DNA of 59,184 nt from the IMG/VR virus record IMGVR_UViG_3300048762_000055, positions 1 through 59,184 of that record, one strand, 5' to 3'. This DNA is from a virus (lineage: Duplodnaviria > Caudoviricetes). The notes under the pieces are model-generated. The model did no database searches. It was not told the DNA's origin and worked only from the letters and a program-made list of their open reading frames with translations. This document shows positions 1 to 59,184 of the stretch, one piece after another (within the stretch, counting starts at the first letter, position 1; every line of letters starts with the position of its first letter). A program made the position numbers and the translations under genes.

Positions 1-127
1 AATCCTTGAAATATGGGCGCAGTTTGTTCATGTCGAGTTTGTCTCGGTCGACGAGTTCGACATAGCCTACCTGTGCCATCGTGTTGAGAACACCGCTATC
101 GAAACGCTCGCGCACCATCTCTGCTGG
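1..127. repeat. Exact duplicate of 1027-1153 fused to the contig start (probable chimeric/assembly tip)
   Basis: 1-127 is identical to 1027-1153, then joins the terminal repeat through a 2-bp GG overlap. Confidence 0.9.
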
Positions 128-244
128 GCCGTCGCAGATATTGTACGCGTGATAAGCCTCTAGGCTCATGTTCGAGTAGATGCCTGGAACGGAAATTTGC
201 TCGCCTGACCATTTTATTGACTTCATGCTTATCCGGTTTAGACG
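126..244. repeat. Terminal direct repeat, copy 1 (circular overlap)
   Basis: GGGCCGTCGCAG...TTTAGACG, identical to 59066-59184 (119 bp). Confidence 0.95.
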
Positions 245-264
245 CACAGCCCTACATCTTGTGG

Positions 265-831
265 TCACGGGAAAACCAGCGTTTTGCCATTCCACGCACA
301 GTCTGGAATGTTCATTTTGATGTAGACCAAAATCTCGGCGCCCAGCGAGGCGCGCTTGGCCTCATAGTCGGCGTCCAGCGAGGCGAGCTTGGCCTTGTAG
401 TCGGCGTCCAGCGGGGCGAGCTTGGCCTTGTAGTCGGCGTACAGCGGGGCGCGCTTGGCCTCATAGTCGGCGTCCAGCGGGGCGAGCTTGGCCTTGTAGT
501 CGGCGTACAGCGGGGCGCGCTTGGCCTTGTAGTCGGCGTCCAGCGGGGCGAGCTTGGCCTTGTAGTCGGCGTACAGCGGGGCGAGCTTGGCCATCGCCTC
601 GCAACCGCCAAGATAGATCATGTTGTGAAGGCGGATAGCCACTTCGTTCTTTGGCTTCCTCCGCTTCACATAATCAATGCGCTCATTTACGTCATACGTC
701 TCCTCGTACATTTGTTCGTGGTGTAAGAACGCAAACCAACCTTTTGTTGGGCCGGTGTAGTTGTAACGCCCCGGAAATAACGTGTTCTCGATCTTCTTGC
801 GATTAGGATGGTTAATCATCGTCATGTCCAA
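265..831 (-). CDS. Hypothetical protein with eight 11-aa tandem repeats (AK[L/R]APL[D/Y]ADY[K/E])
   Basis: ORF track; co-oriented with the leftward operon; repeats are in frame. Confidence 0.75.
   Translation of the reverse strand: MDMTMINHPNRKKIENTLFPGRYNYTGPTKGWFAFLHHEQMYEETYDVNERIDYVKRRKPKNEVAIRLHNMIYLGGCEAMAKLAPLYADYKAKLAPLDADYKAKRAPLYADYKAKLAPLDADYEAKRAPLYADYKAKLAPLDADYKAKLASLDADYEAKRASLGAEILVYIKMNIPDCAWNGKTLVFP
335..591. repeat. 33-bp coding tandem repeat, about 8 units
   Basis: Unit GGCCTTGTAGTCGGCGTCCAGCGGGGCGAGCTT repeated with few substitutions and no spacers. Confidence 0.9.
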
Positions 832-922
832 GCCCCTGAAATCCCCGAGGCGCAGGAAATCAACATCTAGTAGTTCTCAGCATTTGTGTGTCTCAACCGG
901 ATAAGCATGATTGACTTGATTG

Positions 923-1807
923 TCACTTGATCACCGTATCCGCACGCATCTCTATGATCGCGCCATCCATCGGCTTCTTGTGGGCTGTCGCTTTGGCATA
1001 TTGGGTAAGCGCGCGCAGCAGTTCGGAATCCTTGAAATATGGGCGCAGTTTGTTCATGTCGAGTTTGTCTCGGTCGACGAGTTCGACATAGCCTACCTGT
1101 GCCATCGTGTTGAGAACACCGCTATCGAAACGCTCGCGCACCATCTCTGCTGGCTTCTGCATCGTGGCAATGCGGGCCTCGTCGGCGGCTGCTGCTGCCA
1201 TGAGAGTTTCGACGCGGGCACTCTCGGCGGCGATGCCGTGTTGCTCGGCGCGCTGCTCGTGCGCCTCGATGTTCTCTGCCTTGCGGGCCCTGGCTGCTGC
1301 GGCTTCAGCTTCGCGTGCCGTGGCTTGTTCCGCTGCCATCTTGTCGGCTGCATCGCGGGCGGCGCGCGTGGTACGCTCGAATTCCTCTCGGCGCCGCTGT
1401 TCCTCGGCCAAGCGGCGCTTTTCGTTGTAGGCATGTACGCGAGCGTGAAGGATAGCTGCGCCCTTGTCGAGCCGATCCATGAGGCCCTTGAAATACTGGT
1501 CGACTGCGTTTCCACCGCGCAGAAACGGCTCTTTTTCACGGACCCTAAATGCTTCGGCTCGGCTGCTGGTATCGCGCATTGCCTTGATGGCGAGCGAAAG
1601 CTTTTCGGAATCTTCCGGATTCTCGACTGCCTTCGGCAAATCCTGGGCTTGCTTGAGTTGGTCGGTGGTCGTTGCGGCGAGCTTGGCGTAATTTGCCGCC
1701 ATCTCGTCGGTGACGCGATTGGCGTAATCCGGCGCTTGATTTGAACCGGGTATCGCGCGCGGGTTCTCGGCCGCGTCAGGCTGGCGGGCTGCTGTCTTAG
1801 TGGTCAT
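923..1807 (-). CDS. Coiled-coil phage protein of the recombination region
   Basis: Long Ala/Glu/Arg-rich helical ORF (REKEPFLRGGNAVDQYF); start placed at MTTKT. Confidence 0.7.
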   Translation of the reverse strand: MTTKTAARQPDAAENPRAIPGSNQAPDYANRVTDEMAANYAKLAATTTDQLKQAQDLPKAVENPEDSEKLSLAIKAMRDTSSRAEAFRVREKEPFLRGGNAVDQYFKGLMDRLDKGAAILHARVHAYNEKRRLAEEQRRREEFERTTRAARDAADKMAAEQATAREAEAAAARARKAENIEAHEQRAEQHGIAAESARVETLMAAAAADEARIATMQKPAEMVRERFDSGVLNTMAQVGYVELVDRDKLDMNKLRPYFKDSELLRALTQYAKATAHKKPMDGAIIEMRADTVIK

Positions 1808-1869
1808 GGGGATTTTCTCCAGACGCTGTGAATTTTGCGCAGGGTGACTGTCCTCCAAGTCGTTTTCGG

Positions 1870-1888
1870 TGTCAAGCGGGAAAACCCG
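1870..1888. promoter_or_regulatory. Operator-like palindrome GCGGGAAAACCCG next to a leftward TTGACA in the divergent intergenic region
   Basis: Same motif recurs at 3149, 9213, 9884 and 14610. Confidence 0.6.
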
Positions 1889-1924
1889 ATTTGCCTCTTT
1901 ACATGATATTTTTATTGCCCCTAT

Positions 1925-2281
1925 ATGTGGTGCATGAAGATCGAGCCGGTACTACGGGATAATCTGAGCATCTTGGCGAAAGCCTATTGCTCCCACACTG
2001 GGGCAACGCTCGGCGTGCTGTCGCGGCGTAGCCACGGAGATCCGCCGTACTTTGAGCGGCTGATGGCCGGGGAGGGTACGGTGTCGGCTCGGGCCTATGA
2101 CAAGCTGATTCCCTGGTTTGAGAAAAACTGGCCCAAGGGCGTTCCTGTGCCCGTAATTTGGGCCATTATCTGTCATCCCCCCTGCAACCCGCAAAAGGAG
2201 CCAACATGGCACCGCGAAAGAAGCCCGGCCCAAAGCCGGAAAAGCAAGAAGCCGTTAAATCGTCGGAAGTCACCGGCATGA
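1925..2281 (+). CDS. Cro-like small HTH regulator (alphaproteobacterial phage type)
   Basis: LSRRSHGDPPYFERLMAG...WFEKNWP pattern; first gene right of the divergent promoter region. Confidence 0.6.
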   Translation: MWCMKIEPVLRDNLSILAKAYCSHTGATLGVLSRRSHGDPPYFERLMAGEGTVSARAYDKLIPWFEKNWPKGVPVPVIWAIICHPPCNPQKEPTWHRERSPAQSRKSKKPLNRRKSPA

Positions 2282-2646
2282 TTACCAAATCCGCCCTCGC
2301 TGGCATTCTAACGCTGGATAAGCGGACCAAGACTGCTCAATCCGAGCTCGCCGGCGAACTTGGCTCGGCTATTGCCAAGGCGGTCGAGCGTTTTGGCACC
2401 AATCGCAAGGCTTTGGGCATAATTCGGCAGTTAAACCGGATGGAACCCGAGAAACTGGCCGATTTCCTTGACCATTTCGACTATATGCTGGACGTCAGCG
2501 GGCTCGAAAAGCGAGCCGAATCGGTCCAAAGGCTGCCTATGGGGGATGCTGTGGAACCCGAGGAGGAGGTCGATATCCCCGCGGAACCCGATGCCAAGGT
2601 GTCCCGGCCTCAATTCGGGGCCAAGGCGGCGTCCGAGGTTGCCTAG
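2206..2646 (+). CDS. GapR/DUF2312-like DNA-binding protein (divergent)
   Basis: Helical pattern ...AVERFGTNRKALGIIRQLNRMEPEKLADFLDHFDYMLDVSGL resembles DUF2312; AAGGAG SD before ATG 2206. Confidence 0.5.
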   Translation: MAPRKKPGPKPEKQEAVKSSEVTGMITKSALAGILTLDKRTKTAQSELAGELGSAIAKAVERFGTNRKALGIIRQLNRMEPEKLADFLDHFDYMLDVSGLEKRAESVQRLPMGDAVEPEEEVDIPAEPDAKVSRPQFGAKAASEVA

Positions 2647-3143
2647 TGGGCCTCGCGCTCGACCTGTTCAGTGTGATGCCTGGGGCGGCCACAGAGGCCG
2701 TCCCGTTCGTTTCCGTGAGTATGGCTGGGCCACCGTGCGGGAAGGGCCGCCCACGCTTCCGCTGGGTGCCTCCTGGGGCCAGTGGAAGGCCTGGATTTGT
2801 CCATACCTATACCCCGGCGCAGACGGTATCGATCGAAACTGCCCTAAAGTGGAAGGGGAAGGCCGCCATGCGCGGTCGGCCCCTCTTGGAAGGCCCACTG
2901 GCGGTTCGGCTGTTTGCCATGATGCCGGTGCCACAAAGCTGGCCGAACAAACGGCGGGATGCGGCACTCACTGGCCTGATTTTCCATACCAGCACGCCCG
3001 ATGGTGACAATATTTTCAAGCTGGTGGCAGACGGGCTAAATGGCGCGGTTTATGTGGACGATAAGCAAATCGTGCGCCATGCGGTATTCAAGGAATACGC
3101 TGAGAACCCCGGCCTTATCGTCGAAGTTTACAAACTGGATTGA
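2646..3143 (+). CDS. rusA: RusA-family Holliday junction resolvase
   Basis: GKGRPRF, HTYTP, PDGDNIFKLVADGLNG, YVDDKQIV motifs. Confidence 0.9.
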   Translation: MGLALDLFSVMPGAATEAVPFVSVSMAGPPCGKGRPRFRWVPPGASGRPGFVHTYTPAQTVSIETALKWKGKAAMRGRPLLEGPLAVRLFAMMPVPQSWPNKRRDAALTGLIFHTSTPDGDNIFKLVADGLNGAVYVDDKQIVRHAVFKEYAENPGLIVEVYKLD

Positions 3144-3167
3144 CCTTTGCGGGTTTTCCCGTATATG
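3140..3167 (+). promoter_or_regulatory. Sigma70-like promoter with operator GCGGGTTTTCCCG between the -35 and -10 elements
   Basis: TTGACC (3140), 16 nt, TATATG (3162); operator at 3149-3161. Confidence 0.5.
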
Positions 3168-3781
3168 TCGATTATCCTAGGAAACCCACCGCAATGGCTA
3201 ATACCAAAAAATCAGAATATCAGGCTTTTCTTGCCAGTAAGGCAATCGTGGCTCAATCGCGTGGCCGGGAAACTGATGCCGCCTAGTGTCCCCTCTGCCG
3301 CCTGACAACCATTAGTGGTGTCTGCGATTATATCAGACACAACATCTAGATTCCACACCATTAGTAGATTAGCCATGCCAAAAAATCTACATATAGACGC
3401 ACCAAAACCGTCCATCATTTGTTCTTATTCTACTAAATGTAGTGGGTTTCTACCTTAGACACTAGATATAGTGGGTACGTATTATGGAACATCTTGGTAC
3501 AATCAGCCCTAGTGGGAATGGGATTAAAGACCGACCCACCATCCCTAGTGGGTATCGCGTTCGACTAGGCACATTATCTTGTGTGACTTGACAGCCTATT
3601 TTTGGCGCTATCTCCTACGCGCGGTTCCTCCCCACCGAAGATTCTCCAAGCGTCGAAGATCATCAGTTGATCTCTGGTCTTGATACCTTCTGCCACTGAA
3701 AGCCTCTGCCTCGCTGACGAGCCGAGAAGGAGGGCGGTAGTTGTTGAAGGGCGATAAAAATGGGGAAATGGGATTAAATTC

Positions 3782-6349
3782 ATGGCCATAGAATTATGGG
3801 ATCACCAGAAAGCGGCGCTAGACGCCCTGCGGTTATCGGTGCGGCAGGGGGTTAGGCGCATAGTGCTGCAAAGTCCGACAGGGTGCCATGCTCCTGGCAC
3901 ATCGATTCTTATGTTTGATGGCAGCATTAAGCCAGTCGAGGAAATTAAGATCGGCGACAGAATTATGGGGCCAGATAGTTCCCCTCGATATGTTTTGTCT
4001 CTCCACCACGGCAAGGATGAGATGTTTAGAATCGTCCCGAATACTGGAGGGGCACCGTTTATAGTTAACGGAAATCACCTTTTATCGGTCGAGCAAACAT
4101 CACTCCCAGATTCGGATTGGAGATCAATTTACAATAGTGAGTGGACTGTTGTCTCAGTTCTAGAGTGGCTGGCAGAGACTAAAGAATTTCGTCATCTGCA
4201 CAAATTGCATAGAGCGAACGCGATAGAGTTCTCTAGCGACCGAGAGGCCAGAGAAATATTTGATCCGTATTTGCTCGGGTTGATTTTAGGAGATGGGAGC
4301 ATTGTTAAGGGAAGCCCAAGCGTTTGCACCGATGATATCGAGGTAGTTGATGCGCTAGGTGAGATAGCAACCAAGTACGGGGTGTCTGCCAAACTAATAA
4401 AACAAGCCGCTAAGAGGACACCACAATATTCATTAACTGGGCCACGTGGGAGGTCAAACACAGTCATTGATATTTTGCGGTCCCTAAAGCTGTGGGGATG
4501 TAGAAGCGGGACAAAATTCATTCCGCATATTTTTAAGACAGCATCGCGGGATGATCGACTCGAATTGCTCGCAGGAATTTTGGACACCGATGGGTACCTT
4601 TCTGGGAAGGGGTTTGATTATATCTCAAAATCAAAAGACCTTGCTGATGATGTGGCATTTATCGCCAGATCACTAGGTTTTTGTGTTTCAGAATCTCAAA
4701 AGATTATCAGCAGCGGAGATTACGCAGGGAATATTTATTATCGGCTCAATGTGTGGGGCGATACAAATTTAATTCCAACTCGGATCGCTCGCAAAAAAGC
4801 GGACAAGAGACTGCAAATAAAATCACCATTACTGAGTGGGTTTGTCCTTGAAGCGGCAGGCGTTGGAGAATTTTTTGGGTTCGAGGTAGATGTTGACAAT
4901 CTTTACCTCACTGCCGATTTTACGGTTCATCATAATAGCGGAAAAACCAAGATTGCGGCGCAAATTGTCGATGGCGCGCTGAGGAAAGGCAACCGTCTGG
5001 CGTTCGTCGTCAGTAGCATTTCACTGATTGACCAGACGCTAGAATCGTTTGCGAGCGAAGGTATCCGCGGCATGGGCGTGATTCAGGCAAATCATGAGGC
5101 TACAGATTGGGCCCAGCCGGTGCAGATATGCAGCATTCAAACGCTAAATAAGCGCGGCAAATTTCCAGCGGCCCAGGTCGTTGTCTATGACGAGTGTCAT
5201 TCGCTCCACAAAACACACAAAGATTGGATCACTCATCCAGAATGGACGAATATACCGTTTATAGGATTGTCCGCTACACCGTGGGCAAGAGGACTTGGAA
5301 AGTATTTTGATTCATTGCTGGTTGTCGATACGACGCAGAACTTAATCGAAAAAGGTTTGCTATCCAAGTTCAAGGTTTTTGCTACCGGGCATCCTGACTT
5401 GACCGGAGTCAAAATCGTAGCTGGAGATTACCACGAGAAACAATTGTCGGATGCGATGCAGAAAGGATCATTAACGGCGGATATTGTGAAAACTTGGCAA
5501 TTACGCTGGGGCAAAGACAAGACGCTGATATTTGGTGTCGATCGGGCTCATGCCAAGTCGTTGCAGGAACGGTTTACGGAGAGTGGAATTAGTTGTGCTT
5601 ATCAGGACGCTCTAACCACTACGCTGGAGCGGGCCGAGATAAAGCGGCAGTTTCACAATGGCGAGGTGAGGGCGATATCAAACGTCGGCACATTGACGGT
5701 AGGGGTCGACTACGATGTTCGGTGCTTGATACTGGCGAGGCCGACACGCTCTGAAATCCTTTACACGCAAATTGTCGGCCGCGCGCTCAGAACGGCGCCG
5801 GGAAAGGACTTTGCGATTCTGTTGGATCATTCCGATACGACGCAAAATCTTGGCTTGGTTACCGACATTCATCATGAACACCTCTCAGGCGGTAAAACGC
5901 CGGAGGTCGAGCGGAAGTACAAAAAGCCTTTGCCTAAGCCTTGCCCGAAATGCGCGTGTGTTCTGCCTCGCGTTGCCGGCGTATGCCCGAATTGCGGCGA
6001 GGAGATAAAGCCCCACGTTTCTGGGCTGGTTGAGATCGATGGCGAGCTTGTCGAGATCACCGCGGCTGGCTATCGCGCGGATAAGAAGTCGAGGACGAAT
6101 AGGTATACCGCGACGATAGAAGAGAAAGCAAAGTTTCTCGCTGGTTTGAAATATATCGGGATCGAGCGAGGCTACAAAAGCGGATGGTCGGCAAATCAAT
6201 ACCGGATGAAGTTTCAAGTATGGCCAGATCACAGCATTCAAGAAATTCCGCCTTCGCCGCCAACGATGGAGGTTAAAATGTGGGTGCGCTCATCACAAAT
6301 AAGATGGGCGATATCGAAGAAGAAAGACCATCATCAATCGGCTAGTTGA
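3782..6349 (+). CDS. SF2 (RadD/YejH-like) DNA helicase with C-terminal Zn ribbon, containing an intein
   Basis: Walker A SPTG/SGKT split by the intein; DECH, GLSATP, QIVGRALR, CPKC...CPNC. Confidence 0.9.
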   Translation: MAIELWDHQKAALDALRLSVRQGVRRIVLQSPTGCHAPGTSILMFDGSIKPVEEIKIGDRIMGPDSSPRYVLSLHHGKDEMFRIVPNTGGAPFIVNGNHLLSVEQTSLPDSDWRSIYNSEWTVVSVLEWLAETKEFRHLHKLHRANAIEFSSDREAREIFDPYLLGLILGDGSIVKGSPSVCTDDIEVVDALGEIATKYGVSAKLIKQAAKRTPQYSLTGPRGRSNTVIDILRSLKLWGCRSGTKFIPHIFKTASRDDRLELLAGILDTDGYLSGKGFDYISKSKDLADDVAFIARSLGFCVSESQKIISSGDYAGNIYYRLNVWGDTNLIPTRIARKKADKRLQIKSPLLSGFVLEAAGVGEFFGFEVDVDNLYLTADFTVHHNSGKTKIAAQIVDGALRKGNRLAFVVSSISLIDQTLESFASEGIRGMGVIQANHEATDWAQPVQICSIQTLNKRGKFPAAQVVVYDECHSLHKTHKDWITHPEWTNIPFIGLSATPWARGLGKYFDSLLVVDTTQNLIEKGLLSKFKVFATGHPDLTGVKIVAGDYHEKQLSDAMQKGSLTADIVKTWQLRWGKDKTLIFGVDRAHAKSLQERFTESGISCAYQDALTTTLERAEIKRQFHNGEVRAISNVGTLTVGVDYDVRCLILARPTRSEILYTQIVGRALRTAPGKDFAILLDHSDTTQNLGLVTDIHHEHLSGGKTPEVERKYKKPLPKPCPKCACVLPRVAGVCPNCGEEIKPHVSGLVEIDGELVEITAAGYRADKKSRTNRYTATIEEKAKFLAGLKYIGIERGYKSGWSANQYRMKFQVWPDHSIQEIPPSPPTMEVKMWVRSSQIRWAISKKKDHHQSAS
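3884..4936 (+). mobile_element. Intein (351 aa) with in-frame LAGLIDADG endonuclease, in helicase Walker A
   Basis: G|CHAPGT...TVHHN|S; LLGLILGDGS and LLAGILDTDG motifs; visibly AT-richer than flanks. Confidence 0.95.
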
Positions 6350-6744
6350 TGATGGAGCATAAAACTATCTTGATGCAGACAGAGCCGCGTTTCGTGCATC
6401 AGCCGGGGTGCTGTTGTTGGTCGTGCATCCGAGAATTACAGCGATGGATCACGGCGACAAACTATGATCGAGAATCACGCAGAGAGGCAGAAAATAAATG
6501 GAGGGCTAAGAGGATGACATTCACGATATTGCAACAGATTGAAGAAGCCGAACGAGAAATAAAAATGCGGGTAAACGTCTATCCACGATGGGTTGGAAGT
6601 GGGAAGATGAAACAGGACGAAGCCGATCTGCACTTAGCTCGGATGAAATCGATCCTGAAAACATTGGTATGGTTACGCGATAACAAAGACACGATTAAAG
6701 AAAAGTTAACGAGTTCAAAAACATTGGATGAGGTAGCACCATGA
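6346..6744 (+). CDS. Hypothetical phage protein
   Basis: C-terminal half (QIEEAEREIKMRVNVYPRWVGSGKM) resembles a common small phage family; true start may be internal. Confidence 0.6.
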   Translation: MMMEHKTILMQTEPRFVHQPGCCCWSCIRELQRWITATNYDRESRREAENKWRAKRMTFTILQQIEEAEREIKMRVNVYPRWVGSGKMKQDEADLHLARMKSILKTLVWLRDNKDTIKEKLTSSKTLDEVAP

Positions 6745-7049
6745 GATTTGACAACCTCGCTCCGCTTGCTCCTTCCGATCGAATGCTCGGGCTCGCACTC
6801 ATGCAATTTGTCAGGATGATTGACGAAGGAGTTGCGGTAATTCCTCCTCCGCGTGGCTGGCCGGTTGTGCCTCTCCTGCATGTGCCAATGCACGCCAATG
6901 CATATCCGTCCTCTACCGAAAAGCAGGCGCTGGATTCGCTCTGGCGTGCTGGCCGGCAATACGCCAAGGGCAATCTGACTGACGAGGAATTCGTTGAAAT
7001 AGACCGGCGTTGCAATATGGTCTTGGCGCTTAAATCCGATCAAGATTAA
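6741..7049 (+). CDS. Hypothetical protein
   Basis: ATGA overlap with upstream gene, GAGG SD. Confidence 0.6.
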   Translation: MRFDNLAPLAPSDRMLGLALMQFVRMIDEGVAVIPPPRGWPVVPLLHVPMHANAYPSSTEKQALDSLWRAGRQYAKGNLTDEEFVEIDRRCNMVLALKSDQD

Positions 7050-7064
7050 CCCAAGGGGATCAAA

Positions 7065-7529
7065 ATGGACTATTGGCACGAAGATCAAAAAGCCGTTGTA
7101 AAAGAAAAATGGGAATCTGGCATTAGCGCAGGGACTATAGCTGCTGAGTTTTGCACAAGTCGCAGCGCCATTATTGGATTAGTTCATCGCAATCATTGGA
7201 TCACGCCAAACACAATCGCAAATCGAACCGCAAATCAGAGAGAAAAGAAGGAAACGCGCCAAGTCCCTATCAACATTCAGCGAACCATGGACCGGCGCCA
7301 CAGTCCGCAACCGCAGCCGCCGCTCGAGCGGGATCCGGCACCGACCGTCAATGACCTGGCGATTCCGATGAAACAACGCCGGACGTTGATGGAGCTCACG
7401 AGCAAAACCTGCCGGTTTCCTGTTGGGTATCCTGGCAGTGCTGATTTTTTCTTCTGCGGGGCCATTCCGCGCGATGACAGCCCGTATTGCACCGGGCATT
7501 ATCGCCGATCAATCCAGCCGCCACGATAG
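7065..7529 (+). CDS. gcrA: GcrA-family cell-cycle transcription regulator
   Basis: N-terminal W...W..G.SA..IA...SRSAIIGLVHR and C-terminal LMELTSKTCRFPVG...FFFCG...PYCTGH. Confidence 0.9.
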   Translation: MDYWHEDQKAVVKEKWESGISAGTIAAEFCTSRSAIIGLVHRNHWITPNTIANRTANQREKKETRQVPINIQRTMDRRHSPQPQPPLERDPAPTVNDLAIPMKQRRTLMELTSKTCRFPVGYPGSADFFFCGAIPRDDSPYCTGHYRRSIQPPR

Positions 7530-7979
7530 GAGGCATGAACCCAATGGCTGAAAAAATGGTGAAGTATCGGGCCCTCGCCGGCGATCTATGCGATGCAATC
7601 CTGCTCGATGAATCCGATGGGCTGGCGCTGCTCGATATTACGTTCCCGAATAGCACCGAGGGCTTACGGCTATCGCGGATTCCGCTGGTGCTGGCCGATG
7701 ACGGGCGCCGCGGCATTTGCTTTCGGGCTGGCGCTGCGTGATCGACGATCTTGACGAGATTCTTTCCCGCATAACTGGCGGCGCAATATCGTCCAAGGCG
7801 GCTGATCCTCCACCTGCCACAAGTGATGGCACAATGCGAGGTCGCTGCCCGAATTGCGGGAAGTTCGCAAATGCCAGAATTACGGCTGAGATAATCGAAG
7901 AGGCCGAGAAGGTTCCGCCTAAACCAGCCCCTAAGCTTGTGCCGTGGCAAAGACGTCGCCGTAGACGGTTGCCAACGGC

Positions 7980-8189
7980 CTAAGCCTCAGAAATCGTCCC
8001 AGGCGCGTTCTTTCGGCCTTTAGAATGTCGGGGTGCCACTTTCATCACAGGGACGCCCAACGCCCGCCCTAGGGCTTTTACGGCGGCATCCTTCTTGGAT
8101 TGCCTGGGCTCTTTCCGGGTATTCTGCTGGAATCGCTGTTCGCGCTGGGCGCGGAGAGCAGCTTCCCGGGGGCCGATTGGCTTTGACAT
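7980..8189 (-). CDS. Small basic hypothetical protein
   Basis: ORF track; part of a leftward small-gene cluster. Confidence 0.5.
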   Translation of the reverse strand: MSKPIGPREAALRAQREQRFQQNTRKEPRQSKKDAAVKALGRALGVPVMKVAPRHSKGRKNAPGTISEA

Positions 8190-8192
8190 GGC

Positions 8193-8435
8193 CTATTTTG
8201 TCTCAGGGTGAAGCAATGCGGTCCGGTAACGCGATCTCAGCATTAGATCGGGGCACGGGCTGTCTATCTCGCTCATAAACTTACCCTCCGCGCTCTGCAA
8301 ATATCCCGGCTCTCTGATGACGCGACGATGAGCTTCAACCGCTCGCCTGCGATCATCATCATAGCTCGCATTGTTGGGGGCTGAGCCACGCGCTACCGCG
8401 AGGATCATTAGGTGTTCATCGGCTCGTAACGGCAT
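8193..8435 (-). CDS. Hypothetical protein
   Basis: ORF track; tightly packed leftward cluster. Confidence 0.55.
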   Translation of the reverse strand: MPLRADEHLMILAVARGSAPNNASYDDDRRRAVEAHRRVIREPGYLQSAEGKFMSEIDSPCPDLMLRSRYRTALLHPETK

Positions 8436-8676
8436 GGCTGACCTATTCCTTGGTGACGAGCATTATAGCCGCCACGGCCAAATATCCGGCAATGGTGATT
8501 ATCAGCAGCATAGCAGCCCTCTATCGGTTGGTCGCGCAGGCATAACTAGGTGCCGTGCCATTCCACGGGCAGGAATGCTCCCGCTGGCTGGCAAAGGCTA
8601 GAATCGCGATCACTGTGGCGATCAGTGCGGTGCCGAGAAAGCGGGTGGCTGTGGTGTTTTTGAGCATGGCTGGCCC

Positions 8677-8901
8677 TTATCGTTTGAGTGCTTCATAGGC
8701 GATGGCGGAAGGGTCAGATGTCCCGTCATTAGCAATTAGTCCCAAGACGCACCGCAGATTCTCAATCTCGTCTGCGGCTTCCGCCATATCGGATATGGTT
8801 CTTTTGACGTCCAGATCAGCCGGTTTGCCGCGTGTTAATCCGCTGCCGTGGTAGGCAGGATTGCGGAGGCGTTCGACTAAAGTCATCGGCTTATCGGTCA
8901 T
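8677..8901 (-). CDS. Hypothetical protein (LVERLR...EAADEIENLR type)
   Basis: 3' part of ORF 8677..9144; common small phage motif. Confidence 0.55.
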   Translation of the reverse strand: MTDKPMTLVERLRNPAYHGSGLTRGKPADLDVKRTISDMAEAADEIENLRCVLGLIANDGTSDPSAIAYEALKR

Positions 8902-8908
8902 TGGGTCA

Positions 8909-9196
8909 TCAATCGTTGGTGCGGAGTGAGAAATCGGTCGGGCGGTGGCTTTCGACCGGCTTCGATGCGCGGTCAACGAGAACATAAGCCGCTGCGTGCA
9001 TCCACTCGGCCAAAAGCTGCAATCGGCGTCCGGTGCTGGCCCGCATCCACTCGCGGCGATCCGGGATGTCGATATCGGCAGTATCGCAATCCTCAATGCC
9101 AAGGGCGCGCGCCAGCATGCGGCAGGCGTCCTGCGGCTCGGCAAGGAGCGCGGCGGTAAAGATTCGATTTTCGTTGGAAATTGTGGCGTTGGTCAT
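8909..9196 (-). CDS. Hypothetical protein
   Basis: AGGAGA SD before MTNAT; downstream of a TTGACA promoter and operator. Confidence 0.6.
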   Translation of the reverse strand: MTNATISNENRIFTAALLAEPQDACRMLARALGIEDCDTADIDIPDRREWMRASTGRRLQLLAEWMHAAAYVLVDRASKPVESHRPTDFSLRTND

Positions 9197-9212
9197 TGTC
9201 GTGTTCTCCTGA

Positions 9213-9258
9213 CGGGTTTTCCCGCAAACGGATAATGCGCTTTCTATCCCGGCTGTCA
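9213..9258 (-). promoter_or_regulatory. Leftward promoter (TTGACA-16-CATTAT) with downstream operator GCGGGAAAACCCG
   Basis: Reverse strand reads TTGACAgccgggatagaaagcgCATTATccgttt then the operator. Confidence 0.55.
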
Positions 9259-9485
9259 AGCGCCTTCATGCCTAGCCCAGGATAGCCGCCCATGTTGCCA
9301 GCGCGGCCACGAATAGGCCAAGTGCCACCATCCGCAATGTCTCGCCGGCGATGAACCGTGCGACACTTTGGCGGTAATGTTCTGGGCAAACATAGCGGCC
9401 ATCGAGTCGGCATCCGCAGGGCAATTGTTGCATAGGGTTCTCCTTGGTTGGAGGCCCACAATCGCCGCGAAACCTTAATAAATCG

Positions 9486-9845
9486 TTAGTCGGCGGCCAT
9501 TATGCGCGCCAAGGCGAGCTCGCGGTCTAGCCCGGCCATAATCGAAGGGGAGGCCATTCGTTCGAGGAAGGTTCGATGCGCTACAAGGGAATCGGCGTAT
9601 TGGCCCAAGATGCAGCAGACTGTCTCCCGGCCGAGTGGTGTTAGGGCGCTGTGGGTTGGCGCCGAGACGTTGTGATTGCCCTTGGAATTGGTCCAAAATA
9701 TCAGATCGTACCTCTTGAGAACGACCCGGCTTCCTTCCCGCGGACTGCTCCGGTCGATCTGGTTTGGCCCATTGGCGTGTTCGATTAAAAGGTCACGCTG
9801 CGAAACTTTCAAAATAGACGCTAATTGGGTTGGTCCGACTGCCAT
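9486..9845 (-). CDS. Hypothetical protein
   Basis: GAGG SD before MAVGP; operator at 9884-9896 upstream. Confidence 0.6.
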   Translation of the reverse strand: MAVGPTQLASILKVSQRDLLIEHANGPNQIDRSSPREGSRVVLKRYDLIFWTNSKGNHNVSAPTHSALTPLGRETVCCILGQYADSLVAHRTFLERMASPSIMAGLDRELALARIMAAD

Positions 9846-9883
9846 GGCTTTGTTCCTCTTTTTTGACGCCTTCGGTGCATAGT

Positions 9884-9896
9884 CGGGTTTTCCCGC
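9884..9896. promoter_or_regulatory. Operator CGGGTTTTCCCGC in a divergent intergenic region
   Basis: Repeat of the operator motif, flanked by TTGAC-like hexamers on both strands. Confidence 0.55.
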
Positions 9897-9948
9897 TTGG
9901 AAGTCAAACGGGGTCGTGGTAGGGAGTCTGATCGAAAGGGGAGCCACC

Positions 9949-10647
9949 ATGTCTGACCGTTATGTCATAATCGATACTGAGGGCACCGGCCTGTTTTCCT
10001 ACAAGGATGCAGCCGACGCGCCAGGCCAGCCTCGGGTAGCCAGCGTGGCTATGATTTTCCTCGATAGAGAGATGGGCGTCAAAGAGGAATTCTTCACGCT
10101 CATCAAACCGGAAGGCTGGACCTTCGACGACAACTCGGACGCTGCGAAGATCAACGGTCTTACGCAGGCAAAGCTTGACTCGGAAGGTGTGCCGATTAGC
10201 TCGGTGCTCGCGCGCTATACCGATGCGGTGAAGGCGGGTTATGTCATGGTAGCTCACAACGCACAGCACGATTTGAAACACATGCGGGCCGAGCTTCGCC
10301 GGGCTCAAATGGATGATATGTTTATGGTCACTCGCAACATTTGCACCATGCGCGCCATGACCGATGTCTGTCAGTTGATGCCGGCGAACGGTCGTGCCGG
10401 TTTCAAATTCCCAAAGCTGGCCGAGGCATTGGCATATATCGGCGTTCCGGTTGCGGACGAAGGGGCTCACACTGCAATGGGCGATGCGCGCGGTGCCTTG
10501 GAAATCACGCGCTGGCTGGCCAAGAATCAGATGTTGCCTATGGCCGGCGTGCATTTGGCGAAGAAGAAGCCCGATCTGGTGCCGACGCCTCGGCGGTCGA
10601 GTGGTAAGCCGAAGCCTGCGGCAGCCGGGGATGAAATCCCAGCATGA
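9949..10647 (+). CDS. DEDDh 3'-5' exonuclease (DnaQ/epsilon-like)
   Basis: IIDTEGTG, VAHNAQHD, CTM, AHTAMGDA motifs. Confidence 0.9.
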   Translation: MSDRYVIIDTEGTGLFSYKDAADAPGQPRVASVAMIFLDREMGVKEEFFTLIKPEGWTFDDNSDAAKINGLTQAKLDSEGVPISSVLARYTDAVKAGYVMVAHNAQHDLKHMRAELRRAQMDDMFMVTRNICTMRAMTDVCQLMPANGRAGFKFPKLAEALAYIGVPVADEGAHTAMGDARGALEITRWLAKNQMLPMAGVHLAKKKPDLVPTPRRSSGKPKPAAAGDEIPA

Positions 10648-10743
10648 CCACCTTCCACGCCATCATCGCGTTTCTCGACATGCCGCTGGCAATGTTCGCA
10701 ATCCTTGTCGAGATGGTGGCGCGGGCTCCGGAGTTGCCTTGGC

Positions 10744-10980
10744 ATGACTGACGATCCCAAGGTTTTGACCGAGAACGGCCACCGGATTCTCTCGCGCGGT
10801 GGTGCTGACGGCGTATCTGACGATGATCTGCTGGTACTGGAAATTCTCAAACGTGCGCCTGGAATGAACAATGCGGATTTAGAAACTTGCTTTGTCAATA
10901 TCCGGATGGAGTATGGTGAGGATTCGATGAAGGCGATAAAGTCGGGCCACGTGAAATTCGAGAAAAGGAAACCGCAATAA
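10744..10980 (+). CDS. Hypothetical protein
   Basis: MTDDPK start after GGAG; operon packing. Confidence 0.5.
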   Translation: MTDDPKVLTENGHRILSRGGADGVSDDDLLVLEILKRAPGMNNADLETCFVNIRMEYGEDSMKAIKSGHVKFEKRKPQ

Positions 10981-11216
10981 TGGGCCTCGCAGGAGACGAA
11001 AGAAACCTCGCCGCAAATGGGAGAGGATGTTTGGGCAAAGCGCCCGCCGATGAGCCGGTATTCATTCTCCGAGCACAGGACGCGCTCGCTGCCGACTGCG
11101 TTGAGCAATGGGCTATCCATGCTCGCGCTGCTGGCTGTCCGGTTGACAAGGTGAGGGAAGCCTTCGAATTGGTCGATGAAATGCGGCGATGGCCAAAGCG
11201 CAAGATGCCTGATTAA
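10980..11216 (+). CDS. Conserved-type small phage protein (DEPVFILRAQD)
   Basis: KA..DEPVFILRAQD..A...V..WA pattern. Confidence 0.65.
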   Translation: MGLAGDERNLAANGRGCLGKAPADEPVFILRAQDALAADCVEQWAIHARAAGCPVDKVREAFELVDEMRRWPKRKMPD

Positions 11217-11382
11217 ATCGAAACAGTTACGGCAAGGCCAATCCACGTCGGGTATCATGGGATTCGATGGACGCAAACCAAAGGCAGCATGTAACGAGGG
11301 TCCTTGCCCGCTCGAAAGGGCGCCATCTACAACCCCTCCAATGTTGTCGTGCCCATGAACTGTTGGAAGGATTGATTACGTT

Positions 11383-11865
11383 ATGAGCCGATCGACTAGA
11401 TCCGCACGTCGCCATCCGCCGAAAGAGCATCCGATCCAGACCAAGAAAGGTCGCAAGTGGGCGATTGCTGACGTTGAGGCTGCAAAGCGTGTGCTCGGCG
11501 GACTGGGTGCTTTGATGGCCACATGGGCTGAATGCGCTACTGCGCTGGGTATTTCGGAGGCTACGCTGTCTCGCATATTCAAACGATGGCCCGATGCAAA
11601 AGAGGCTTACGAGGACGGCAAGAACGGCGGCAAGATCAGTCTGCGCCGGACGCAATTCAAACTGGCCGACCGCAACGCCACGATGGCGATATTCCTCGGC
11701 ATGAATTATCTCGAACAAAAGGACATGCGGAATTTCAATCATTCCGGCGACGTGAAGCATTCGCACGAGCATACGGTTATCGGCATGATGCTGAAGGAGA
11801 TCGATGAGGAAGCGCGTGAGATGCCGATGATTGAGCATCAGCCGAACAGGGAGGATGCGGCGTGA
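11383..11865 (+). CDS. terS: Terminase small subunit-like HTH protein
   Basis: HTH (ECATALGISEATLSR) then GKISLRRTQFKLA..NATMAIFLGMNYLEQKD. Confidence 0.7.
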   Translation: MSRSTRSARRHPPKEHPIQTKKGRKWAIADVEAAKRVLGGLGALMATWAECATALGISEATLSRIFKRWPDAKEAYEDGKNGGKISLRRTQFKLADRNATMAIFLGMNYLEQKDMRNFNHSGDVKHSHEHTVIGMMLKEIDEEAREMPMIEHQPNREDAA

Positions 11866-12044
11866 GTGAAGCCACAATCCACGCGATCGATCTTCCTCTG
11901 AGCGACGCAAATATTGCGCGTGACTATTCGATCCGCATGCGCGCGGTACAGCCTTTCAAAATTCACGCCGAAGGGTGGGCGCTCATCATTGCCGCCGTGG
12001 CAATAATTACTCTTGCTGTCTACCTTTGTGTTTACGGCCTCTGA
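11862..12044 (+). CDS. Small membrane protein
   Basis: GGAGG SD, GTGA overlap, C-terminal hydrophobic helix; its 3' end is the repeated block A. Confidence 0.55.
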   Translation: MSEATIHAIDLPLSDANIARDYSIRMRAVQPFKIHAEGWALIIAAVAIITLAVYLCVYGL

Positions 12045-12055
12045 GACCTGATCGC

Positions 12056-12178
12056 ATGAAAACACCAAAGGCATTCGACGCGATGACGAAACTCGTCCTC
12101 GCCTATCGACCAAAACCAAAAACCAAAAAAGCGCGAGCGCGAAAGAGGAAACGTGACCGTTCAAATCCTCAAAGGTGA
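12056..12178 (+). CDS. Basic 40-aa mini-protein, copy 1 (MKTPKAFDAMTKLVLAYRPKPK...)
   Basis: Paralogue at 13807-13929. Confidence 0.55.
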   Translation: MKTPKAFDAMTKLVLAYRPKPKTKKARARKRKRDRSNPQR

Positions 12179-13361
12179 TTGCCGGGACGTGCTGCGAACG
12201 TTGCCAGACGAGTCGGTGCATTGCGTCGTTACGTCGCCGCCGTACTTTGGATTGAGAGACTACGGCACAGCAACATGGGAAGGTGGTGATCCAGATTGCG
12301 ACCACTTGAGGCCAGCCGCACACGGCTACAATCCATTTGAAACCTCTACCCTCGGTCCTAAAGCCGATGGAATTTCTGCCAACAATTCCGCTCATGCTGA
12401 TGCCGTCAAGCGCCAGCAATACAAGGGCGCTTGCGCTAAGTGCGGCGCTCACAGGGTTGATTGCCAGATTGGCCTTGAAGAAAGCCCCGACGCTTTTGTG
12501 AGTGAAATGGTGGCCGTTTTTAGGGAAGTGCGGCGTGTTCTGCGCGATGACGGAACGCTGTGGCTCAATCTCGGAGATACCTATGCGAGCGCATGGCCGT
12601 GCAGCCGCCGAAATGTGATCGGAACAGGTTCGCTGGCGAACGGCAAGCGCGAGGCTCGACTTCCGCGAATGGGTGGCGATTTGAAAGAGAAAGACCTGAT
12701 CGGCATTCCGTGGATGGTTGCCTTCGCGCTCCGCGCCGATGGATGGTATCTGCGCCAAGACATTGTATGGCAAAAACCGAACCCGATGCCGGAATCTGTT
12801 ACCGACCGCTGCACGAAGGCCCACGAATATCTGTTCTTGATGACCAAAAGTTATCGGTACTATTACGACGCTGAATCCATCAAAGAGGAAAGCGTTACCG
12901 ACGATCCTCGCAGGCCATACGGATCGCAGGGTGCGTGGGACATGGACGGCAGGCCGCCGGATCAACGGCACGGGGGTAAGAAGCGCGCCCCTGCCAACGT
13001 CAAGCGCGGCGGCTTTAATGGCAAGACCAACGAAATGCCGGGCCGCGAAGCCTTCCGCGCCTTTACGGAGACTCGCAACAAGCGATCCGTCTGGACCGTT
13101 GCGACCGCGCCATATGCCGATGCTCACTTCGCCACATTTCCACCCGCGCTGATCGAACCCTGCATCTTGGCCGGATGCCCGAAGGGTGGCACCGTTCTTG
13201 ACCCGTTTGGCGGAGCTGGAACAACAGGGCTGGTATCTGACCGCCTTGGCAGGTCTGCCATCCTGATGGAACTGAATCCCGACTATGCCGACATGGCCGA
13301 GCGCCGCATCAGCGGCGATGGTGGCATGTTCTCTAGTGTCGAGGTCAGTCATGGAACCTAG
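12153..13361 (+). CDS. DNA methyltransferase, N4-C/N6-A, beta class
   Basis: VVTSPPY, IVWQKPNPMPES, HEYLF, HFATFP, VLDPFGGAGTTG. Confidence 0.95.
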   Translation: MTVQILKGDCRDVLRTLPDESVHCVVTSPPYFGLRDYGTATWEGGDPDCDHLRPAAHGYNPFETSTLGPKADGISANNSAHADAVKRQQYKGACAKCGAHRVDCQIGLEESPDAFVSEMVAVFREVRRVLRDDGTLWLNLGDTYASAWPCSRRNVIGTGSLANGKREARLPRMGGDLKEKDLIGIPWMVAFALRADGWYLRQDIVWQKPNPMPESVTDRCTKAHEYLFLMTKSYRYYYDAESIKEESVTDDPRRPYGSQGAWDMDGRPPDQRHGGKKRAPANVKRGGFNGKTNEMPGREAFRAFTETRNKRSVWTVATAPYADAHFATFPPALIEPCILAGCPKGGTVLDPFGGAGTTGLVSDRLGRSAILMELNPDYADMAERRISGDGGMFSSVEVSHGT

Positions 13362-13462
13362 CCGTAGTGGTCAGGGACTTAACCGTATAATTCCCAATAA
13401 TTACTCTTGCTGTCTACCTTTTTGTTCACGGCCTCTGAGACCTGATCGCATAGGAGACGCGC

Positions 13463-13810
13463 GTGACCGAACGTGATCGCTTCAAAACATTGAATGGCAA
13501 ATATAGCTCGCTCTGCCATTCGTGCGGTCGCATCGTCTATAATCTGTGGGTCACTGACGAAGCGCCGCCACTTGGATGCAGCGAAGGGCACGATGCAGAG
13601 ATATGGAAATGCGGAACGGTCTACACCGCGCTGGTCGCCGTGGTGATTGGTATCGACCATTTTAACCGCGCTCCCGATGAGCGGCAGAAAGCATTGCTCA
13701 AATTGCTTGGAGAGAAACGAGTTGCCAAAATGATGGCTCACATTCGATCCGGTAAAGAGCCGCCGCATCACAAGCCGAAAGAACCCTCCTACGAGGCGCG
13801 GTTCGCATGA
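13463..13810 (+). CDS. Hypothetical protein (Cys/His motifs)
   Basis: AGGAG SD before GTG; flanked by a TCGCAT duplication. Confidence 0.6.
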   Translation: MTERDRFKTLNGKYSSLCHSCGRIVYNLWVTDEAPPLGCSEGHDAEIWKCGTVYTALVAVVIGIDHFNRAPDERQKALLKLLGEKRVAKMMAHIRSGKEPPHHKPKEPSYEARFA

Positions 13811-13929
13811 AAACGCCGAAGGCTCTAGACGCGATGGTGAAAGTTGTTTTGGCCTATCGGCCAAAGCCAAAATCGAAACCCGCACGGCGGCGCAAGCGGC
13901 GCGCTGCAAAGATTGAGCGCGAACGATGA
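13807..13929 (+). CDS. Basic 40-aa mini-protein, copy 2 (MKTPKALDAMVKVVLAYRPKPKSK...)
   Basis: Translated by hand; ATGA overlaps at both ends. Confidence 0.55.
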   Translation: MKTPKALDAMVKVVLAYRPKPKSKPARRRKRRAAKIERER

Positions 13930-14624
13930 ATATCCAACTAGCCAGCGTAGGAAAACAAAATCGCTCAAGCGAAGAACTTGAGATGCGCGAACTAATCATT
14001 CCGAACCTCCGCGCAAAATATCCCGGCGCGCGGATTGTTCATGAACTGCCCTTGCGCTATTCGAGCAATCGAATTGATCTTGCTGCCATTCTCCCGAATG
14101 AAATTATTTCGGTTGAGATTAAATCGAGCCGCGACGTTGCCGACAGACTTGAGGCGCAACTGAGGGCTTTTCTGCCGATTTCCTCGCGTATCATTGTTGC
14201 ATTGGCCCCTAAATGGAATGAAAAGCTTCCAACCTTGGAAAAGCCGTTTCGTGGCGGGGTTCACTATTCGCAGCAATTTACCGAGGTCCAACAGACCATC
14301 CGCGACGTTGGACACCACTGCATTGAGACGTGGACTGTCAACGCCGACGCCAAGACCATCGAAGTGACCGATGGAGCCTATGGCTGGAACAATCGGCCCT
14401 GGCTTGCCCGGATGCTCCACATGCTGCACGTCTCCGAACTTGAGAGAATTGCCACTCGGCACCGCGTTTCGTTTGGCAAGCGCACAACCCATAAATACCT
14501 CTACGAGGAATGTTCTGATCTGATGACGGGTCGCGAAATTGTTGCGGCGGTTTGTGATGCGCTTCGCGCCAGAGATGCTTTTGCGAGTGGTTCCGATGCC
14601 CCGATCATCGCGGGAAAACCCTAA
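13926..14624 (+). CDS. PD-(D/E)XK nuclease-like protein (sce7726-like)
   Basis: HEL...RIDLA...VEIKSSRD..RL..Q motif. Confidence 0.65.
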   Translation: MNIQLASVGKQNRSSEELEMRELIIPNLRAKYPGARIVHELPLRYSSNRIDLAAILPNEIISVEIKSSRDVADRLEAQLRAFLPISSRIIVALAPKWNEKLPTLEKPFRGGVHYSQQFTEVQQTIRDVGHHCIETWTVNADAKTIEVTDGAYGWNNRPWLARMLHMLHVSELERIATRHRVSFGKRTTHKYLYEECSDLMTGREIVAAVCDALRARDAFASGSDAPIIAGKP

Positions 14625-14703
14625 AATGACCACGGGAGTCAAGCGTATAATTCCCTTGGAATTGGTGGGGAAAATATACATTTAGGATATTTTTCAAATG
14701 TAG

Positions 14704-15300
14704 GTGATGCTTCAGCCGCTTATGAAGCAGCGGCAAAGTCCGCATATGGCGAATATGCGCGTGCGTAGGCTGTTTTATCAACCGCATGGACTCTTGGCTA
14801 TCTCATGGCGGGTGTGTTTGCTAGTATTCTGCCTCGGCTTCGCCTTGCGAATGTCCTTGGCTGAGATCGCCTATCGGAATGGTATGGTTTCCCCACCGAC
14901 GATGATGAGGGAGATTGCGGCGGCCGAAAAGCGTGGGGATCATTCAGCCGCACTGGCCCTCTATTTCGCCATGGTGCAGCAATCGCTTGATGATCTGAAG
15001 GCAGCGGGCGAGTGGTATCCCTACGATTATTGGTTTCGCACCGCGCAGGCAAACCAGCTTTATGTGCTATCGGCGGATATTCCTGACCTCACGGTGTCGG
15101 CCGAGACAGCTATCGGCTATGCGCTCGCAGTTGATTCCACGCATCCTGAATTGGTGGCTGGATTGTTGGTGCTGCAGCGGCGTCTAGGAAAATGCGATGA
15201 GGCGCGCGCTACACTGGCGCGGTTGGTGCGACTTGCACCCCATTCGCCAAAGGTGCAACAGTTGGCGGCACAGGATTCCCCATGCGGGAGGCGCCCATGA
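14704..15300 (+). CDS. Membrane-anchored helical/TPR-like protein
   Basis: Hydrophobic segment followed by TPR-like helices (LGKCDEARATLARLVRLAP); start uncertain. Confidence 0.55.
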   Translation: MMLQPLMKQRQSPHMANMRVRRLFYQPHGLLAISWRVCLLVFCLGFALRMSLAEIAYRNGMVSPPTMMREIAAAEKRGDHSAALALYFAMVQQSLDDLKAAGEWYPYDYWFRTAQANQLYVLSADIPDLTVSAETAIGYALAVDSTHPELVAGLLVLQRRLGKCDEARATLARLVRLAPHSPKVQQLAAQDSPCGRRP

Positions 15301-15458
15301 TGCCGTCGCAGTTAAAAGCTGCGGCTCGTTGGAAGCCGAGCAGGCAAAAAAACCCCACTTCACGAAGTAGCAGCGCCATCTCGGTTGCCGAGGTGGCGCT
15401 TTTCTGTGTAGAGTGCGCCACTCGGTCTAGATTCCGGCATCATTTTTGGAGACGCGCC

Positions 15459-15698
15459 ATTCCCTTCCAGCCGAAAAAGTTTGGAATTCCTCAGATTGGC
15501 GGCCCTGCTTTAGCGAACGTCTCGGGCGCCATGAAGGTTGGCAAGATGCCGAAATTCAAGAAGCCGAAAATGCCCAAGCCGCCCGGCGCGCCCGGTGCGC
15601 AGCCGTTTGGTTCTCTCGCGCCTGGCAGTCCTATTCCGGATCCCAGTCAGATGCCGACCGCGCCACCGCTGCCCGACGATGGAGAAATGATGCCATGA
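15459..15698 (+). CDS. Small Lys/Pro-rich protein with PFGSLAP motif
   Basis: 3' part of ORF 15282..15698; GGAG SD precedes an in-frame ATT at 15459, alternative ATG at 15531. Confidence 0.5.
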   Translation: MPFQPKKFGIPQIGGPALANVSGAMKVGKMPKFKKPKMPKPPGAPGAQPFGSLAPGSPIPDPSQMPTAPPLPDDGEMMP

Positions 15699-15901
15699 GC
15701 GATCTGGAATCATCACCGCCGGCGGAAGCCGAACCACCGACCAAGCGCGAACGGTTTGAGCGCATCGACAAGCTTTTGTCGCATTACATGGACGAATTCC
15801 ACAAGATCGCAGCCAATCCGCATACTCCGTCAGAAGAGATTGCCCATCTGCTGGCGGCTATTCATGGTTTGCGTGTTGAGAAGCAAATACACCGGCCGTA
15901 A
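15695..15901 (+). CDS. Hypothetical protein
   Basis: ATGA overlap, GGAG SD. Confidence 0.55.
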   Translation: MSDLESSPPAEAEPPTKRERFERIDKLLSHYMDEFHKIAANPHTPSEEIAHLLAAIHGLRVEKQIHRP

Positions 15902-15943
15902 TCGGCCACAAATGGCGCCCTATGCGCTTTACGGAGGTTTCCT

Positions 15944-16309
15944 GTGTCTGACACCGTGCAAGGTAATATGAACGCTCCTGCGAGGTTCCCTGTGGCTGCC
16001 GACCCGGTTCCGAAGCATATCGACGTTGCCTCAATGCCGGTCGAAGAGCCTCCTGCGGTCGATCCGGTTGAGCCAGCCGCAATTGTCGAAGAGCCGGTCG
16101 AGCTCACCCCTCTCACCCCTACCGGTGCCATGCACGCGGCGCTCGAGGCCCCCGGCCATCAGGTGGGCGACGTGATCGAGGGCAAAGTGCAGCGCGGCGA
16201 CTCTGGACTTTTCCAATGCGGCGTCGACAAGTTTGGCCGGGTCTGGCGATTTGACGAGGGCGACTATGATGGTGTGCGCTTGATCCTCGCTGGTCGTTTG
16301 CAGACCTGA
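15944..16309 (+). CDS. Hypothetical protein, paralogue of 16556-16768
   Basis: GGAGG SD; GLF..DK.GR.W motif. Confidence 0.65.
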   Translation: MSDTVQGNMNAPARFPVAADPVPKHIDVASMPVEEPPAVDPVEPAAIVEEPVELTPLTPTGAMHAALEAPGHQVGDVIEGKVQRGDSGLFQCGVDKFGRVWRFDEGDYDGVRLILAGRLQT

Positions 16310-16320
16310 CGGAGGCGGCG

Positions 16321-16563
16321 ATGGTTACGCTTACAGCAGCCAAGCGGCGAGCAATGCCCAAGAGCGAATTCGCGGGCGCTGGGCATTCCTTTCCAATCCC
16401 TGATGCGAATCACGCCAGATTGGCTATTTCTGGCGCCACTCGCTCAATGCACGCCGGCAACATCTCGGCTGCCACAGCGGCGAAGATCAAAGCCAAGGCG
16501 CGCAAGAAGCTCGGCAAGCCATTCGGCTCGCTGGCGCCATCGGATGGAGACGGCGATGAGTGA
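16321..16563 (+). CDS. Small basic phage protein (DUF6582-like) with PFGSLAP tail
   Basis: LTAAKRRAMPKSEFA...FPIPDANHARLAI pattern; GGAGG SD. Confidence 0.7.
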   Translation: MVTLTAAKRRAMPKSEFAGAGHSFPIPDANHARLAISGATRSMHAGNISAATAAKIKAKARKKLGKPFGSLAPSDGDGDE

Positions 16564-16768
16564 CGTCGATGCTGAAAAGCTGGCTGCTGTCATGGTTCGG
16601 TTGGATAACCCCAATCCATCGGACGCTACCGCTATCCCGGTCGATTTTGACCCCTGCGGCACCGGGCTTTTCAACGTATCGGCGGATAAGATCGGCCGGC
16701 TATGGGCTTACGATCACGAATCGCGCGAGCTCCGGTTAGTTTCCGATCCGCGCGATGCGCCGACTTGA
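16556..16768 (+). CDS. Hypothetical protein, paralogue of 15944-16309
   Basis: GGAG SD; GLFNVSADKIGRLWAYD. Confidence 0.6.
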   Translation: MSDVDAEKLAAVMVRLDNPNPSDATAIPVDFDPCGTGLFNVSADKIGRLWAYDHESRELRLVSDPRDAPT

Positions 16769-16922
16769 GGTAGACGATGATCGAATATCATCCTGAGAAT
16801 GGTCGCGCGCCGTGGGTCATTCGCACGCGCCAAAAGCGAATCTGGCTGGCCTATCCGACTTTGATGGCCGCGCTGAAGCGGTATCCGCGCGTGTGGTTCC
16901 GCGCTTGGCGAGCGGGGCTTTA

Positions 16923-17432
16923 ATGCCAATTGAAAAAAATAACAGTTTGGCTGCTGCTCGGCTACGTGAGTTGCTGACCTATCATCCAGATTGTGGGCTT
17001 TTCACTTGGAATTTAGCAAGGGGATCGCGATGCAAGGGGTGTCTTGCTGGCAATATGAATTCTAGCGGCGCAATCCAGATTCAAATCGACAGACAGGTCT
17101 ATGTCGCGCATCGTCTCGCATGGCTTTATGTATATGGCGTTTTCCCAGATGACGAGATCGATCACGAGAATGGTGTGCCAGCCGATAATCGATGGACAAA
17201 TTTGCGGCCTGCGACCCACATGCAGAATTGTTGGAATCGAAAGAAATCCATAGCTAACACAAGTGGATTTACTGGTGCTTGCTGGATTTCAGCGAAAGAA
17301 AAATGGGTTGCTGCGATAAGGGCTGGCGGAAATAAAATACTAATTGGATATTTTGATACACCAGAAGAAGCTGGTTCGGCTTATGCTGCAAAAGCAAAAG
17401 AACTTTTTGGAGAATTTTGGAGGGCTGCCTGA
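16923..17432 (+). CDS. Free-standing HNH-AP2 homing endonuclease
   Basis: RLRELLTY.P..G.FTW, AHRLAW, IDHENG..DNRWTNLR, C-terminal AP2-like GYFDTPEEA. Confidence 0.9.
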   Translation: MPIEKNNSLAAARLRELLTYHPDCGLFTWNLARGSRCKGCLAGNMNSSGAIQIQIDRQVYVAHRLAWLYVYGVFPDDEIDHENGVPADNRWTNLRPATHMQNCWNRKKSIANTSGFTGACWISAKEKWVAAIRAGGNKILIGYFDTPEEAGSAYAAKAKELFGEFWRAA

Positions 17433-17785
17433 TGGCGTTCACTGTGCGAATCTTTACTTATAGGGGCAATACCCAAATGAGGGATGTCCTTCCAAAACAA
17501 TTCTCAGCCGATTCTATTCGCATGCTTGAAGAACCTTACGAGGCCTCGCAAGCTTTAGTTAGCAACGGTGCCACGCCAGTGACGAGTGCTCCGGATACGA
17601 CGCATCCGTATGTGACCATGCTACGTGTCGAGGTGCCGGACGGCCAAGCGATCCGCTACGAGGTGCAGCCTCCTGGCAGTACCCGTGTGGTCGGTGTCAA
17701 CTCGCCGCGAATGTCCGGCATTGATTTCTTTCCGTTCTTTCCAGGTTTTGTATTTTCGTTCATCGATCAAGCGAGTGCCCCCTAA
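17432..17785 (+). CDS. Hypothetical (possibly virion) beta-rich protein
   Basis: TGATG overlap, GGAGG SD. Confidence 0.65.
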   Translation: MAFTVRIFTYRGNTQMRDVLPKQFSADSIRMLEEPYEASQALVSNGATPVTSAPDTTHPYVTMLRVEVPDGQAIRYEVQPPGSTRVVGVNSPRMSGIDFFPFFPGFVFSFIDQASAP

Positions 17786-17852
17786 TGGGCCGTCCTGCTC
17801 TCGATCTTTCTATTCGGTTCGTGGATAAATATATTCCAGAACCAAATAGCGG

Positions 17853-18155
17853 ATGTTGGAAACATTTGCCGTGAGTTTCCGCTTAGTCTTTACGGTCGAG
17901 GATCTGGTGCGCGAGATTCATTCGCTGAATCCTACCAGGGCTGGCCCGATTACCATCTTGCTGGCGTCATCCGATTTCGACAATGTGGCCGGCGAGGTGG
18001 CTAACCATTTTGGCATCCTCCCAGGCAACGGGGATAAGTTCACACTCGCCGGATTGACGATCGAGCGGAGGCAGGATGGAGAACGGGCAAGCGGTCGAAT
18101 TGGAGAAGGTGCGCGCGACCAAGGCGTACCGGCAGCGGAAAGCCCAGTTAGCTAA
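17853..18155 (+). CDS. Hypothetical protein
   Basis: ORF track; overlaps the terL start. Confidence 0.45.
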   Translation: MLETFAVSFRLVFTVEDLVREIHSLNPTRAGPITILLASSDFDNVAGEVANHFGILPGNGDKFTLAGLTIERRQDGERASGRIGEGARDQGVPAAESPVS

Positions 18156-21100
18156 TCGCGAGTGGCGTCTCGATAACCTTTATTTCATCCGCAGTGAGCA
18201 GGGCGAGCGCATTCCGTTCGTGCGCAATCCAGCGCAGCAGGCATTTTTCAATGATATGTGGCTGCGGAATATAATACCGAAAGCTCGAAAATTAGGAATG
18301 TCGACGTTCATAGAATTGCTGATGCTGGATGGCTGTATTTTCTCCAGTGGCAAGGTTTGCGGCATTGTTGATCGGTCACTGGATGATGCGGTCGACAAGC
18401 TTGGGATGATTGCGTTTGCCTATGACAATATGCCGGAGGAGATTCGCAAGGCTGTGCCGTTGGTGCGCCGCGCGGACAAATATCTGGAATGGGCGAACGG
18501 ATCGAATGTGAGCGTTGGCACGTCCTACCGCGGCGGCACGCCGGCGTTCCTGCATGTCTGTCTTACCGGCGACACCGAAATATATACGAAGAACGCGCAT
18601 CTTAAGCCGATTGAGGAGATCGAGCCCGGCGAACTTGTGCTGACGAGCAAAGGACGCTACCGGCCCGTAAAGGCAGTTATCAGAAATAGGCTTGCCGATC
18701 TTGGCGTTCGCCTTCTTGAAGTGTCTACCTTTGGCTGTCCGAACCCATTAAAAATCACTGAAAATCATATGATAATGGTGCGGAATGAGGACACCTATAA
18801 GCCAGAGTGGAGAGCGGCTGGCGAAGTAAAACGCGGCGATTACATAGCTTTTCCGTTGAATGAGCCATCCAATAATTTGCGCGATGGGACGATTCCTTTT
18901 GGTTCCATTCGCATCGTTCCAGATGATAATCTTGGTTGGCTGTGTGGATTTTATCTTGCCGAAGGCACTACACGAAAGCGCCATGGGAAGTACCTAACGG
19001 ATGTATCTTTTTCAATCGATAAAGACGAGGTGAGTGATACTCTAGCTGCCATTCATAGGCTCGGATTGAGCACCGCGCATCTAAAGCGTGGTGCCAAACA
19101 AATCAATGTTTATACGCACCCATATAGTCGGACGCGAGTGATCACCGTCAATTCCAAGGACTTTGCCGAATTTCTGTATGACAATTTTGGTGAGGGTGAT
19201 CGCAAGGCAATTCCCGACAAGATCATGAAATGGGGATCGGCCTTTATCCGTGGTCTAATCAAGGGATATTTTGACGGGGACGGTAGTTATAGCGACGATC
19301 ATGTGGTGAGTGCAGTTAGCACGCGGAAGCAGCTTATTTTCCAAATGCGTAGGCTGCTAATGTCGATGCGGTTCGGCGTTCCAGCAATTTACTTTGCGCC
19401 GGCTAGCAACCGATACGGCCGCAACTGCAAAGACGCGTGGACACTGAAACTTGGAGGGTCTGGAAACTGGAAATTCCGTAGACATTATGGTCTGCCGCTT
19501 CCTGTCCTCAATACAAAAAATGCACAGTTATCAGTTGCCAAAGGATGGCTCCCAACAGGACGAAAATTCTGGCGACGAGGCGCAGATCATTACTGGATGC
19601 GAATCACTGGCGTAAAGGAGATTGAGCCTGTCGAATTTGTCTATGATCTCGCCTTGGACGTCGAACCGCACGACTATGTGACTGTGAATGGCGTCGTTCA
19701 TAACAGCGAATACGGCAAGATCAGCGTCGACTCGCCTGATACAGCTACCGAAATCAAAACCGGTGCCATCACTGCGGTACCCATGACGGGACAGGTATTC
19801 GTCGAGAGCACTTGGCACGGTACTGGAGGCGAATTCTCCAAGATGACTATGGCTGCCAAGGCGCAGATGGATCGCCATGCACAGCTTACGCCGCTCGACT
19901 TCAAATTCCATTTCTACGGCTGGTGGCTGAAACCGGATTATCGGCTGGCTAATAACCTCGTGATTATCACGCAGGAACTCCGCGAGTATTTCAAGGATTT
20001 GGAGGCCAAGTTCGGCGTCAAGCTTGATGCCGACCAGATGGCTTGGTATCAGAATCGTTACACCGATCTCGGGCTCGACAAGACGCATGAGGAATTCCCC
20101 TCCTCATCCGAAGAGCTATTCCTGACGTCGAATGAAGGCGCGTTCTTCAAGCGGGAAATGTCGAAGGCTCGGCAGGATGGCCGCATTGGTGGTCTAGTGC
20201 CGTTTGACCCAACGCGGCGGGTCAATACGTTTTGGGATATTGGCGAGGATACAACGGCGATCTGGTGGCATCAGAGCGATGGGCTTCGGCATCGGGTAAT
20301 TGACTATTACGAGGAGGAGGGTTGGTCGCTGCAGGGTGCATGCGGGATGATCGACGATAAGCGCCGGACGCGGAAATTCGTCTATGACAAGCATTACGGC
20401 CCGCACGATATGGGCAATAAGGACTGGGGCAATTCGGCGCAGACCCGCAAACAAACGGCGAAGGGGCTCGGCGTTGAAATCACTGTGGTGCCACGGATCG
20501 ACAATAAGGACGATGCGATCGAGGCAGCGCGGCGAATGATCAACAATATGTGGTTTGATGCGGAGCATTGTTCGCTGGGTGTCGAGCGATTGGAGAACTA
20601 TCACAAGAAATGGAATAAGGCGCTTGGGGTCTATACGTCTGAGCCGGAACACGACGCCAACTCGCACTGTTTTGTAGGCGAAACTGAAATCTTGACCAGT
20701 AATGGCATTGAACGTATCAGTAACCTACCAGAAACAGGTGAGGTACTGACACAATGCGGTTTGAAGCCATATCGGAATCCTCGGATCACTCAGAAAAATG
20801 CCCAACTTGTCGAGGTCACGTTCTCCGACGGCCTTATGGTGAAATGTACGCCGGAGCATTTATTTCTGACGGCCGAAGGGTGGAAATCTGCCAGCAGCCT
20901 ATCGAGGGGTTCTTTGATCCAATCAACGTTGACCCAATTACCCAATATTTCGATGGCGGCCTATATAAAATGTGGCCCAGCGAACGCTATTTATCCCGCG
21001 CCGGACGACGATTACATATCGATGTTTGGACCGTTGCATTTGGGAAGATACCAAAAGGCTGCCACATCCATCACAAAGACGATGATCGGTTTAATAACCG

Positions 21101-21612
21101 ACTCTCAAATTTGGAATGTCTCCCAGCGTCTGAGCATCTATCTCTCACCTGGCATCAGCGAGCGGCTAAAGGATTCATTAGTAAATTTACTCCAAATGCC
21201 CGCATTCGCGCTGCCGAGTGGCATAAATCTGAAGCAGGGAGACTTTGGCATAGTCGGAATGCCAGACGCTCAAAGTCATGGGAAAAATGGAAACGAGAAG
21301 CTTATGCCTGCGATATTTGCGGGACAATCTTTAATCGCGTGGTTCGCAAAGGAGGCAACCCAGGTCGGTTTTGTTCCCACACCTGCCGGCACACTTTCTA
21401 TCGAAGGCGTAAGAAGCTTGCCGAACAAGCAGGATGTTTGGTGTCTGACGGTTCCTGAAGGTGAGCAATTTTCATTGGCAAATGGCGCGATCGTTCACAA
21501 TTGCGCCGACGCCCTCCAAACTGGCGCGTGCGGTCTGGTTCCTGACAAGGTAAAATCCGAATCGCGGTCGCGGATTGGCGAGCCGCCGAGGACTACGCAA
21601 TGGGCGTCGTAA
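18076..21612 (+). CDS. terL: Terminase large subunit with two inteins (about 518 aa spliced)
   Basis: KARKLGMST Walker A, FLHV/SE Walker B, VESTW coupling motif, FWDIG, HDANSH/CADA nuclease motifs. Confidence 0.95.
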   Translation: MENGQAVELEKVRATKAYRQRKAQLANREWRLDNLYFIRSEQGERIPFVRNPAQQAFFNDMWLRNIIPKARKLGMSTFIELLMLDGCIFSSGKVCGIVDRSLDDAVDKLGMIAFAYDNMPEEIRKAVPLVRRADKYLEWANGSNVSVGTSYRGGTPAFLHVCLTGDTEIYTKNAHLKPIEEIEPGELVLTSKGRYRPVKAVIRNRLADLGVRLLEVSTFGCPNPLKITENHMIMVRNEDTYKPEWRAAGEVKRGDYIAFPLNEPSNNLRDGTIPFGSIRIVPDDNLGWLCGFYLAEGTTRKRHGKYLTDVSFSIDKDEVSDTLAAIHRLGLSTAHLKRGAKQINVYTHPYSRTRVITVNSKDFAEFLYDNFGEGDRKAIPDKIMKWGSAFIRGLIKGYFDGDGSYSDDHVVSAVSTRKQLIFQMRRLLMSMRFGVPAIYFAPASNRYGRNCKDAWTLKLGGSGNWKFRRHYGLPLPVLNTKNAQLSVAKGWLPTGRKFWRRGADHYWMRITGVKEIEPVEFVYDLALDVEPHDYVTVNGVVHNSEYGKISVDSPDTATEIKTGAITAVPMTGQVFVESTWHGTGGEFSKMTMAAKAQMDRHAQLTPLDFKFHFYGWWLKPDYRLANNLVIITQELREYFKDLEAKFGVKLDADQMAWYQNRYTDLGLDKTHEEFPSSSEELFLTSNEGAFFKREMSKARQDGRIGGLVPFDPTRRVNTFWDIGEDTTAIWWHQSDGLRHRVIDYYEEEGWSLQGACGMIDDKRRTRKFVYDKHYGPHDMGNKDWGNSAQTRKQTAKGLGVEITVVPRIDNKDDAIEAARRMINNMWFDAEHCSLGVERLENYHKKWNKALGVYTSEPEHDANSHCFVGETEILTSNGIERISNLPETGEVLTQCGLKPYRNPRITQKNAQLVEVTFSDGLMVKCTPEHLFLTAEGWKSASSLSRGSLIQSTLTQLPNISMAAYIKCGPANAIYPAPDDDYISMFGPLHLGRYQKAATSITKTMIGLITDSQIWNVSQRLSIYLSPGISERLKDSLVNLLQMPAFALPSGINLKQGDFGIVGMPDAQSHGKNGNEKLMPAIFAGQSLIAWFAKEATQVGFVPTPAGTLSIEGVRSLPNKQDVWCLTVPEGEQFSLANGAIVHNCADALQTGACGLVPDKVKSESRSRIGEPPRTTQWAS
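18559..19704 (+). mobile_element. TerL intein 1 (382 aa) with in-frame LAGLIDADG endonuclease, in Walker B
   Basis: V|CLTGDT...ITENH...VVHN|S; GFYLAEG and GYFDGDGS. Confidence 0.95.
20668..21501 (+). mobile_element. TerL intein 2 (278 aa) in the nuclease motif, with no in-frame endonuclease
   Basis: H|CFVGET...CTPEH...DVWCLTV...IVHN|C. Confidence 0.93.
20754..21458 (+). CDS. HNH endonuclease with C-terminal Zn finger, nested in the -1 frame inside TerL intein 2
   Basis: LHIDVW...IPKGCHIHHKDDDRFNNRLSNLECL; CDIC...FCSHTC; GAGGT 9 nt before ATG. Confidence 0.85.
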   Translation: MRFEAISESSDHSEKCPTCRGHVLRRPYGEMYAGAFISDGRRVEICQQPIEGFFDPINVDPITQYFDGGLYKMWPSERYLSRAGRRLHIDVWTVAFGKIPKGCHIHHKDDDRFNNRLSNLECLPASEHLSLTWHQRAAKGFISKFTPNARIRAAEWHKSEAGRLWHSRNARRSKSWEKWKREAYACDICGTIFNRVVRKGGNPGRFCSHTCRHTFYRRRKKLAEQAGCLVSDGS

Positions 21613-21673
21613 GCTCGCGCATTGCCAATGACCTAGTTTCGCGGATATACGTGAGCATGATCGAGGTAGCCCA

Positions 21674-21922
21674 ATGGGCGTGAAAGCTTTACGCGAGGCA
21701 TTCGATGCGGCGGCCGATGGTCGCCTATCCTGTCAAAAGGCACTGCTCGATTACATCCGCCAAGATGGTGCCGAATGGCAAAAGCTGAGTTTTTCTGGTA
21801 CCGATTCCACCGGGGCGGCATTCTCGACCGAGTCCGATCTATTGCCGCCGAGAACTGATTTGACTGAGGCCGCGCGCGCGACTGCGACGGCGTTCCTCGC
21901 CAAGGAGAAACCTGCCCCATGA
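21674..21922 (+). CDS. Hypothetical protein
   Basis: GAGG SD; between terL and portal. Confidence 0.65.
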   Translation: MGVKALREAFDAAADGRLSCQKALLDYIRQDGAEWQKLSFSGTDSTGAAFSTESDLLPPRTDLTEAARATATAFLAKEKPAP

Positions 21923-22332
21923 AACTCTCCCGCTTTCTCGCCGTTTGCGCTGTGGCGCTTGCGGCCTGGTTAGGCACCGCGATGGCTCCAGCATCGGCGC
22001 AGGTGGGCTGCAATCAATCGATTTTCTATGACGCATCGACGAATGGTGCCACGAGACTTGTCACCGGCGCTGCGAAAACTCGCATTTTCATCTGCGGCTA
22101 TAATCTATGGGCGGCAGGCACTGCCACCGTCAAATTCGAGACTGGCACCGGGACGGCCTGCGCCACAAATGAAACGGCGATCACGCCAGCCTTTTCGTTG
22201 ACGACGCAGACCGGCGTTCCGGACGATTCCCCATTCTGGCGTGGTCTTACGGTGCAGCCTGGTTTGGATTTCTGCATCAAGACCAGCGCGGGTGTTGCCG
22301 TGCAGGCAATCGTTTATTTCTCTCAGCAGTAA
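21919..22332 (+). CDS. Beta-rich protein with Sec-type signal peptide (possible virion accessory)
   Basis: MKLSRFLAVCAVALAAWLGTAMAPASA|Q; four Cys in the mature part. Confidence 0.7.
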   Translation: MKLSRFLAVCAVALAAWLGTAMAPASAQVGCNQSIFYDASTNGATRLVTGAAKTRIFICGYNLWAAGTATVKFETGTGTACATNETAITPAFSLTTQTGVPDDSPFWRGLTVQPGLDFCIKTSAGVAVQAIVYFSQQ

Positions 22333-22340
22333 GGAACGCC

Positions 22341-22898
22341 ATGGGCCATCTCCAATCGACAATGCGCCGGATCGAGGACGAAGAGGCATCGGCTGCTGTG
22401 CCTGTTGCCGACCTATCTGAGTCAGAGGCAATTCATCCGCTTGATATGATTCTTTCGCCAAAGGAAGAAACATTCGACGTTCCTGCGGTCGGCACGTCCG
22501 TTCAATTCCGTCTGCGCGGCAATGAATGGCGCAACGGGCAGGATACCTTCGCCGCGCTCGTGACCAAGGCCAATCCTGCCGATGGCACTGTGAGCGTGGT
22601 GGTGGTATTAGGCGCCGATGATTTCATGGAGCAACAGAACGTCCCAAAATTCGTCGGTGAAGGTGATTGGGGATGGTCATTGCTCGACGGCTCGGCTGGC
22701 TCTGCCGTCGCGCAACTGCGGGCTGAGTTGAAGGCCTTCAAGGCCGAGCTTGCTGGCGTAATCTTCGGGGAATGGCCGATAGGCAAGGAGTCGATCTACG
22801 ACGTGCTGCAAGAGCATGATAACAGGATTGCTCTGCTGGCCGGCGGAGATACCACGGATGCCGTATCTCCTCGGCGCCGCCGTAAAATGAGAGGCTGA
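22341..22898 (+). CDS. Hypothetical protein
   Basis: AAGGA SD; operon packing. Confidence 0.7.
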   Translation: MGHLQSTMRRIEDEEASAAVPVADLSESEAIHPLDMILSPKEETFDVPAVGTSVQFRLRGNEWRNGQDTFAALVTKANPADGTVSVVVVLGADDFMEQQNVPKFVGEGDWGWSLLDGSAGSAVAQLRAELKAFKAELAGVIFGEWPIGKESIYDVLQEHDNRIALLAGGDTTDAVSPRRRRKMRG

Positions 22899-22903
22899 CC
22901 GCC

Positions 22904-25900
22904 GTGGCTGACGGTGATCTTCAAACCCTCGATCGACCGCCTGCAGACGATGGTATGACAATCGACGGGAATGCTGGCCTGCCGGCGGATGCGCCAGCGG
23001 CTGCGGTATTGTCGATAAGTTCGCTTTCGCCCGGCAAGCAATTCGATGTCCTGAAACAGCTTCATCTTTCCGACGCCGACCACACGAAAGAGTGGCGGGC
23101 AATGGCCGAGGAATGGTTTGCATTCCGCGCCGGCGAGCAATGGACCGCCGAGGACCGGGCCCTGCTCAATAGCCAACAGCGCCCCCATATCGTTTTTAAC
23201 CGTGTGCTGACCATCCTCAAAGCCGTGGCTGGCATGGAAATCAATGGCCGGCACGAGATTACATTCATTCCCCGCGGCACGCAGGATACGGCGGTTAACG
23301 AGATACTCTCGGCTGCGTCGAAATGGATGGCGGATGAGTGCGACGGCGAGGACGAGGAAAGTCAGGCGTTCGACGACACATGCACGGTGGGAATGGGATG
23401 GTGCCTATCCGATGATACGCTGGTGAGATTGCCTGAAACGCACTTTGCGACAACTCGGCTTTATTCAGGGAATGTCATTGAGATCAGCCTTGAAAATGGC
23501 AAGCGTCTGACCGGAACCCCCAATCACCCTGTACTCACGGATATGGGGTGGAAGCGACTGCATGAGATTTGCAACGGCGATAACCTGGTCAACGGCGATT
23601 TTCTTAAGATCATCCCCGGGCTGGCCATGCATAAGTTCGATGATGTTGAAACCCGCCTTCAGGATAGAATAAATGCGTTCGGCACAGGCCGCGAAACTTT
23701 GCGCTTTGCTACGCAGACTTCCGATTTCTATGGCGATGGAGCCGGAAGCAAAGTCCACGTTGTATATGCCGACAGCCTTTTGAGCGATAAGTTCAGGAAA
23801 TCCAAGATCTGCAAACCATTGCTGGAAAATTATTTCATTGGGTGGAATCTTCTTTCGGCGTGGCGCTCCTTTTTCTCTGGCAATGGCTTGGGTAAGCAGG
23901 CGATTCATGCCTCCAAACGTCTTGGATCGTTCCTCGGCAGACATTTTCCATGTCCGAATATGCCTAGCGACCTCATTCCCGCGCAAGTCTCTCCCGGCTT
24001 GGCGAATTCGCCTCGCTACGGTTTCCGGGCTGATTCCGATAAGGCCACCGATTTCGACAGTAGAAAGCCGTTCGTCAAAATACATGGAAATGAGTTTTTC
24101 GGTGGGCGTTGTGACGCAATGGCCTCCGGCGTGGCCGCGCAGAACATGGCCAGCGCGTTTCAACCTACTGGAAACGCTCATCAGGCTTATTCCAACTTTA
24201 TCCCCAATTTTTGCGAGTGGAAGCATCTCCTCGAAATAGAGGCGCGCAAGTTCGGCAGTAGAAACCTTGCAGCGTCGAAATTCATAACGCGGGTTACGAG
24301 CCGGGTCATCCGTCCAGTTGAGGATTTTGCTGTCCATGACGTAGGAACCTCCATTGGGTTTTTCCTTGCTGGAGATATTATTACATCGAACACGGAAAGT
24401 CGAATGTCTTACGAAGATGATCCTGCTGGCCTTTATGTGGAAGATTGCATCGACCCGCGCGAGATGTACTGGGACCGCACGGCTACGAAAAAGAACCTCT
24501 CGAATGCGCGCCGTCTTTCCCGTGTACGCCGTATGCCGCTTGGCGATGCGCTGTCGCTGTTTCCAGGCAAGACCGTGGAGCAATTGGACGCCACATGGGC
24601 CGATGCTGGCCCGATGGATTATCCAAAACGCACCATCGAGGAAAAGCGCAAGCGGGATGCCGATAATTCCTCAATGCAGGAATACGACGATAATTGCGAA
24701 GTCACGCTGGTGCAGATTCAGTGGTTCGAACGTGAGGAATACTGGATTGTCGCCAACACGCAGACCAATACCAAGACCGAATTGAGCGATGCGGAATATC
24801 GGCGATTCGGTAGCCGCATGAAGATGCTCGGTATGCCGGTACATGCGGCAAAGCTTACTCGCAAGGTTTACAAGCAGGCATGGATGGGCGGCGAATTGCT
24901 GCAGAAAGCCGGGCCCGCACCGATCAAAGGCAAGTTCTCTTGGGACTGCATTACTGGCGAATTCGATAAGTCGAAAAAGTCGTGGTTTGGCCTCGTGAAG
25001 GTCATGCGCGACCCGCAGATGTGGGCGAACAAGTGGCTTTCGCAGATCCTGCACATTCTCAACACGACGGCGAAGGGCGGCATTCTGGCCGAGACGTCAG
25101 CATTCGACGATCAGCGCGAGGCCGAGGAAGGCTATGCGCGACCCGATACGATCACCTGGCTGGCTGACGGCTCGCTGTCGGGCGATAAGCCCAAGATCAT
25201 GCCCAAGCCCGGCGCTGGCATGACAGATGGCTATCTCGGGCTCATGACGTTCGCCATCTCGTCGATCAAGGACGTGACCGGCATCAACCTCGAGCTACTC
25301 GGCCAGCAGGATCAAAACCAGCCCGGCATTATCGAGGCCATGCGCAAGCAGGCCGGTATGACGGTGCTGGCGACATTGTTCGATTCGCTCAGGCGGTTCC
25401 GCAAGAACGTGGGGCGCTCGCGGCTGTATTTCATTCAGAATTTCTTGTCGGACGGTCGGCTGATCCGTGTGGCGCAGCCTGATAACGTGCAGGCGATTGC
25501 GCTGGCCAAGGAAAGCACCACCGGCAAATACAGCGTGATTGTGGACGATACGCCGACGTCGCCAAATCAGAAGGAAGCGAATTGGGCGATCATCCAGCCG
25601 TTGCTCGGGGTGTTTAAAGAGCAGCTTATGTCCAATCCGCAGGTGTTCGGGATGCTGCTCGAATACTCGCCGTTGCCTAATCGCATCGTGGAGGCCATCA
25701 AGGGATTCATCGCCAAGCAGCAGAATGATCCGCAGGCGCAACAGGATCAACAGATTGCGAAACATTTGGCGATCACCAAGGAGGTCGCGCAAATCTCCGC
25801 ACTGCAGGCCACCGCTGAAATGAATAACAAAAAGGCCGGGGCTACCGAGGCGACGGCTATGTACGATATTGCCATGGCCCGCAAGATGCTGGCCGATAAC

Positions 25901-26266
25901 GATACGACCGGCCTAGATGCTCACCTGAAGGCCATGGAGGGCGCTGCCAAAGTCCAGACGGCTGCGGCCACTGCGGATAAGACTACTGCACAGGCTGCCC
26001 GTGAGCGTGCTGGGGTCGTGAATGACCGGCTAGAGACGCACGCCAAGGTCATAGGGGCTGTTTCTGACGCTCATCGGGCGACTACCGATGGCCAAGCGTC
26101 GCATGTGGGGGCTCTCATCGATCATATTGGCGCTATCGGTGGGCTGCATCGCGATCTTGCTGCGGCGCACAAGGATCATGTGAATGCGACGCGCACGGAG
26201 GCAACCCCCATTCCAGTTCCGCAACCGCAACAGCCTCAACCGTCGGCATCGCCTGGTGGGCCGTGA
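22904..26266 (+). CDS. P22-like portal protein with intein (about 790 aa spliced)
   Basis: F..GEQW, RPHIVFNRV, GMGW, FGLVKVMRDPQMWANK, VTGINLELLG. Confidence 0.9.
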   Translation: MADGDLQTLDRPPADDGMTIDGNAGLPADAPAAAVLSISSLSPGKQFDVLKQLHLSDADHTKEWRAMAEEWFAFRAGEQWTAEDRALLNSQQRPHIVFNRVLTILKAVAGMEINGRHEITFIPRGTQDTAVNEILSAASKWMADECDGEDEESQAFDDTCTVGMGWCLSDDTLVRLPETHFATTRLYSGNVIEISLENGKRLTGTPNHPVLTDMGWKRLHEICNGDNLVNGDFLKIIPGLAMHKFDDVETRLQDRINAFGTGRETLRFATQTSDFYGDGAGSKVHVVYADSLLSDKFRKSKICKPLLENYFIGWNLLSAWRSFFSGNGLGKQAIHASKRLGSFLGRHFPCPNMPSDLIPAQVSPGLANSPRYGFRADSDKATDFDSRKPFVKIHGNEFFGGRCDAMASGVAAQNMASAFQPTGNAHQAYSNFIPNFCEWKHLLEIEARKFGSRNLAASKFITRVTSRVIRPVEDFAVHDVGTSIGFFLAGDIITSNTESRMSYEDDPAGLYVEDCIDPREMYWDRTATKKNLSNARRLSRVRRMPLGDALSLFPGKTVEQLDATWADAGPMDYPKRTIEEKRKRDADNSSMQEYDDNCEVTLVQIQWFEREEYWIVANTQTNTKTELSDAEYRRFGSRMKMLGMPVHAAKLTRKVYKQAWMGGELLQKAGPAPIKGKFSWDCITGEFDKSKKSWFGLVKVMRDPQMWANKWLSQILHILNTTAKGGILAETSAFDDQREAEEGYARPDTITWLADGSLSGDKPKIMPKPGAGMTDGYLGLMTFAISSIKDVTGINLELLGQQDQNQPGIIEAMRKQAGMTVLATLFDSLRRFRKNVGRSRLYFIQNFLSDGRLIRVAQPDNVQAIALAKESTTGKYSVIVDDTPTSPNQKEANWAIIQPLLGVFKEQLMSNPQVFGMLLEYSPLPNRIVEAIKGFIAKQQNDPQAQQDQQIAKHLAITKEVAQISALQATAEMNNKKAGATEATAMYDIAMARKMLADNDTTGLDAHLKAMEGAAKVQTAAATADKTTAQAARERAGVVNDRLETHAKVIGAVSDAHRATTDGQASHVGALIDHIGAIGGLHRDLAAAHKDHVNATRTEATPIPVPQPQQPQPSASPGGP
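23402..24391 (+). mobile_element. Portal intein (330 aa), ends TSN|T, with no in-frame endonuclease
   Basis: W|CLSDDT...LTGTPNHPVLT..GW...VHDVGT...ITSN|T. Confidence 0.88.
23465..24337 (-). CDS. Antisense gene inside the portal intein: two HTH repeats plus Vsr/DUF559-like endonuclease
   Basis: LARLYFEEMLPLAKIGDKVGIS and LISMYFDERLSTVEIGGLIGIS HTHs; NE..F...QKAVGIYNVDFA...IAIEI; GGAGG 10 nt before ATG. Confidence 0.8.
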   Translation of the reverse strand: MDSKILNWTDDPARNPRYEFRRCKVSTAELARLYFEEMLPLAKIGDKVGISLMSVSSRLKRAGHVLRGHAGGHCVTTPTEKLISMYFDERLSTVEIGGLIGISPETVARRIRQAGRDLRGNEVARHIRTWKMSAEERSKTFGGMNRLLTQAIAREKGAPRRKKIPPNEIIFQQWFADLGFPELIAQKAVGIYNVDFASGSIAIEIGSLRSKAQSFAACAERIYSILKAGFNIIELMHGQPGDDLKKIAVDQVIAVANLMQSLPPHIREYRVIGGSGQTLAIFKADLNDIP

Positions 26267-26610
26267 TCAGGGCTCGGGTCCAGTTGATGCGTATGCTGCA
26301 GGGAATGTTCGAGACGCACCTGCGCGGGCTTTATCGGTGGGGAGAGGTTGCCTTTCACGTCGCTGAAGCTGCGGATAAGCCCGAGGGCAAGCGCAAACAG
26401 GCTTACGGAAAGTTCAAAGAAATAGTAGCAATTCGGTTCGGTGACTATGATCTGACGGTCGAGTCTCCGAATGAAAGGCCCCCGCTCGGGCATATCGTCC
26501 TGACCGGCCCAAGTGGCACAATAGAGATTGATTCGCTGGATGCGTCGGCTCTCGATCAAATAGGGCGTCGCATCCGTTCACAAACTGAGGAGGTTGTTTC
26601 CTATGGCTGA
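26263..26610 (+). CDS. Hypothetical protein
   Basis: GTGA overlap with the portal stop. Confidence 0.6.
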   Translation: MIRARVQLMRMLQGMFETHLRGLYRWGEVAFHVAEAADKPEGKRKQAYGKFKEIVAIRFGDYDLTVESPNERPPLGHIVLTGPSGTIEIDSLDASALDQIGRRIRSQTEEVVSYG

Positions 26611-27760
26611 TACCGCGCAAGCCCTCAATCCGGCAGATACTGCAGGTGAGGTCGACGACGGGTTCACCGCTGAAGAGCGTACTGCATTCGACCAGATGCG
26701 CGATGCGACGTCCGATCCCGCGCCTGCCCCAACTCCCGAACCTACTCCTGCGCCGGCTCCCGCCGCGGCCGATGCCGGTGGCGAGGATGACGACGACGAA
26801 GAGGACGCTGGTGCGGCGCCTGTGGCCGGTGCTGCTCCTGCTCAACCTGCCGCCGATGGCACTGTGGCCCCTGTGGTACCCAAGCGCCGGGTATCGGCCC
26901 GCAAATACGAACGTGCCGAAGAGGCTCGCAAGGTAGCCGAGCGTGAACGCGACGATATGCGCCAAAGTCAGGCGCGGCTTGATGAGCGTCTGCGCATTCT
27001 GAATGAGGCTTTGACGCCAGTGCCTGCGGCCACTGCCGAGGCCGAGGAGGATGCCGAGCCGGATGCCGATCAGGACATTTTCGCTTGGGTGAATTGGAAA
27101 AAGCGGGATGATGCCCGTTTCCGCGCGGAGATAGCCGAACGTCAGACTTCCCAGCAAACACGAATGGAAGAGCAGGACTTATCGACTGCATACATCGAAG
27201 ATGCCCGGTCGGTCGCGGCTGCCGATCCGAATTTCGTACCGGCCTATCAATTCCTGATGGCGAACCGGACGTTTGAGCTCGCGCAGTATTTCTTCCAGAA
27301 AGACCTAACCGAGAATGGTGTCGCCCTTACTGATGATGAGGTCGGTAAAATCAGGCAGACAATCGCTGGCGAGGAGCGCGAGCTCGTCTCGGGTGCCATC
27401 AAGAACAAGCGTTCGCCGGCCAAGGCGGTTTTGGCGCTGGCCAAAGCCCGCGGATTCCGGCCGACTGCTGCGGCTCCTGCTCCAAAGCCGAACGGTGTGG
27501 CTGCTCCTGCTACGGGTGCAGTTGCTGCTCCTGCGGCTGTCCCTGGTGCGTTGAATACGCCCGTTGCTGCCCCGCGTGTCGAGGATGAAATCGCCCGCAT
27601 CCGCGAGGGGTCTGAGGCTGCGCGGTCGCTATCGACTGGTGGTGGTGCGCCGCCGAATCCGCTGACGCCGGAGAAACTGGCGAATATGTCGGACGATGAA
27701 TTCGCCCATATGGTCGAGAGCATGTCACCGGATCAGGAGCGCCAATTATTCGGCGCATGA
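26603..27760 (+). CDS. Capsid scaffolding protein
   Basis: Acidic Ala/Pro-rich, coiled coil, C-terminal LANMSDDEF; between portal and capsid; GAGGAGG SD. Confidence 0.8.
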   Translation: MADTAQALNPADTAGEVDDGFTAEERTAFDQMRDATSDPAPAPTPEPTPAPAPAAADAGGEDDDDEEDAGAAPVAGAAPAQPAADGTVAPVVPKRRVSARKYERAEEARKVAERERDDMRQSQARLDERLRILNEALTPVPAATAEAEEDAEPDADQDIFAWVNWKKRDDARFRAEIAERQTSQQTRMEEQDLSTAYIEDARSVAAADPNFVPAYQFLMANRTFELAQYFFQKDLTENGVALTDDEVGKIRQTIAGEERELVSGAIKNKRSPAKAVLALAKARGFRPTAAAPAPKPNGVAAPATGAVAAPAAVPGALNTPVAAPRVEDEIARIREGSEAARSLSTGGGAPPNPLTPEKLANMSDDEFAHMVESMSPDQERQLFGA

Positions 27761-27786
27761 TATGGTAGGGCTTTACAAGATGCACT

Positions 27787-28145
27787 CCCGCTGCTAGGAG
27801 TTGTTTCCAAGTCAGCGGGGGTTGTGACCATAGCCCTCCCCGGGCCGGTCAAAAAACCTCCACTCCTCGGTCTAGTCCACCGGATTTAGGACAGGCGCCG
27901 TGTCCCGCGCTTCTCAAAGGGAAAACTCGCCGCGCTGGCGATAAACAGCGAACCCCGACTTCGACGCGAATTTTGGACGGCCGCTCGATACGAGCGCCTC
28001 AACGCAGGGTGCCTTTAAGTGCCGAAGCTTACGCAAGATCGCGCTTATGAACTTCTCCACTTTCAAGAGGCCGCTATCGCGGCCACGGCCGAACGACTGA
28101 GGGTATTCGGCAAGTTTGCCCCCTCCGTTGACCAGCAAGGGGTCT
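27787..28145 (+). ncRNA. Candidate structured RNA / capsid leader
   Basis: At least six compact hairpins in a 390-nt gap lacking a credible ORF. Confidence 0.4.
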
Positions 28146-28149
28146 AACG

Positions 28150-29259
28150 ATGTCTATCACCAGCTATGCGGTAAATGATGCCCTCGCGATTAAGCTCTGG
28201 TCGCGCAAGCTAGACCACGAAGCCCTGAAATACACGGATATCGGGCCGCTGATTGGCGACGATCCGGATTCGGTCATTCACCGCAAGACCGAGACGCAGA
28301 AGGGTCCTGGCGATCAGGTCACCTACGCGATCCGGATGCAGTTGTCCGGTGCCGGTTTCACCGAGAACCAACTGGCCGAGGGTAACGGCGAATCGCTGAC
28401 GGCCTACTCGGACAAAATTCTGATTAACGAGCTCGGCCACGTCGTCGGCGTGAAGTCCGAGTATACGATCGACCAGCAGCGGGTGCCGTTCAACCTGCGC
28501 GAAGAGGCCAAGGGCGGTCTTGCCGATTGGTACGCCAAACGCTTCTCCGTGGCGTTCTTCAATCAGGTTTGCGGCAATACGGTGCAGACCGATACCCGCT
28601 TTACCGGGCTCAATGCCACGATCGCGGCAACCCGCATCATCCGGCAGTCCGGCCGCGCCTCCGACGATCTTCTGGTAGCTGGCGACACCTTCACACTGAA
28701 CCTGATCGACAAGGCGAAGGAAGCCGCGATCACCGCAACCCCGAAAGTCCGTCCGGCGCGCTTTGCTGGCGGTTCGAGCGGCGGCAGCGGCATGGGGCGG
28801 CGGGATTACAACAAGACGCTGACCGACAAGTACGTGATGTATCTGCATCCGTACCAGATCACTGATTTGCGCACGAACACCTCGACCGGCCAATGGCTCG
28901 ACCTGACCAAGGCCGCGCAGATGGGCCGTGGCACCGACAGCCCGATCTATACCGGCGCCATCGGCGAATATAACAGCGTCATTCTGCGCTCATCGTTCGA
29001 CGTGGCGGCTGGCATTTCTGCAGGTGGTGTGGTGGTGGCGAACACCTACCGCGCCGTGCTGCTCGGCGGCCAAGCCTGCATGATCGCCTTCGGGCAGAAG
29101 AACTCGCAAACCAAATATCGGTGGAACGAGGAACTGTTCGACCACAAGCGCCGGCTTGAAGTGTCGGCGTGGACCATCCACGGCTTGAAAAAGACCGTGT
29201 ACAATTCACTCGACTATGGCTGCATCGCCGTCTCGACGTATGCTGCAGCTCACACCTAA
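28150..29259 (+). CDS. Major capsid protein (N4-gp56/DUF4043-like)
   Basis: KLWSRKL, KGPGDQVT, EGNGESL, FNLREEAK..LADW, YVMYLHPYQITDLR, RAVLLGGQA. Confidence 0.9.
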   Translation: MSITSYAVNDALAIKLWSRKLDHEALKYTDIGPLIGDDPDSVIHRKTETQKGPGDQVTYAIRMQLSGAGFTENQLAEGNGESLTAYSDKILINELGHVVGVKSEYTIDQQRVPFNLREEAKGGLADWYAKRFSVAFFNQVCGNTVQTDTRFTGLNATIAATRIIRQSGRASDDLLVAGDTFTLNLIDKAKEAAITATPKVRPARFAGGSSGGSGMGRRDYNKTLTDKYVMYLHPYQITDLRTNTSTGQWLDLTKAAQMGRGTDSPIYTGAIGEYNSVILRSSFDVAAGISAGGVVVANTYRAVLLGGQACMIAFGQKNSQTKYRWNEELFDHKRRLEVSAWTIHGLKKTVYNSLDYGCIAVSTYAAAHT

Positions 29260-29277
29260 ACGGAGGCTTGATTAGCC

Positions 29278-29712
29278 ATGGCCACTAATACCGCTGCTGT
29301 TGTGCCTCCGACGCGCCAAGACCCCAGGCAAGTCGTCAATACGCTGAAGCAGATCATCAACTTCAACGACGCAGGGGCCGCTACCGGCATTCTCTGGCAG
29401 AACTCTCTGCCCGCCGGTGCTGTCATCCTCGGCGTGGTGGTTGAAATCCTGACGGCCTTCAACGCGGGCACCACCAATCCGATCACCATTGGCACGGCCC
29501 TGACGGGCAGCCAGCTTGGGAACGGGGCGGGTGCTGGCACCGATCTTGATCCGACGGTTGTCGGCGCGACTTCGGTCAGCCGCGGGCTCGGCGGCAGCCT
29601 CGCTGCTGCTGCGGATACGCCGCTCTACTACAGCTATATCCCGACTGGGGCTGCGGCGACCACCGGGCAAGCGCGGGTCACCATCATGTACGAGGGCGGC
29701 TGGTCGAGCTAA
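29278..29712 (+). CDS. Capsid decoration/cement-like protein
   Basis: LPAGAVILG...AFNAGTTN.ITIG...ATTGQARVTIMY; directly after the capsid gene. Confidence 0.7.
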   Translation: MATNTAAVVPPTRQDPRQVVNTLKQIINFNDAGAATGILWQNSLPAGAVILGVVVEILTAFNAGTTNPITIGTALTGSQLGNGAGAGTDLDPTVVGATSVSRGLGGSLAAAADTPLYYSYIPTGAAATTGQARVTIMYEGGWSS

Positions 29713-29751
29713 TCGGCCATCTTCATCCGAATTCAACGAGAGAGACTGACC

Positions 29752-30159
29752 ATGTTCAAACGATCCCTCGGCATCCTCGGCGCGCTGGCCATCGGCGCGT
29801 TGCTCTTGGCGGCACCGGCGCTGGCGGTCGACACCTCGCTTGACGGCAATTTGCGCGGCAACTGCGGCACGGCCACCGGCACGTCGAACGCCTCGACGCT
29901 TGCGAACAAGTGCGGTCTGATTACCACAGAATCTGCCTCGACTGCTGCGGCCGGTTCGTTCACCGAAACCATTACCGACACCGTCGTTGCGGCAACCGAT
30001 GTCTGCCTCGCATCGGTGCAGACCGGCGGCACCGGCAGCCCGGTAGTCATGAAGGTGACGCCGGCGGCTGGTTCGTTGGTCATCCTGATCAGCAACGTGC
30101 ACGCCACCGCGGCGTTCAACAATACCCTCGGCATCAGCTTCTTCTGCATCAAGAAGTAA
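29752..30159 (+). CDS. Beta-rich head-region protein with signal peptide, paralogue 1
   Basis: MFKRSLGILGALAIGALLLAAPALA|V; CGLITTES...NVHATAAFN. Confidence 0.75.
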   Translation: MFKRSLGILGALAIGALLLAAPALAVDTSLDGNLRGNCGTATGTSNASTLANKCGLITTESASTAAAGSFTETITDTVVAATDVCLASVQTGGTGSPVVMKVTPAAGSLVILISNVHATAAFNNTLGISFFCIKK

Positions 30160-30188
30160 GCCGGATCTCGCTTCGGAGGTTCTGACCA

Positions 30189-30665
30189 ATGCTCAAGCGC
30201 GCCTTTATCGCTTTGCTTGCTGTCGGCTTCATGTCGGCGTCGGCTTGGGCTATTCAGCCGGGTACCAGCGGCACCAATAAGCAGAACCAGTCGCAGGGAT
30301 TTCGAGTTGGCGTTCTGGAATGCCTCAATAATGCGGCAACGGCATCCTCGGGCGCGGCGACGCTCAATGCTGTTGGCCTCCTGCCGACGGCCTGCGGCGT
30401 GGTCACTTCGGAATCACTGACGACTGCGGCGGCTGCGACCTACACGCTGACGCTGACCAACAATATGATCGCCGCTGGCGATATCGTGCTCGCTACTGTG
30501 CAACTTGGCTCATCCACCACCGGAATGCCGGCGATTGCGACCGTGACGACTGGAGCGGGATCAGTTGTGATTGTGGTGCAGAATATTCACGCATCGGCCT
30601 CCCTCAACGGCACGATCAAAATCAGCTATATCCTGGTCAAATTGAGCAAGACCGACAGCGACTGA
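30189..30665 (+). CDS. Beta-rich head-region protein with signal peptide, paralogue 2
   Basis: MLKRAFIALLAVGFMSASAWA|I; CGVVTSES...NIHASASLN. Confidence 0.75.
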   Translation: MLKRAFIALLAVGFMSASAWAIQPGTSGTNKQNQSQGFRVGVLECLNNAATASSGAATLNAVGLLPTACGVVTSESLTTAAAATYTLTLTNNMIAAGDIVLATVQLGSSTTGMPAIATVTTGAGSVVIVVQNIHASASLNGTIKISYILVKLSKTDSD

Positions 30666-30689
30666 CCATAGTCGCAGAAGTGCGCGACG

Positions 30690-31373
30690 ATGGCGGGCGA
30701 CCTACAAACGATGATAGCGCGGATTGGGAGTGAGATTGTTCGCCCCGATCTGATCGCCGTTCAAATCCCGAATGCCATCAATGACGCGATCTCGGTCTAT
30801 CAGAACGAGCGTTTTTCGTTTTCCGATGTGCCGCCGGATGGCACGCAAACCTTCCTGACGGTGGCGGGGCAGGCCTATTACACGGCCGACGATAATCCAA
30901 ATCTAGGCACCGCGAAGAAGATCGATCGGGTTAATATCAACATTGGCTCGTCGACCGTCATGCAGCTAAAGCGCGAGGATCCAGAAACGCTGATTCTCTA
31001 CAATCAGCAGGCCGGGACCATGGTCGGGCAGCCGTCTTGGTATGCCTATCAGAACGGCGAAATGATCATCTCGGCAATCCCGGATCAAGCCTATCTGATC
31101 ACGCTCGGTCTGTTCCTGAACGTCGCGGGGCCGGCGACCATGGCGGAGGCCAATAATCCTTGGATGACGACGGCCGAACGATTGATTCGGTGCCGAGCCA
31201 AGTTCGAGCTCGCTACCCATGTGACGCGCAATGCCACGATGGCGGCAGCAATGTTTCCTGATGCTCCCATTACGTTTCAACCGGCAGGCGCGACCTATCG
31301 CGAGTGGAAGCAGCTAAAGGGTGCGGCGAACAAGATTAGCGGCAGGGGCATAATCCGGCCCATGGCTTTCTGA
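30690..31373 (+). CDS. Head-tail adaptor (tail tubular A-like)
   Basis: Position; I..AINDAI, GQPSWY, PDQAY, NNPWMT.AE.LIR pattern. Confidence 0.7.
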   Translation: MAGDLQTMIARIGSEIVRPDLIAVQIPNAINDAISVYQNERFSFSDVPPDGTQTFLTVAGQAYYTADDNPNLGTAKKIDRVNINIGSSTVMQLKREDPETLILYNQQAGTMVGQPSWYAYQNGEMIISAIPDQAYLITLGLFLNVAGPATMAEANNPWMTTAERLIRCRAKFELATHVTRNATMAAAMFPDAPITFQPAGATYREWKQLKGAANKISGRGIIRPMAF

Positions 31374-31383
31374 AAGGCGCATA

Positions 31384-33123
31384 ATGGCAAAGCGCCCCAC
31401 CATCCCGATCCCCGATTTTTCGCCGGACCTTTCGGACTTGGGCACCGGCGTGTCTCAGAATATAATCGGTGTCGTGCCGCGGGGCGACGGATATGGGCCT
31501 TTCCAGTCGCTGGTGGATTTCACGCAAGGACTGCCGGCCGCCTGCCAGGGATATTTCTTCGCGCGCAATACTGACGGCTCGATCTCGGTGTTCGCGGGCA
31601 CATCGACTAAGCTCTACTTGCTCGACAATACGACTTTCGGCTGGATCGATGTGTCGAAGGGTGCCACCGTTTATTCGGCGCTCTCGAGCGGTGCAAACTG
31701 GCAGTTTGCGCAGTTTAACCAGACCATCATGGCCACGCAGGCAAACACTGTGCTGCAATCCTATGTGCTCGGATCATCGAGCGCGTTTGCCGATTTGGCC
31801 GGTTCTCCACCGCAGGCGGCAAATATCGCAATCGTGAATTTCTTTGTGGTGCTGACCGGGCTGTTGTCCAATCCTAACCGGATTCAATGGTCGGACTTGG
31901 ATGGGATCACGACATGGACGGCTGGCGTTGGCCAGTCGGATTACCAAGACCTTCCGGATGGCGGCAATTGCCATGGCATATCCGGCGGCGATGCGTTTGG
32001 TTTGATATTTCAGGACTCCTCGATCCGGAGCCTGATTTACGCTCCTGGGTCCGGCGTGGTGTTCGATATTGTGCGGGTGTCGACGCAGGATTCGCTCTTT
32101 GGTGCCTATTCGATCATCAACGCCGGTGCAAATACGTTCTATTGCTCGGCGCAGGGTTTCAGGATGATCCAGCCTGGCGGCGTTCCAATTCCGATCGGCA
32201 AGGAGCGGGTTGACCGCTGGTTTTTGGCCAATGTCGATCCGTCCGCGCTGGGGCTGCTCATCGGCGCTACCGATCCGGCAGCTACCCGCGTTTATTGGGC
32301 CTTCAAATCGCAAGCTGGGCAGGCCGGGCTGTTCGACACCATCCTGTGTTTTGATTGGTCGATCGGGCAGAACGGCAAATGGAGCGTGATTTCGCAAACC
32401 GGGCAGTATCTCGCGGCGCTGGCTCGGCCTGGTCTTACGCTCCACCAACTGGATGCGATTGCGCCGGGTGCGTTGACGGTTACGGGTGCGGCGGATAATG
32501 GCTCGGGGCTCATTCGGCTAACTCTGAATGAGGAATCAAATGCGTTTTTCACCATCGTCGGGCAGAATTTCATCGTGGTGCAGGGAGTGACCGGCACCGT
32601 CGAGGCAAATGGCCGATGGTCCTTTAACATCATCGATTCAACCCATATCGACCTACTGAAGGACGAGGACGGCAACAATTCGGCTTTTGCGAATGCTTAC
32701 GTGAATGGTGGTGCCATCGGCGGGTCGATGGATGCGCTACCATTCTCGCTCGATAGTGTTTCGACTGGTGCCACTGCTCGTTTATCGGCGGTATCGGCGG
32801 GTAGTGCAGTCGGGTTCTTCGATGGTGCCAACGTCGAAGCCATCATGGAAACCGATGAGCAGGATTCGGAAGGCGATCTAGTCTTTATCGACGCCGTACG
32901 GCCGATCACCGATGCGTCGACGGCAATGATTTCAATCGGCGGCCGGCTCAATGCGCAGGCTGCGGTTACCTATAGCGCAGAGTCGGCCATGTCGGGGAAT
33001 GGCGATTGTCCGCAACTGGTCGAGACACGGTATGCGCGCGCCAAGCTGCGGATTCCGGCGGCTTCGGTGTGGACATATGCAAGGGCAATTCAACCGAGTT
33101 CTGTCCCGGCGGGTGACGCATGA
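31384..33123 (+). CDS. Tail nozzle / P22 gp10-like stabilisation protein
   Basis: Beta-propeller-like, RIQWS, PIGKERVDRWF; internal GAADNGSGLIRLT...EANGRW insertion domain. Confidence 0.7.
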   Translation: MAKRPTIPIPDFSPDLSDLGTGVSQNIIGVVPRGDGYGPFQSLVDFTQGLPAACQGYFFARNTDGSISVFAGTSTKLYLLDNTTFGWIDVSKGATVYSALSSGANWQFAQFNQTIMATQANTVLQSYVLGSSSAFADLAGSPPQAANIAIVNFFVVLTGLLSNPNRIQWSDLDGITTWTAGVGQSDYQDLPDGGNCHGISGGDAFGLIFQDSSIRSLIYAPGSGVVFDIVRVSTQDSLFGAYSIINAGANTFYCSAQGFRMIQPGGVPIPIGKERVDRWFLANVDPSALGLLIGATDPAATRVYWAFKSQAGQAGLFDTILCFDWSIGQNGKWSVISQTGQYLAALARPGLTLHQLDAIAPGALTVTGAADNGSGLIRLTLNEESNAFFTIVGQNFIVVQGVTGTVEANGRWSFNIIDSTHIDLLKDEDGNNSAFANAYVNGGAIGGSMDALPFSLDSVSTGATARLSAVSAGSAVGFFDGANVEAIMETDEQDSEGDLVFIDAVRPITDASTAMISIGGRLNAQAAVTYSAESAMSGNGDCPQLVETRYARAKLRIPAASVWTYARAIQPSSVPAGDA

Positions 33124-33434
33124 GTGGCATAACCCTGGCAATTACTGAGACGCGCATTCCGCGCCTGGTGCAGGCTATTCAGCAGCTTTACCAGGGCCGC
33201 GTTAATTCTGGCGGAACTGTCACGCTGCGGGCTAGTCAGACGACTACCACCGTGAGCGCGCCGAATTGCAGTCCGTCTTGCTCGATCCACTTCGCACCGG
33301 TCACCGCGCACGCCGCGGCTTTGAGCCCTGCGCCATATGTGCTGGCGGCAAACACACTGCTGGGATCATTCGTCATAACTCATCCGAGCAACGCGGCCGT
33401 AGATTTGACCTTCAAATATGATGCGCGGGGATAA
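33120..33434 (+). CDS. Small tail-associated protein
   Basis: ATGA overlap; beta-rich. Confidence 0.6.
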   Translation: MSGITLAITETRIPRLVQAIQQLYQGRVNSGGTVTLRASQTTTTVSAPNCSPSCSIHFAPVTAHAAALSPAPYVLAANTLLGSFVITHPSNAAVDLTFKYDARG

Positions 33435-33435
33435 T

Positions 33436-33864
33436 ATGAACATCCACGCCCAGATGCCGCATTATTTGATTTGCGTTGACCCCGCGAGAGTTTGGCAGGT
33501 ATGGCCGATTGTGCGGGATATGATCGATGAAGGCTATGCGGCGACTGGCGAGATAACGCCAGCCGATTTGCCTGAATGGCTTGGCGCAGGCAAAGGGCAA
33601 TTATGGATATCGGTCGATAACGGTGAGATCGTCGCGGCATTGACGACTTCGCTTGTGCCGATGAGGAACGGTTTGGCGCTTCGCATGATCTGCTGTGGCG
33701 GCAGCCGGATAGAACTCTGGAAGGAATGCCACGCTCAAATTGAACAATTCGCACGGGCCGAAGGATGTGATAGAGTTATTAGCGAAGGTCGTCCGGGTTG
33801 GTCGCGTGCTTTGAAAATCGGCGGCTATAAAGTGACGCGCGTTACCCTCGAACGAAGGCTCTAG
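33436..33864 (+). CDS. Acetyltransferase-fold morphogenesis protein (precedes ejection proteins)
   Basis: QLW...CGG...IEQFARAEGC...EGRPGW pattern. Confidence 0.65.
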   Translation: MNIHAQMPHYLICVDPARVWQVWPIVRDMIDEGYAATGEITPADLPEWLGAGKGQLWISVDNGEIVAALTTSLVPMRNGLALRMICCGGSRIELWKECHAQIEQFARAEGCDRVISEGRPGWSRALKIGGYKVTRVTLERRL

Positions 33865-33866
33865 CG

Positions 33867-34958
33867 ATGCCAGTCGGTTCAAGCCAAACTACCCAGCAAT
33901 CTCAGAACAGCGTCTCGTCCCCTTGGTCGGTTGCGCAACCTCTGCTTACCAGCCTACTCGGTTCATATGGCGGCCAAAGCACCGCGGTAACCCCGGCGCA
34001 GACTGCGGCATCGAACCAGCTTGTCTCTGATACCAGCGCCATTCCTAATCAGGGCCCAGGATCGACGGCCGCGGTCAATAACGCGCTGAATTTTAATACG
34101 ACTCCGCAGCAAGGTATGCTCGGAGGTTCCCTCAATACCATGACGAGCAATCTTTCGCCGCTGACCAATCCGGCCAATCTCAATCCGATGAATACGCCGG
34201 GCTTTAGTCAGGCACTCGGCACGATGAATCAGGACATCACCAATCAGGTCGGCAATCAATATGCGGCCTCTGGACGTGATCCGGCAGGTGCTGGCTCTGA
34301 GCCTCAAACGCTCGCCCGTGGCCTGAGCCAAGGTGAAGGTCAATTGATCTCGAATCAGTACAACACCAACGCCTCCAATCTGCTGGGTGCAAACAATAGT
34401 GTGTTCGGTGCCGGCAATACGACTGCGACCGGGCAGGCCAATCTCGGTGCCACTGGGGCAGGCGTCAATCTGGCCGGTGTCACTGCTGCGCCGACCGCGG
34501 CGACCAATTATGCTGCTCCTGGGGCTACGGCACAGACCGCGGCAAATACCGCCTATCAGACACCATGGACTAATCTTTCGTCATTGCTCACGCCTGCGGC
34601 GACTATTGGATCGCTTGGCGGTCAAACATCGGGCAGCGGAACATCGACCACCACGGGATCGACGAGTTTGCTGTCCAATATCCTTGGTGGCGCGTCTGGT
34701 GGCATTGGGCTGCTGTCGCTGCTTTCGGATATTCGTGCCAAGGAAAATATAGAGCCGGTTGGCAAATTGAACGATGGCCAGGTAGTTCACCGTTTTAACT
34801 ACAAAGGCCAGCCTGAGACCCACATAGGGCTCTTGGCGCAGCACGTCGCCAAGAAGGTGCCAGGGGCGGTTGGTAAAATCCCAGGTGGATTCGGTTTGTT
34901 AGGGGTTGATTACAGGACGGCAACGAATAAGGCCGCATCAATGAAGGAAGCCGCATAA
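33867..34958 (+). CDS. Ejection (pilot) protein with C-terminal peptidase-S74-like chaperone domain
   Basis: Q/N/G/S/T-rich; SDIRAKENI...IGLLAQHV...VDY. Confidence 0.7.
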   Translation: MPVGSSQTTQQSQNSVSSPWSVAQPLLTSLLGSYGGQSTAVTPAQTAASNQLVSDTSAIPNQGPGSTAAVNNALNFNTTPQQGMLGGSLNTMTSNLSPLTNPANLNPMNTPGFSQALGTMNQDITNQVGNQYAASGRDPAGAGSEPQTLARGLSQGEGQLISNQYNTNASNLLGANNSVFGAGNTTATGQANLGATGAGVNLAGVTAAPTAATNYAAPGATAQTAANTAYQTPWTNLSSLLTPAATIGSLGGQTSGSGTSTTTGSTSLLSNILGGASGGIGLLSLLSDIRAKENIEPVGKLNDGQVVHRFNYKGQPETHIGLLAQHVAKKVPGAVGKIPGGFGLLGVDYRTATNKAASMKEAA

Positions 34959-35308
34959 TGGTCGCACCAACTCTACCGAATATGTCGATTCCGAATCTGC
35001 TCGCCAACTCGCCAAATCCGCAAGCGCAGGGAATGGCGATATTGCAGGCTGCATTGAAACAGCAGCAAGGGAATCAGGTTCCTGGGGGCGCTCCGGGTAA
35101 TCCGCAGCCGTTGTCTCTCGCTCCGCCATCGCAGGGCGGAATGGGGTTGCTGTCCAAGCTATTTGGCGGGGGCCAGCCTAATCCGGTCACTCCGCCAATT
35201 GGTGGAATCGACCCGAATACCGGAATGCCGCCGACTGGCGCCTCGGCGGCTATGCCGAACCTTGGCGGCGCGGGTCCGGCACCTACGGCTATGACCGGAC
35301 TCTGGTGA
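34958..35308 (+). CDS. Small Pro/Gly-rich internal virion protein
   Basis: TAATG overlap; composition. Confidence 0.6.
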   Translation: MVAPTLPNMSIPNLLANSPNPQAQGMAILQAALKQQQGNQVPGGAPGNPQPLSLAPPSQGGMGLLSKLFGGGQPNPVTPPIGGIDPNTGMPPTGASAAMPNLGGAGPAPTAMTGLW

Positions 35309-35316
35309 GGTAAAAC

Positions 35317-37197
35317 GTGGCCGGACTTCTCGACAATCTGCTGGCGAGCTTGGTTGCATCCAATATGCAGCAGCCGGGCAATAGCTATTCGCCAACGGGG
35401 GCGGAAGGCATTCCCGATCCGTCTGCAGTCGATCCCTTTGCCAATGCTCCGGCTCCTGCCGCGCCAAAACCGGCAGCGCAGCCGTTTGGGCCGGTCGCTG
35501 GGCTACTCAACGCGCCGGCCGGATCGCCCTATAGCCAGCCAGCGGGGCCGTTCGATCAGCCGCCGGCCACCAATGACGTGCAGGCGCAGGAACCCCAAGT
35601 TTTCAAGGATGGGGTGCCATTGCCCAAGCCTAGGCCGGATACGGGCCTCAATGGACGCGATGAGGCGGCCACTGGTGCGCCGCTTTCGCTTTCCCCTCCC
35701 ATGCCATCGGATTCGGCCCAATTGCCTCCCGGTGCCACTCCTACGGGCCCTGCGGCCCCTGCGGCGGCTCCCGCGGCATCTTCGGGGGGTGGAATTGGCG
35801 GTTTACTGGGGAATGTGGCCGGAAAACTCTTAGACCCGAATCATGCCGCGACTTGGATGGCGCTGGCTTCCGGGTTTGCGGGTGCGCCGTCGCTCGGGAT
35901 GGGCATTGGGCGGGCTGCGGCTGCGGCTGGACCGGCCATGCAGGCTGATCGGGCCATGCAGATGAAAATGCAGGGTATTCAGGCGACCTACCAATCCGTT
36001 CGCCAAGAATTGCAGGCCCAAGGCGTTCCGGCCGGCGAGGCGGCAAGCAAGGCGCTTGCAATGGCGCAAAACCCCGATTTGTTGAAAGCGATGGCGCCGC
36101 AAGTATACGGCACTAACCCGCCGGAATGGAAAGAGGTGGCGCGAGACGCCATCGGCAATCCGATCATGGGTCTGGTTGACGTCCGAAAGGGCACGATCAA
36201 CGGCACACCAATGGCAAAATGGCAGGCTGGTGATACCGCTGGCGGAGGCGTTGCTGGGGGTCCAGGAGGTGCGACCAGCGTCGATCCATCCTTGACTGGT
36301 CAGGCTTTCCTCGATGCGGTAAGCAAAAATCCGAAATTCGGACCCGGCGAAGCTTCGAAGGTGCAGGGCATCGCGGAAGGTAAAATCGCATATCCGACCG
36401 GATTCATCATGAAAACGCCTTATGGGCGGTGGTTGACCAATGCGGTTGGCCAATATGAGCCGGGTATTGATTCGACCAAGATCAATCAGCGTAAGACCTT
36501 CAATACCCAATTAGGTTCCACCACGCCGACATCAATCGGCGGGCAAAAGAATCTAATGGGAACCTCGCTAGGTCATCTTGGCGAGGTCGCAGACGCCGCA
36601 GTATCGTTGCAAAATAGTTCTGGCCCATTGCCTAATTGGATACCGGGTAGTGCACAGGTTGCCCAGGGCATCAACGCCGTTTCCAATACCAGCGTTGACC
36701 GGCAGGCGAAGGCAAATGCATTGAATGACGCAGTGCAGAAGCTTTCCGGCGAACTTGGCAAACTTTATTCTGGCTCATCTGGCGGTGGGATCGCAGAACG
36801 CGAACAAACTCAATCGAGATTTGGACCAAGTCTGACGCCGCAGGCCATGGCGGCATCCTTGGAAATGAGCAAGGCGCTTATCAATTCCAAGCTCGCGGCA
36901 TTGGAAAATCAGCAAGATCAGATTTTCGGACCTAATAATCCGGGGCGCACTGATTTCTTGGGTACAAATGGGCGTGCCGCAATTGCGAAGATTGATTCGG
37001 CCATTGCTCGCTTGCGTGGCCAGCAGCCTGGGGCTGCGGCCGATACCGGTCCTCCTGCTGGCGTCCCGGCTCCTGCTGGTCCGGCTGCTGCCGCGCCGAT
37101 GGCTCCTGCACCAATGGCACCGCCGCGCGCTGCTGCGCCGCCGCCGGGCAATTACGTGTATAATCCGGCGACACGCTCGCTGGTACCGGCCCAATGA
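35317..37197 (+). CDS. Ejection/internal virion protein
   Basis: MAGLLD start, Ala/Gly/Pro-rich, position. Confidence 0.7.
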   Translation: MAGLLDNLLASLVASNMQQPGNSYSPTGAEGIPDPSAVDPFANAPAPAAPKPAAQPFGPVAGLLNAPAGSPYSQPAGPFDQPPATNDVQAQEPQVFKDGVPLPKPRPDTGLNGRDEAATGAPLSLSPPMPSDSAQLPPGATPTGPAAPAAAPAASSGGGIGGLLGNVAGKLLDPNHAATWMALASGFAGAPSLGMGIGRAAAAAGPAMQADRAMQMKMQGIQATYQSVRQELQAQGVPAGEAASKALAMAQNPDLLKAMAPQVYGTNPPEWKEVARDAIGNPIMGLVDVRKGTINGTPMAKWQAGDTAGGGVAGGPGGATSVDPSLTGQAFLDAVSKNPKFGPGEASKVQGIAEGKIAYPTGFIMKTPYGRWLTNAVGQYEPGIDSTKINQRKTFNTQLGSTTPTSIGGQKNLMGTSLGHLGEVADAAVSLQNSSGPLPNWIPGSAQVAQGINAVSNTSVDRQAKANALNDAVQKLSGELGKLYSGSSGGGIAEREQTQSRFGPSLTPQAMAASLEMSKALINSKLAALENQQDQIFGPNNPGRTDFLGTNGRAAIAKIDSAIARLRGQQPGAAADTGPPAGVPAPAGPAAAAPMAPAPMAPPRAAAPPPGNYVYNPATRSLVPAQ

Positions 37198-40100
37198 CCA
37201 TCAATGTTCAAGGCGCAGACGGCTCTAACTTCGCCTTTCCTGACGGAACGGCCGAGGCTGATATCACTGGTGCCATGGATGCCCATTACGGGGCTCCCGC
37301 TGCGCCGGCTGTACCTTCTGCCGAGCCAATCAGCGCGACCAATCTGGCCCGTTCTGCCGCGCGCGGGGTTCCGATCGCTGGTGGTCTAGTCGACAAGGCA
37401 GAGGCGGCAACTGAGGCGGCACTGGCCCCGGCGGTCGAGCCATTCCTGACGCCGGGCCCCAATAGCCTTATGCCCTCCGGTGGCTTCGGTGCCCGCTATG
37501 CCAAGGCGCTCGCCCTTCAGCAGGCCAAGGATACCGGTTTCGATACCGCCCATCCGGTTACCTCGACTGCGGCTAAGATCGCCGGCGGCGTCGGTTCCTT
37601 TGGTGGCGCGATCAAAGCAGTTCCTGAGCTAGCCAGCACACTCGGCTTCGAAGGCACTATTCCGCAGATGATCACCAAAGGCGCGGTGTCTGGTGCTGGC
37701 CTAAGTGCGGCCGATGCGCTGACGCGCGGCGAGGATCCCGGCACTGCTGCGGTGGAAGGGGGTGCTTTGGGTGCTGTCGGTGGTCCGACTGGTCGGCTAA
37801 TTGGGAAGGCCGTGGGCGCTGGCATGCGCGCGGTCCGCGGCGCCCCTGCGCTTGAGCACGCCGTCACTACGCCGGTAGCAGGGGTGGACGTGCCGGTTCC
37901 TACGGCCGATCCGGCGGTCGCTTCTCAGATCGAGATTGCGCGCCGCGGTGGTGCTGGCGTTCCGGCCCAGCAGGTAGTGCAAACCGGTGACCAAGGTGTG
38001 CAGTCCGCACTCGATCAGGCAAAGGGCAATATCGGGGCCTCGCTCGATCCGAATGCCTCGCCGGCGGCAATACCGCAGGATTCAGCCGCATCGGTGGCTG
38101 CCGAATTACAGGCGAATGAGGCCAATCGGTTCCAGACCGAACAGGGGGTCATGCAGCGGGCATTACAAGCCACGCAGGAGGCATCGCAAGGCACTCAGGA
38201 CATTCGCCAAAGCCTCGATACGACTGTGGCCCCTCCAGAGGTCATTCAGGCGGCCCATGACGATTTCGCCAAGTTTGGGCCTAAAAATGCCTTCGTTCCT
38301 CAAAAAGCGCAGGCAATCAGTGATAAATTCGGGCCACGGGCTGCCGAAGGATATACGAGCGAATATGATCGACTGATCGCAGCGAATCAGCAGGCGGTTC
38401 CCGTTACTACCGGAGCAGGAATAGGCGCGGAACCAAAATTACCGGCTACCCCTGCTGGCCTAGATACGGACGTATTAACCCCAGCCGCCACCCAAGCCGC
38501 TCAAGAAGCCCCCCCAATTAGCCCTCCTGCGAGCGGAGTAGCCCCCCCAAATCCGGCAACTATCCCTGCCATACACGCAGAGTCCCCCCTAGCAGCAGGG
38601 GAAGTGCTCTCGGCTGGCATCCAGCGCAAGGCCGAAGAGGCTGCGGCGACCAGAACTGCGGCTTATGCGGCCAAAGCTGCCATTCCCGGCGAATACAACG
38701 CCGCGGCGCTCAAAGGTTCCGGCAATGCGATACGCAATGCACTGAGTTCTGGACCCGATGCAGTCCGTGTTTCCGAAGGGTTAACTCCGCGCGCATCGCA
38801 GGCTTTGCAAATTATCGATGAGACGATTGGCGGAAAGCCCCCGGCTGTTCTCCCGAATGAAGCCACGCCTTTCACCGCAGTCCGCGGCGAGGGTGGAAAG
38901 TTCGAGAGTGGACAAGCACCGCAGCCGATCACCGGCGAGACGATGGAGGATGTTCGCAAGCAATTGAACATGCTCTATGGCGATTCAATGCGAGCCGCCA
39001 ATGGGCCGGGCGGAAATGCCACAGACCTGCGCGCTATGCGGCGGATCATTGATGCTTTCGACACCCATATCGGCAACGTCGAGGATGCTGGTGGGTTCTC
39101 AGGCGATGCCGATGCGTTGGCGAAAGCCCGTGATGCCGCACGCGCTTCCCATGTAGCTTATAAAACGACTTTCCAGCCTCGAAATCCCGGCGATAAGACA
39201 GGGGCGAGCATCGAGAAAATAGTCGGGAAATTCGATGGTCAGGAAGCCGGTCCAGATCAGATTATGCAGATGGCCTATGGTTCTCCTGCGGAGCCGGGCG
39301 GCACGCCAGCAGCGCAATTGGCGCAGCGAATCAAATCGATGTTCGGTGAGAATTCGAAGGAATGGGCGGCCTATAAGCAGGGGTTGCTCTCGCATCTTGT
39401 CGATAATCCAGACGGCACGCCGCGGGATGCCCTTGACGCAGCCGCGCGCATCGATAAATTTCTAAAGGCTCCGAAGGGTAAAATCCTATCGCAGACGGCA
39501 TTTACCGCCGATGACCGGGCGGCGCTGGCGAATCACGTCGAAAGATTGAATTCCTCTCAAGCAGATTTGCAGGCGGCCCAGCCGGTAGCCCTGAAAGACC
39601 TCGGCGCAGTGGACAAGGTTATTGCTCGCATCACCGGTCGTGATGGTGGACCTCCCGCTTCGCTCAATGACGTGACCAATTTTCTTTTTGGTCCTACTGC
39701 TGGCAAGAGCTCAGTGCAGCAAGCGACGGTTTTGCATCTTAAGCGCGTTCTTTCTCCCGAAGGATTTAGCGCACTGCAAAACGGCATGTGGAAGCACTTG
39801 ACCGATGTGCCGCCCGGTAAGCTTTCGGTTACGGCGCAGCATATTTGGTCGAACCTCGATCAGTTTTTCAATGGCTCCGGTAGTGCCGTGTCGAAGGCCC
39901 TTTATCCTGAGAACGTGCGCGTCGAGGGTCAGAGATTGGCCGAAGCTTTCAAGGCGCAAATTCCTCTGCCAGGAACAACTAACCCATCAGGAAGCGCGAC
40001 GATTGGCTCGCAGATTCTTCGCAAGTCGGCAAAGAGCATCCTTCCAATCATCGGCTATATGCACGGCGATCTATCTGGTGCAGTGGCCGGCGCGCTTGCA

Positions 40101-40259
40101 AACAAGGTGGTCGAGCCGATAGCAGCTCGACGCGCCGCTAGACAAATTGGTTCGCTTTATTATGGCCCGCAGCCTAAAGTGCCGATCGACCCTCGGTTTG
40201 CTAAAGCGGCAGGCATCCTTACTCGGGGCGCCGCTCAGGGGCAGGTCGGCGGTCCCTAA
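37194..40259 (+). CDS. Large ejection/DNA-transfer protein
   Basis: 1021 aa, Ala/Gly-rich, FPDGT N-terminus, NPSGSA near the C-terminus. Confidence 0.7.
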   Translation: MTINVQGADGSNFAFPDGTAEADITGAMDAHYGAPAAPAVPSAEPISATNLARSAARGVPIAGGLVDKAEAATEAALAPAVEPFLTPGPNSLMPSGGFGARYAKALALQQAKDTGFDTAHPVTSTAAKIAGGVGSFGGAIKAVPELASTLGFEGTIPQMITKGAVSGAGLSAADALTRGEDPGTAAVEGGALGAVGGPTGRLIGKAVGAGMRAVRGAPALEHAVTTPVAGVDVPVPTADPAVASQIEIARRGGAGVPAQQVVQTGDQGVQSALDQAKGNIGASLDPNASPAAIPQDSAASVAAELQANEANRFQTEQGVMQRALQATQEASQGTQDIRQSLDTTVAPPEVIQAAHDDFAKFGPKNAFVPQKAQAISDKFGPRAAEGYTSEYDRLIAANQQAVPVTTGAGIGAEPKLPATPAGLDTDVLTPAATQAAQEAPPISPPASGVAPPNPATIPAIHAESPLAAGEVLSAGIQRKAEEAAATRTAAYAAKAAIPGEYNAAALKGSGNAIRNALSSGPDAVRVSEGLTPRASQALQIIDETIGGKPPAVLPNEATPFTAVRGEGGKFESGQAPQPITGETMEDVRKQLNMLYGDSMRAANGPGGNATDLRAMRRIIDAFDTHIGNVEDAGGFSGDADALAKARDAARASHVAYKTTFQPRNPGDKTGASIEKIVGKFDGQEAGPDQIMQMAYGSPAEPGGTPAAQLAQRIKSMFGENSKEWAAYKQGLLSHLVDNPDGTPRDALDAAARIDKFLKAPKGKILSQTAFTADDRAALANHVERLNSSQADLQAAQPVALKDLGAVDKVIARITGRDGGPPASLNDVTNFLFGPTAGKSSVQQATVLHLKRVLSPEGFSALQNGMWKHLTDVPPGKLSVTAQHIWSNLDQFFNGSGSAVSKALYPENVRVEGQRLAEAFKAQIPLPGTTNPSGSATIGSQILRKSAKSILPIIGYMHGDLSGAVAGALANKVVEPIAARRAARQIGSLYYGPQPKVPIDPRFAKAAGILTRGAAQGQVGGP

Positions 40260-40410
40260 CGTCAAGCCATTTCGCAATGGCGACAACTCCCACTAGCAGC
40301 ACAGCGGCGGTCGTGGTTCCGATCAAGCCGATGAAGGCAGGAATGATGTAAAGGCGCAGCGCGACCATTATTCCGATGAAGGTCGCGACCATCGCAATCC
40401 GCAGGAGCAT
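40219..40410 (-). CDS. Small two-helix membrane protein, antisense to the structural operon
   Basis: Fills the 40260-40414 gap; hydrophobic; start uncertain. Confidence 0.4.
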   Translation of the reverse strand: MLLRIAMVATFIGIMVALRLYIIPAFIGLIGTTTAAVLLVGVVAIAKWLDVRDRRPAPERRPE

Positions 40411-40414
40411 CGGT

Positions 40415-41167
40415 ATGGCTGACAGTTCTGTGGACATTCCCGCGATCATCCGTGAAAAAGCGGCGGCTTACGGCGTTGATCCCGACACGCTCACACAAAT
40501 CGGCAAGGTGGAAAGCGGGCTTGACCCTAATAGCGCAAATCCTGGTTCCTCCGCGAGAGGATTATTCCAGCAAACCACCGCTAATTGGAAGCAATACGGC
40601 AACGGCGGCGATCCGCTCGATCCCGTGGCGAATGCCGATGCTGGCGCTAGGTTCATGGCGGCAAATCAGAAGCTGCTCACGGCATCCGGTATTCAGCCGA
40701 CGCCTGGTGCGCTTTATCTGAGCCACTTTGCCGGCCCTAGTGGGGCGCTGAAGGTTCTCAAATCCGATCCGACTGCATCGGCGGCTGATATTCTCGGGCC
40801 CGCGGTGGTCAAGGCCAATCCATTCCTCGCCAATATGTCGGCAGGTGATTTGCAGTCTTGGGCTAATCGCAAGATGGGCAGTTCGCCGGCTGGTGCGCCT
40901 GCTTCCACCGCTGCACCGACGCAGTTGGCCTCCGCTGCTCCGGTCGCTGGTGCTCCACCTGACACATCGGCGGCTGCATCACCTGAACCAGCATTGAATC
41001 CAGACTTGATGGCGCAGTTGTCAGCCGTTCCGAAAATGCTGGCGCAATCGCAGCCTGATATTTCGCAGCAGGCACCGCCGACGATGGCACCTATGTTTGA
41101 TCCATCAGCACTCGCTCGCGCCCGCATACTGTCTCGTGTTATAACTGGTCAGCCGATCACAGGATGA
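40415..41167 (+). CDS. Virion-associated lytic transglycosylase
   Basis: KVESG..P...N..SSARGLFQ, YLSHFAGPSGA; AGGAG SD. Confidence 0.85.
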   Translation: MADSSVDIPAIIREKAAAYGVDPDTLTQIGKVESGLDPNSANPGSSARGLFQQTTANWKQYGNGGDPLDPVANADAGARFMAANQKLLTASGIQPTPGALYLSHFAGPSGALKVLKSDPTASAADILGPAVVKANPFLANMSAGDLQSWANRKMGSSPAGAPASTAAPTQLASAAPVAGAPPDTSAAASPEPALNPDLMAQLSAVPKMLAQSQPDISQQAPPTMAPMFDPSALARARILSRVITGQPITG

Positions 41168-41175
41168 AATAAATT

Positions 41176-41685
41176 ATGGCTGAGAGCAAAAAACATTACC
41201 CTTCAATTGATCGCATCCGAGAACTGTTCACATACGATGAAAACAGCGGACTTTTCTTTTGGCACATCAACAAAGGAGAAATGAGAATTGGCGATATTGC
41301 TGGATCAGACAATGGTCGCGGATATATTCGTCTTACAATAGATGGAGATCGTCGATTAGCTCATCTGGTTGTTTGGTTCTTAAAGATGGGTGTCTGGCCA
41401 ACTCACAAAATTGATCATGAGGATGGTGATGGCTTTAACAACCGATGGAGCAATTTGAGGCGAGCTACACAGGCAGAAAACCTAGCAAACAAACGCATTT
41501 CATCGAGAAATAAAAGTGGATTTAAGGGTGTTATCTTTGATGAGGATAGGCAACTATTTCGTGCTGAAATTACAAAGGGATCATACAGAGAATTCCTTGG
41601 CCGATTTAGAACAGCGGTAGAAGCTCACGCAGCCTATGCGGCTGCGGCGCACCGAATACACGGCGAATTTGCGAGGATACAATGA
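41176..41685 (+). CDS. Free-standing HNH-AP2 homing endonuclease
   Basis: RIRELFTYD..SGLFFW, IDHEDGDGFNNRWSNLR, SGFKGV, LGRFRTAVEAH; AT-rich. Confidence 0.9.
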   Translation: MAESKKHYPSIDRIRELFTYDENSGLFFWHINKGEMRIGDIAGSDNGRGYIRLTIDGDRRLAHLVVWFLKMGVWPTHKIDHEDGDGFNNRWSNLRRATQAENLANKRISSRNKSGFKGVIFDEDRQLFRAEITKGSYREFLGRFRTAVEAHAAYAAAAHRIHGEFARIQ

Positions 41686-42671
41686 GTTTCTGGCAATGGT
41701 CAAAAATAGCGGCGAATAACGCTACAGCCGATCCTTCCATAAACTATAGCGTCGGCATGAGCCCGTCCTCTGTGGACGCATCGGGCCGCGCCCAAATGGC
41801 CCGCACCGCTGAATTCCGCGATGATACTTCCGGTCTGTTGGTGACTGCTGGCACCGCCACGGCCTACACGGTCACAACCTATGAAGGATTGGCGGCCACT
41901 CCGAACGACGGCCAGCTTATTGCCTTCACGATGAATGTGACAAACGGAGTTGCGGCCACTCTGACCTGTGATGGCGGCAATACCTACCCGCTCCAAAGCA
42001 GTCCCGGCATTGCGGTGCCTAGCGCGGTGCTTATCGCAGGGACGCCATACACCGCGAAATTCTCTACGGCTAATTCATCTTGGATAATGCGCGATTTCTA
42101 CGGCAGTTCTTTCGTTGTTCCGATTGGTGGCTTGGTGCCGTATCTCGGTGCGACGTCTCCGAATAGCAATTTCGTTCTGCCTTATGGACAGGCGATTTCC
42201 CGCACGACTTATTCAGCGTTGTTCGCGCTTGTCGGCACTACTTTCGGCGTTGGCGACGGAACGACGACCTTCAACGTGCCTGATTTGCGCGGGCGCACTA
42301 TTGCGGCGATCGATAATCTTGGCGGTACTGCGGCCAATAGGCTGTCGACAACTTATTTTGGCTCCGATCCGACGGTGCTCGGCGATGTCGGCGGTTCGCA
42401 AAATCATACGTTGACGCAGGCCGAACTTAGTACTGCCTTGGGTACAGCAACTTCTGCCGTTAGTGGCACAATTTCCAACCCCAATGGATTTACGCAGGGT
42501 GTCTTTATCGGCGCAGGCGGTGGAGGTGCCGGTACAGGAACGCAAACCACTAACGGGATATCTACAGCTGGCATCACAGTTTCTACGAGCATCACGAACT
42601 CATCGGGCGGCAACGCCCACGCCATCGTGCCGCCGATGATGGTAATTTCCTTCATACTGCGGGTGTTATAA
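41682..42671 (+). CDS. Tail fibre protein with tail-collar domain
   Basis: VPIG...GQAISRTTYSALFALVGTTFGVGDGTTTFNVPDLRGR. Confidence 0.9.
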   Translation: MSFWQWSKIAANNATADPSINYSVGMSPSSVDASGRAQMARTAEFRDDTSGLLVTAGTATAYTVTTYEGLAATPNDGQLIAFTMNVTNGVAATLTCDGGNTYPLQSSPGIAVPSAVLIAGTPYTAKFSTANSSWIMRDFYGSSFVVPIGGLVPYLGATSPNSNFVLPYGQAISRTTYSALFALVGTTFGVGDGTTTFNVPDLRGRTIAAIDNLGGTAANRLSTTYFGSDPTVLGDVGGSQNHTLTQAELSTALGTATSAVSGTISNPNGFTQGVFIGAGGGGAGTGTQTTNGISTAGITVSTSITNSSGGNAHAIVPPMMVISFILRVL

Positions 42672-43100
42672 ATGACAGTGCTCACCAGCGATCTCCGCAA
42701 TACCCGCCAATCCGCGCGCGAGCTCCGGTTTGAGCCGACTGGTTCGATCTCGGCGACGAATGTGCAAACCGCCATTCAGCAGGCATCGTCGCAACAGCTC
42801 GCGCTGGTGCCGACGACGGTCGCTTTCGCCGCATCGCCATATCCCGTGAAATCGACCGATACGTTTCTCGCGATCGATACATCTGGCGGTGTGGTGGTGA
42901 TCGACTTGCAATCGGCGGCATCGCGTCTTGGGGTTCCGCTGACGATCAAGGACGTGACCGGTCATGCGGCGGCTTATCCGATGAGCGTGGTGCCGAATGG
43001 TGCCGAGACGGTCGACACGCTTGCGCCCTATCCGATCACTGGCGATTTTGGCGGTGTAACGCTTATTCCTCAGACCGGAGGCTATACAGTCTCGCCATGA
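42672..43100 (+). CDS. Tail fibre-associated adaptor protein
   Basis: ATNVQTAI and TIKD..G.A......V.PNGAET.D motifs seen in fibre proteins. Confidence 0.6.
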   Translation: MTVLTSDLRNTRQSARELRFEPTGSISATNVQTAIQQASSQQLALVPTTVAFAASPYPVKSTDTFLAIDTSGGVVVIDLQSAASRLGVPLTIKDVTGHAAAYPMSVVPNGAETVDTLAPYPITGDFGGVTLIPQTGGYTVSP

Positions 43101-46100
43101 AATTCCTCACTCGCATCGTCGCCGTTCTCGCGGTCCTATCGTCGGTCGCTTTCGCCCAGCAGGGCACGCAGCTTCCATCCGGAAATTTGTGGGGCAATCC
43201 GACCGCATCGCGGGCGCCCGGCAAGCCAGCCACGCCGTCGTCGATCTTCGATCAGGCATTTTCTGCGACACAAGGCTCATTGCTTTATCGCAACTCAACG
43301 GTGTGGACACCGCTAGGTCCCGGCACTGCTGGCCTGCCGCTACTTTCTGGTGGCGCAGGTGCAAACCTCGCCTATGGAATTCTAGGCTTGCCTGCTGGCG
43401 GTCTCGGCGGGTCGCAAGCTGCTGCGACAGCAGGCCAGATCCCGGTATATCCGGGATCTGGAGGGGCGGCCGTCCCGAGCAGCTTCACACAGACCGGCAC
43501 TGGCGCTGTCGCACGCGGCATCTTCGACAAGGTCGCCGACTGGCTTAATGCAAAAGACTTTGGTGTCCTTTGCGATGGCTCGACGAATGACGTAGCCAAT
43601 ATCAACAAGGCTATCGTAGCCGCTAATGCAGCGGCGGCAGGCACACTGGAGGGCCAAGTTGGTGTTCAACTTCCGGCCGGTGTTTGTATGGTCGGCACAA
43701 CGCAGATTGAAATTCTTGGTAACGTTTGGGTGCGTGGTGCTGGCATGGGCATCACGACTTTGCAACTGCCGGCTGGTTCGCCATTTTCGACCGACATTAT
43801 CGAGATCAATACAGGGTCCTCTATCGCAAATGTGCAGGTGTCCGACCTGACGATTGATGGCAACAACAACACTGGCGTTTCTGGCAGCAGCATCTTTGCG
43901 CAAGGCGTCACCAACCTTATTATTCAACGTGTTGAAATCTCCCGCATGTATGGAATGTTCGGGATCCTGGGCCAAGGTATCCTTGATAGCTACATCATGG
44001 ACAACCGCTGTAAGCTGACGACGGCACGGTCCACGCAGAACGAGTGTATTATTCTCACTCAAGCGCTCCCGAACAATAACGTTATTGTGGCGCGGAACAC
44101 GCTCATAAACAGCGGCATGGAGGCGGACGGCACGCGTCTTAAAATTCTCGACAACACTATCACCGGCTGGAATTTCGGCGCAGGTATCGTCATGGGCCCC
44201 TTCGTGGGGACCTATGACAACATTGTTACCGGAAATCACGTTTATAGCAGCGGCCTCGGGCCGGACAGCAGCGTTACATACCCGGTGTGTTTGGAGATTT
44301 GGTCGTACAAAACCGTCATTGCGAATAACGTCGTACACGACTGTGCTGGCTCCGGCATTTCCTCTGGCGGTGATAGCAATACAATCGTAGGCAATGTCAC
44401 CTATGACAATGGCCGTAACGCGGCGTCCACAACAGGACTGAGCGGTATTATAATTCAATATTATGCAAATAATTTGTGGTCGAATGGTAGCAACAACATT
44501 GTCAGTGGCAACCGATCTTACAACACAAACGGCGTGGCTGGTCCGCAAACCTACGCTGTTGAGATAAACGCTCTCATCACGGGCCTTAATCTAGGGATCA
44601 ACTCTTTTGCTGTTGGGTCTCTGGGCGTAGTGAGCAATTCCAGTCTCGCCACGTCTACCTTGTCAGCGCCTCTGGTTCTCAACGGAAGCACCAGCGGCTC
44701 CGCAACAATTGCTGCACAAGCTGTCGCGGGAACACCTTCCATTACGCTCGGCACGTCTAGCGGAACCCCGGCTGTGGCGGCTACGGCTCCGCTCGCGATC
44801 ACGGCGGCGACGGGCAACATCACCTGCACCGGTTGCCTCACAAATACCCCGGCAGCCCTGACCAAGACAGACGACACGAACGTCACCCTGACGCTCGGGG
44901 GCACGCCGACAACTGCGCTGCTGCAAGCTACGTCCCTTACACTGGGTTGGACGGGTACACTGGCCAATGCGCGTCTAGCGACGATGGCGACAAACACTGT
45001 TAAGGGCAACGCCACCGCAGGCACGGCATCCCCGACCGATCTCGCGGTGAGCACCTGCTCGACTGCCGCGTCGGCTTTGATCTGGACCACTAACACCGGC
45101 TTCGGGTGCAACACATCAATCACGGCGGCTGCGGTACCCGTCGGCGGCATCACTGGTCTCGGCACGGGTATTGCTACGGCCCTTGCAGTCAATGTAGGAA
45201 CGGCTGGCGCTCCCGTCATCAACGGCGGCGCGTTGGGTTCCCCTTCGTCAGCTGGTACATTGCCTGCTTACACGCTCGGCGGCACAGTCTCTGGTGGCGG
45301 CAATCAGATCAACAATGTCATTATTGGCACCAGCACCCCCCTTGCAGGATCGTTTACGGCGCTTACAGCTTCAACATCTGCTATAGTCACTTCAGCTTCA
45401 GCAAATGCGCTAACCGCCGGTCTTAATGGTGCGACGCATCCCGCCTTCAATGTGGATGCTTCAACTGCATCACAAACGGCAGGTTTGAATGTCAAAGGTG
45501 CAGCGCTTAATGGCACTGTTGCTGTTGCTGTCATTGACACTAGTGGCAACACCAATCTGACAATCAACGCTCTAGGCAGTGGTACTATCGGTATTGGAAG
45601 CGTCTCGACTGGTGGAGTAACTATAACTCCTGCCACAACTATAACAGGAATCACGACCCTATCTAATTCAACAGCAGCAAATGGCCCCAATCAAGGCGCG
45701 CTACAAGTAACTGGTGGCATCTGGGTTGGTGCAGACAGTTATTTTTCTGGCTCGAACACACTATTCGCTGGTACAGCATATTACCAAGGAAATCTTGGTG
45801 GGACTTACCCGAACACTAATTCTGGTGTTGCTCTAGGCGGTAATTTTTCCAACGGAAACTCCGAAATAGATTTTTTCAATACTACAACTGTAGCAACTGA
45901 TAGTTTTAGATTTTATCAACAAACAGGGGCTTCTGCGGCAACTTTAGTAGCTGAGATGTTAAAAACATATTTCAGTGTGCCATTAACGACCGCAACGACA
46001 AGCACAACAACAGGATCAATCGTAGCTGGAGGTGGCATTGCTGCTGGGGGAGCAATCGCAGCAACTTTAGCTAACGCAGCTACAACAAGCGCGGTTTGCT

Positions 46101-46459
46101 ACAACACAGGAACCGGGCTTTTCTCCTACGACGGCACGCTCGGCACCTGCACGATTTCCGACGAGCGCCTAAAAAACATGGGACCGCGCATTCCGAACGC
46201 GCTGGAAAAGCTGCTCAAGATCAACGGCGTGTACTACACTTGGAAAGACCCAGCGATGGGAAAAGGACGGCAGATCGGCATGGGCGCGCAGACGGTCGAG
46301 CGTGTATTTCCAGAACTCGTGCAGACTGACTCGCACGGAACAAAGAGCCTGGACTATCAGCGCCTCACCGCGCCGATCATCGAGGCCATTCGAGAGTTGA
46401 AGGCTGACAACGACAACCTGCGGCATGAAGTCGAACAACTGAAATGGAGAGTGAGATGA
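43097..46459 (+). CDS. Tailspike/receptor-binding protein: pectate-lyase-like beta-helix, fibre segments, C-terminal S74 chaperone, N-terminal signal peptide
   Basis: NAKDFGVLCDGSTND, beta-helix repeats, SDERLKN...GMGAQ.VE.VFPELV...LDY; MKFLTRIVAVLAVLSSVAFA|QQ. Confidence 0.85.
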   Translation: MKFLTRIVAVLAVLSSVAFAQQGTQLPSGNLWGNPTASRAPGKPATPSSIFDQAFSATQGSLLYRNSTVWTPLGPGTAGLPLLSGGAGANLAYGILGLPAGGLGGSQAAATAGQIPVYPGSGGAAVPSSFTQTGTGAVARGIFDKVADWLNAKDFGVLCDGSTNDVANINKAIVAANAAAAGTLEGQVGVQLPAGVCMVGTTQIEILGNVWVRGAGMGITTLQLPAGSPFSTDIIEINTGSSIANVQVSDLTIDGNNNTGVSGSSIFAQGVTNLIIQRVEISRMYGMFGILGQGILDSYIMDNRCKLTTARSTQNECIILTQALPNNNVIVARNTLINSGMEADGTRLKILDNTITGWNFGAGIVMGPFVGTYDNIVTGNHVYSSGLGPDSSVTYPVCLEIWSYKTVIANNVVHDCAGSGISSGGDSNTIVGNVTYDNGRNAASTTGLSGIIIQYYANNLWSNGSNNIVSGNRSYNTNGVAGPQTYAVEINALITGLNLGINSFAVGSLGVVSNSSLATSTLSAPLVLNGSTSGSATIAAQAVAGTPSITLGTSSGTPAVAATAPLAITAATGNITCTGCLTNTPAALTKTDDTNVTLTLGGTPTTALLQATSLTLGWTGTLANARLATMATNTVKGNATAGTASPTDLAVSTCSTAASALIWTTNTGFGCNTSITAAAVPVGGITGLGTGIATALAVNVGTAGAPVINGGALGSPSSAGTLPAYTLGGTVSGGGNQINNVIIGTSTPLAGSFTALTASTSAIVTSASANALTAGLNGATHPAFNVDASTASQTAGLNVKGAALNGTVAVAVIDTSGNTNLTINALGSGTIGIGSVSTGGVTITPATTITGITTLSNSTAANGPNQGALQVTGGIWVGADSYFSGSNTLFAGTAYYQGNLGGTYPNTNSGVALGGNFSNGNSEIDFFNTTTVATDSFRFYQQTGASAATLVAEMLKTYFSVPLTTATTSTTTGSIVAGGGIAAGGAIAATLANAATTSAVCYNTGTGLFSYDGTLGTCTISDERLKNMGPRIPNALEKLLKINGVYYTWKDPAMGKGRQIGMGAQTVERVFPELVQTDSHGTKSLDYQRLTAPIIEAIRELKADNDNLRHEVEQLKWRVR

Positions 46460-46686
46460 GGTTTTATTGGTTTGCTATTCCATTTGCGTTGCTCGCAGTC
46501 CCCTCCTTCGCACAGCAACCAGCGCCGCCGACCACAACTACCGTGCCTAGCCAATTGCTGACGACTGGCGCGGTATTCCAGGGAAATACTTCTGGTGCCG
46601 CTGCTACATCGGCCACTGGCGTTTTAACCTCATGCGTCCTGAGCGGTGAAACCGTTACGGGATTCACGCAATCAAACAATATCTAA
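46456..46686 (+). CDS. Small protein with signal peptide
   Basis: MRFYWFAIPFALLAVPSFA|QQ; ATGA overlap. Confidence 0.6.
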   Translation: MRFYWFAIPFALLAVPSFAQQPAPPTTTTVPSQLLTTGAVFQGNTSGAAATSATGVLTSCVLSGETVTGFTQSNNI

Positions 46687-47213
46687 TGCAGGATAATCTC
46701 TCCAAGGCGCTCACTTTCATCACCACTGACGAAGGTGAGGAATTGAATGTCAGCCCTGATGAGCCGGGAGGGGCTTCCAAGTGGGGGGTGACGCTCACCG
46801 ATCTATCGGAGGTTCGCGGTAAGGCCTGCACGGTAGCCGATGTTTCCGCCCTGACCCAGGACGACGCCAACGCGATTTACTCGACGCGGTTTGCGGTTCC
46901 GATTCAATTCAACGTCTTGCCGTCCGGCGTCGACTACCGCATGTTGGACTGCGCCGTTACTCTCGGCATCACGGGGTCGATAGAGGCGATTCAGATGTGC
47001 CTCGCGATGTGGCCCACGACTGGTGCGATGGACGCCGCCACGCTGGCAGCGGTTGGTAAGGTCACGCCGGCTGTGCTAGTGTTGCAACTCGACGCCGCCT
47101 GGCTGACTTGGAAGCGTAGCTTGGAGCCGAATGGTTGGGAGACTTACGGACACGGGTGGAATAATCGAGTGCTTAAAGTGAAGGCTCGTCTGTCGGCAAT
47201 GATGGGAGTGTAG
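46686..47213 (+). CDS. GH108-family lysozyme-like endolysin (divergent)
   Basis: EG...N..PDEPGGASKWGVT, LPSGVDY..LD.AV..G, YGHGWNNRV. Confidence 0.8.
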   Translation: MQDNLSKALTFITTDEGEELNVSPDEPGGASKWGVTLTDLSEVRGKACTVADVSALTQDDANAIYSTRFAVPIQFNVLPSGVDYRMLDCAVTLGITGSIEAIQMCLAMWPTTGAMDAATLAAVGKVTPAVLVLQLDAAWLTWKRSLEPNGWETYGHGWNNRVLKVKARLSAMMGV

Positions 47214-47215
47214 AC

Positions 47216-48007
47216 ATGACGTCATTAGCATCATACGCTTCGCAGCAACTGATCCGCGAAGGGGACAGCGGACAAGACGTCACCACGTTGCAAACGGCTC
47301 TAGAGGCGGCCGGTTATCGCATCGTTGCTGATGGCGTTTTCGGTGATTACACCGCCGCAGTTGTTCAGAAATTCCAGGTCGCGCATGGGCTCGCTGCCGA
47401 TGGCGTAGTTGGGTCGATCACCGCGGCTCTTTTGGATGCCCCGCACGGCGCATTGATCGCAACAGCTCGACCCCTCCCGGCAATCTCAAATAATTCTGAT
47501 CCTCGTTTTTCGTTTCCTCACGATGACACGGCGTCGATGATCGCCTTCTACGGCAACCCGTCAGTGAACAACGCTCAATGGCAAGCAGAAAATCTAGTCC
47601 CGGTCATTCCGCCGTGGCAGATGGTGGGTGGGGATAGTGACGATGGGAAGACGCCGATCAAGGATATTTATTTTCACCGCAAATGCGCGCCAAACCTTCT
47701 TGCCGCAATGAACGACATCTGGACAGGCTGCGGCAAGAACTACGACATGATCCAATCATATGGCCTGCACATCTTCAGCGGCGCTTACAACTACCGACCG
47801 ATCCGCGGTAGCTCTCGGTTGTCAGAACATGCTTTTGGTGCCGCGATTGACATCGACGCCCCGGCCAATCCTATGACTTCCGACCTCAGTGTAAAGTACA
47901 AGATGCCGCAAATCGCCATCGAGGCTCTGAAGGCGCGTGGCGCGTGGTGGGGTGGCGATTATAGACAACGTAAGGATTACATGCACTTCGGTTTCGCACA
48001 CGAATAG
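47216..48007 (+). CDS. Endolysin: PG-binding domain plus M15 Zn peptidase
   Basis: GDSGQDV..LQ..L...DGVFG...FQ..HGL..DGVVG; YNYR...SEHAFGAAIDID; WGGD...DYMHF. Confidence 0.9.
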   Translation: MTSLASYASQQLIREGDSGQDVTTLQTALEAAGYRIVADGVFGDYTAAVVQKFQVAHGLAADGVVGSITAALLDAPHGALIATARPLPAISNNSDPRFSFPHDDTASMIAFYGNPSVNNAQWQAENLVPVIPPWQMVGGDSDDGKTPIKDIYFHRKCAPNLLAAMNDIWTGCGKNYDMIQSYGLHIFSGAYNYRPIRGSSRLSEHAFGAAIDIDAPANPMTSDLSVKYKMPQIAIEALKARGAWWGGDYRQRKDYMHFGFAHE

Positions 48008-48016
48008 GAGCTACCC

Positions 48017-48397
48017 ATGACCCCAAATAATGACCAACTGTTGATGATGCTGCGTTGGGTTCTTAGCGTCGGCGGCCCTGTTGGCGCGTTGCTAGTATCA
48101 CATGGTATGTCGGCGGATCAGGTCACTGCACTCACAACTTGGCTACTTACCGGTCTCACTGTTATTCCGCCGGCCGTCGCTTTCGTCTGGGGCCTGTTTG
48201 CTCATACTCATGCCGCCGCGATTGCGACTGTGAACGCGATGCCAAAAGATCAAGTCCTTGGCGTTGTCGTCGCAACGACTGCATCGGACGGCGTTCTTGC
48301 TGCCGCACAAAATCCCGCGATGTCAAAAGTGATGATGGCAACGCCAGCCCTTACGGCGGCAATCGCCGCAGCGCCAGTAACGATAGCGATTAAGTAA
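48017..48397 (+). CDS. Holin-like membrane protein
   Basis: Two hydrophobic helices; follows the endolysins. Confidence 0.55.
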   Translation: MTPNNDQLLMMLRWVLSVGGPVGALLVSHGMSADQVTALTTWLLTGLTVIPPAVAFVWGLFAHTHAAAIATVNAMPKDQVLGVVVATTASDGVLAAAQNPAMSKVMMATPALTAAIAAAPVTIAIK

Positions 48398-50259
48398 TGA
48401 ACCATTGTCTCGGCAAGCTGCCGGCTCGCCCCGGCGCCATCAGCTTTAAGTTCTCCAAATACTTCAAGGTAGCCGCGCTGCCGACGCCGCCTGCGGTGTT
48501 CGGGCATCAGGCCATCGTCAACGAATGGGGAGTTTTGGGCAACGATCAATATGGCTGCTGCGTACTTTCTGGCGGAGACCATGAATCGATGCTCTGGACC
48601 GCAGAGGCTGGCACCGTCGCGCCGTTCAACGATAGCTGCGCGCTGAGTGACTACTCGGCCATCACCGGGTTCAACCCTGCTGATCCGGCCACCGACCAAG
48701 GCACGGACATGCAGGCCGCGGCGTCCTACCGCCGTACGACCGGCCTGATCGACGCCAACGGCGTACGGCACAAGGTCGACGCCTATGTCGCGCCGGCCGT
48801 CGGTGATGTGAACGAATTGATGGCGGCGACTTACCTGTTCGGCGCGGTCGGCTTCGGTTTTCAGTTTCCCGCGAGCGCGATGACCCAGTTCAATGCGGGA
48901 CAGCCTTGGTCAGTCGTTCCTGGTAGCCCGATTGAAGGGGGGCATTATGTTCCATGCCTTCGCGGGGAAACGCTCATCAGTCTCCTTGACGGTCGAAATG
49001 TACCGATTGGAGAACTAGCGGCACTCGGAAAGAATCAATGGGTGTACGCTATTGATAAATCTCACCGCGTCGTTCCTGCTCTTGCAACGAATATCCGTCA
49101 GACAGGAAGAGGACGATCACTTGTCAGAATACATCTTGACGATGGATCATCGTTCGATTGTACGAACGATCATCTAATTATGCTTCGGGATGGATACTAT
49201 TTGGCGGCTGGTCTACTCACCGAAGGCGCATCTCTTATGCCTTTATATCGGCGGCTGTCGGATGGTTCTTATCACAAGATGTTCGGCTACGAAGAGATCA
49301 TGGACCCTTGCTCTAATGAGTGGGTATTTACCCACTGGCGCGTTACGGAAGAGGCTGTCGGCAGACGTTGGGGAGTCGTACATCATGATGATCGGAACAA
49401 AAGAAACAACTCGCCTAATAATCTAATCCGCATGTCATGGGACGCACATCGGGCGCTTCACGCCGCCGATATGGATGCTCTAACGCAATATGTGAAAAGT
49501 GAAAAAGGCCGAGATCGATCAAGGCAACTTATGACAGATAGCTGGGCCGATGAAGACAGACGGAAGCGGCACATCAATCATCTAAAGACCAATCCAAAAT
49601 TGGCAGCGCATAGGAAGGCTGGTTTCTTCGACAAAGCAGCCCAAAGCCAAAATGGCAAAAAGACTGGTCCAATCAATATCAAATTAACTCAGACGCCTGA
49701 AGCAAAAGCGAAGAAGGTAGAAACACAAAGAGAGCGTCTACTGACTGATCCGGCGTTTAGAGAAAAGAAAGCTGAGATAGCACGTCAAAACGGAAGTAAA
49801 GTATCCCGTCTTACAAGAGAGCAGATTATTTACGTTGAGGAACGTCTAAAAAATGCGCCCATTGGAAGAAATGCTGAATTAGCGGATGAACTATGCGTAA
49901 GTCGTTCGGTTATTTCAAGAATAAAGAATGGACCTCACATAAATCACAAAGTTGTTGCGATTGAAGTTCTCCCTGGGGTGCATGATGTATATGACATGGA
50001 GGTTCCAAAATATCATAATTTTGCGATTGGATCCGGAGTTTTCGTGCATAACTGCGTTGGACGGCGCGCCAATGGAAATCTGGTATGCGTCACTTGGGGT
50101 GCCCTGCAAGAAATAGAGCCATCCTTCGCTCAGTCTTTCAATGACGAATCGGTGGCGTACTTGTCCCTTGAGTCATTAAAGAATAGCATATCGCCTGAGA
50201 ACTTCGACTTGGCGACGCTGCAAGCCGATCTGAACGCCTTACCCGTGCAAGGGAGTTGA
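48397..50259 (+). CDS. Papain-like cysteine peptidase with intein (about 254 aa spliced)
   Basis: GNDQYGCC, GGHYVP/CVG, VTWG motifs. Confidence 0.75.
   Translation: MNHCLGKLPARPGAISFKFSKYFKVAALPTPPAVFGHQAIVNEWGVLGNDQYGCCVLSGGDHESMLWTAEAGTVAPFNDSCALSDYSAITGFNPADPATDQGTDMQAAASYRRTTGLIDANGVRHKVDAYVAPAVGDVNELMAATYLFGAVGFGFQFPASAMTQFNAGQPWSVVPGSPIEGGHYVPCLRGETLISLLDGRNVPIGELAALGKNQWVYAIDKSHRVVPALATNIRQTGRGRSLVRIHLDDGSSFDCTNDHLIMLRDGYYLAAGLLTEGASLMPLYRRLSDGSYHKMFGYEEIMDPCSNEWVFTHWRVTEEAVGRRWGVVHHDDRNKRNNSPNNLIRMSWDAHRALHAADMDALTQYVKSEKGRDRSRQLMTDSWADEDRRKRHINHLKTNPKLAAHRKAGFFDKAAQSQNGKKTGPINIKLTQTPEAKAKKVETQRERLLTDPAFREKKAEIARQNGSKVSRLTREQIIYVEERLKNAPIGRNAELADELCVSRSVISRIKNGPHINHKVVAIEVLPGVHDVYDMEVPKYHNFAIGSGVFVHNCVGRRANGNLVCVTWGALQEIEPSFAQSFNDESVAYLSLESLKNSISPENFDLATLQADLNALPVQGS
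48955..50052 (+). mobile_element. Intein (366 aa) with in-frame HNH endonuclease
   Basis: P|CLRGET...CTNDH...VYDMEV...FVHN|C; THWRV...VVHHDDRNKRNNSPNNL. Confidence 0.93.
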
Positions 50260-50261
50260 AT

Positions 50262-50588
50262 ATGAAACGATTGTTACTCGCCTCCGCCATCCTGTTTGCG
50301 CCAGCGATTGTCTCGGCACAGACCCCCACGCAAGTCGGTCCTTGCGTGTGTACCTACGCCGGCACTGGTGTGACCTGCACATGCCCCGCGGCGCCGGCCA
50401 TGACCCCAGTTCCAGTGGCCCCTGCTTACGATCCGGTGGCCGCAGCCCAAGCCGCACAGGGGATGGCGGCGCAGCAACAGTTGATATATTTGCAGTCACA
50501 GCAGTATCGTGACATTCAAATGCAGCAGTGGCAGAGAGATCACCCGCAGCAACCTTGGAACGGGCAACCCGACCAGCATCCCCACTGA
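50262..50588 (+). CDS. Small secreted-type protein, four Cys
   Basis: MKRLLLASAILFAPAIVSA|Q; CVC...CTC. Confidence 0.65.
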   Translation: MKRLLLASAILFAPAIVSAQTPTQVGPCVCTYAGTGVTCTCPAAPAMTPVPVAPAYDPVAAAQAAQGMAAQQQLIYLQSQQYRDIQMQQWQRDHPQQPWNGQPDQHPH

Positions 50589-50636
50589 ACCAGAGGCGAA
50601 GAATAATCTTCGCCGCAACACCAGAGAGAGGCCACC

Positions 50637-50960
50637 ATGTCTTGGATCGACACCGTTACTTCGCTACTCGCCAACCCGACGACCGCAGCCGCCGGTACTT
50701 CGATGCTCAATGCTATGGGCAGCAAGACGACAACCAACTCGCTGATTATGAATCAGCTCTCGCTGCTTGAGCAGAACCCCAGCTCGGCCGTCACCATCGT
50801 CAGCGCCATCGGCGGGATTTCCGGCGTGCCGCCGGCCATCATGCCGCTGGTCAATAACCTGCCAAACTTGGCGAACGACCCATCGCCAGCCGGCAAGGCT
50901 GCTCTGTTGTCGGCAGTCGCTCAGATCGAGAGTTTGCTGCCGCAGTCGCGCTGGCTGTGA
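50637..50960 (+). CDS. Hypothetical protein
   Basis: GAGG SD; ORF track. Confidence 0.65.
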   Translation: MSWIDTVTSLLANPTTAAAGTSMLNAMGSKTTTNSLIMNQLSLLEQNPSSAVTIVSAIGGISGVPPAIMPLVNNLPNLANDPSPAGKAALLSAVAQIESLLPQSRWL

Positions 50961-51205
50961 AGCTTCGGTCGCCAGCGATCATCCCCATAGTCGCTGCCAT
51001 CGTATTACATGGCAGCGGCTTCTTTGCTCATTTGGAACCTATCCTCGGTCCGGCCGGCAGGATCATAGGCGGCATCGACAAGCTGGTCACCAATATGTCT
51101 GACCTGAGAAACTACGGGCCGCAGCAAGGGAACCTGACCAATGTCAATCCTAATGTATTTCATCAAACACGGCTCCCAGATCATGGCGTTGCTCGCCAAA
51201 GGTAA
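50957..51205 (+). CDS. Hypothetical membrane-associated protein
   Basis: GTGA overlap; hydrophobic N-terminus. Confidence 0.45.
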   Translation: MKLRSPAIIPIVAAIVLHGSGFFAHLEPILGPAGRIIGGIDKLVTNMSDLRNYGPQQGNLTNVNPNVFHQTRLPDHGVARQR

Positions 51206-51380
51206 CACGCCGGGCGGATCGCACCTCATCATCGAATTGCTCAACGCCAACATGCCGCTCATCAAAAAGACATGGCCAGAGCTGAACAATAATAGCCTGC
51301 TCGATGACACGGTGGCGATGCTCAAGGAACAGATCACAACGGCAACGACGCCTCTTCCTCCCCCGAACGTGGGGGCCTAA
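51141..51380 (+). CDS. Hypothetical protein
   Basis: AAGGG SD; ORF track. Confidence 0.55.
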   Translation: MSILMYFIKHGSQIMALLAKGNTPGGSHLIIELLNANMPLIKKTWPELNNNSLLDDTVAMLKEQITTATTPLPPPNVGA

Positions 51381-51382
51381 GA

Positions 51383-51808
51383 GTGACTGGCACCCTTGAT
51401 AAGATTGCCGAGAGTACGTTCAGCCGGTTTACGTCGCGCATTGCGATCATGGTCGTGCCGTTTTTGATGCTGGCTATCGTTTGGTTTGTTCAGCACGAAA
51501 TCGGCATCTTGGAGAGTAACCACACTGAAGAGGTAGCTTCGCGTGCGTCCCATGAGAAGACTATGTGGGATCAAATCGGTAAGATGACCGCTACGCAAAA
51601 CGACACCGCTCTCAAACTCTCGAACGTTGGGGCTCAATTTGCCGATCATCAAAAAGACGACGACAAGTTTTCTGCCACCGTGGCCGAATCGCTCAAGGGC
51701 ATTGCAGCGCAGATACGAGATATTACGGTATCATCCGCGCGGGTTGCTCCTACGCCAGCGCCAGCCGCTGCGCCGCCAGCGGTGCCTGCTACGGTGCCGA
51801 AGCCATGA
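51383..51808 (+). CDS. Single-TM coiled-coil protein (lysis accessory candidate)
   Basis: IAIMVVPFLMLAIVWFV then coiled coil. Confidence 0.6.
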   Translation: MTGTLDKIAESTFSRFTSRIAIMVVPFLMLAIVWFVQHEIGILESNHTEEVASRASHEKTMWDQIGKMTATQNDTALKLSNVGAQFADHQKDDDKFSATVAESLKGIAAQIRDITVSSARVAPTPAPAAAPPAVPATVPKP

Positions 51809-52179
51809 CAGATCAGTGGTGGATAGCTATTTTCACAAATGCCGTCATAGTCATTGGCTCTCTATGGCTAGGAAGCATCCGATTAACCGCAAAGATTGGA
51901 GCGTTTCAGACCGAGATTTGTACATTGCTTAATAAACGCGACATAGATAGCCTCCACGAAGGGACCGCCGTAAGAAATGAAATTTATAAGTCGGTTCATG
52001 ATTTTGGCGAAACAATCTCGGCCCTCAAACAAAAAATAAATGAGGTGGAGCTATTCGGATCGACTCATTACGTTAGGCGCGAGGGAATTATACAACTCGC
52101 CGATTCAATCACGGCGTTGCGATCTGAAATACGCGCCGACTTGCTGCGGATGGAACAGAAGATAGATCAAACGACTTGA
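51805..52179 (+). CDS. Single-TM coiled-coil protein (lysis accessory candidate)
   Basis: N-terminal TM helix, helical C-terminus; ATGA overlap. Confidence 0.6.
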   Translation: MTDQWWIAIFTNAVIVIGSLWLGSIRLTAKIGAFQTEICTLLNKRDIDSLHEGTAVRNEIYKSVHDFGETISALKQKINEVELFGSTHYVRREGIIQLADSITALRSEIRADLLRMEQKIDQTT

Positions 52180-52198
52180 GCCGAATAAGGAGATCCAC

Positions 52199-52411
52199 AT
52201 GCTTGGCCTGATCATAATTATATTCCTTTTACTTTTCTTCGTCGGCGGCGCCGTCCCAGGCCCGTGGTACGGCCAGCGCCGTGTCCCTGGTCAGCCAGTC
52301 ACGCCAGCGCCTGCCTACTGGCACGGGTATGGTGGAGGGCCGTATGTGCCGGGCGGCATCGGGCTAGTCCTATTAATCCTGATCGTACTTTTGGTGATGG
52401 GCAGAATCTAA
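52199..52411 (+). CDS. DUF3309-like small membrane protein
   Basis: MLGLIIII...P.W...GYG...GGIGLVLLILIVLLVMGRI; AAGGAG SD. Confidence 0.75.
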   Translation: MLGLIIIIFLLLFFVGGAVPGPWYGQRRVPGQPVTPAPAYWHGYGGGPYVPGGIGLVLLILIVLLVMGRI

Positions 52412-52444
52412 AGCGGCAAAGCGAGTTCGTTAAATTAGTCCCGG

Positions 52445-52474
52445 CCGCCCCCTTGTCGTGGGGGGCGGTTTTTT
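52445..52474 (+). terminator. Rho-independent terminator ending the late operon
   Basis: CCGCCCCC-loop-GGGGGGCGG followed by T6. Confidence 0.8.
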
Positions 52475-52557
52475 GTTAGGAATGGCCTTCCCCAACAGCA
52501 CTGGACTTTCCACGCGCTCAAATTCGCAATTCCGCGTCAAAACCACGGAGCTCCGAA

Positions 52558-53130
52558 ATGCAATCGCGAACTATCCTGCTTGCCGCCTTGGCGGCCGCCA
52601 CCATCGCTCTCTCGGCCCCGGCCGAGGCGCGCCGCAGCGCCAATTTCGTCGACGCGGCTGCTGTTCCGGCTTATCCGACCTCGAATTGGGTTAGGACTGC
52701 CCGCGGCCGCCACCATGCTGGCCACCAGCCGCGCCACCGTCGCGTGGCTGCCTATCGGAGGCACCATGAGGCTAGGGAAGCCCATAGGGCTATCAGGCGG
52801 TCATCTGTGGGCGAATCCTACCTATCCCATCCGGCTGGGTGTCCAGCTAGGGCATTCTGCGGATGCGGAGCCGCGGTAGAGGTATTTGGGCGCGCGGTCC
52901 GGTCCCTTTGGCTGGCAGCAAATTGGTATCAATTTCCACGATCGGCACCGGCTCCAGGAATGGTGGCGGTGAGGCGACATCATGTGTTCGTCCTACGTGA
53001 GTTGATCGGCGGAGCGGTGTGGCTCACAGCCGACTACAACAGCGGGGGGCATAGATCGCGGCTTCATGCGCGAAGCGTTGCTGGTTACACCATCGTCAAC
53101 CCGCGCGGTCGCCGGTACGCTTCAAGATGA
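52558..53130 (+). CDS. Secreted CHAP/NlpC-like protein (Rhizobiales-type moron)
   Basis: Signal peptide; CPARAFCGC, LWLAANW, APAPGMVAVRRHHVFVL, DYNSG. Confidence 0.65.
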   Translation: MQSRTILLAALAAATIALSAPAEARRSANFVDAAAVPAYPTSNWVRTARGRHHAGHQPRHRRVAAYRRHHEAREAHRAIRRSSVGESYLSHPAGCPARAFCGCGAAVEVFGRAVRSLWLAANWYQFPRSAPAPGMVAVRRHHVFVLRELIGGAVWLTADYNSGGHRSRLHARSVAGYTIVNPRGRRYASR

Positions 53131-53190
53131 GCAGACGATTCCCCGACCCTTGGCGCACTCTGCCAGCCGCGCCGTTCGTTTCGCGTTTCG

Positions 53191-53421
53191 TCATGGTGAT
53201 ATTAGCCGTGGGAGCGTTCGCCGCGCTTGCGTGCGTATTGCACTGAGAGCATAGAGGACAAGTTCCTCCAAACTTCGGCTGCTTGCTAACGCGAGCGGCC
53301 TTTTTCTTAGGTTAAAGTCGGTTCCATTCTTAAACAGGGCCGCCCGGCGTTTTTGAAAACCGAGTATGACGACAAAGACTATCAGCAGAACCATGACAAC
53401 CCACCCACCGTGATTCCACAT
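53191..53421 (-). CDS. Small membrane protein
   Basis: GGAG SD; N-terminal TM helix. Confidence 0.45.
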   Translation of the reverse strand: MWNHGGWVVMVLLIVFVVILGFQKRRAALFKNGTDFNLRKRPLALASSRSLEELVLYALSAIRTQARRTLPRLISP

Positions 53422-53430
53422 GCCGCGCTC

Positions 53431-53721
53431 CTAATTTGTCTGTTCTAGTACGGACACGGCATGGGCCACGCTATCCCAACAATACTTTCTGCCGGGGTTA
53501 GGCGAGAGGTTATTCACTTTCTCATAGTCTAGAACGTTATCGACTAGACGCTGCAATGCCGACCGCAGCCGGTCATGCTCACGGCCACACTGTAGCAGCC
53601 GAGATTCCATCTCCGTCCGGTCGAGCCGCGCCAATTCGGCTATGTCTATTCTTGCCACGCCAAACTCCTGCTCATTCAACCTGTGAACGCGGCAATCTCG
53701 GAACCGAGACGACGCGCCCAA
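53431..53721 (-). CDS. Hypothetical protein
   Basis: ORF track; start uncertain. Confidence 0.5.
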   Translation of the reverse strand: MGASSRFRDCRVHRLNEQEFGVARIDIAELARLDRTEMESRLLQCGREHDRLRSALQRLVDNVLDYEKVNNLSPNPGRKYCWDSVAHAVSVLEQTN

Positions 53722-53954
53722 TCGTTGATGCTCTCGCCTTCCCGCAACTTCATGCGCCGGATGGCGTCGGCGGCTTCGACCATTAGCTCGCAGTGATCCT
53801 CCATCATGCCCTCGAAGTTGAGGCGCGGAAGATCGCTACCCTTGTAGTCCAAACACTGCTGCCGGATCATGTCCCAATGCTTCATCGTCTCGCCGTTGAA
53901 ATCGACAAGATCGGCGGCTTTCATCCGAAGGCGCGTTTCAAGATTGTGGGTCAA
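53676..53954 (-). CDS. Hypothetical protein
   Basis: GAGGAG SD before TTG. Confidence 0.6.
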   Translation of the reverse strand: MTHNLETRLRMKAADLVDFNGETMKHWDMIRQQCLDYKGSDLPRLNFEGMMEDHCELMVEAADAIRRMKLREGESINDWARRLGSEIAAFTG

Positions 53955-53963
53955 AGTCGCTCC

Positions 53964-54605
53964 TCATGCTTTCGGCTTGCGGCGCACAAACACGCCTGGG
54001 CCAGCTTGTTTCCAATAACCGTAGATCGAGGCAGTCGAAACCTTGAGCTTCGCCGCGACCTTCGGCCCGCTCAGTCGCTTCTTGCCGTTGCGCCCGTTGA
54101 GATAATCCCCGACGAGCTTCACCCGTTCCGGCGTCATGTACAATTTGCGTCCCCACTTCCAATCCTTGCCGGCGCGTTCCTTGAGAACGGCGAGGCCAGC
54201 AGCCGTCCGTTCAGAAATAAGATCACGCTCAAAGCCGGCAATAGCACTGAGGATGCCGAAAAGCAGCCGCCCGACCGCCGTACCAACGTCGATGTTCTCG
54301 GTGAGGCTACGGAAGCCACAACCCTTCGCCAGCACACGGGCGAGCGTCTGGTAAAGCATCGGCGGGTTGCGCCCCATCCGGTCGAGCTTCCAGACGACGA
54401 ACGTATCGCCATCGCGCAAGTCCTTGATAGCCAACTCAAGCCGTGGTCGGCGGTCGTTGCCCCCGGATTTCTTTTCCACATGAATGTTGTCGTCATGAAC
54501 GCCTATCTTGTGGAAGGCTGAGATTTGCAGCGACAAGTTTTGATCTTCGCTCGATACGCGGGCGTAGGCGATAAATCGTGGTCCGATTGGCTGTTTTGAC
54601 GACAT
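53964..54605 (-). CDS. Small serine recombinase (resolvase/invertase family) with C-terminal HTH
   Basis: YARVSS..Q...Q, RP.L, GDTFVVWKLDRMGRN, FERDLISERT..GL, KVAAKLKVSTASIY. Confidence 0.95.
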   Translation of the reverse strand: MSSKQPIGPRFIAYARVSSEDQNLSLQISAFHKIGVHDDNIHVEKKSGGNDRRPRLELAIKDLRDGDTFVVWKLDRMGRNPPMLYQTLARVLAKGCGFRSLTENIDVGTAVGRLLFGILSAIAGFERDLISERTAAGLAVLKERAGKDWKWGRKLYMTPERVKLVGDYLNGRNGKKRLSGPKVAAKLKVSTASIYGYWKQAGPGVFVRRKPKA

Positions 54606-54633
54606 TCGCGAACACCTATCAATTTATCAAATA

Positions 54634-54663
54634 GCCGTAACGGCCACTTGACAAATTGTCAAG
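54634..54663. promoter_or_regulatory. Palindromes upstream of the recombinase (candidate res site / promoter)
   Basis: CTTGACAA-A-TTGTCAAG (54647-54663) and GCCGTAACGGC (54634-54644). Confidence 0.5.
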
Positions 54664-54695
54664 AGTGCGTTTATTTAGGCTCACAAAGGAGCCCG

Positions 54696-54935
54696 CTACC
54701 GGAACCCTCGGCTCTGGATCTTCCGCTTCGGTCCCTTCTGGAATCCCTTCGACTTGATCTTGACGCGTCGCCGCTTCGGATCACGGTTGCGGGCGATCCG
54801 TTTATTCTTCCGCGCTATCCCAAGGTCACTGTGCTGGCCGTGGAGGCCTCGCACGCGCGTCTCGATGTCGTGGTCGTCGGCGGCCAGATAGATGAGATGA
54901 TCGGCTGAGTTTGCCGGCGGGTCATAGCCGACATG
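54696..54935 (-). pseudogene. 3' fragment of a paralogue of the 55838-56311 HNH-like gene
   Basis: GYDPPANSADHLIYLAADDHDIETRVRGLHGQHSD aligns with GYRPDANDPNYLVYRLAVDHQIKTNVHGEHGQHPD; N-terminal half absent. Confidence 0.65.
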
Positions 54936-55220
54936 GACCGCAAAAGAACTGAAAAGGAAATGCGAGAAAGCTGTATTGCTCGTGATGTAACTGGCGGATC
55001 GTGCCAATACCCAGATTGCGGGTGCTTCGATGCCGCCGACTATTATGAAAGGCATCCAGAAGAATTAGAACTGGATGAGATAGAGGATTAGCCCAGTCAT
55101 TGGCTCAGTACGGTTTACCGCGTTCGCCATCATTAAATTCGCTTAGGCCGACAGCCGCAACGGCTAGAATTATCGCCACGATTCCCAATGCACTGAAAAT
55201 CAATTGCATGGCTTAATCTC

Positions 55221-55829
55221 CTATCGTTCGATGATCGGCACCATTGTCGCGAGCAATGACGGTGGGATCTGATTCGTTGCGATGCATGGAGGCGTTGGTT
55301 TGCTTGCCATGCACAAGTCGGATTCTTTTATCTTCGTCAGCAATGCACTGGCCGGCGCATTGAGCATTGACGTCACCTGCTCGTTTATTTTCTGAGTGAT
55401 GGTGTTGACCTCAGTCTGCATGGCGTCGGCCTGGGCGTTCTTTTGCTTCTTAGCCGTTGGGTCGGTTTCATTATCTGCGGCTCTACGAAGATCGGATAGT
55501 TGCTCTTGCCGATTTCCGAACATTTTAGTGATTAAATCCTGCCTCGCCTTCTCATAGACCTGCTGGACGGCATCGGCATGGTTGATGTCGATCGCGAAGG
55601 TCATTCGCGTGGCACCGTCGAATTGGTATGGGACCGTTATGCGCTTGCCTGGCACTGTGCGGCCGTCAGGTGTGACGGTTGGCGGCTCTTGGTAATCCCC
55701 GAGTTTACGTAGTGCGTCTGCGATGTTGATCACCTGCAGCACTGTGAGTTTGCCGGTGGCGTCCTGCTGGGCGATGGCTGGCGTTAGAGTTAATGCGAGC
55801 GTGGCGAAGGCGTATGCGGTATTCTTCAT
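55221..55829 (-). CDS. Helical protein with signal peptide
   Basis: MKNTAYAFATLALTLTPAIA|QQ; AGGA SD; two Cys near the C-terminus. Confidence 0.75.
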   Translation of the reverse strand: MKNTAYAFATLALTLTPAIAQQDATGKLTVLQVINIADALRKLGDYQEPPTVTPDGRTVPGKRITVPYQFDGATRMTFAIDINHADAVQQVYEKARQDLITKMFGNRQEQLSDLRRAADNETDPTAKKQKNAQADAMQTEVNTITQKINEQVTSMLNAPASALLTKIKESDLCMASKPTPPCIATNQIPPSLLATMVPIIER

Positions 55830-55837
55830 GTGGTTTC

Positions 55838-56311
55838 CTATTTAGATCGGTTCTGGATCTTGCGGGTGCCTTTTGGCGGCCATCGGTTTGCGGATTTAAT
55901 CTTCTGTTTTGGTCGTTCGCGGCGTGGTGTCTCGATGTGGCGCTGGCGTTTGATTAGCACGCGGTCTGGATGCTGGCCGTGTTCGCCGTGCACGTTGGTT
56001 TTTATCTGGTGGTCGACGGCTAGGCGGTAGACGAGATAATTTGGGTCGTTCGCGTCTGGTCGATAGCCGATGATCTCACCGCTATGCATGATCTTCTTGC
56101 GGGCACCGAGCGGCGGATCGTGGTCGAGTTGGACCTTAGCGTCTCCGAAAAGACATTCGAGAAGGAAGCCTATCCGGACTTTTGCGGCCGCAGGATATTT
56201 TGCAAGCGGCGACAGCGCGCGAACCGTTCCCTCGCGCAGAATAAGCTGGTGTCGCGCCACTTCGATACGGACTGCGAGCGGAATGTATGGCCTAACGAGT
56301 CTCACCGACAT
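55838..56311 (-). CDS. HNH-like nuclease
   Basis: QLDHDPPL...N...L...DHQIKT plus basic tail. Confidence 0.55.
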   Translation of the reverse strand: MSVRLVRPYIPLAVRIEVARHQLILREGTVRALSPLAKYPAAAKVRIGFLLECLFGDAKVQLDHDPPLGARKKIMHSGEIIGYRPDANDPNYLVYRLAVDHQIKTNVHGEHGQHPDRVLIKRQRHIETPRRERPKQKIKSANRWPPKGTRKIQNRSK

Positions 56312-56484
56312 TTCTCCAAACTCTCGCGTAGGGCCAAGGCAGTTATTTTCAACGAATCGATGCGTTGGTCGACATCATTGGTGGATTCTCCGCGGTCTGC
56401 TATTTGCGTGCGCACCTGCTTTTCGACGACGATATCGCGATCGATCCTGCGTAGGCGGTTCTCGATGCGATCCCGTGGCGTCAT
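56302..56484 (-). CDS. Small coiled-coil hypothetical protein
   Basis: TAATG overlap with the recT stop. Confidence 0.55.
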   Translation of the reverse strand: MTPRDRIENRLRRIDRDIVVEKQVRTQIADRGESTNDVDQRIDSLKITALALRESLEKCR

Positions 56485-57725
56485 TATTGGCCACGCAATT
56501 CGGCCGTTCGGGTTTCCAGTAGTTTTTCAAGATCACGGCGTGCCTTCATCGAGACGCTGAGTTCGTCGCGCATGTCGCGCTCGCTGTTCCATCGTGCTTC
56601 GATATTGTCGGCATTGTCGGCGGCTATAATCCAATCACGGGCGAATCCCCAATATTCGACGCCGGTCTTGGGTTGGCCGTTCGGTGCTGCTGCCTGCTCG
56701 AGCTCGGCCTTGCGCTGGATTGGGGATTTTGGGTCGGAAACTGGGGTTTTCGTCCCTTTCCGACCGTTTTCGACCTTTGGCTCCGGATTGGCCGTGGCTG
56801 CGTTGCTGGTGCGTTTTGCTCGCTTGGCTGCCCTTCTGCCCTGCTTTGGCTGCTCCGGCTCCTTGGCGGCCTTGGCTGCCTTCCCTGGCTTGGACTTATT
56901 GGCCTTGATCTCGATGGTTCCACCGGCAGCCACATTGGCGAGCTCGGCAATCGCCTGGCCCGGCTTATGGCCTTCGGTCCTGTCGGTTCCTTTGAGACGC
57001 TCGTGGAGGCTGGGGTCAACGTCGCTGACGGTAATGGCACCCTCGGGCCCGATCGGATGCTCGACGAATTCCTCGGGGGCGTAAATGCCAAGGGTCGCGG
57101 TGGGAGCAAACATGCGGATCCAATCGCGGCTGGTGTCGTAGAAAAGCTGGACGTCCGGCTTATCCGACCAAAGCGGAGAGCCCTTGATCTGTCCTCGATC
57201 ATTCTTGGCCGGCCGCGCGTCCTTGAGGGGCTGGGAGGTGTGAGTCCGTTCGATGCCATCGCTGCGCATCGTTCCCTTGACGGTGCAGGTGCGTTCGTCG
57301 CCTTCGCCTTGATAAGTGACCAATAGATCACCTTTGAGTTTGCCGGATTGCACCAGTAGGGCATGAAATAATTGGCTCTCAAAACATAGGCGATTATTCT
57401 GGACGTAAGTTTTATTCGCCACCATGTAAGGCGATAGACCAGCGCGGCTTGAAATGTCGAGCACCGCTAGACAGTCGCCAACATTGCCGCGGAGATGATC
57501 GGGGAGTGCGTTGCGGGCTTTGGCCATGAACTGCGCAAAGTCGATCTGCTGCTGCAGGTTTGCCGGCGCGGCGCCTGATGGTCCGACTGGTACGAGTTCG
57601 GCGCGGCGGGATAGCGGCGTGGCTGGCTGCTCTGGCTCGACGGTGGCGGTCACCGTCTCGACGGTCTGCTCATGCACAGGCTGGTCGACGTGCGTTTCGT
57701 GTTCGATGGTGGTTGTGTCAGTCAT
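56484..57725 (-). CDS. recT: RecT-family single-strand annealing protein
   Basis: PDHLRGNVGDCLAV, SPYMVANKTYV, SPLW..KPDVQL.Y, LGIYAPEE; paired with a RecE-like gene. Confidence 0.75.
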   Translation of the reverse strand: MTDTTTIEHETHVDQPVHEQTVETVTATVEPEQPATPLSRRAELVPVGPSGAAPANLQQQIDFAQFMAKARNALPDHLRGNVGDCLAVLDISSRAGLSPYMVANKTYVQNNRLCFESQLFHALLVQSGKLKGDLLVTYQGEGDERTCTVKGTMRSDGIERTHTSQPLKDARPAKNDRGQIKGSPLWSDKPDVQLFYDTSRDWIRMFAPTATLGIYAPEEFVEHPIGPEGAITVSDVDPSLHERLKGTDRTEGHKPGQAIAELANVAAGGTIEIKANKSKPGKAAKAAKEPEQPKQGRRAAKRAKRTSNAATANPEPKVENGRKGTKTPVSDPKSPIQRKAELEQAAAPNGQPKTGVEYWGFARDWIIAADNADNIEARWNSERDMRDELSVSMKARRDLEKLLETRTAELRGQ

Positions 57726-58225
57726 TGTTTTACTCGGCGGTTATGACGCTGCTGCATGGCGGTGGCCCATCGGCAATTCGTCGGTTCATAGTTTCCATAT
57801 GGATCGGGATAGCGATCAAGTGAGAGGTTAAGCGATGGTTTTCTGCCCATATCAGCTAGAAAATTATCGAAAGACTCTAACCATCGGTCGCATACTTTAA
57901 TGCCTGAACCACCGTACAATCTCCAAGCACTGTGATTTGGATTTGAGCAGCGAGACCGCATCTGAGCCCAAGCCTCATATTCAACTGTCTTGCCACCTTC
58001 CCCGTGCTTAAGATTGGCGCGCCCCCTCTCGACTTCTTTTTCAACACGGAAGCATCCACAGGATCTTGTTGGTCCTGTTTTATGGAGAAGTCTATTTGAT
58101 GAGAGGGTTATTTTCTCACCGCAATTGCAGAGGCAATTCCAGTAGGTTCGACCTTTTCTAGGCCCGTCATAATTTATGACAGTTAGTCGACCGAATGTTC
58201 TTCCTGTTAACTCTACTCGGCGCAT
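57722..58225 (-). CDS. Free-standing HNH-type homing endonuclease
   Basis: GRTFGRLTV, WNCLCNCG, W..MRSRC.NPN, YGG.GIKVCDRW, SLDR...GNYEP.NCRWAT. Confidence 0.85.
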   Translation of the reverse strand: MRRVELTGRTFGRLTVINYDGPRKGRTYWNCLCNCGEKITLSSNRLLHKTGPTRSCGCFRVEKEVERGRANLKHGEGGKTVEYEAWAQMRSRCSNPNHSAWRLYGGSGIKVCDRWLESFDNFLADMGRKPSLNLSLDRYPDPYGNYEPTNCRWATAMQQRHNRRVKQ

Positions 58226-59166
58226 TATCGAACCCTCATAATCTCGATTTTTTCATCGATATCTTTCTGCGCCCGTTCGCTTAATTCAAAATACTCGGCA
58301 TCTTCTCGATCACCTCCTGGTCCAGGCCAATGATCGTCTTTCAAACATTTCGCAAATATTTCTAATGCTACTTTGTTTTGTTTCTCGCCTCGTTCGAGGT
58401 CGCTATCTTTTAGTGTCACAATCCTATTGCAATAGGGAATTTTTTTTTCGACAAAAACAAGCGTGAAGGTTGGGTTGGCGATTTTAAGCAATGTGCGAGC
58501 AGCCTGCCGAACCAATGCTCCTTGCTGTACATAGCCACGGTCAGTGACTGTGCGCAGCAGATCATTCCACATGACGCTTTGACACGTCTTTAGATCAACA
58601 AAGTCTCCACTGTCGCCCGGTATTGAATCCGGCCGCGATTTCAACCAGATTCCTGTTTCTGTAGATTTCCAAAAAAATGACCGCTCGATCAGCCCATTGA
58701 GCGCGCCGGCCTGCACCAGCGGATTGTGTTCGAGCGAGATCACCATATTGCGGATTGAGATTACGTCCGCCTTGGTGAGTACCGCGCGGCCTTCCTTGGT
58801 GCGCGCGGCGTTCCATTGGCGGCAGACGTTTCGATTATTGTGCCACGGTTTAAGCACGCCATCGTCGTCTGGCCATTCGGTCGGCTGAATGGCGAACAGT
58901 TTGGAGAAAAATTGCTCCCCGAGCATCAGGTGATGGACGGCCCGTCCGACTCTGAAATGGGAAGCATCTTCTGGCTCGATGGCCTTCGGATTGCCGCGCC
59001 ATTGGCAATAGAAATGCGCCGGGCTCTCGTTGAATATTTTGCGCAATCCACTCGATGAAATGCTCGGGCCGTCGCAGATATTGTACGCGTGATAAGCCTC
59101 TAGGCTCATGTTCGAGTAGATGCCTGGAACGGAAATTTGCTCGCCTGACCATTTTATTGACTTCAT
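58225..59166 (-). CDS. RecE/exonuclease VIII-like PD-(D/E)XK nuclease (DUF3799-like)
   Basis: PGIY...YH, SSSGL, GRAVH, ERSFFW, KSRPD, VDLKT, Y.QQ, FVEK..PY. Confidence 0.85.
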   Translation of the reverse strand: MKSIKWSGEQISVPGIYSNMSLEAYHAYNICDGPSISSSGLRKIFNESPAHFYCQWRGNPKAIEPEDASHFRVGRAVHHLMLGEQFFSKLFAIQPTEWPDDDGVLKPWHNNRNVCRQWNAARTKEGRAVLTKADVISIRNMVISLEHNPLVQAGALNGLIERSFFWKSTETGIWLKSRPDSIPGDSGDFVDLKTCQSVMWNDLLRTVTDRGYVQQGALVRQAARTLLKIANPTFTLVFVEKKIPYCNRIVTLKDSDLERGEKQNKVALEIFAKCLKDDHWPGPGGDREDAEYFELSERAQKDIDEKIEIMRVR

Positions 59167-59184
59167 GCTTATCCGGTTTAGACG
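59066..59184. repeat. Terminal direct repeat, copy 2 (circular overlap)
   Basis: Identical to 126-244. Confidence 0.95.

Follow-up and report, generated by a model that had tools for sequence, protein, structure and literature searches.

The second intein in the large terminase (terL) gene of the viral contig IMGVR_UViG_3300048762_000055, 59,184 nucleotides long (hereafter the window), is probably a composite mobile element in which a mini-intein has been overprinted in the -1 frame by an HNH_3 homing endonuclease gene of the free-standing type. Ribosomes reading terL would traverse the whole of intein 2, residues 1-89 and 241-278 would fold up as the two halves of a HINT domain, joined by a disordered, stop-free tether of ca. 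150 residues, and protein splicing would restore TerL. A 234-aa HNH protein, composed of an HNH_3 core flanked by an N-terminal CxxC extension and a Cys4 module at the C-terminus, would be initiated separately at ATG 20754 behind AGGTGAGGT. This enzyme would then cut or nick the intein-less terL of co-infecting relatives at a predicted target near the conserved H|(G/C/S)xDA site, and repair off the intein-bearing copy would spread intein and nuclease together.

The TerL precursor matches the PHROG family phrog_2 ("terminase large subunit"; 4.2e-07), which is also matched, at 5e-16, by L108, an intein-less TerL relative of 93% identity; our Pfam search gave no terminase match for TerL. A separate, free-standing HNH_3 gene lies upstream of terL at 16812-17432, and terL is followed by the portal gene. 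The terL gene and its inteins are laid out as follows:

18076-21612, plus strand: terL open reading frame, encoding a 1178-aa precursor or 518 aa without its two inteins (ORF list)
18559-19704, plus strand: TerL intein 1, a canonical in-frame LAGLIDADG intein of 382 aa (Pfam Hint, Intein_splicing and LAGLIDADG_3, the latter at 1.7e-08)
20668-21501, plus strand: TerL intein 2, 278 aa, class 1 (Cys1 ... His-Asn, then Cys+1)
20668-20934, plus strand: N-terminal splicing domain of intein 2 (residues 1-89), beta strands, pLDDT 75-95 (AlphaFold2)
20935-21387, plus strand: TerL-frame linker of intein 2 (residues 90-240), stop-free, protein not conserved, pLDDT 26-44
21388-21501, plus strand: C-terminal splicing domain of intein 2 (residues 241-278), pLDDT 86-94
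21502-21504, plus strand: +1 Cys codon of the C-extein, with Gly or Pro at this place in intein-less relatives

An earlier, sequence-only reading had placed intein 2 at these limits on the grounds of a C...TPEH...VHN pattern followed by C, and both the translation and a Pfam Intein_splicing match (6.9e-10) bear it out. The initial Cys (20668-20670) is invariant in 10 relatives and in 70/70 distinct copies, T61 and H64 of the block B Thr-x-x-His motif (here TPEH) as well as the C-terminal H277 and N278 are invariant in the 10 relatives, and the +1 residue of intein-bearing relatives is C, S or T. Foldseek searches with the AlphaFold2 model of intein 2 returned 37 PDB matches at E<=0.001 with mini-inteins on top and the gp41-1 intein as the best match (TM 0.85 on target); as modelled, the splicing parts are thus of the HINT fold. 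Since the TerL frame is unbroken across intein 2, we take it to be a contiguous, cis-splicing intein. The description of its in-frame middle as a featureless linker holds insofar as neither Pfam nor PHROG domains were found there and the model is of low confidence, but it fails for residues about 30-85, which are dual-coded with the CxxC extension of the HNH protein.

The nuclease itself occupies an open reading frame that lies entirely within intein 2:

20754-21458, plus strand: HNH endonuclease open reading frame, 234 aa plus stop, offset by +2 (= -1) from the TerL frame
21009-21137, plus strand: HNH_3 catalytic core with invariant residues (HNH residues 86-128, Pfam HNH_3)
21309-21386, plus strand: C-terminal Cys4 cluster (C186, C189, C207, C211; Cys columns invariant in 10 relatives), a putative zinc finger and DNA-binding module

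The ORF list confirmed that this frame and the intein frame are both open. The HNH frame matches Pfam HNH_3 (PF13392) over residues 86-128 with a score of 55 bits (6.4e-15; curated threshold 24.8) and PHROG 15471 "HNH endonuclease" over residues 71-230 (7.9e-27). HNH_3 was the sole nuclease family matched in the Pfam search, in which Endonuclease_7 gave no match at E<=0.1 and all other matches of the HNH frame were sub-threshold and to zinc-finger-type families. The alternative-frame ORFs of four GenBank phages likewise match HNH_3 at 45.8-53.2 bits. In the core, H88, H107, K108, N115, N119 and H128 show no variation among 10 relatives, and the individual catalytic roles of H107, N115, N119 and H128 are presumably those of the HNH_3 family. 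The previously proposed CxxC...FCSxxC zinc finger is sustained as an invariant Cys cluster, but its Pfam zf-FCS match is sub-threshold (E 0.036), so that the term "Zn finger" is given by motif only. The structure model of the HNH protein is poor overall (pLDDT 56) and best in the Cys4 part (70-81). As to the beta-beta-alpha-metal fold of such enzymes, this low-confidence model gave no significant structural match, with I-HmuI second at E 1.2.

The nested layout is neither chance nor error. Among 539 tblastn-confirmed stretches of IMG/VR, the best 80 all carry a -1-frame HNH nested in the intein with both frames intact (80/80; 11/11 in an earlier set), though these and like counts are not independent events because related sequences share ancestry. 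Conservation of both frames in homologues, which the sequence-only reading had named as a check, therefore speaks for it, and the HNH frame is open even where the HNH proteins are only 48-59% identical (80/80). The offset is the same as in the window in 9/15 genome contigs and is +2 in 4/4 annotated GenBank terL genes with this HNH, to which MT838676 adds a fifth phage record. The HNH-intein family reaches into phages of Clostridium, Acinetobacter, Rhodobacteraceae and Vibrio as well as uncultured ones. A stop interrupts the HNH frame of one relative (L101), in which the TerL frame is still open, and in a genome copy (L091) both frames are damaged. In Vibrio phage 1.238.A (L107), terL stops once the N-terminal part of the intein has been read; behind it come the HNH, likewise in the -1 frame, and then a "hint domain protein" with which the terL frame resumes.

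Both inteins of TerL and the nested HNH are missing in 5/5 closest TerL relatives (93%, 93%, 80% and 57% identical, and ca. 38% over the queried extein stretch), which are otherwise colinear. Filled and empty terL alleles are found together in 3/3 DNA runs from peat or permafrost, with depths of 18.6, 6.6 and 70.8 for the intein-less joint compared to 14.5, 10.6 and 46.5 for the intein-containing contig. This coexistence and the absence of the intein from the closest relatives (80-93%) fit a homing element, and an HNH that sits in a predicted self-splicing element with a sporadic distribution among close relatives shows one feature of the homing endonucleases. Within 10 residues on either side of site 2, there are 6 amino-acid differences to L108 compared to 0.062 per residue elsewhere (one comparison), and over the first 20 nt past site 2 the sequence of the intein-less allele is different; these flanking differences are suggestive of a co-conversion of host sequence. 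Exteins hosting related inteins share 26-38% identity with the window's extein, compared to mean identities of 61% for the splicing domains and 51% for the HNH; HNH identity exceeds extein identity in 675/700 pairs (Spearman 0.07). Judged by these comparisons, the phylogeny of intein and HNH is decoupled from that of the extein.

The same results weigh against the idea that the nested HNH serves the phage, either as a terminase-associated packaging cutter or as a weapon against competitors, and is merely housed in the intein, which we regard as improbable. HNH proteins encoded beside terminase genes are known packaging cofactors, and the closest free-standing HNH relatives do adjoin terminase genes, just upstream of terS in Acinetobacter phage BP10 and just downstream of terL in Lactobacillus phage CL2 and Pseudomonas phage PAE1, which also fits a role in packaging rather than homing. 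However, TerL proteins of 80-93% identity occur without the nested HNH, which must therefore be dispensable for this terminase, and the window already has its free-standing HNH_3 gene upstream of terL. Neither the coexistence of filled and empty alleles in the same samples nor the decoupled phylogenies would be expected of a phage-serving enzyme.

The HNH frame, whose translation is predicted, is preceded by a set of candidate signals:

20736-20744, plus strand: Shine-Dalgarno-like motif AGGTGAGGT, 9 nt upstream of ATG 20754, with GAGGT at 20740-20744
20692-20720, plus strand: hypothetical promoter-like element (TTGACC, 17 nt, TATCAG) inside the intein coding sequence
20717-20749, plus strand: hypothetical RNA hairpin that would bury the Shine-Dalgarno motif (-12.5 kcal/mol, z -2.39)

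The GAGGT noted earlier is part of a GGnGAGGT motif upstream of the HNH start codon. A Shine-Dalgarno-like motif precedes the first ATG in 56/70 distinct relatives, with none obvious in 14/70 by a simple criterion, and this ATG lies exactly +86 nt into the intein in 60/70 distinct copies and elsewhere in 10/70. Intein codon 29 ends in A in 67/70 copies (background 0.16) although its amino acid varies, and the Glu codon inside the Shine-Dalgarno motif is GAG in 54 copies compared to GAA in 10, at a background GAG share of 0.55. With its ATG at a conserved place in the intein and such a motif ahead of it, separate production of the HNH by internal initiation is favoured.

The sequence-only reading had left a choice between internal initiation and frameshifting, of which the second has fared badly. 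Programmed -1 ribosomal frameshifting, which would yield a fusion of N-extein, N-terminal intein part and HNH instead of a separate protein, would fit in with terL being translated and the HNH lying in its -1 frame. Yet a stop in the HNH frame at 20739-20741, four codons ahead of ATG 20754, would force any shift past the conserved start codon, canonical slippery heptamers (X_XXY_YYZ) are in phase in just 8/70 copies and at no one conserved place, and the conserved ATG and Shine-Dalgarno motif would be left unexplained, so we consider frameshifting very unlikely. RNA libraries gave a single 197-nt contig over 20637-20833 at depth 5.5, which could also be of DNA origin.

A more elaborate reading of internal initiation, which we put forward tentatively and hold to be rather doubtful, is that intein codons 9-30, in the part that encodes the N-terminal splicing domain, form an old, stable and self-contained expression cassette. 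It would consist of a promoter-like TTGACN-17-GATAAT element, a hairpin that forms on read-through mRNA of terL and buries the Shine-Dalgarno motif there, and the ATG. A short transcript of its own would then be the sole source of the HNH, as has been described for some homing endonuclease genes of phage T4, and the next ca. 55 codons would serve both proteins. The N-terminal CxxC of the HNH may, with a subfamily-specific Cys beside the active site, make up a zinc site. TTGACN is present in 57/70 family copies and both hexamers match at 5/6 positions or better in 41/70; synonymous sites are frozen at intein codons 9-17, where the TerL frame alone codes. A promoter scan of the window found none. 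As to the hairpin, 4/200 shuffles of the window's sequence were equally stable, and the family consensus is weak (-3.65 kcal/mol) with essentially no covariation. If the cassette exists, this family would be a living intermediate, long sought, between a mini-intein plus free-standing nuclease gene and the canonical nuclease-containing or split inteins.

That the nuclease is separately encoded and that the intein frame acts as its stop-free linker, as had been proposed, is supported by the frames of the relatives, by selection and by a stop test in which synonymous codons of the HNH frame were resampled and the TerL frame was scored for stops. Resampling left the TerL frame free of stops in 1.8% of trials on the window's sequence and in 0-2.4% of those on nine relatives (P 0-0.024 per locus), with 3.2-7.3 stops expected and 0 seen in 10/10 loci; the third frame holds 12-34 stops, which matches expectation. 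In the linker, the second position of the TerL frame, which is the third of the HNH frame, varies most (0.55-0.64 versus 0.21-0.39), so that the HNH is the protein under purifying selection there. Amino-acid diversity of the TerL frame reaches 0.62-0.74 in this part, and amino-acid identity is 0.49-0.66 in the HNH frame compared to 0.15-0.42 in the TerL frame; by these measures, the intein frame of the linker is only kept free of stops. The TerL-frame third position varies most over intein residues 1-28, and peak variability is back at this position (0.58-0.66) in the C-terminal splicing domain. Between residues 1-28 and the linker lies a stretch of a different kind:

20754-20922, plus strand: dual-coded stretch, intein residues about 30-85 and the N-terminal HNH extension (CxxC ... 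EMYAGAF), with low diversity and frozen synonymous sites

Diversity is low here at all three codon positions, and synonymous codon diversity, which is 0.56 where the splicing parts code for one protein only, is 0.35 in this stretch (Mann-Whitney p=0.0009). A frozen synonymous T in AAT (56/56) and CTT (66/66) is the first base of two invariant HNH-frame Cys codons. On this pattern of diversity, about 55 codons are truly dual-coded, with selection on both frames at codons about 30-85.

The decay seen in the HNH frame of L101 and in both frames of L091 could suggest that the window's HNH is a recently dead nuclease relic whose frame is open for lack of time. We find this extremely unlikely given the open frame in 80/80 relatives whose HNH proteins are only 48-59% identical, the concentration of change at third positions of that frame and the invariance of catalytic-type residues. 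That indels from assembly or sequencing moved an HNH domain from the intein frame into another has a negligible probability; the sequence-only reading had itself raised this, and no support was found. Over the 842-951 nt of the intein that are covered by intein-containing contigs of three independent DNA runs, there were 0 gaps and no letter was inserted or deleted. A pair of indels that compensate each other would leave 150 codons in which 3-7 stops should occur, and the offset is identical in 80/80 independent assemblies.

An overprinted intein nuclease is not without precedent, as actinobacteriophage inteins with other-frame or antisense endonucleases were first described in 2025, in passages of a preprint by Gosselin, Arsenault and Gogarten (bioRxiv 10.1101/2025.01.02.630785), which propose that a free-standing nuclease gene invaded the intein. 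As in the window, these passages place the splicing domain in the host frame and the nuclease between the splicing blocks in "frame 3" (= +2 offset), report an in-frame middle without recognisable structure, and list TerL among the hosts. The same-strand nuclease is set apart by its description as "endonuclease VII-like" (IPR004211), whereas that of the window is an HNH_3 with Cys-rich modules; going by the preprint's passages, the kind is therefore known and the HNH_3 variant new. Its passages give no description of start signals, dual coding or codon-position selection and the term "ribosom" is absent from its text, though its supplements could list related cases. None of the actinobacteriophages named in the preprint is among the 60 listed of 449 tblastn matches. 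The survey, as its passages present it, covers actinobacteriophages only and calls such architectures rare; with 539 candidate IMG/VR stretches in the window's family, out-of-frame intein endonucleases are much commoner than those passages suggest.

A second precedent, as far as passages of its report go, is a phage DNA methylase whose ShiLan-domain insertion hides an HNH in another frame (Arsenault et al., Genes 2025, PMC11855218). It shares with the window an out-of-frame HNH inside an insertion that is stop-free in the host frame, a homing-like distribution and the question of how the hidden frame is translated. According to these passages, however, the ShiLan element lacks a splicing domain, is thought to stay in the protein and has no detectable ribosome-binding site, with a GTG start being proposed, whereas the carrier in the window is a bona fide intein and its family has a conserved ATG and Shine-Dalgarno-like motif. 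Fractured genes, in which a free-standing homing endonuclease gene lies between the halves of a split intein (Dassa et al., NAR 2009, PMC2677866), resemble the window, in the passages at hand, by having a free-standing-type nuclease at the intein's nuclease-insertion point that overlaps the downstream intein part. This form is matched exactly by the relative in Vibrio phage 1.238.A, whereas the window's host frame is unbroken; the passages of Dassa et al. feature GIY-YIG or Vsr-like nucleases and merely predict HNH as possible, and that of the window is HNH_3.

Across core and C-terminal modules, the free-standing HNH_3 genes PAE1 Orf3, CL2_3 and BP10 UYL86055.1 share 33-39% identity with the HNH of the window; they belong to the same PHROG family type, but they are independent genes without the N-terminal CxxC extension and without overlap with another frame. 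An HNH-type homing nuclease was reportedly associated with an intein already in 1997, as a domain of the intein polypeptide, whereas the HNH of the window would be a separate polypeptide in another frame. The notion that the portal intein makes this genome home to two overprinted endonuclease inteins stands in part: no nuclease domain was identified in the antisense ORF of that intein (23402-24391), which does carry two HTH modules.

The terL gene of this IMG/VR virus record (59,184 bases; estimated completeness 91%) carries two inteins, and the second of these likely combines a splicing-competent mini-intein with a functional, separately translated HNH homing endonuclease that is overprinted on it in the -1 frame. 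The features concerned are:

18076-21612, + strand: terL ORF; precursor of 1178 aa with matches to PHROG families of the terminase large subunit
18559-19704, + strand: TerL intein 1, 382 aa, a canonical in-frame LAGLIDADG intein
20668-21501, + strand: TerL intein 2, 278 aa, starting with Cys, containing TPEH and ending in VHN followed by Cys; Pfam Intein_splicing at 6.9e-10
20754-21458, + strand: HNH ORF, 234 aa, offset +2 (= -1) relative to the terL frame, inside intein 2

We identified TerL from its PHROG matches and the gene order, with the portal gene following, because no Pfam terminase domain was matched in the window's precursor or in L108, an intein-less relative with a 93% identical TerL that matches phrog_2 'terminase large subunit' at 5e-16; a PDB sequence search with an intein-less TerL relative likewise found nothing. 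With an in-frame LAGLIDADG nuclease in intein 1 and a nested HNH in intein 2, one gene thus holds two inteins with differing nuclease arrangements. The nested ORF matches Pfam HNH_3 at 6.4e-15 (residues 86-128) and PHROG 15471 'HNH endonuclease' at 7.9e-27 (residues 71-230). The sequence-only reading of a -1-frame HNH ORF within the intein was therefore right in every particular, with the intein termini, the nested ORF and its start motif all located as it had described them.

The AlphaFold2 model of intein 2, built from a 10-sequence alignment, is confident at residues 1-89 and 241-278 (pLDDT 75-95) and reaches a pLDDT of only 26-44 at residues 90-240, the linker. Foldseek returned 37 PDB matches to this model at E ≤ 0.001 with mini-inteins on top, the best being the gp41-1 intein (TM 0.85 on the target), and residues C1, T61, H64, H277 and N278 are invariant among the aligned relatives. 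Because of these confident HINT parts, mini-intein matches and invariant residues, the modelled terL-frame product resembles a mini-intein that is competent to splice and bears a disordered tether of ca. 150 residues. For the HNH we make no structural claim, since its model (again from a 10-sequence alignment) has a pLDDT of 56 and drew no Foldseek match at E ≤ 0.001; I-HmuI scored E 1.2 and an FCS zinc finger E 2.2. The sole PDB-sequence match of the HNH-alignment profile, Plasmodium EXP2 (E 0.001), was judged spurious. A Cys beside the H-I-H-H motif is found in 65 of 70 copies of the window's HNH subfamily and is missing from all 12 of the more distant relatives without the N-terminal CxxC extension. 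This hints that the CxxC and that Cys may share a zinc site, though weakly, because their co-occurrence is confined to a single clade.

Sequencing error as the origin of the nested frame is excluded: in three DNA runs from peat or permafrost, contigs align with 0 gaps over 842-951 nt of the intein, and no inserted or deleted letters were listed in them. Chance openness of the terL frame was assessed by redrawing the synonymous codons of the HNH ORF from each locus's own extein codon usage; the terL frame came out free of stops in 1.8% of these trials at the window's locus and in 0-2.4% of those at nine related loci. Across these ten loci 3.2-7.3 terL-frame stops were expected and none was observed at any of them, while the third frame holds 12-34 stops, matching expectation.

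Which frame is under selection was read from 70 distinct copies aligned by the terL frame, drawn from the 82 of 86 loci in which a complete intein was recognised by pattern; of the remaining four, one is a partial copy and three have variant termini.

Nucleotide diversity at terL-frame codon positions 1, 2 and 3
Intein residues 1-28: 0.26, 0.21, 0.49
Intein residues 46-85: 0.21, 0.29, 0.31
Intein residues 86-240: 0.21-0.35, 0.55-0.64, 0.28-0.39
Intein residues 241-278: 0.25-0.32, 0.20-0.34, 0.58-0.66

Judged by these patterns, which the 10-sequence alignment repeats, both splicing parts evolve as ordinary coding sequence of the terL frame. The linker, by the same measure, evolves as coding sequence of the HNH frame, because its diversity peaks at terL-frame position 2, which is position 3 of the HNH frame; amino-acid identity there is 0.49-0.66 in the HNH frame versus 0.15-0.42 in the terL frame. 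Intein residues ca. 30-85 are constrained in both frames. Synonymous codon diversity at conserved terL-frame residues is 0.35 in this stretch (n=26) versus 0.56 where the splicing parts are single-coded (n=34; Mann-Whitney p=0.0009), and the frozen T of AAT (56/56) and CTT (66/66) is the first base of both invariant CxxC Cys codons at the HNH N-terminus. Codons of the TPEH block are frozen as well (ACG 70/70, CCG 66/66). The proposal of a separate HNH with the terL frame as a stop-free linker is thus supported by codon-position selection and stop resampling, with one correction: it describes the open middle, of which mere openness is kept, but not residues ca. 30-85, which are dual-coded.

The nested arrangement is widespread. 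A tblastn search of the HNH against GenBank phages gave 22 records, and in all four with a match under an annotated terL (Clostridium phage phiCDHM19, Tetrasphaera phage TJE1, Rhodobacteraceae phage LS06-2018-MD07 and Acinetobacter phage Highwayman) an HNH frame offset by +2 from terL runs without a stop for 170-305 codons. Pfam HNH_3 matches each of these alternative-frame ORFs, the terL-frame middle of each intein (C...[SH]N followed by C or S) is featureless, and none of the four annotated terL records carries an HNH annotation; the unannotated record MT838676 shows the same nesting. In IMG/VR, a single-sequence scan found 11 loci with identical nesting in all 11, and a profile scan matched 583 stretches, 539 of them confirmed by tblastn. 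The best 80 of these 539 (48-59% identity over the whole HNH ORF) were analysed, and the frame-specific conservation looked for is there: at each of the 80 a long ORF encloses the HNH match at the same relative offset, with intein termini recognisable at both ends in all but five.

Among 15 loci on genome contigs, nine are nested at the same offset (two of them on archaeal MAG contigs), five are free-standing HNH genes and one, L091 (Acidobacteriaceae MAG contig, 3193-4214), is decayed in both frames, its terL frame ending within the intein and its HNH frame running on into the C-terminal splicing part. A broken -1 frame under an open terL frame occurs in one nested genome-contig copy, L101 (Gammaproteobacteria MAG contig, 3501-4397), where a single HNH-frame stop lies just before the H-V-H-H motif and the 832-codon host frame is open. 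In Vibrio phage 1.238.A (NC_055735.1, 1-3389), terL is fractured: the N-extein and intein N-part end at 2537, an HNH ORF occupies 2399-3130 in the -1 frame relative to terL, and a 'hedgehog/hint domain protein' at 3072-3389 resumes the terL frame and ends in VVHN followed by C. By its sequence organisation, this locus is an HNH-type fractured gene, a split-intein form related to the contiguous module.

The HNH is probably made by internal initiation, much the better model than frameshifting, because the start signals are conserved and slippery heptamers are rare and unconserved: canonical in-phase heptamers occur in only 8 of 70 copies and at varying positions. In the window, AGGTGAGGT (20736-20744) lies 9 nt upstream of ATG 20754, with a TGA in the HNH frame four codons upstream of the ATG. 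The distance from the start of the intein to this ATG is exactly 86 nt in 60 of 70 copies, and a Shine-Dalgarno-like motif precedes the first ATG in 56. The terL-frame codon supplying the A of the ATG has A as its third base in 67 of 70 copies, against a background third-position frequency of 0.16 and despite encoding 11 different amino acids, and the codon after it is Cys (TGY) in 59. The Glu codon within the Shine-Dalgarno-like motif is GAG in 54 copies and GAA in 10 (background GAG share 0.55).

Further upstream, where coding is confined to the terL frame, intein codons 9-17 show frozen synonymous sites (TTG 57/64, CGT 55/57, GGA 64/68, ATA 57/65) that spell TTGACN-17-GATAAT in most relatives. 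TTGACN is present in 57 of 70 copies, of which 70 the number matching each hexamer at 5/6 or better is 41; from this family consensus we hypothesise that an internal promoter may lie here. The window's own hexamers are TTGACC/TATCAG with a poor -10, and a promoter scan of 20300-21800 gave 0 sites. An ACCTNCC stretch just past the promoter-like element can pair with the Shine-Dalgarno-like GGNGAGGT, and in the window, RNA 20716-20760 forms a hairpin (-12.5 kcal/mol, z -2.39) in which the motif is buried. Such a hairpin may, as a second hypothesis, occlude the ribosome-binding site; together with the putative promoter it would occupy 20692-20749 and the same columns of 70 related inteins. The RNAalifold consensus of 53 relatives is a weak hairpin of -3.65 kcal/mol with no covariation support (covariation -0.08, one pair changed on both sides). 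A single 197-nt contig from an RNA run covers the boundary of extein and intein together with the Shine-Dalgarno motif and the ATG, which is not proof of transcription; nor does the missing coverage of the rest carry any information.

Intein 2 and its nested HNH are missing from all five closest relatives of the window's TerL extein, and so, likewise, is intein 1. Over spliced TerL these relatives are 93% (L108 and L109), 80% (L110) and 57% (L111) identical to the window, and L112 is ca. 38% identical over the queried extein stretch; intein-less relatives have Gly or Pro at the window's +1 Cys. Compared with L108, the window differs at 6 of the residues lying up to 10 from site 2 on either side, versus 0.062 differences per residue elsewhere. 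An intein-less allele, with a contig joining 20667 to 21522 via 20 other letters, was present in all three DNA runs examined, at depths of 18.6, 6.6 and 70.8 versus 14.5, 10.6 and 46.5 for the intein-bearing allele; these contig depths are rough and the runs are perhaps of related campaigns. The empty allele differs in the 20 nt right after the insertion site and shares peat/permafrost samples with the filled one. Exteins housing related inteins are only 26-38% identical to that of the window, while mean identity is 61% for splicing domains and 51% for the HNH, and HNH identity exceeds extein identity in 675 of 700 random pairs without correlation (Spearman 0.07). Such a distribution is expected of a homing element that uses a motif common to divergent terminases to move from one to another. 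The nearest free-standing HNH relatives directly adjoin terminase genes, which fits a free-standing nuclease that would already have targeted terL before lodging in the intein; a role of the HNH as packaging helper is, on the same ground, a minor rival.

Inteins above mini-intein size without a detectable in-frame nuclease are usually classed as degenerate. Our results show that many apparently nuclease-less inteins, a large and widespread set, carry an intact nuclease overlooked by one-frame annotation. With contiguous overprinted, fractured split-intein (Vibrio phage 1.238.A) and decayed forms, the family offers plentiful natural material for the model of intein origin in which the splicing domain comes first and a nuclease gene invades later. 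The family likewise illustrates overprinting in a clean form, with the amino-acid sequence selected in one frame, openness in the other and a short stretch serving both. A HINT fold that tolerates a long disordered tether and an internal start inside the splicing domain may help intein engineering.

In the full-text literature, out-of-frame or antisense endonucleases in inteins or intein-like insertions were found only in 2025 work from one group. For actinobacteriophage inteins, the main text of Gosselin, Arsenault and Gogarten (bioRxiv 10.1101/2025.01.02.630785) describes antisense LAGLIDADG, antisense VSR-like and 'endonuclease VII-like' nucleases, the last 'in frame 3', deems such inteins rare and proposes invasion by free-standing nuclease genes. 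A non-splicing methylase insertion with an out-of-frame HNH is described by Arsenault et al. (Genes 2025, PMC11855218), and Dassa et al. (NAR 2009, PMC2677866) report fractured genes whose nucleases are GIY-YIG or Vsr-like, predicting that HNH would be capable of this as well. Precedents for alternate-frame intein nucleases thus exist and the frame-3 class shares the architecture of the window's element, but the latter is of the HNH_3 family, without an Endonuclease_7 match, and differs in this from the class as presented in the preprint's main text (its supplements aside). By the same main text, it goes beyond that class in its far wider host range and abundance, conserved internal start, truly dual-coded segment and fractured relative.

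The portal gene had been proposed to hold a second overprinted intein, and it and another candidate mobile gene are as follows:

22904-26266, + strand: portal ORF, holding a 330-aa intein at 23402-24391 (C...SN followed by T)
23465-24583, - strand: ORF antisense to the portal intein, up to 372 aa, first ATG at 24337 inside the intein, two Sigma70_r4-type HTH modules
16812-17432, upstream of terL: free-standing HNH_3 gene, 206 aa, Pfam 1.8e-12

The antisense ORF with its two HTH modules is indeed present opposite the portal intein, but Pfam (E up to 10), NCBIfam and PHROGs revealed no nuclease family in its C-terminal third. By analogy, the portal intein may belong with the antisense homing-nuclease inteins of the 2025 preprint. 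The free-standing HNH_3 gene is present in L110 (76% identity) and was not found at the L108 and L109 loci; possibly it is a mobile nuclease gene in its own right. A further weak HNH-like match (E 4.7e-5) lies at 41353-41490 of the window.

Follow-up and report, generated by a model that had tools for sequence, protein, structure and literature searches.

The host-recognition parts of this phage probably fold outside the cytoplasm and join the particles only at lysis. The proposed site of folding follows from export signals together with paired cysteines on an outer fibre and knob-like proteins. The window, which is the whole analyzed stretch of 59,184 nucleotides, probably belongs to a Bcep22/933W-type short-tailed phage of a Pseudolabrys/Bradyrhizobium-like soil alphaproteobacterium. 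The initial annotation had described five late-operon ORFs with basic–hydrophobic–AxA leaders, and by ORF inspection all five are present and start as described (a slash marks the predicted cut):

21919..22332, plus strand, 137 aa: start MKLSR, 18 hydrophobic residues, PASA/QVGC; leader 1–27, cut ASA/Q, then a jelly-roll domain with four invariant Cys.
29752..30159, plus strand, 135 aa: start MFKR-...-APALA/VDTS; leader 1–25, cut ALA/V, then a β-sandwich "knob" domain with four Cys.
30189..30665, plus strand, 158 aa: start MLKR-...-SASAWA/IQPG; leader 1–21, cut AWA/I, then a 29752-type knob domain with two Cys.
43097..46459, plus strand, 1120-aa distal fibre or spike: start MKFLTR-IVAVLAVL-SSVAFA/QQGT; leader 1–20, cut AFA/Q, then a conserved fibre module (about 21–95), a β-helix (151–489), a long fibre, and an S74 intramolecular chaperone (1021–1075).
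46456..46686, plus strand, 76-aa ORF: start MR-FYWFAIPFALLAV-PSFA/QQPA; leader 1–19, cut SFA/Q, one Cys.

The mature Cys counts reported earlier for the first four (4, 4, 2, and 12) are reproduced, and 46456 has one. It is unsure whether 46456 is a real gene, and it contributes nothing to the interpretation: GGAG lies a few bases upstream of its ATG, a longer frame from 46444 adds MESE, and none of the loci retrieved contained a relative. Capsid, scaffold, adaptor, and collar fibre had been called leaderless, which agrees with the absence of a leader from the capsid, the scaffold, and two proteins encoded directly upstream of 43097:

41682..42671, plus strand: collar-domain tail fibre, leaderless, one Cys (PF07484, E 8e-17).
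42672..43100, plus strand: 142 aa, leaderless, candidate adaptor or docking piece.

Terminase, portal, 29278, 30690, 31384, the ejection proteins, and the SLT protein also have no leader. Leaders were scored with a home-made rule (not SignalP): the start must carry a net positive charge, an uncharged stretch of 12 or more residues must begin within the first 15, and the Kyte-Doolittle mean over 10 residues must reach 2.0. The rule flags 6 of the 31 late-operon ORFs, namely the five above and 50256–50588, as well as 100 of 6200 shuffled late proteins (1.6%) and 14 of 308 six-frame ORFs of at least 60 aa. Three leader-bearing ORFs had not been listed before:

50256..50588, plus strand: 110 aa, at the late operon's end, with a Gln-rich tail and four Cys (CVC...CTC).
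52558..53130, plus strand: 190 aa, between strong terminator-like hairpins at 52443–52470 and 53277–53300.
55221..55829, minus strand: leader-bearing ORF.

The second of these, whose homologue in the related locus L161 is 45% identical, is an ordinary moron-type cassette outside the fibre set. Between 17.5 and 50.9 kb, the five leader genes are free of flanking promoter-like or terminator-like sites; three of them overlap or abut the preceding gene. A scan of the window's 94 ORFs against Pfam found no encoded thiol oxidoreductase.

Leader conservation in homologues, proposed earlier as a check, is borne out in three families. A leader is present in 70 of 73 homologues of 21919, directly before the N-terminal module of 43097 in 72 of 154 module-bearing proteins examined, and, for collar fibre 41682, in 72 of its 120 best homologues. 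Leaders are conserved as a property while their sequence drifts; orthologues of 29752 and 30189 (46–55% identity) keep leaders that differ in sequence. In the 21919 family, exactly four domain Cys are found in 71 of 73 homologues.

The collar fibre 41682 is the conserved tail-docking fibre of its lineage. In leader-bearing collar forms, the −3/−1 rule sets the cut two residues before a W-x-W motif in 69 of 70, and in leaderless forms the same motif lies exactly two residues after the initiator Met in 35 of 39; both routes therefore give an identical mature N-terminus. The Cys content follows the leader as well. An even, non-zero count, mostly four, occurs in 67 of 70 forms with a leader, whereas 22 of 39 forms without one have no Cys and 12 have an odd count (1.13 versus 0.19 Cys per 100 aa). 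The docking domain is as conserved in leader-bearing as in leaderless forms, with a median mature N-domain identity to 41682 of 62.1% and 58.6%, respectively. A tree of the collar N-domain implies at least eight changes of leader state, but only one independent pair lies on well-supported branches, and the Cys–leader link may partly reflect ancestry.

The hydrophobic stretches could instead be membrane anchors, buried trimerization helices, or miscalled starts of proteins that stay in the cytoplasm. The home-made predictor and the over-extended starts of some database homologues leave room for this, yet a positive-inside layout and small −3/−1 residues are kept in hundreds of diverged homologues, the predicted collar cut coincides with the N-terminus of the leaderless forms, and even, paired Cys occur only together with a leader. 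In addition, no in-frame ATG follows the 43097 leader before residue 198. This explanation is thus very improbable. Export and oxidation are well supported because leaders persist in relatives and go with paired Cys, and the leader-bearing proteins are very probably exported, cleaved, and oxidized.

In 43097, whose start overlaps 42672 (ATGA), the local Cys pairing pointed out in the initial annotation extends to all 12 Cys, which form six neighbouring pairs (159 and 197, 305 and 317, 398 and 416, 577 and 580 as CTGC, 654 and 671, 1001 and 1018). Its N-module family comprises 1718 proteins at E≤1e-3. In the 159-sequence fibre set, 72 of 75 leader-bearing proteins have a small-x-small/Gln cut, and all 19 aligned sequences retain the Gln21 of 43097. 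A module Cys pair is found in 24 of 72 leader proteins versus 0 of 82 others (Fisher 1e-9); the two Cys occur together in 21 N-terminal modules and are both missing from 60, with no module that has just one. Mature Cys counts are even in 63 of 72 family members with a leader versus 44 of 82 without, and the leader fibre of L161 has an odd count of five. The module starts right after the leader in 43097, while leaderless relatives have other N-terminal domains ahead of it, so that the leader may have replaced a docking domain. The homologue search found neither the N-module nor 42672 in any cultured phage.

Five related tail modules run in the order ejection proteins, lysozyme-like gene, collar fibre, 42672 homologue (four of five), leader fibre (five of five), and lysis genes; three of six modules have a leader on the collar fibre. 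In the window, the lysis genes follow 46456:

46686..48397, plus strand: GH108 muramidase (46686–47213), PG-binding plus M15 peptidase (47216–48007), and two-TM holin candidate (48017–48397).

A 42672 homologue lies directly upstream of the leader fibre in the window and in four of the five relatives whose fibre match reaches the leader. These homologues (L161, L162, L164, and L165) are all leaderless with zero or one Cys, and L160 has an unrelated 114-aa ORF instead. The only look-alikes of 42672 are viral, and a weak hint points to the N-terminal domain of T4 gp9/gp10.

The alternative in the initial annotation, an exported tailspike that masks or destroys the receptor, is possible. It is likewise possible, if rather doubtful, that the exported proteins are not virion parts. 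The leader fibre would then cut or bind polysaccharide and, with the knobs, act from the periplasm on the envelope of the infected or lysogenic cell itself, so that the surface polysaccharide receptor is trimmed or masked, newcomers are excluded, and progeny stay free of debris, or lysis is helped; the leaderless 41682 would be the sole virion receptor-binding protein. Residues 151–489 of 43097 indeed resemble secreted mannuronan C5-epimerase β-helices (E 3e-8), and the module follows the leader without a separate docking domain. However, 43097 retains a long shaft and the S74 chaperone (PF13884 at 1021–1075, E 7.9e-11), like virion fibres. In Bradyrhizobium phage ppBeUSDA76-2, the lysozyme genes flank a single annotated fibre gene, which encodes a leaderless collar fibre, and a second fibre is therefore possibly accessory. 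In L162 and L165, additional leader-bearing ORFs have accumulated in the stretch from fibre to lysis genes, and the authors of PMC10367356 interpret leader-bearing phage genes as envelope modifiers. Against this reading, the collar fibre itself bears a leader in most of its best homologues with a docking domain that is no less conserved, and the window's leader genes show no promoter or terminator of their own. Every listed fibre-sized ORF between ejection proteins and lysis genes has a leader in L164 and L165, which would leave no leaderless fibre candidate there except the 145-aa 42672 homologue.

Among the small leader proteins, 21919 sits between the terminase and portal genes, and its first bases overlap the stop codon of 21674–21922. 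Its AF2 model (pLDDT 89.6) is all-β and matches viral turret, cement, and knob proteins (Z 7.3–8.4); of its 71 BFVD matches at E≤1e-3, some bear the name virion structural protein. XepA, which belongs to a prophage lysis cassette, ties at Z 8.4, which suits a non-virion role. 29752 and 30189 are paralogues. In the knob family alignment, the Cys pair is confined to the four leader-bearing rows of nine, and the second pair of 29752 is lost as a pair in locus L005. Leaderless 30189 homologues have no Cys pair and are placed after capsid genes or at the ends of fibre-like ORFs. Among the top 25 VIA rows for the 30189 model, 8 are C-terminal domains from phage tailspikes, tail fibres, or pyocin fibres (Z 5.2–6.9). 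The fold matches are of moderate strength (Z below about 8.4; Foldseek PDB E 2e-3 at best). The label "decoration proteins" for 21919, 29752, and 30189 is unproven.

A mixed assignment, in which the fibre or fibres are exported virion parts and 21919, 29752, 30189, and 46456 are secreted-protein morons that benefit the host and merely lie in the late operon, is improbable. It overlaps with the preferred reading as regards the fibre. The 21919 domain occurs in 100 viral stretches of many unrelated phage backgrounds (3 of 80 kept loci share the window's neighbours), Rhizobium phage RHph_Y1_10 has no counterpart of 29752 or 30189, the window holds a clear terminator-flanked cassette at 52558, and 46456 stands without relatives. 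On the other hand, promoter-like and terminator-like sites are missing around the small leader genes, 21919 overlaps an upstream stop, and its position between terminase and portal is kept in L080, L096, and L098. Furthermore, knob and jelly-roll domains elsewhere form the C-terminal ends of long fibre-like proteins or follow directly after capsid genes.

The closest approach to evidence for leader-bearing proteins in tailed-phage particles is Cellulophaga phage phi18:3 (NC_021794), a cultured, short-tailed member of the Pachyviridae, on the basis of its record annotation. Its gp085, gp086, and gp087 are three consecutive large late proteins just before the podovirus lysis region that start with a basic–hydrophobic leader ending in S/Q or A/Q, and they are annotated as virion structural or tail proteins "based on experimental MS/MS". 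No text that discusses their leaders was found. The likeness to the window lies in leader and gene position, but the host belongs to the Bacteroidota, and Cys counts of 0, 1, and 3 mean that there is no disulfide signature. A literature search found no paper on exported tail fibres.

Several other known systems share single features. The coat proteins g3p and g8p of filamentous phage Ff have Sec-type leaders, and g3p contains periplasmic disulfides. Ff particles are extruded through the envelope and are not known to be present in the cytoplasm, whereas the window's DNA-filled tailed particle would have to meet exported parts at lysis. With S74-chaperone fibres of the endosialidase type and P22-type tailspikes, 43097 shares PF13884, a β-helix enzyme-like domain, and a fibrous shaft; the known examples of both fold in the cytoplasm without a signal peptide, while 43097 has a leader and 12 paired Cys. 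In P22, spikes are added last to the podovirus particle, also in vitro, which makes attachment after lysis physically plausible. Lambda lom and bor are secreted-protein morons in late operons, and morons typically come with a promoter and terminator of their own and bear no relation to virion proteins. The window resembles this arrangement in having signal-peptide genes among the tail genes of a temperate-type phage, and 52558–53130 matches the pattern, but the five genes show neither promoter nor terminator, and three of their four families show homology to fibre or knob domains. Lom has been described as such a moron (PMC12309495). Exported endolysins such as Lys44 of Oenococcus phage fOg44, which has a Sec signal peptide, and SAR endolysins such as P1 Lyz are, according to PMC6116005, late proteins that pass the host Sec system before lysis and are kept outside the cytoplasm until the holin fires. 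They are wall-degrading lysis enzymes, whereas the window's exported proteins lack muralytic domains and are homologous to fibres, spikes, and knobs, and its own endolysins 46686 and 47216 are leaderless.

In the preferred reading, the leaders would be genuine cleavable Sec (signal peptidase I) signal peptides, and the distal fibre 43097 would cross the inner membrane as an unfolded chain together with 21919, 29752, and 30189. In the periplasm, the leader would be removed, leaving the fibre with an N-terminal Gln, neighbouring Cys would be oxidized to disulfides, and the fibre would trimerize via its own C-terminal S74 chaperone without a cytoplasmic factor. Meanwhile, the cytoplasm would be where capsid, portal, and tail hub come together on the DNA-filled particle, along with 42672 and the leaderless collar fibre 41682. 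Once the holin and both wall hydrolases open the inner membrane and wall, the particles would first meet the stored periplasmic parts. Docking would occur through the mature N-termini of these parts, with 42672 or the collar fibre as the probable site for the fibre. The initial annotation had proposed that receptor-binding and decoration proteins are exported, oxidized, and added at or after lysis. Its export and oxidation part stands, with leaders conserved in three families, paired Cys, and a matching cut; addition at lysis is something we infer, and membership of the leader-bearing proteins in the virion with attachment at that stage has an even chance. The whole chain from export through periplasmic folding to docking at lysis is likewise evenly balanced. 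Late attachment is favoured because the tail-docking collar fibre of relatives carries a leader while its docking domain stays conserved, and because of the MS/MS annotations in phi18:3; tail fibres and knob-like proteins of this phage would thus be completed outside the cell's cytoplasm and meet their particles as the cell opens.

The window of 59,184 bases spans an entire viral record, estimated to be about 91% complete (CheckV). The late genes lie on the + strand at about 17.8 to 50.9 kb and form one close-packed block. Genes are named here by their start coordinates.

Late block, 5′ part, + strand: terminase with inteins, 21674, 21919, 22341, portal (P22_portal), scaffold, major capsid (Phage_capsid_3)
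Late block, middle, + strand, after the capsid: 29278, 29752, 30189, 30690, 31384, ejection proteins (33867-40259)
Late block, 3′ part, + strand: SLT lysozyme-like gene, HNH endonuclease, 41682 (collar-domain tail fibre), 42672, 43097 (fibre)
Late block, end, + strand, after 43097: 46456, two wall hydrolases, holin candidate

The major capsid protein shares 51% identity with the capsid of Rhizobium phage RHph_Y1_10 and is of the Bcep22/933W type of short-tailed phages. In one ejection-protein homologue (33867-34958, phrog_4287), residues 287-335 form a Peptidase_S74 chaperone domain, which is unusual in such a place.

Five genes of this block (21919, 29752, 30189, 43097, and 46456) begin with a predicted Sec-type leader. 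On inspection all five N-termini have the type I (Sec/SPI) layout, with a positive n-region, 8-18 hydrophobic residues, and small residues at −3 and −1, as the initial annotation had described. Leaders were called by a simple rule of our own rather than by SignalP, and this rule flags 6 of the 31 late ORFs (the five and 50256). Of shuffled late proteins it picks out 100 of 6200, and of six-frame ORFs 14 of 308. The core particle proteins are not flagged by it, and their lack of leaders stands as first described. The same is true for the cysteines: the mature parts of the first four proteins hold 4, 4, 2, and 12, the fifth (46456) holds one, and the twelve of 43097 fall into six neighbouring pairs. 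A lipobox ([LVI][ASTVI][GAS]C) at the cut is absent from all five leader ORFs. 46456 and 50256 were considered as spanin or lipoprotein genes and rejected for want of this motif. No convincing lipobox ORF emerged when 46-54 kb was scanned, and no outer-membrane spanin was found near the holin; the related loci L163 and L165 encode separate lipobox ORFs after theirs. An inner-membrane spanin could be encoded by 51383-51808, whose product has a membrane helix at its N-terminus and a tail rich in Pro.

The family of 21919 comprises 73 proteins at E ≤ 1e-3. Our rule detects a leader in 70 of them, and in two of the other three a leader lies behind an over-extended start. Exactly four domain cysteines are found in 71 of the 73, and an alignment of 30 sequences shows no variation at C31, C59, C81, and C119. 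The gene is kept in place in three relatives, and its domain is also scattered across many other phage backgrounds, mostly within structural modules. Elsewhere the domain forms the end of far longer leader-bearing proteins (626 aa in L081, after a tail-fibre gene; 595 aa in L102). In the predicted structure (pLDDT 89.6) the leader helix is followed by a jelly roll. Predicted viral structures include 71 that match this model at E ≤ 1e-3, mostly phage proteins of 105-120 aa, and three of the 71 are named virion (structural) protein. Among solved structures, PBSX XepA, two archaeal virus turret proteins, and YomS tie at Z 8.3-8.4, and the KHP40 cement protein follows at Z 7.3, a range up to 8.4 that the tool rates as middling. 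The resemblance to the lysis-cassette protein XepA is kept as a lead only; its Z of 8.4 ties with the viral turret proteins.

29752 and 30189 are paralogues. Both are present in four close viral contigs (L003-L006), where the leaders of the orthologues are kept even at 46-55% identity, and absent from RHph_Y1_10. At Z 5.2-6.9, the 30189 model (pLDDT 70.9, and over 80 in the core) resembles the C-terminal domains of the tailspikes LKA1 gp49, phi297 gp61, AP22 gp54, and Pam1 as well as R-pyocin fibre tips and lectins. By sequence, the 30189 domain terminates fibre-like ORFs of 450-813 aa and otherwise occurs as small leaderless proteins without the Cys pair, directly after capsid genes. Foldseek against the PDB returned no match at E ≤ 0.001 for either the 21919 or the 30189 model, and tblastn of 21919 and 29752 against 50,697 cultured-phage records gave only two remote matches each, with the Synechococcus phage match unannotated. 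By fold and sequence matches, and by where the domains lie in fibre-like proteins, both families of small proteins thus correspond to knobs or tips on the virion appendages of other phages. The small proteins may be secreted accessory proteins here, even with fibres that are virion parts.

43097 encodes a fibre of 1120 aa. Its leader is followed by an N-terminal module (residues ~21-95), a β-helix like the mannuronan C5-epimerase A-module (residues 151-489, E 3e-8), and a long shaft. Pieces of the shaft are shared with 63 viral loci, whose matches cover residues ~670-1119 of the protein, and the protein also matches PHROG tail-fibre families. A C-terminal S74 chaperone domain (PF13884, residues 1021-1075, E 7.9e-11, above the curated cut-off) is directly preceded by the last Cys pair. 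By domain, shared segments, and location in the tail module by synteny, the protein fits a tail fibre or spike with an S74 intramolecular chaperone. Searching residues 1-110 in a full HMMER pass over 1.84 billion representatives yielded 1718 proteins at E ≤ 1e-3. For closer examination the best 150 were combined with eight from a further search and the window's own protein into a set of 159, and 154 were left once those without a module match were removed. In 72 of the 154 the leader stands directly before the module; in the other 82 the module is more internal, behind assorted leaderless N-terminal domains. Thus the leaders predicted in the initial annotation recur among homologues in this family, in that of 21919, and in the 29752/30189 orthologues, and are by sequence a conserved property rather than a quirk.

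The residues around the predicted cut are conserved as well. Small-x-small followed by Gln is found in 72 of the 75 leader-bearing proteins of the 159-sequence set, and Gln21 of the fibre (43157-43159) is invariant in 19 of 19 aligned N-termini. Gln28 of 21919 (22000-22002) likewise occupies +1 and is the usual residue at that place in its family. This resembles the “Q-rule” of the Bacteroidota signal peptidase, whereas the likely host here is an alphaproteobacterium. The host is probably a Pseudolabrys/Bradyrhizobium-like soil bacterium of that class, because a genome-collection scan with the fibre module found a single locus, a prophage of a Pseudolabrys MAG that is identical to viral locus L160, and because one 21919 homologue is labelled with this genus.

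The collar fibre 41682 is leaderless in the window. It contains a PF07484 collar domain (E 8.1e-17) after a conserved N-terminal domain and is 47% identical to the annotated tail fibre of Bradyrhizobium phage ppBeUSDA76-2. The N-domain has 180 homologues at E ≤ 1e-3, and 72 of the best 120 bear a leader. After removal of 11 rows without the W-x-W start motif (fragments and variants), 70 leader and 39 leaderless forms were compared. The −3/−1 cut falls exactly two residues before W-x-W in 69 of the 70 leader forms (e.g., AYS/AFWQWSK, with the slash marking the cut), and in 35 of the 39 leaderless forms W-x-W begins two residues after the initiator Met (MAFWQWSK). The +1 residue is Ala or Ser, unlike the Gln of the fibre family, and the initiator Met is removed before Ala or Ser. 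Both routes would therefore lead to the same mature N-terminus. The mature N-domain of the leader forms is no more distant from that of 41682 than the N-domain of the leaderless forms (median identity 62.1% and 58.6%, respectively), and whatever partner this domain binds, the leader forms apparently still bind it. The HNH endonuclease gene 41176-41685 sits between the SLT gene and the collar fibre, overlaps the start of the latter with its end, and occupies the spot where L163-L165 encode the collar-fibre leader. P0234, a leader-bearing collar fibre with a 70% identical N-domain, and P0003, a leader-bearing fibre with the module, each have a longest contig of 58,465 bases and may belong to one sister phage in which both fibres bear leaders.

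Three unrelated families show cysteines that go together with the leader. In the collar family, 67 of the 70 leader forms have an even, non-zero number (four in 43), one has none, and two have an odd number; among the 39 leaderless forms 22 have none, 12 an odd, and five an even number. The densities per 100 residues are 1.13 with and 0.19 without leader. In the fibre family, a Cys pair at two fixed places of the module is found in 24 of 72 leader proteins and in none of the 82 others (Fisher 1e-9, with representatives that, as in all of these counts, are related by ancestry). Of 81 N-terminal modules, 21 have both cysteines, 60 neither, and none a single one. The mature count is even in 63/72 proteins with and 44/82 without leader, at densities of 1.17 and 0.34 per 100 residues. 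In the knob family the four leader-bearing rows have a shared pair that the five leaderless rows lack; L005 no longer has the second pair of 29752 as a pair. A FastTree phylogeny of the collar N-domain (cysteines masked) shows at least eight changes of leader state, of which one gives an independent contrast on well-supported branches, so that an ancestry-corrected test of leader against even Cys is without power and the argument instead draws on the recurrence in three families. A phage-encoded Dsb or thioredoxin was not found among the 29 + 65 window ORFs scanned against Pfam. The N-termini could also be uncleaved anchors or miscalled starts. This is unlikely because the cut register fits the N-terminus of the leaderless collar forms and the Cys pattern tracks the leader.

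In related viral contigs, the genes follow the order ejection proteins, lysozyme-like gene, collar fibre, 42672 homologue, leader fibre, and lysis genes. The homologue of 42672, a small gene whose relatives never have a leader and contain 0-1 Cys, is found at that place in L161, L162, L164, and L165. The leader fibres of the relatives are 378-449 aa long and differ at the far end. Two further leader-bearing ORFs lie in between in L162 and L165, and in L160 the leader fibre comes after other small ORFs. In L163, L164, and L165 the collar fibre itself is leader-bearing and contains four Cys. Among the ORFs listed behind the ejection proteins of L164 and L165, all those of fibre size bear a leader. 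Searches of 50,697 cultured-phage records with fibre residues 1-110 and 42672 (tblastn) gave no match. In the cultured cyanophage Mae-JY35 of Microcystis (L189), an ORF at 6600-7832, after a leaderless collar fibre and a tail fibre, has a hydrophobic start ending in ASA/A and 4 Cys, but no basic residue before the hydrophobic stretch.

The five leader genes were also considered as classical morons and rejected as such, because consensus scans, which may miss alphaproteobacterial promoters, find no promoter- or terminator-like sites flanking them, and 21919, 43097, and 46456 overlap the stop of the preceding gene. The first strong + strand hairpins are at 50989, 52443, and 53277. Outside of the late block, two more leader-bearing ORFs and several other genes were recorded, along with intein insertions.

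52558-53130: leader-bearing ORF outside the late block, strong terminator-like hairpins on both sides, 45% identical homologue in L161
55221-55829, minus strand: leader-bearing ORF of 202 aa, AIA/QQ, 2 Cys, among recombination genes
53967-54605, minus strand: small serine recombinase (Resolvase domain)
56487-57725, minus strand: RecT-like protein
7065-7529: GcrA-like cell-cycle regulator
12153-13361: N6/N4 DNA methylase
3782-6349: helicase with Hom_end_hint and LAGLIDADG
18076-21612: terminase with Hint, LAGLIDADG, and a second Intein_splicing match
22904-26266: portal with ~330 extra residues and a weak intein match
48397-50259: 620-aa late protein, intein with HNH

Boxed by its two hairpins, 52558-53130 is a classical moron. 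Intein or homing-endonuclease insertions are found in four genes of this 59-kb phage, and free-standing HNH genes are located at 16812 and 41176. A tyrosine integrase was not seen in the window.

According to the textbook, tailed phages are assembled entirely in the reducing cytoplasm. The features of the leader proteins strongly suggest that they are exported and oxidized. Their unfolded chains would pass through Sec, signal peptidase I would cut off the leaders, and DsbA-type oxidation would fix the local disulfides in the periplasm, where the S74 domain could drive trimer folding of the fibre without cytoplasmic help. The exported parts would be held there until the holin and the hydrolases break the barrier, and would then dock on the finished particles. 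We infer this docking from the retained docking domain of the leader-bearing collar fibres, the tail modules of L164 and L165 that lack any leaderless fibre-sized ORF, the constant partner 42672, and the spikes of podoviruses, which are the last parts added and can be added in vitro. Alternatively, the leader proteins may be exported to act on the envelope of the cell itself, by trimming or masking receptors or by helping lysis, and never join the particle. 43097 is without a docking domain, and ppBeUSDA76-2 makes do with a single, leaderless collar fibre at this locus, both of which fit such an envelope function; against it, the collar fibres themselves bear leaders in relatives. That leader-bearing proteins can end up in particles, as proposed for docking, is independently supported by analogy with Cellulophaga phage phi18:3, whose gp085-087 are listed as structural on the basis of MS/MS and each begin with a leader ending in S/Q or A/Q.

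Full-text literature searches, with passages from PMC3556154, PMC12309495, PMC6116005, PMC3765740, PMC10367356, and PMC5723332, found no description of Sec-exported fibres of tailed phages. Two of these papers describe exported phage endolysins (PMC6116005) and, in Porphyromonas phages, leader-bearing genes with unknown function that obey the Bacteroidota Gln+1 rule (PMC10367356). What is new here is how large the families are, the matched set of collar fibres that share one mature end with or without a leader, and the statistics on cysteines. In its broadest form, the proposal is that tailed phages of several phyla have a second, extracytoplasmic assembly line, in which receptor-binding fibres, spikes, and knobs are exported by Sec, disulfide-bonded or otherwise modified in the periplasm, and attached to cytoplasm-built particles only just after the holin fires. 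In the lineage studied here, one fibre family would toggle between a cytoplasmic and a periplasmic route; every switch would add or remove two disulfides and leave the mature N-terminus identical. We hold this tentatively, with a confidence that falls slightly short of an even chance. The collar-fibre family amounts to a natural experiment, and the question is directly testable because its matched forms share the same mature end.

If the host-recognition parts of a large group of soil phages do mature in the periplasm, completion of the particle would require the Sec system, signal peptidase, and Dsb of the host and would also depend on the timing of lysis. Recombinant receptor-binding proteins and depolymerases of this kind would need periplasmic expression, and such genes would be mislabelled wherever gene callers or annotators count a signal peptide against a structural role. 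The fibres, in turn, could bear disulfides and possibly other modifications available only in the envelope, hardening them for extracellular life.

What the first reader, a model, noticed from the sequence alone, without database searches (positions are those of the whole stretch)
23402..24391. Portal intein hides its putative endonuclease gene on the opposite strand
Seen: the portal carries a 330-aa intein (C...TPNH...TSN|T) whose middle resembles no domain I recognise. The reverse strand holds an open 290-codon ORF (24337-23465) with two tandem HTH repeats and a Vsr/DUF559-like core (NE..F...QKAVGIYNVDFA...IAIEI). Its ATG is the complement of the His codon in the intein's VHDVG block, and a GGAGG lies 10 nt upstream, so gene and ribosome site are wholly inside the intein. 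Both strands stay open over about 870 nt. Known: canonical inteins carry LAGLIDADG or HNH domains in frame. Inference: this is a two-gene mobile element where splicing is encoded on the sense strand and homing on the antisense strand, so the nuclease could be expressed independently of the late portal gene. I cannot say whether this architecture is already published.
Basis: partly seen in the sequence, partly recalled or inferred. Interest (0 to 1): 0.87.

Follow-up and report, generated by a model that had tools for sequence, protein, structure and literature searches.

The report
Portal intein with antisense homing-nuclease gene
A self-splicing protein insert (intein) in this phage's portal gene carries, on the opposite DNA strand and codon against codon, a conserved gene for a DNA-binding nuclease that most likely spreads the insert; the layout is real but was described for other phage genes in a 2025 preprint.

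Summary
Window 23402-24391 is a 330-codon intein (Cys1, TPNH, Asn330, Thr+1) in a P22-type portal gene. The opposite strand holds a 290-codon ORF (24337-23465), in exact codon register.

The antisense ORF is a real gene, not a mirror artefact:
- Two HTH domains (Pfam Sigma70_r4, E 2.8e-14).
- Where the two frames can be told apart, relatives conserve the antisense protein and not the sense one.

All 17 related loci show a longer sense frame open in the same register. One locus (L014) has a broken antisense gene.

The intein looks recently gained or lost. All 120 closest portal homologues listed lack it. Contigs from three public runs join precisely across it.

Expression, cutting and splicing are not shown. 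The expected general-base His is Lys here.

The architecture is in print: Gosselin, Arsenault and Gogarten (bioRxiv 10.1101/2025.01.02.630785) describe "anti-sense VSR-like HEN" inteins in actinobacteriophages. This scan also found the layout earlier on other DNA. This case is therefore a new member, in a new host gene (portal), with unusually deep overlap with the splicing domain.

The parts
22904..26266 (+). Portal gene (1120 codons including the intein)
   Evidence: Pfam P22_portal, E 1.6e-94. ORF listed.
23402..24391 (+). Intein, 330 codons: Cys1 ... Asn330, followed by Thr+1 at 24392
   Evidence: Translation. Intein_splicing E 2.6e-5, 24.5 bits, below the 35.8 cut-off. TIGR01445 scores 23.0 bits against a cut-off of 24.5. 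The intein is precisely absent from P0154 and from contigs of runs X2-X4.
23402..23596 (+). N-terminal splicing lobe (intein residues 1-65; block B TPNH at 23516-23527)
   Evidence: Sequence. This is the part where the sense frame is the better conserved one (antisense columns 241-296). The block names are recalled.
23597..24310 (+). Sense-frame middle of the intein: a read-through 'shadow' of the antisense gene
   Evidence: No Pfam family matches here. Sense identity between the three portal inteins is only 0.15-0.19 opposite antisense codons 61-180. No structure was predicted for it.
24311..24391 (+). C-terminal splicing region (PVEDFAVHDVGTSIGFFLAGDIITSN)
   Evidence: Translation. Conserved in L001 and L002.
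23465..24337 (-). Antisense ORF, 290 codons plus a TGA stop; protein P0001
   Evidence: It has 979 matches at E<=1e-3 in the 1.84-billion-protein library. The AlphaFold2 model has mean pLDDT 87.3.
24155..24259 (-). HTH 1 (P0001 residues 27-61)
   Evidence: Sigma70_r4 stretch at 32-67. Helices 27-36, 41-48 and 52-61 in the model.
23999..24103 (-). HTH 2 (P0001 residues 79-113)
   Evidence: Sigma70_r4, Sigma70_r4_2 and HTH_AsnC-type hits at 81-114. Helices 79-88, 93-100 and 104-113. The family profile matches the tandem-HTH chain 2lvs_A, E 8.1e-8.
23483..23908 (-). Nuclease domain (P0001 residues about 144-285). Invariant E168 (23834-23836), D195 (23753-23755) and E204 (23726-23728). K211 (23705-23707) stands where most relatives have His.
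   Evidence: Invariant columns in the 37-sequence alignment. The domain model has pLDDT 86.2. Foldseek top hit is 3r3p, the I-Bth0305I catalytic domain: prob 1.00, E 2.2e-3, TM 0.60-0.63 by target length. The profile hits 3hrl, E 1.9e-4.
24348..24352 (-). GGAGG, 10 nt before the antisense ATG
   Evidence: GAGG is kept in L001 and L002.
24377..24385 (-). Candidate extended -10 element (TGTAATAAT) inside the intein. Inference only.
   Evidence: Read. The promoter scan, which needs both hexamers, found nothing on the minus strand. In L001 and L002 the place is AT-rich but the TG is kept only in L001.

Best explanation
This is a mobile intein of the 'non-canonical' kind.

The sense strand encodes the portal protein with a contiguous Hint splicing domain. 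That domain should excise 330 residues after translation and rejoin GMGW to TES.

The space between the two splicing lobes is filled on the opposite strand by a separate gene for a homing endonuclease. It has two helix-turn-helix DNA-binding modules and a Vsr-like (EDxHD-type, PD-(D/E)XK-fold) nuclease domain.

The two genes share the same triplets. The sense frame therefore stays open as long as the nuclease gene avoids TTA, CTA and TCA, all of which have synonymous alternatives. The sense translation of the middle is a tolerated filler loop.

The nuclease, translated from its own GGAGG and ATG inside the intein, is inferred to cut intein-less portal alleles in co-infecting phages. Repair would then copy the whole element together with a short flank.

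Shown here: the gene's reality, its fold family, its conservation, the codon register, and the presence/absence polymorphism.

Inferred: transcription, cutting, homing and splicing.
For: 1. Real domains on the antisense strand. Sigma70_r4 matches twice, E 2.8e-14. Two PHROG families annotated 'HNH endonuclease' match the HTH part, E 2e-7 and 6.5e-6. The AF2 model has mean pLDDT 87.3. The domain-only model's best PDB match is the I-Bth0305I catalytic domain 3r3p (prob 1.00, E 2.2e-3), followed by XPF and 3hrl. The family profile hits 3hrl at E 1.9e-4. 12 of 37 aligned relatives hit Pfam MTES_1575 and 2 of 37 hit DUF559.

2. Selection acts on the antisense frame. Among the three portal inteins, antisense codons 61-180 are 0.33-0.46 identical against 0.15-0.19 for the sense frame. 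Most changes fall on antisense third positions. E168, D195 and E204 are invariant in 37 sequences. GC and AT skew change sign in 23600-24200.

3. Recurrence. In 17 of 17 loci (13 distinct sequences) the match lies opposite a longer open frame in the same codon register. 9 of 10 of those sense frames hit Intein_splicing at E<=0.01, and 3 of 10 reach Pfam's cut-off. Host genes are Mu-F-like, portal, VG15 and InPase.

4. Mobility. The 120 best portal homologues listed are 701-866 aa, so 0 of 120 carry the intein. P0154 (790 aa = 1120 - 330) is 96% identical over the 624-residue C-extein and identical through the N-extein up to the residues at the junction. It differs in a short patch at the junction. 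One contig in each of runs X2, X3 and X4 (two studies) joins across the intein.

5. A translation signal lies inside the intein.
Against: - No minus-strand sigma-70-type promoter and no terminator were found in 23000-25000.
- All neighbouring genes from 26594 to 50259 are on the + strand, so the antisense gene faces late transcription head-on.
- The window's own protein gets no Pfam nuclease family at E<=1.
- Foldseek with the whole model found nothing at E<=0.001. The domain hit, E 2.2e-3, is modest.
- The position that is His in most relatives (GGxWH) is Lys211 here and in the closest relatives. In I-Bth0305I the matching His is described as the general base (passages seen in PMC3239194). 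Activity is therefore uncertain.
- The intein scores below the curated cut-offs of Pfam and NCBIfam. It has Ser, not His, before the final Asn.
- A stop-free in-register antisense frame is not very rare in this phage: 6 of 82 windows.
- The loci were found with the antisense protein itself, so an open antisense frame over the matched part is partly by construction.
Confidence: 0.8

Rival explanations
1. The antisense gene is a leftover. A free-standing Vsr-like endonuclease gene once landed backwards in a mini-intein and is now inactive or on its way to decay. The intein persists by vertical descent only, because the portal needs it to splice.
For: Lys stands in place of the general-base His in the window's protein and its closest relatives. 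No promoter was found. One relative, L014, has two in-frame stops in the antisense gene while its sense frame stays open, so decay does happen in this family. The preprint says that several of its VSR-like cases look vertically inherited (section 15 read).
Against: The ORF is intact at full length. R209 and K211 are invariant among P0001, P0003 and P0004 despite only 49% identity to P0001. Substitutions concentrate on antisense third positions. The intein is missing from an allele whose 624-residue C-extein is 96% identical and from 120 of 120 nearest homologues. That points to a recent gain or loss. By codon usage about 6 stops would be expected once selection lapsed.
Confidence: 0.15
2. The antisense protein is expressed but acts as a DNA-binding regulator or helper, not as the homing nuclease. 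For example, it might repress or time portal expression.
For: The strongest matches are to HTH domains of sigma-factor and resolvase type. The catalytic His is missing.
Against: The acidic residues E168, D195 and E204 of the nuclease core are invariant across 37 relatives. The fold matches a proven homing endonuclease best. The family is tied to inteins in several unrelated host genes, which fits mobility better than regulation of one gene.
Confidence: 0.05
3. It is a mirror artefact. Only the sense strand is functional, and the antisense ORF is an accidental open frame whose apparent conservation reflects the sense protein.
For: The in-register antisense frame is the easiest to keep open (6 of 82 windows). 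The C-terminal motif REYRVIGGSG is the codon-by-codon mirror of intein block B, TGTPNHPVLT. In antisense columns 241-296 the sense frame is the better conserved one.
Against: A mirror frame would not hit curated HTH families at E 2.8e-14, give a confident fold model or match 3r3p. In the middle the sense frame is only 0.15-0.19 identical, while the antisense frame is 0.33-0.46. The sense middle has no family hit.
Confidence: 0.02

Closest known systems
Non-canonical actinobacteriophage inteins with an 'anti-sense VSR-like HEN' (Gosselin, Arsenault, Gogarten, bioRxiv 10.1101/2025.01.02.630785, version of 2025-10-20). I read the abstract, sections 8, 15 and 28, and passages.
   Same: A contiguous intein whose sense frame is open. 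The homing endonuclease is a separate ORF on the opposite strand. The nuclease is related to Vsr and 3R3P (their HHpred E 4.6e-5; my Foldseek top hit is the same entry). It has a helical N-terminal part that is absent from Vsr. The in-frame middle has no recognisable fold. My tblastn also hit 12 Gordonia phage records; these may be their cases, which I did not check.
   Different: [quoted passage not shown] Here the host is a P22-type portal in an environmental phage record of unnamed host; relatives sit in phages recorded with Salmonella, Aggregatibacter (Actinobacillus), Vibrio and Idiomarinaceae hosts. [quoted passage not shown] Here the ORF covers intein residues 22-312 of 330, including block B. 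The word 'register' does not occur in their text. Their supplements were not seen.
I-Bth0305I and the EDxHD (Vsr-like) homing endonuclease family (Taylor et al. 2011, PMC3239194, passages read; Dassa et al. 2009, PMC2677866, passages read).
   Same: Two-part build: N-terminal DNA-binding modules and a C-terminal Vsr-like catalytic domain. 3r3p is the best structural match. An acidic residue is conserved in the core.
   Different: I-Bth0305I sits in a group I intron, on the sense strand. The His of the composite motif is Lys in the window's protein. The DNA-binding part here is two sigma-r4-like HTH; NUMODs were not looked for. Identity to 3r3p in the Foldseek alignment is 14%.
'Fractured genes': split inteins with a free-standing Vsr-like or GIY-YIG endonuclease gene between the halves (Dassa et al. 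2009, PMC2677866).
   Same: An independent endonuclease gene of the Vsr-like kind sits at the endonuclease slot of an intein, with its own translation start.
   Different: There the host gene is broken into two ORFs and, as I understand the passages and figure legend read, the endonuclease gene runs in the direction of the host gene and overlaps the downstream half by 6-69 bp. Here the host frame is unbroken and the nuclease gene is antisense. 'Antisense' occurs 0 times in that paper.
Antisense or out-of-frame LAGLIDADG gene in the cyanobacterial DnaX intein (Gorbalenya 1998, known to me only through citations; Phillips et al., bioRxiv 10.64898/2026.09.14.751524, abstract and section 17 read).
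   Same: A homing endonuclease is encoded in a frame other than the intein's. dN/dS is low in the endonuclease frame and high in the intein frame across the overlap.
   Different: A different nuclease family and a cellular host gene. The two preprints describe the frame differently (antisense versus +2). I could not read Gorbalenya 1998, which is not held.
Canonical bifunctional inteins with an in-frame LAGLIDADG or HNH domain. The first terminase intein of this same window is an example (LAGLIDADG_3).
   Same: A Hint splicing domain split by an endonuclease-coding insert, and mobility by homing.
   Different: One polypeptide there. Here there are two genes on two strands.

Membership tests
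Intein (Hint splicing domain, class 1) | Cys, Ser or Thr as first residue | tested here: met
   Cys at 23402-23404.
Intein (Hint splicing domain, class 1) | Block B TxxH | tested here: met
   TPNH at residues 39-42. The same block is found in 12 related loci.
Intein (Hint splicing domain, class 1) | C-terminal Asn followed by Cys, Ser or Thr | tested here: met
   ...ITSN|T. The penultimate residue is Ser, not the common His. That some active inteins lack this His is recalled, not tested.
Intein (Hint splicing domain, class 1) | Curated profile score | tested here: inconclusive
   Intein_splicing scores 24.5 bits against a cut-off of 35.8 (E 2.6e-5). TIGR01445 scores 23.0 against 24.5.
Intein (Hint splicing domain, class 1) | In-frame insertion at a conserved host site, absent from orthologues | tested here: met
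   P0154 has 790 aa and lacks exactly the 330 residues. 0 of the 120 nearest homologues listed carry it. Contigs join across it.
Intein (Hint splicing domain, class 1) | Protein splicing | not testable with these tools
   Needs expression of the precursor.
Non-canonical intein with anti-sense VSR-like HEN (Gosselin et al. preprint) | Contiguous intein with the sense frame open across the endonuclease region | tested here: met
   0 stops in the sense frame over 23465-24337. ORF 22904-26266.
Non-canonical intein with anti-sense VSR-like HEN (Gosselin et al. preprint) | Complete endonuclease ORF on the opposite strand inside the intein | tested here: met
   24337-23465 lies inside 23402-24391.
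Non-canonical intein with anti-sense VSR-like HEN (Gosselin et al. preprint) | Predicted structure matches the Vsr / 3R3P core | tested here: met
   3r3p is the top hit: prob 1.00, E 2.2e-3, TM 0.60-0.63 by target length. Vsr itself (1cw0) was not among the rows shown.
Non-canonical intein with anti-sense VSR-like HEN (Gosselin et al. preprint) | In-frame middle without a recognisable fold | tested here: inconclusive
   No family hit and low conservation.
EDxHD / Vsr-like homing endonucleases (I-Bth0305I) | Vsr-like catalytic fold | tested here: met
EDxHD / Vsr-like homing endonucleases (I-Bth0305I) | Composite catalytic motif E, D, H, D | tested here: not met
   E168 and D195 are present. The position where most relatives have His is Lys211. 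The last Asp was not mapped. I therefore do not file the window's protein as a typical EDxHD member; it works like one at the level of fold.
EDxHD / Vsr-like homing endonucleases (I-Bth0305I) | Separate N-terminal DNA-binding modules | tested here: met
   Two HTH. NUMOD motifs were not tested.
EDxHD / Vsr-like homing endonucleases (I-Bth0305I) | Site-specific cleavage next to the insertion site | not testable with these tools
   Needs a cleavage assay.
Fractured gene with split intein (Dassa et al. 2009) | Host gene and intein broken into two ORFs around the endonuclease gene | tested here: not met
   There is a single open frame, 22904-26266.
Pfam DUF559 / MTES_1575 (restriction-endonuclease-like) | Profile match | tested here: inconclusive
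   P0001 itself has no hit at E<=1. 12 of 37 relatives hit MTES_1575 (best E 3.3e-7, below the 38.2-bit cut-off in the rows seen) and 2 of 37 hit DUF559.

The most novel reading that the evidence does not exclude
The nuclease gene and the Hint domain may not be a recent chance pairing. They may be one long co-evolved, dual-coded unit.

The last 45 or so residues of the nuclease (a helix and a beta-hairpin, modelled with high confidence) are written on the very codons of the intein's N-terminal lobe, including block B. Both proteins seem to constrain those codons:
- 52 of 58 nuclease-bearing family proteins carry the mirror of block B.
- The sense Val/Ile codon opposite the conserved Tyr ends in A in 9 of 12 distinct loci.

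The exact antiparallel codon register would then be the rule that lets this endonuclease lineage live in inteins of many different phage genes.
Probability: 0.4. Interest if true: 0.55.

Novelty: new member of a known kind. Interest (0 to 1): 0.35.

Why it matters
Gene callers and phage annotators allow one gene per stretch of DNA, so these nuclease genes go unannotated. In the three named phage records I opened, the match lies under a 'head protein' or 'head morphogenesis protein' CDS on the other strand.

This case widens the known range of the antisense Vsr-like layout in three ways:
- To a portal gene, a host protein type the preprint does not list among its four for non-canonical inteins.
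- To phages outside the actinobacteriophage collection the preprint surveyed: relatives lie in phages recorded with Salmonella, Aggregatibacter (Actinobacillus), Vibrio and Idiomarinaceae hosts. The host of the window's own phage is not named.
- To a deeper overlap, where part of the nuclease ORF is written on the codons of the intein's N-terminal splicing lobe.

It also comes with a natural, near-identical intein-less allele. That is the material needed for a clean homing and cleavage test.

For theory, it is a worked example of how a selfish gene can sit inside an essential gene without breaking it: it needs to avoid only three codons.

Tried and rejected
- Whole-model Foldseek against the PDB gave no match at E<=0.001. 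The two HTH and the nuclease domain are probably placed loosely. Folding the domain alone solved this.
- phmmer of P0001 against PDB sequences gave nothing meaningful (best E 0.68).
- The promoter/terminator scan of 23000-25000 found one + strand site and no terminator, fewer than in the shuffles. It says nothing for or against an antisense promoter of another type.
- RNA evidence. The one RNA run offered (X1, a metatranscriptome held as contigs, word share 0.18) covers pieces of the exteins only, and contigs carry no strand. It cannot test antisense transcription. None of the four runs covers 23582-24372. I draw nothing from that gap itself, only from the contigs that join across it.
- I asked whether the sense-frame motif DFYGDG...VHVVYAD (DFHGDG in relatives) belongs to the intein. 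I read it as the mirror of the nuclease core (QKAVGIYNVDFA...IAIEI), because relatives' antisense frames hit MTES_1575 and DUF559 there. I did not test this further.
- I considered a fractured gene or split intein and rejected it: the frame is continuous.
- Gorbalenya 1998 could not be read. What I say of it comes from two preprints that cite it and do not agree on the frame.
- Literature searches run. The first searches with 'opposite strand' and 'antisense' did not surface the key preprint, which writes 'anti-sense'. It came up with 'inteins, PhagesDB, homing endonuclease', after an earlier scan note pointed to a 2025 preprint.
- I did not ask for the supplements of the preprint (tables of clusters, figures of models). 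They may list a portal case or the codon register.
Full report
WHAT IS THERE

The window is a 59,184-base virus record, estimated 91% complete. The ORF 22904-26266 (+) is a P22-type portal (Pfam P22_portal, E 1.6e-94).

Residues 167-496 (23402-24391) form a 330-residue insert:
- It begins CLSDDTLV, has TPNH at residues 39-42, and ends DIITSN. Thr follows it.
- It scores as an intein below the curated cut-offs: Intein_splicing 24.5 bits against 35.8 (E 2.6e-5), and TIGR01445 23.0 against 24.5.
- Its N-terminal 136 residues match PHROG 15127 'head protein', E 4.8e-17.

On the minus strand, 24337-23465 is a 290-codon ORF, P0001:
- Its ATG is the complement of the His codon of AVHDVG.
- GGAGG (24352-24348) lies 10 nt upstream.
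- The two frames use the same triplets in opposite directions.

THE ANTISENSE ORF IS A GENE

P0001 hits Sigma70_r4 twice (E 2.8e-14) and several other HTH families. The sense-frame middle hits nothing.

In the 1.84-billion-protein library it has 979 matches at E<=1e-3 and 109 at E<=1e-10. Among the 151 best on file, 58 carry the nuclease core motif by my own regular expression. The other 93 look like HTH-only matches to longer proteins.

A 37-sequence alignment has E168, D195 and E204 invariant. With that alignment AlphaFold2 gives mean pLDDT 87.3. The model shows two three-helix bundles (27-61 and 79-113), then an alpha/beta domain.

Nuclease evidence:
- Foldseek with the whole model found nothing at E<=0.001.
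- The domain alone (residues 141-290, 11-sequence alignment, pLDDT 86.2) has as its best PDB matches the two chains of 3r3p, the catalytic domain of the homing endonuclease I-Bth0305I (prob 1.00, E 2.2e-3 and 9.1e-3, TM 0.60-0.63 by target length). XPF and 3hrl follow.
- The family profile also hits 3hrl ('endonuclease-like protein'), E 1.9e-4, and a tandem-HTH protein, 2lvs, E 8.1e-8.
- 12 of 37 relatives hit Pfam MTES_1575 and 2 of 37 hit DUF559, all weakly.

One caveat on activity. Where most relatives read GGxWH, the window's protein and its closest relatives have Lys (K211, with R209). Taylor et al. describe the matching His of I-Bth0305I as the presumed general base (passages).

WHICH STRAND IS SELECTED

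Two IMG/VR contigs (L001, L002) carry the same intein at the same portal site (CGMGW|C...TSN|T). Their antisense ORFs are intact, at 296 and 290 codons.

In a codon alignment of the three:
- Antisense codons 61-180: antisense identity 0.33-0.46, sense identity 0.15-0.19. Changes are most frequent at antisense third positions.
- Antisense codons 181-240 (nuclease core): both frames are about 0.66-0.69 identical.
- Antisense columns 241-296 (opposite the intein's N-terminal lobe): the sense frame is the better conserved one, 0.54-0.83 against 0.40-0.75.

So each strand rules its own part, and they meet over block B. The antisense REYRVIGGSG is the codon-by-codon mirror of sense TGTPNHPVLT. The same mirror motif sits 40-90 residues after the nuclease core in 52 of the 58 nuclease-bearing library proteins. 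This suggests that nearly all of them lie opposite inteins.

GC and AT skew change sign in 23600-24200, as expected if the coding strand switches there.

CHANCE

The sense frame stays open if the antisense gene avoids TTA, CTA and TCA. With the window's codon usage that has P = 0.0016 for 24 Leu and 19 Ser (about 6 stops expected). However, 6 of 82 overlapping 291-codon windows of other genes in the window are stop-free in this frame. A single instance proves little.

The weight comes from recurrence:
- In 17 of 17 loci (13 distinct sequences; L004-L008 are alike) the match to P0001 lies opposite a longer open frame, always in the same register.
- 9 of 10 such sense frames hit Intein_splicing at E<=0.01, and 3 of 10 reach the cut-off. 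Host domains are Phage_Mu_F, Phage_portal, VG15 and InPase.
- tblastn found matches in 90 named phage records. In the three I opened (Aaphi23, Salmonella phage SGP009, Idiomarinaceae phage 1N2-2) the match lies antisense to an annotated head or head-morphogenesis CDS.

Against a blanket claim: in L014 the antisense gene is broken by two stops while the sense frame stays open. The loci were also found with the antisense protein, which favours intact copies.

MOBILITY

The 120 best portal homologues listed are 701-866 residues long, so none has the intein.

P0154 (790 aa) is 96% identical over the 624-residue C-extein and identical through the N-extein up to the residues at the junction. At the junction it reads AGMGF|VENRLSY, against VGMGW|[intein]|TESRMSY in the window. 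The patch of change at the junction is what co-conversion of flanks, or target-site divergence, would leave.

Contigs of three public runs join across the intein:
- X2 and X3 (one study): one contig each, 23399 to 24410, with 20 other letters between.
- X4 (another study): one contig, with 73 letters between.

GMGW|T, the site the intein would need, occurs in 28 of the 56 homologues my motif search matched.

EXPRESSION

This is the weak point. The scan found no minus-strand promoter or terminator. A TGTAATAAT at 24385-24377, inside the intein, could be an extended -10 element. That is my reading and is only partly kept in L001 and L002. The one RNA run cannot show strand.

WHAT IS KNOWN

Gosselin, Arsenault and Gogarten (bioRxiv 10.1101/2025.01.02.630785) report 63 non-canonical inteins in actinobacteriophages. 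Among them are 'anti-sense VSR-like HEN' inteins, with matches to Vsr (1CW0) and 3R3P. The host proteins they list are DNA polymerase, minor capsid, terminase and thymidylate synthase. They propose origin by invasion of an intein by a free-standing endonuclease gene.

They cite Gorbalenya 1998 and Gogarten 2002 for antisense LAGLIDADG genes in inteins. A 2026 preprint treats the DnaX case as a +2 frame and shows frame-specific dN/dS. Out-of-frame HNH genes in a non-intein insertion are in PMC11855218. Dassa et al. 2009 described the Vsr-like family between split-intein halves.

This scan also met the same layout earlier on other DNA.

VERDICT

This is a real, well-supported instance of a recently described kind. 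New here:
- The host gene, a P22-type portal.
- The occurrence outside actinobacteriophages.
- The depth of overlap with the splicing domain.
- The strict codon register across all loci checked.
- The Lys-for-His change.
- A near-identical empty allele.

Noticed in passing
window 20668-21501 (intein), 20754-21458 (ORF): The second intein of the terminase large subunit (CFVGETEIL ... IVHN|C) carries a 234-aa HNH endonuclease ORF on the same strand in another frame (HNH_3 E 6.4e-15; phrog_15471 E 7.9e-27). In the window and in all 11 related IMG/VR loci (12 of 12) the HNH frame is nested in a longer open frame offset by one base.
   Followed up: partly
window 18559-19704: The first terminase intein (CLTGDTEIY ... 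VVHN|S) has an ordinary in-frame LAGLIDADG domain (LAGLIDADG_3, E 1.7e-8). One packaging gene therefore holds a canonical and a non-canonical intein side by side.
   Followed up: no
L014:2650-3696 (+): A relative in a portal-domain protein has its antisense nuclease gene broken by two in-frame stops. One replaces the conserved Tyr opposite block B. The sense frame stays open for 932 codons. It looks like a decaying copy.
   Followed up: partly
window 23399-24410: The intein-less allele seen in contigs of runs X2 and X3 differs from the window in a 20-base patch right at the junction. The flanks are nearly identical (0-3 other letters in about 500 bases upstream). This may be a co-conversion tract or a target-site variant that escapes cutting.
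   Followed up: partly
L015 (Aaphi23), L016 (Salmonella phage SGP009), L017 (Idiomarinaceae phage 1N2-2): In these named, published phage genomes the homologous antisense ORF (340, 272 and 321 open codons) is not annotated. The only feature there is the head or head-morphogenesis CDS on the other strand.
   Followed up: partly
I checked only the portal intein and the two terminase inteins.
   Followed up: no
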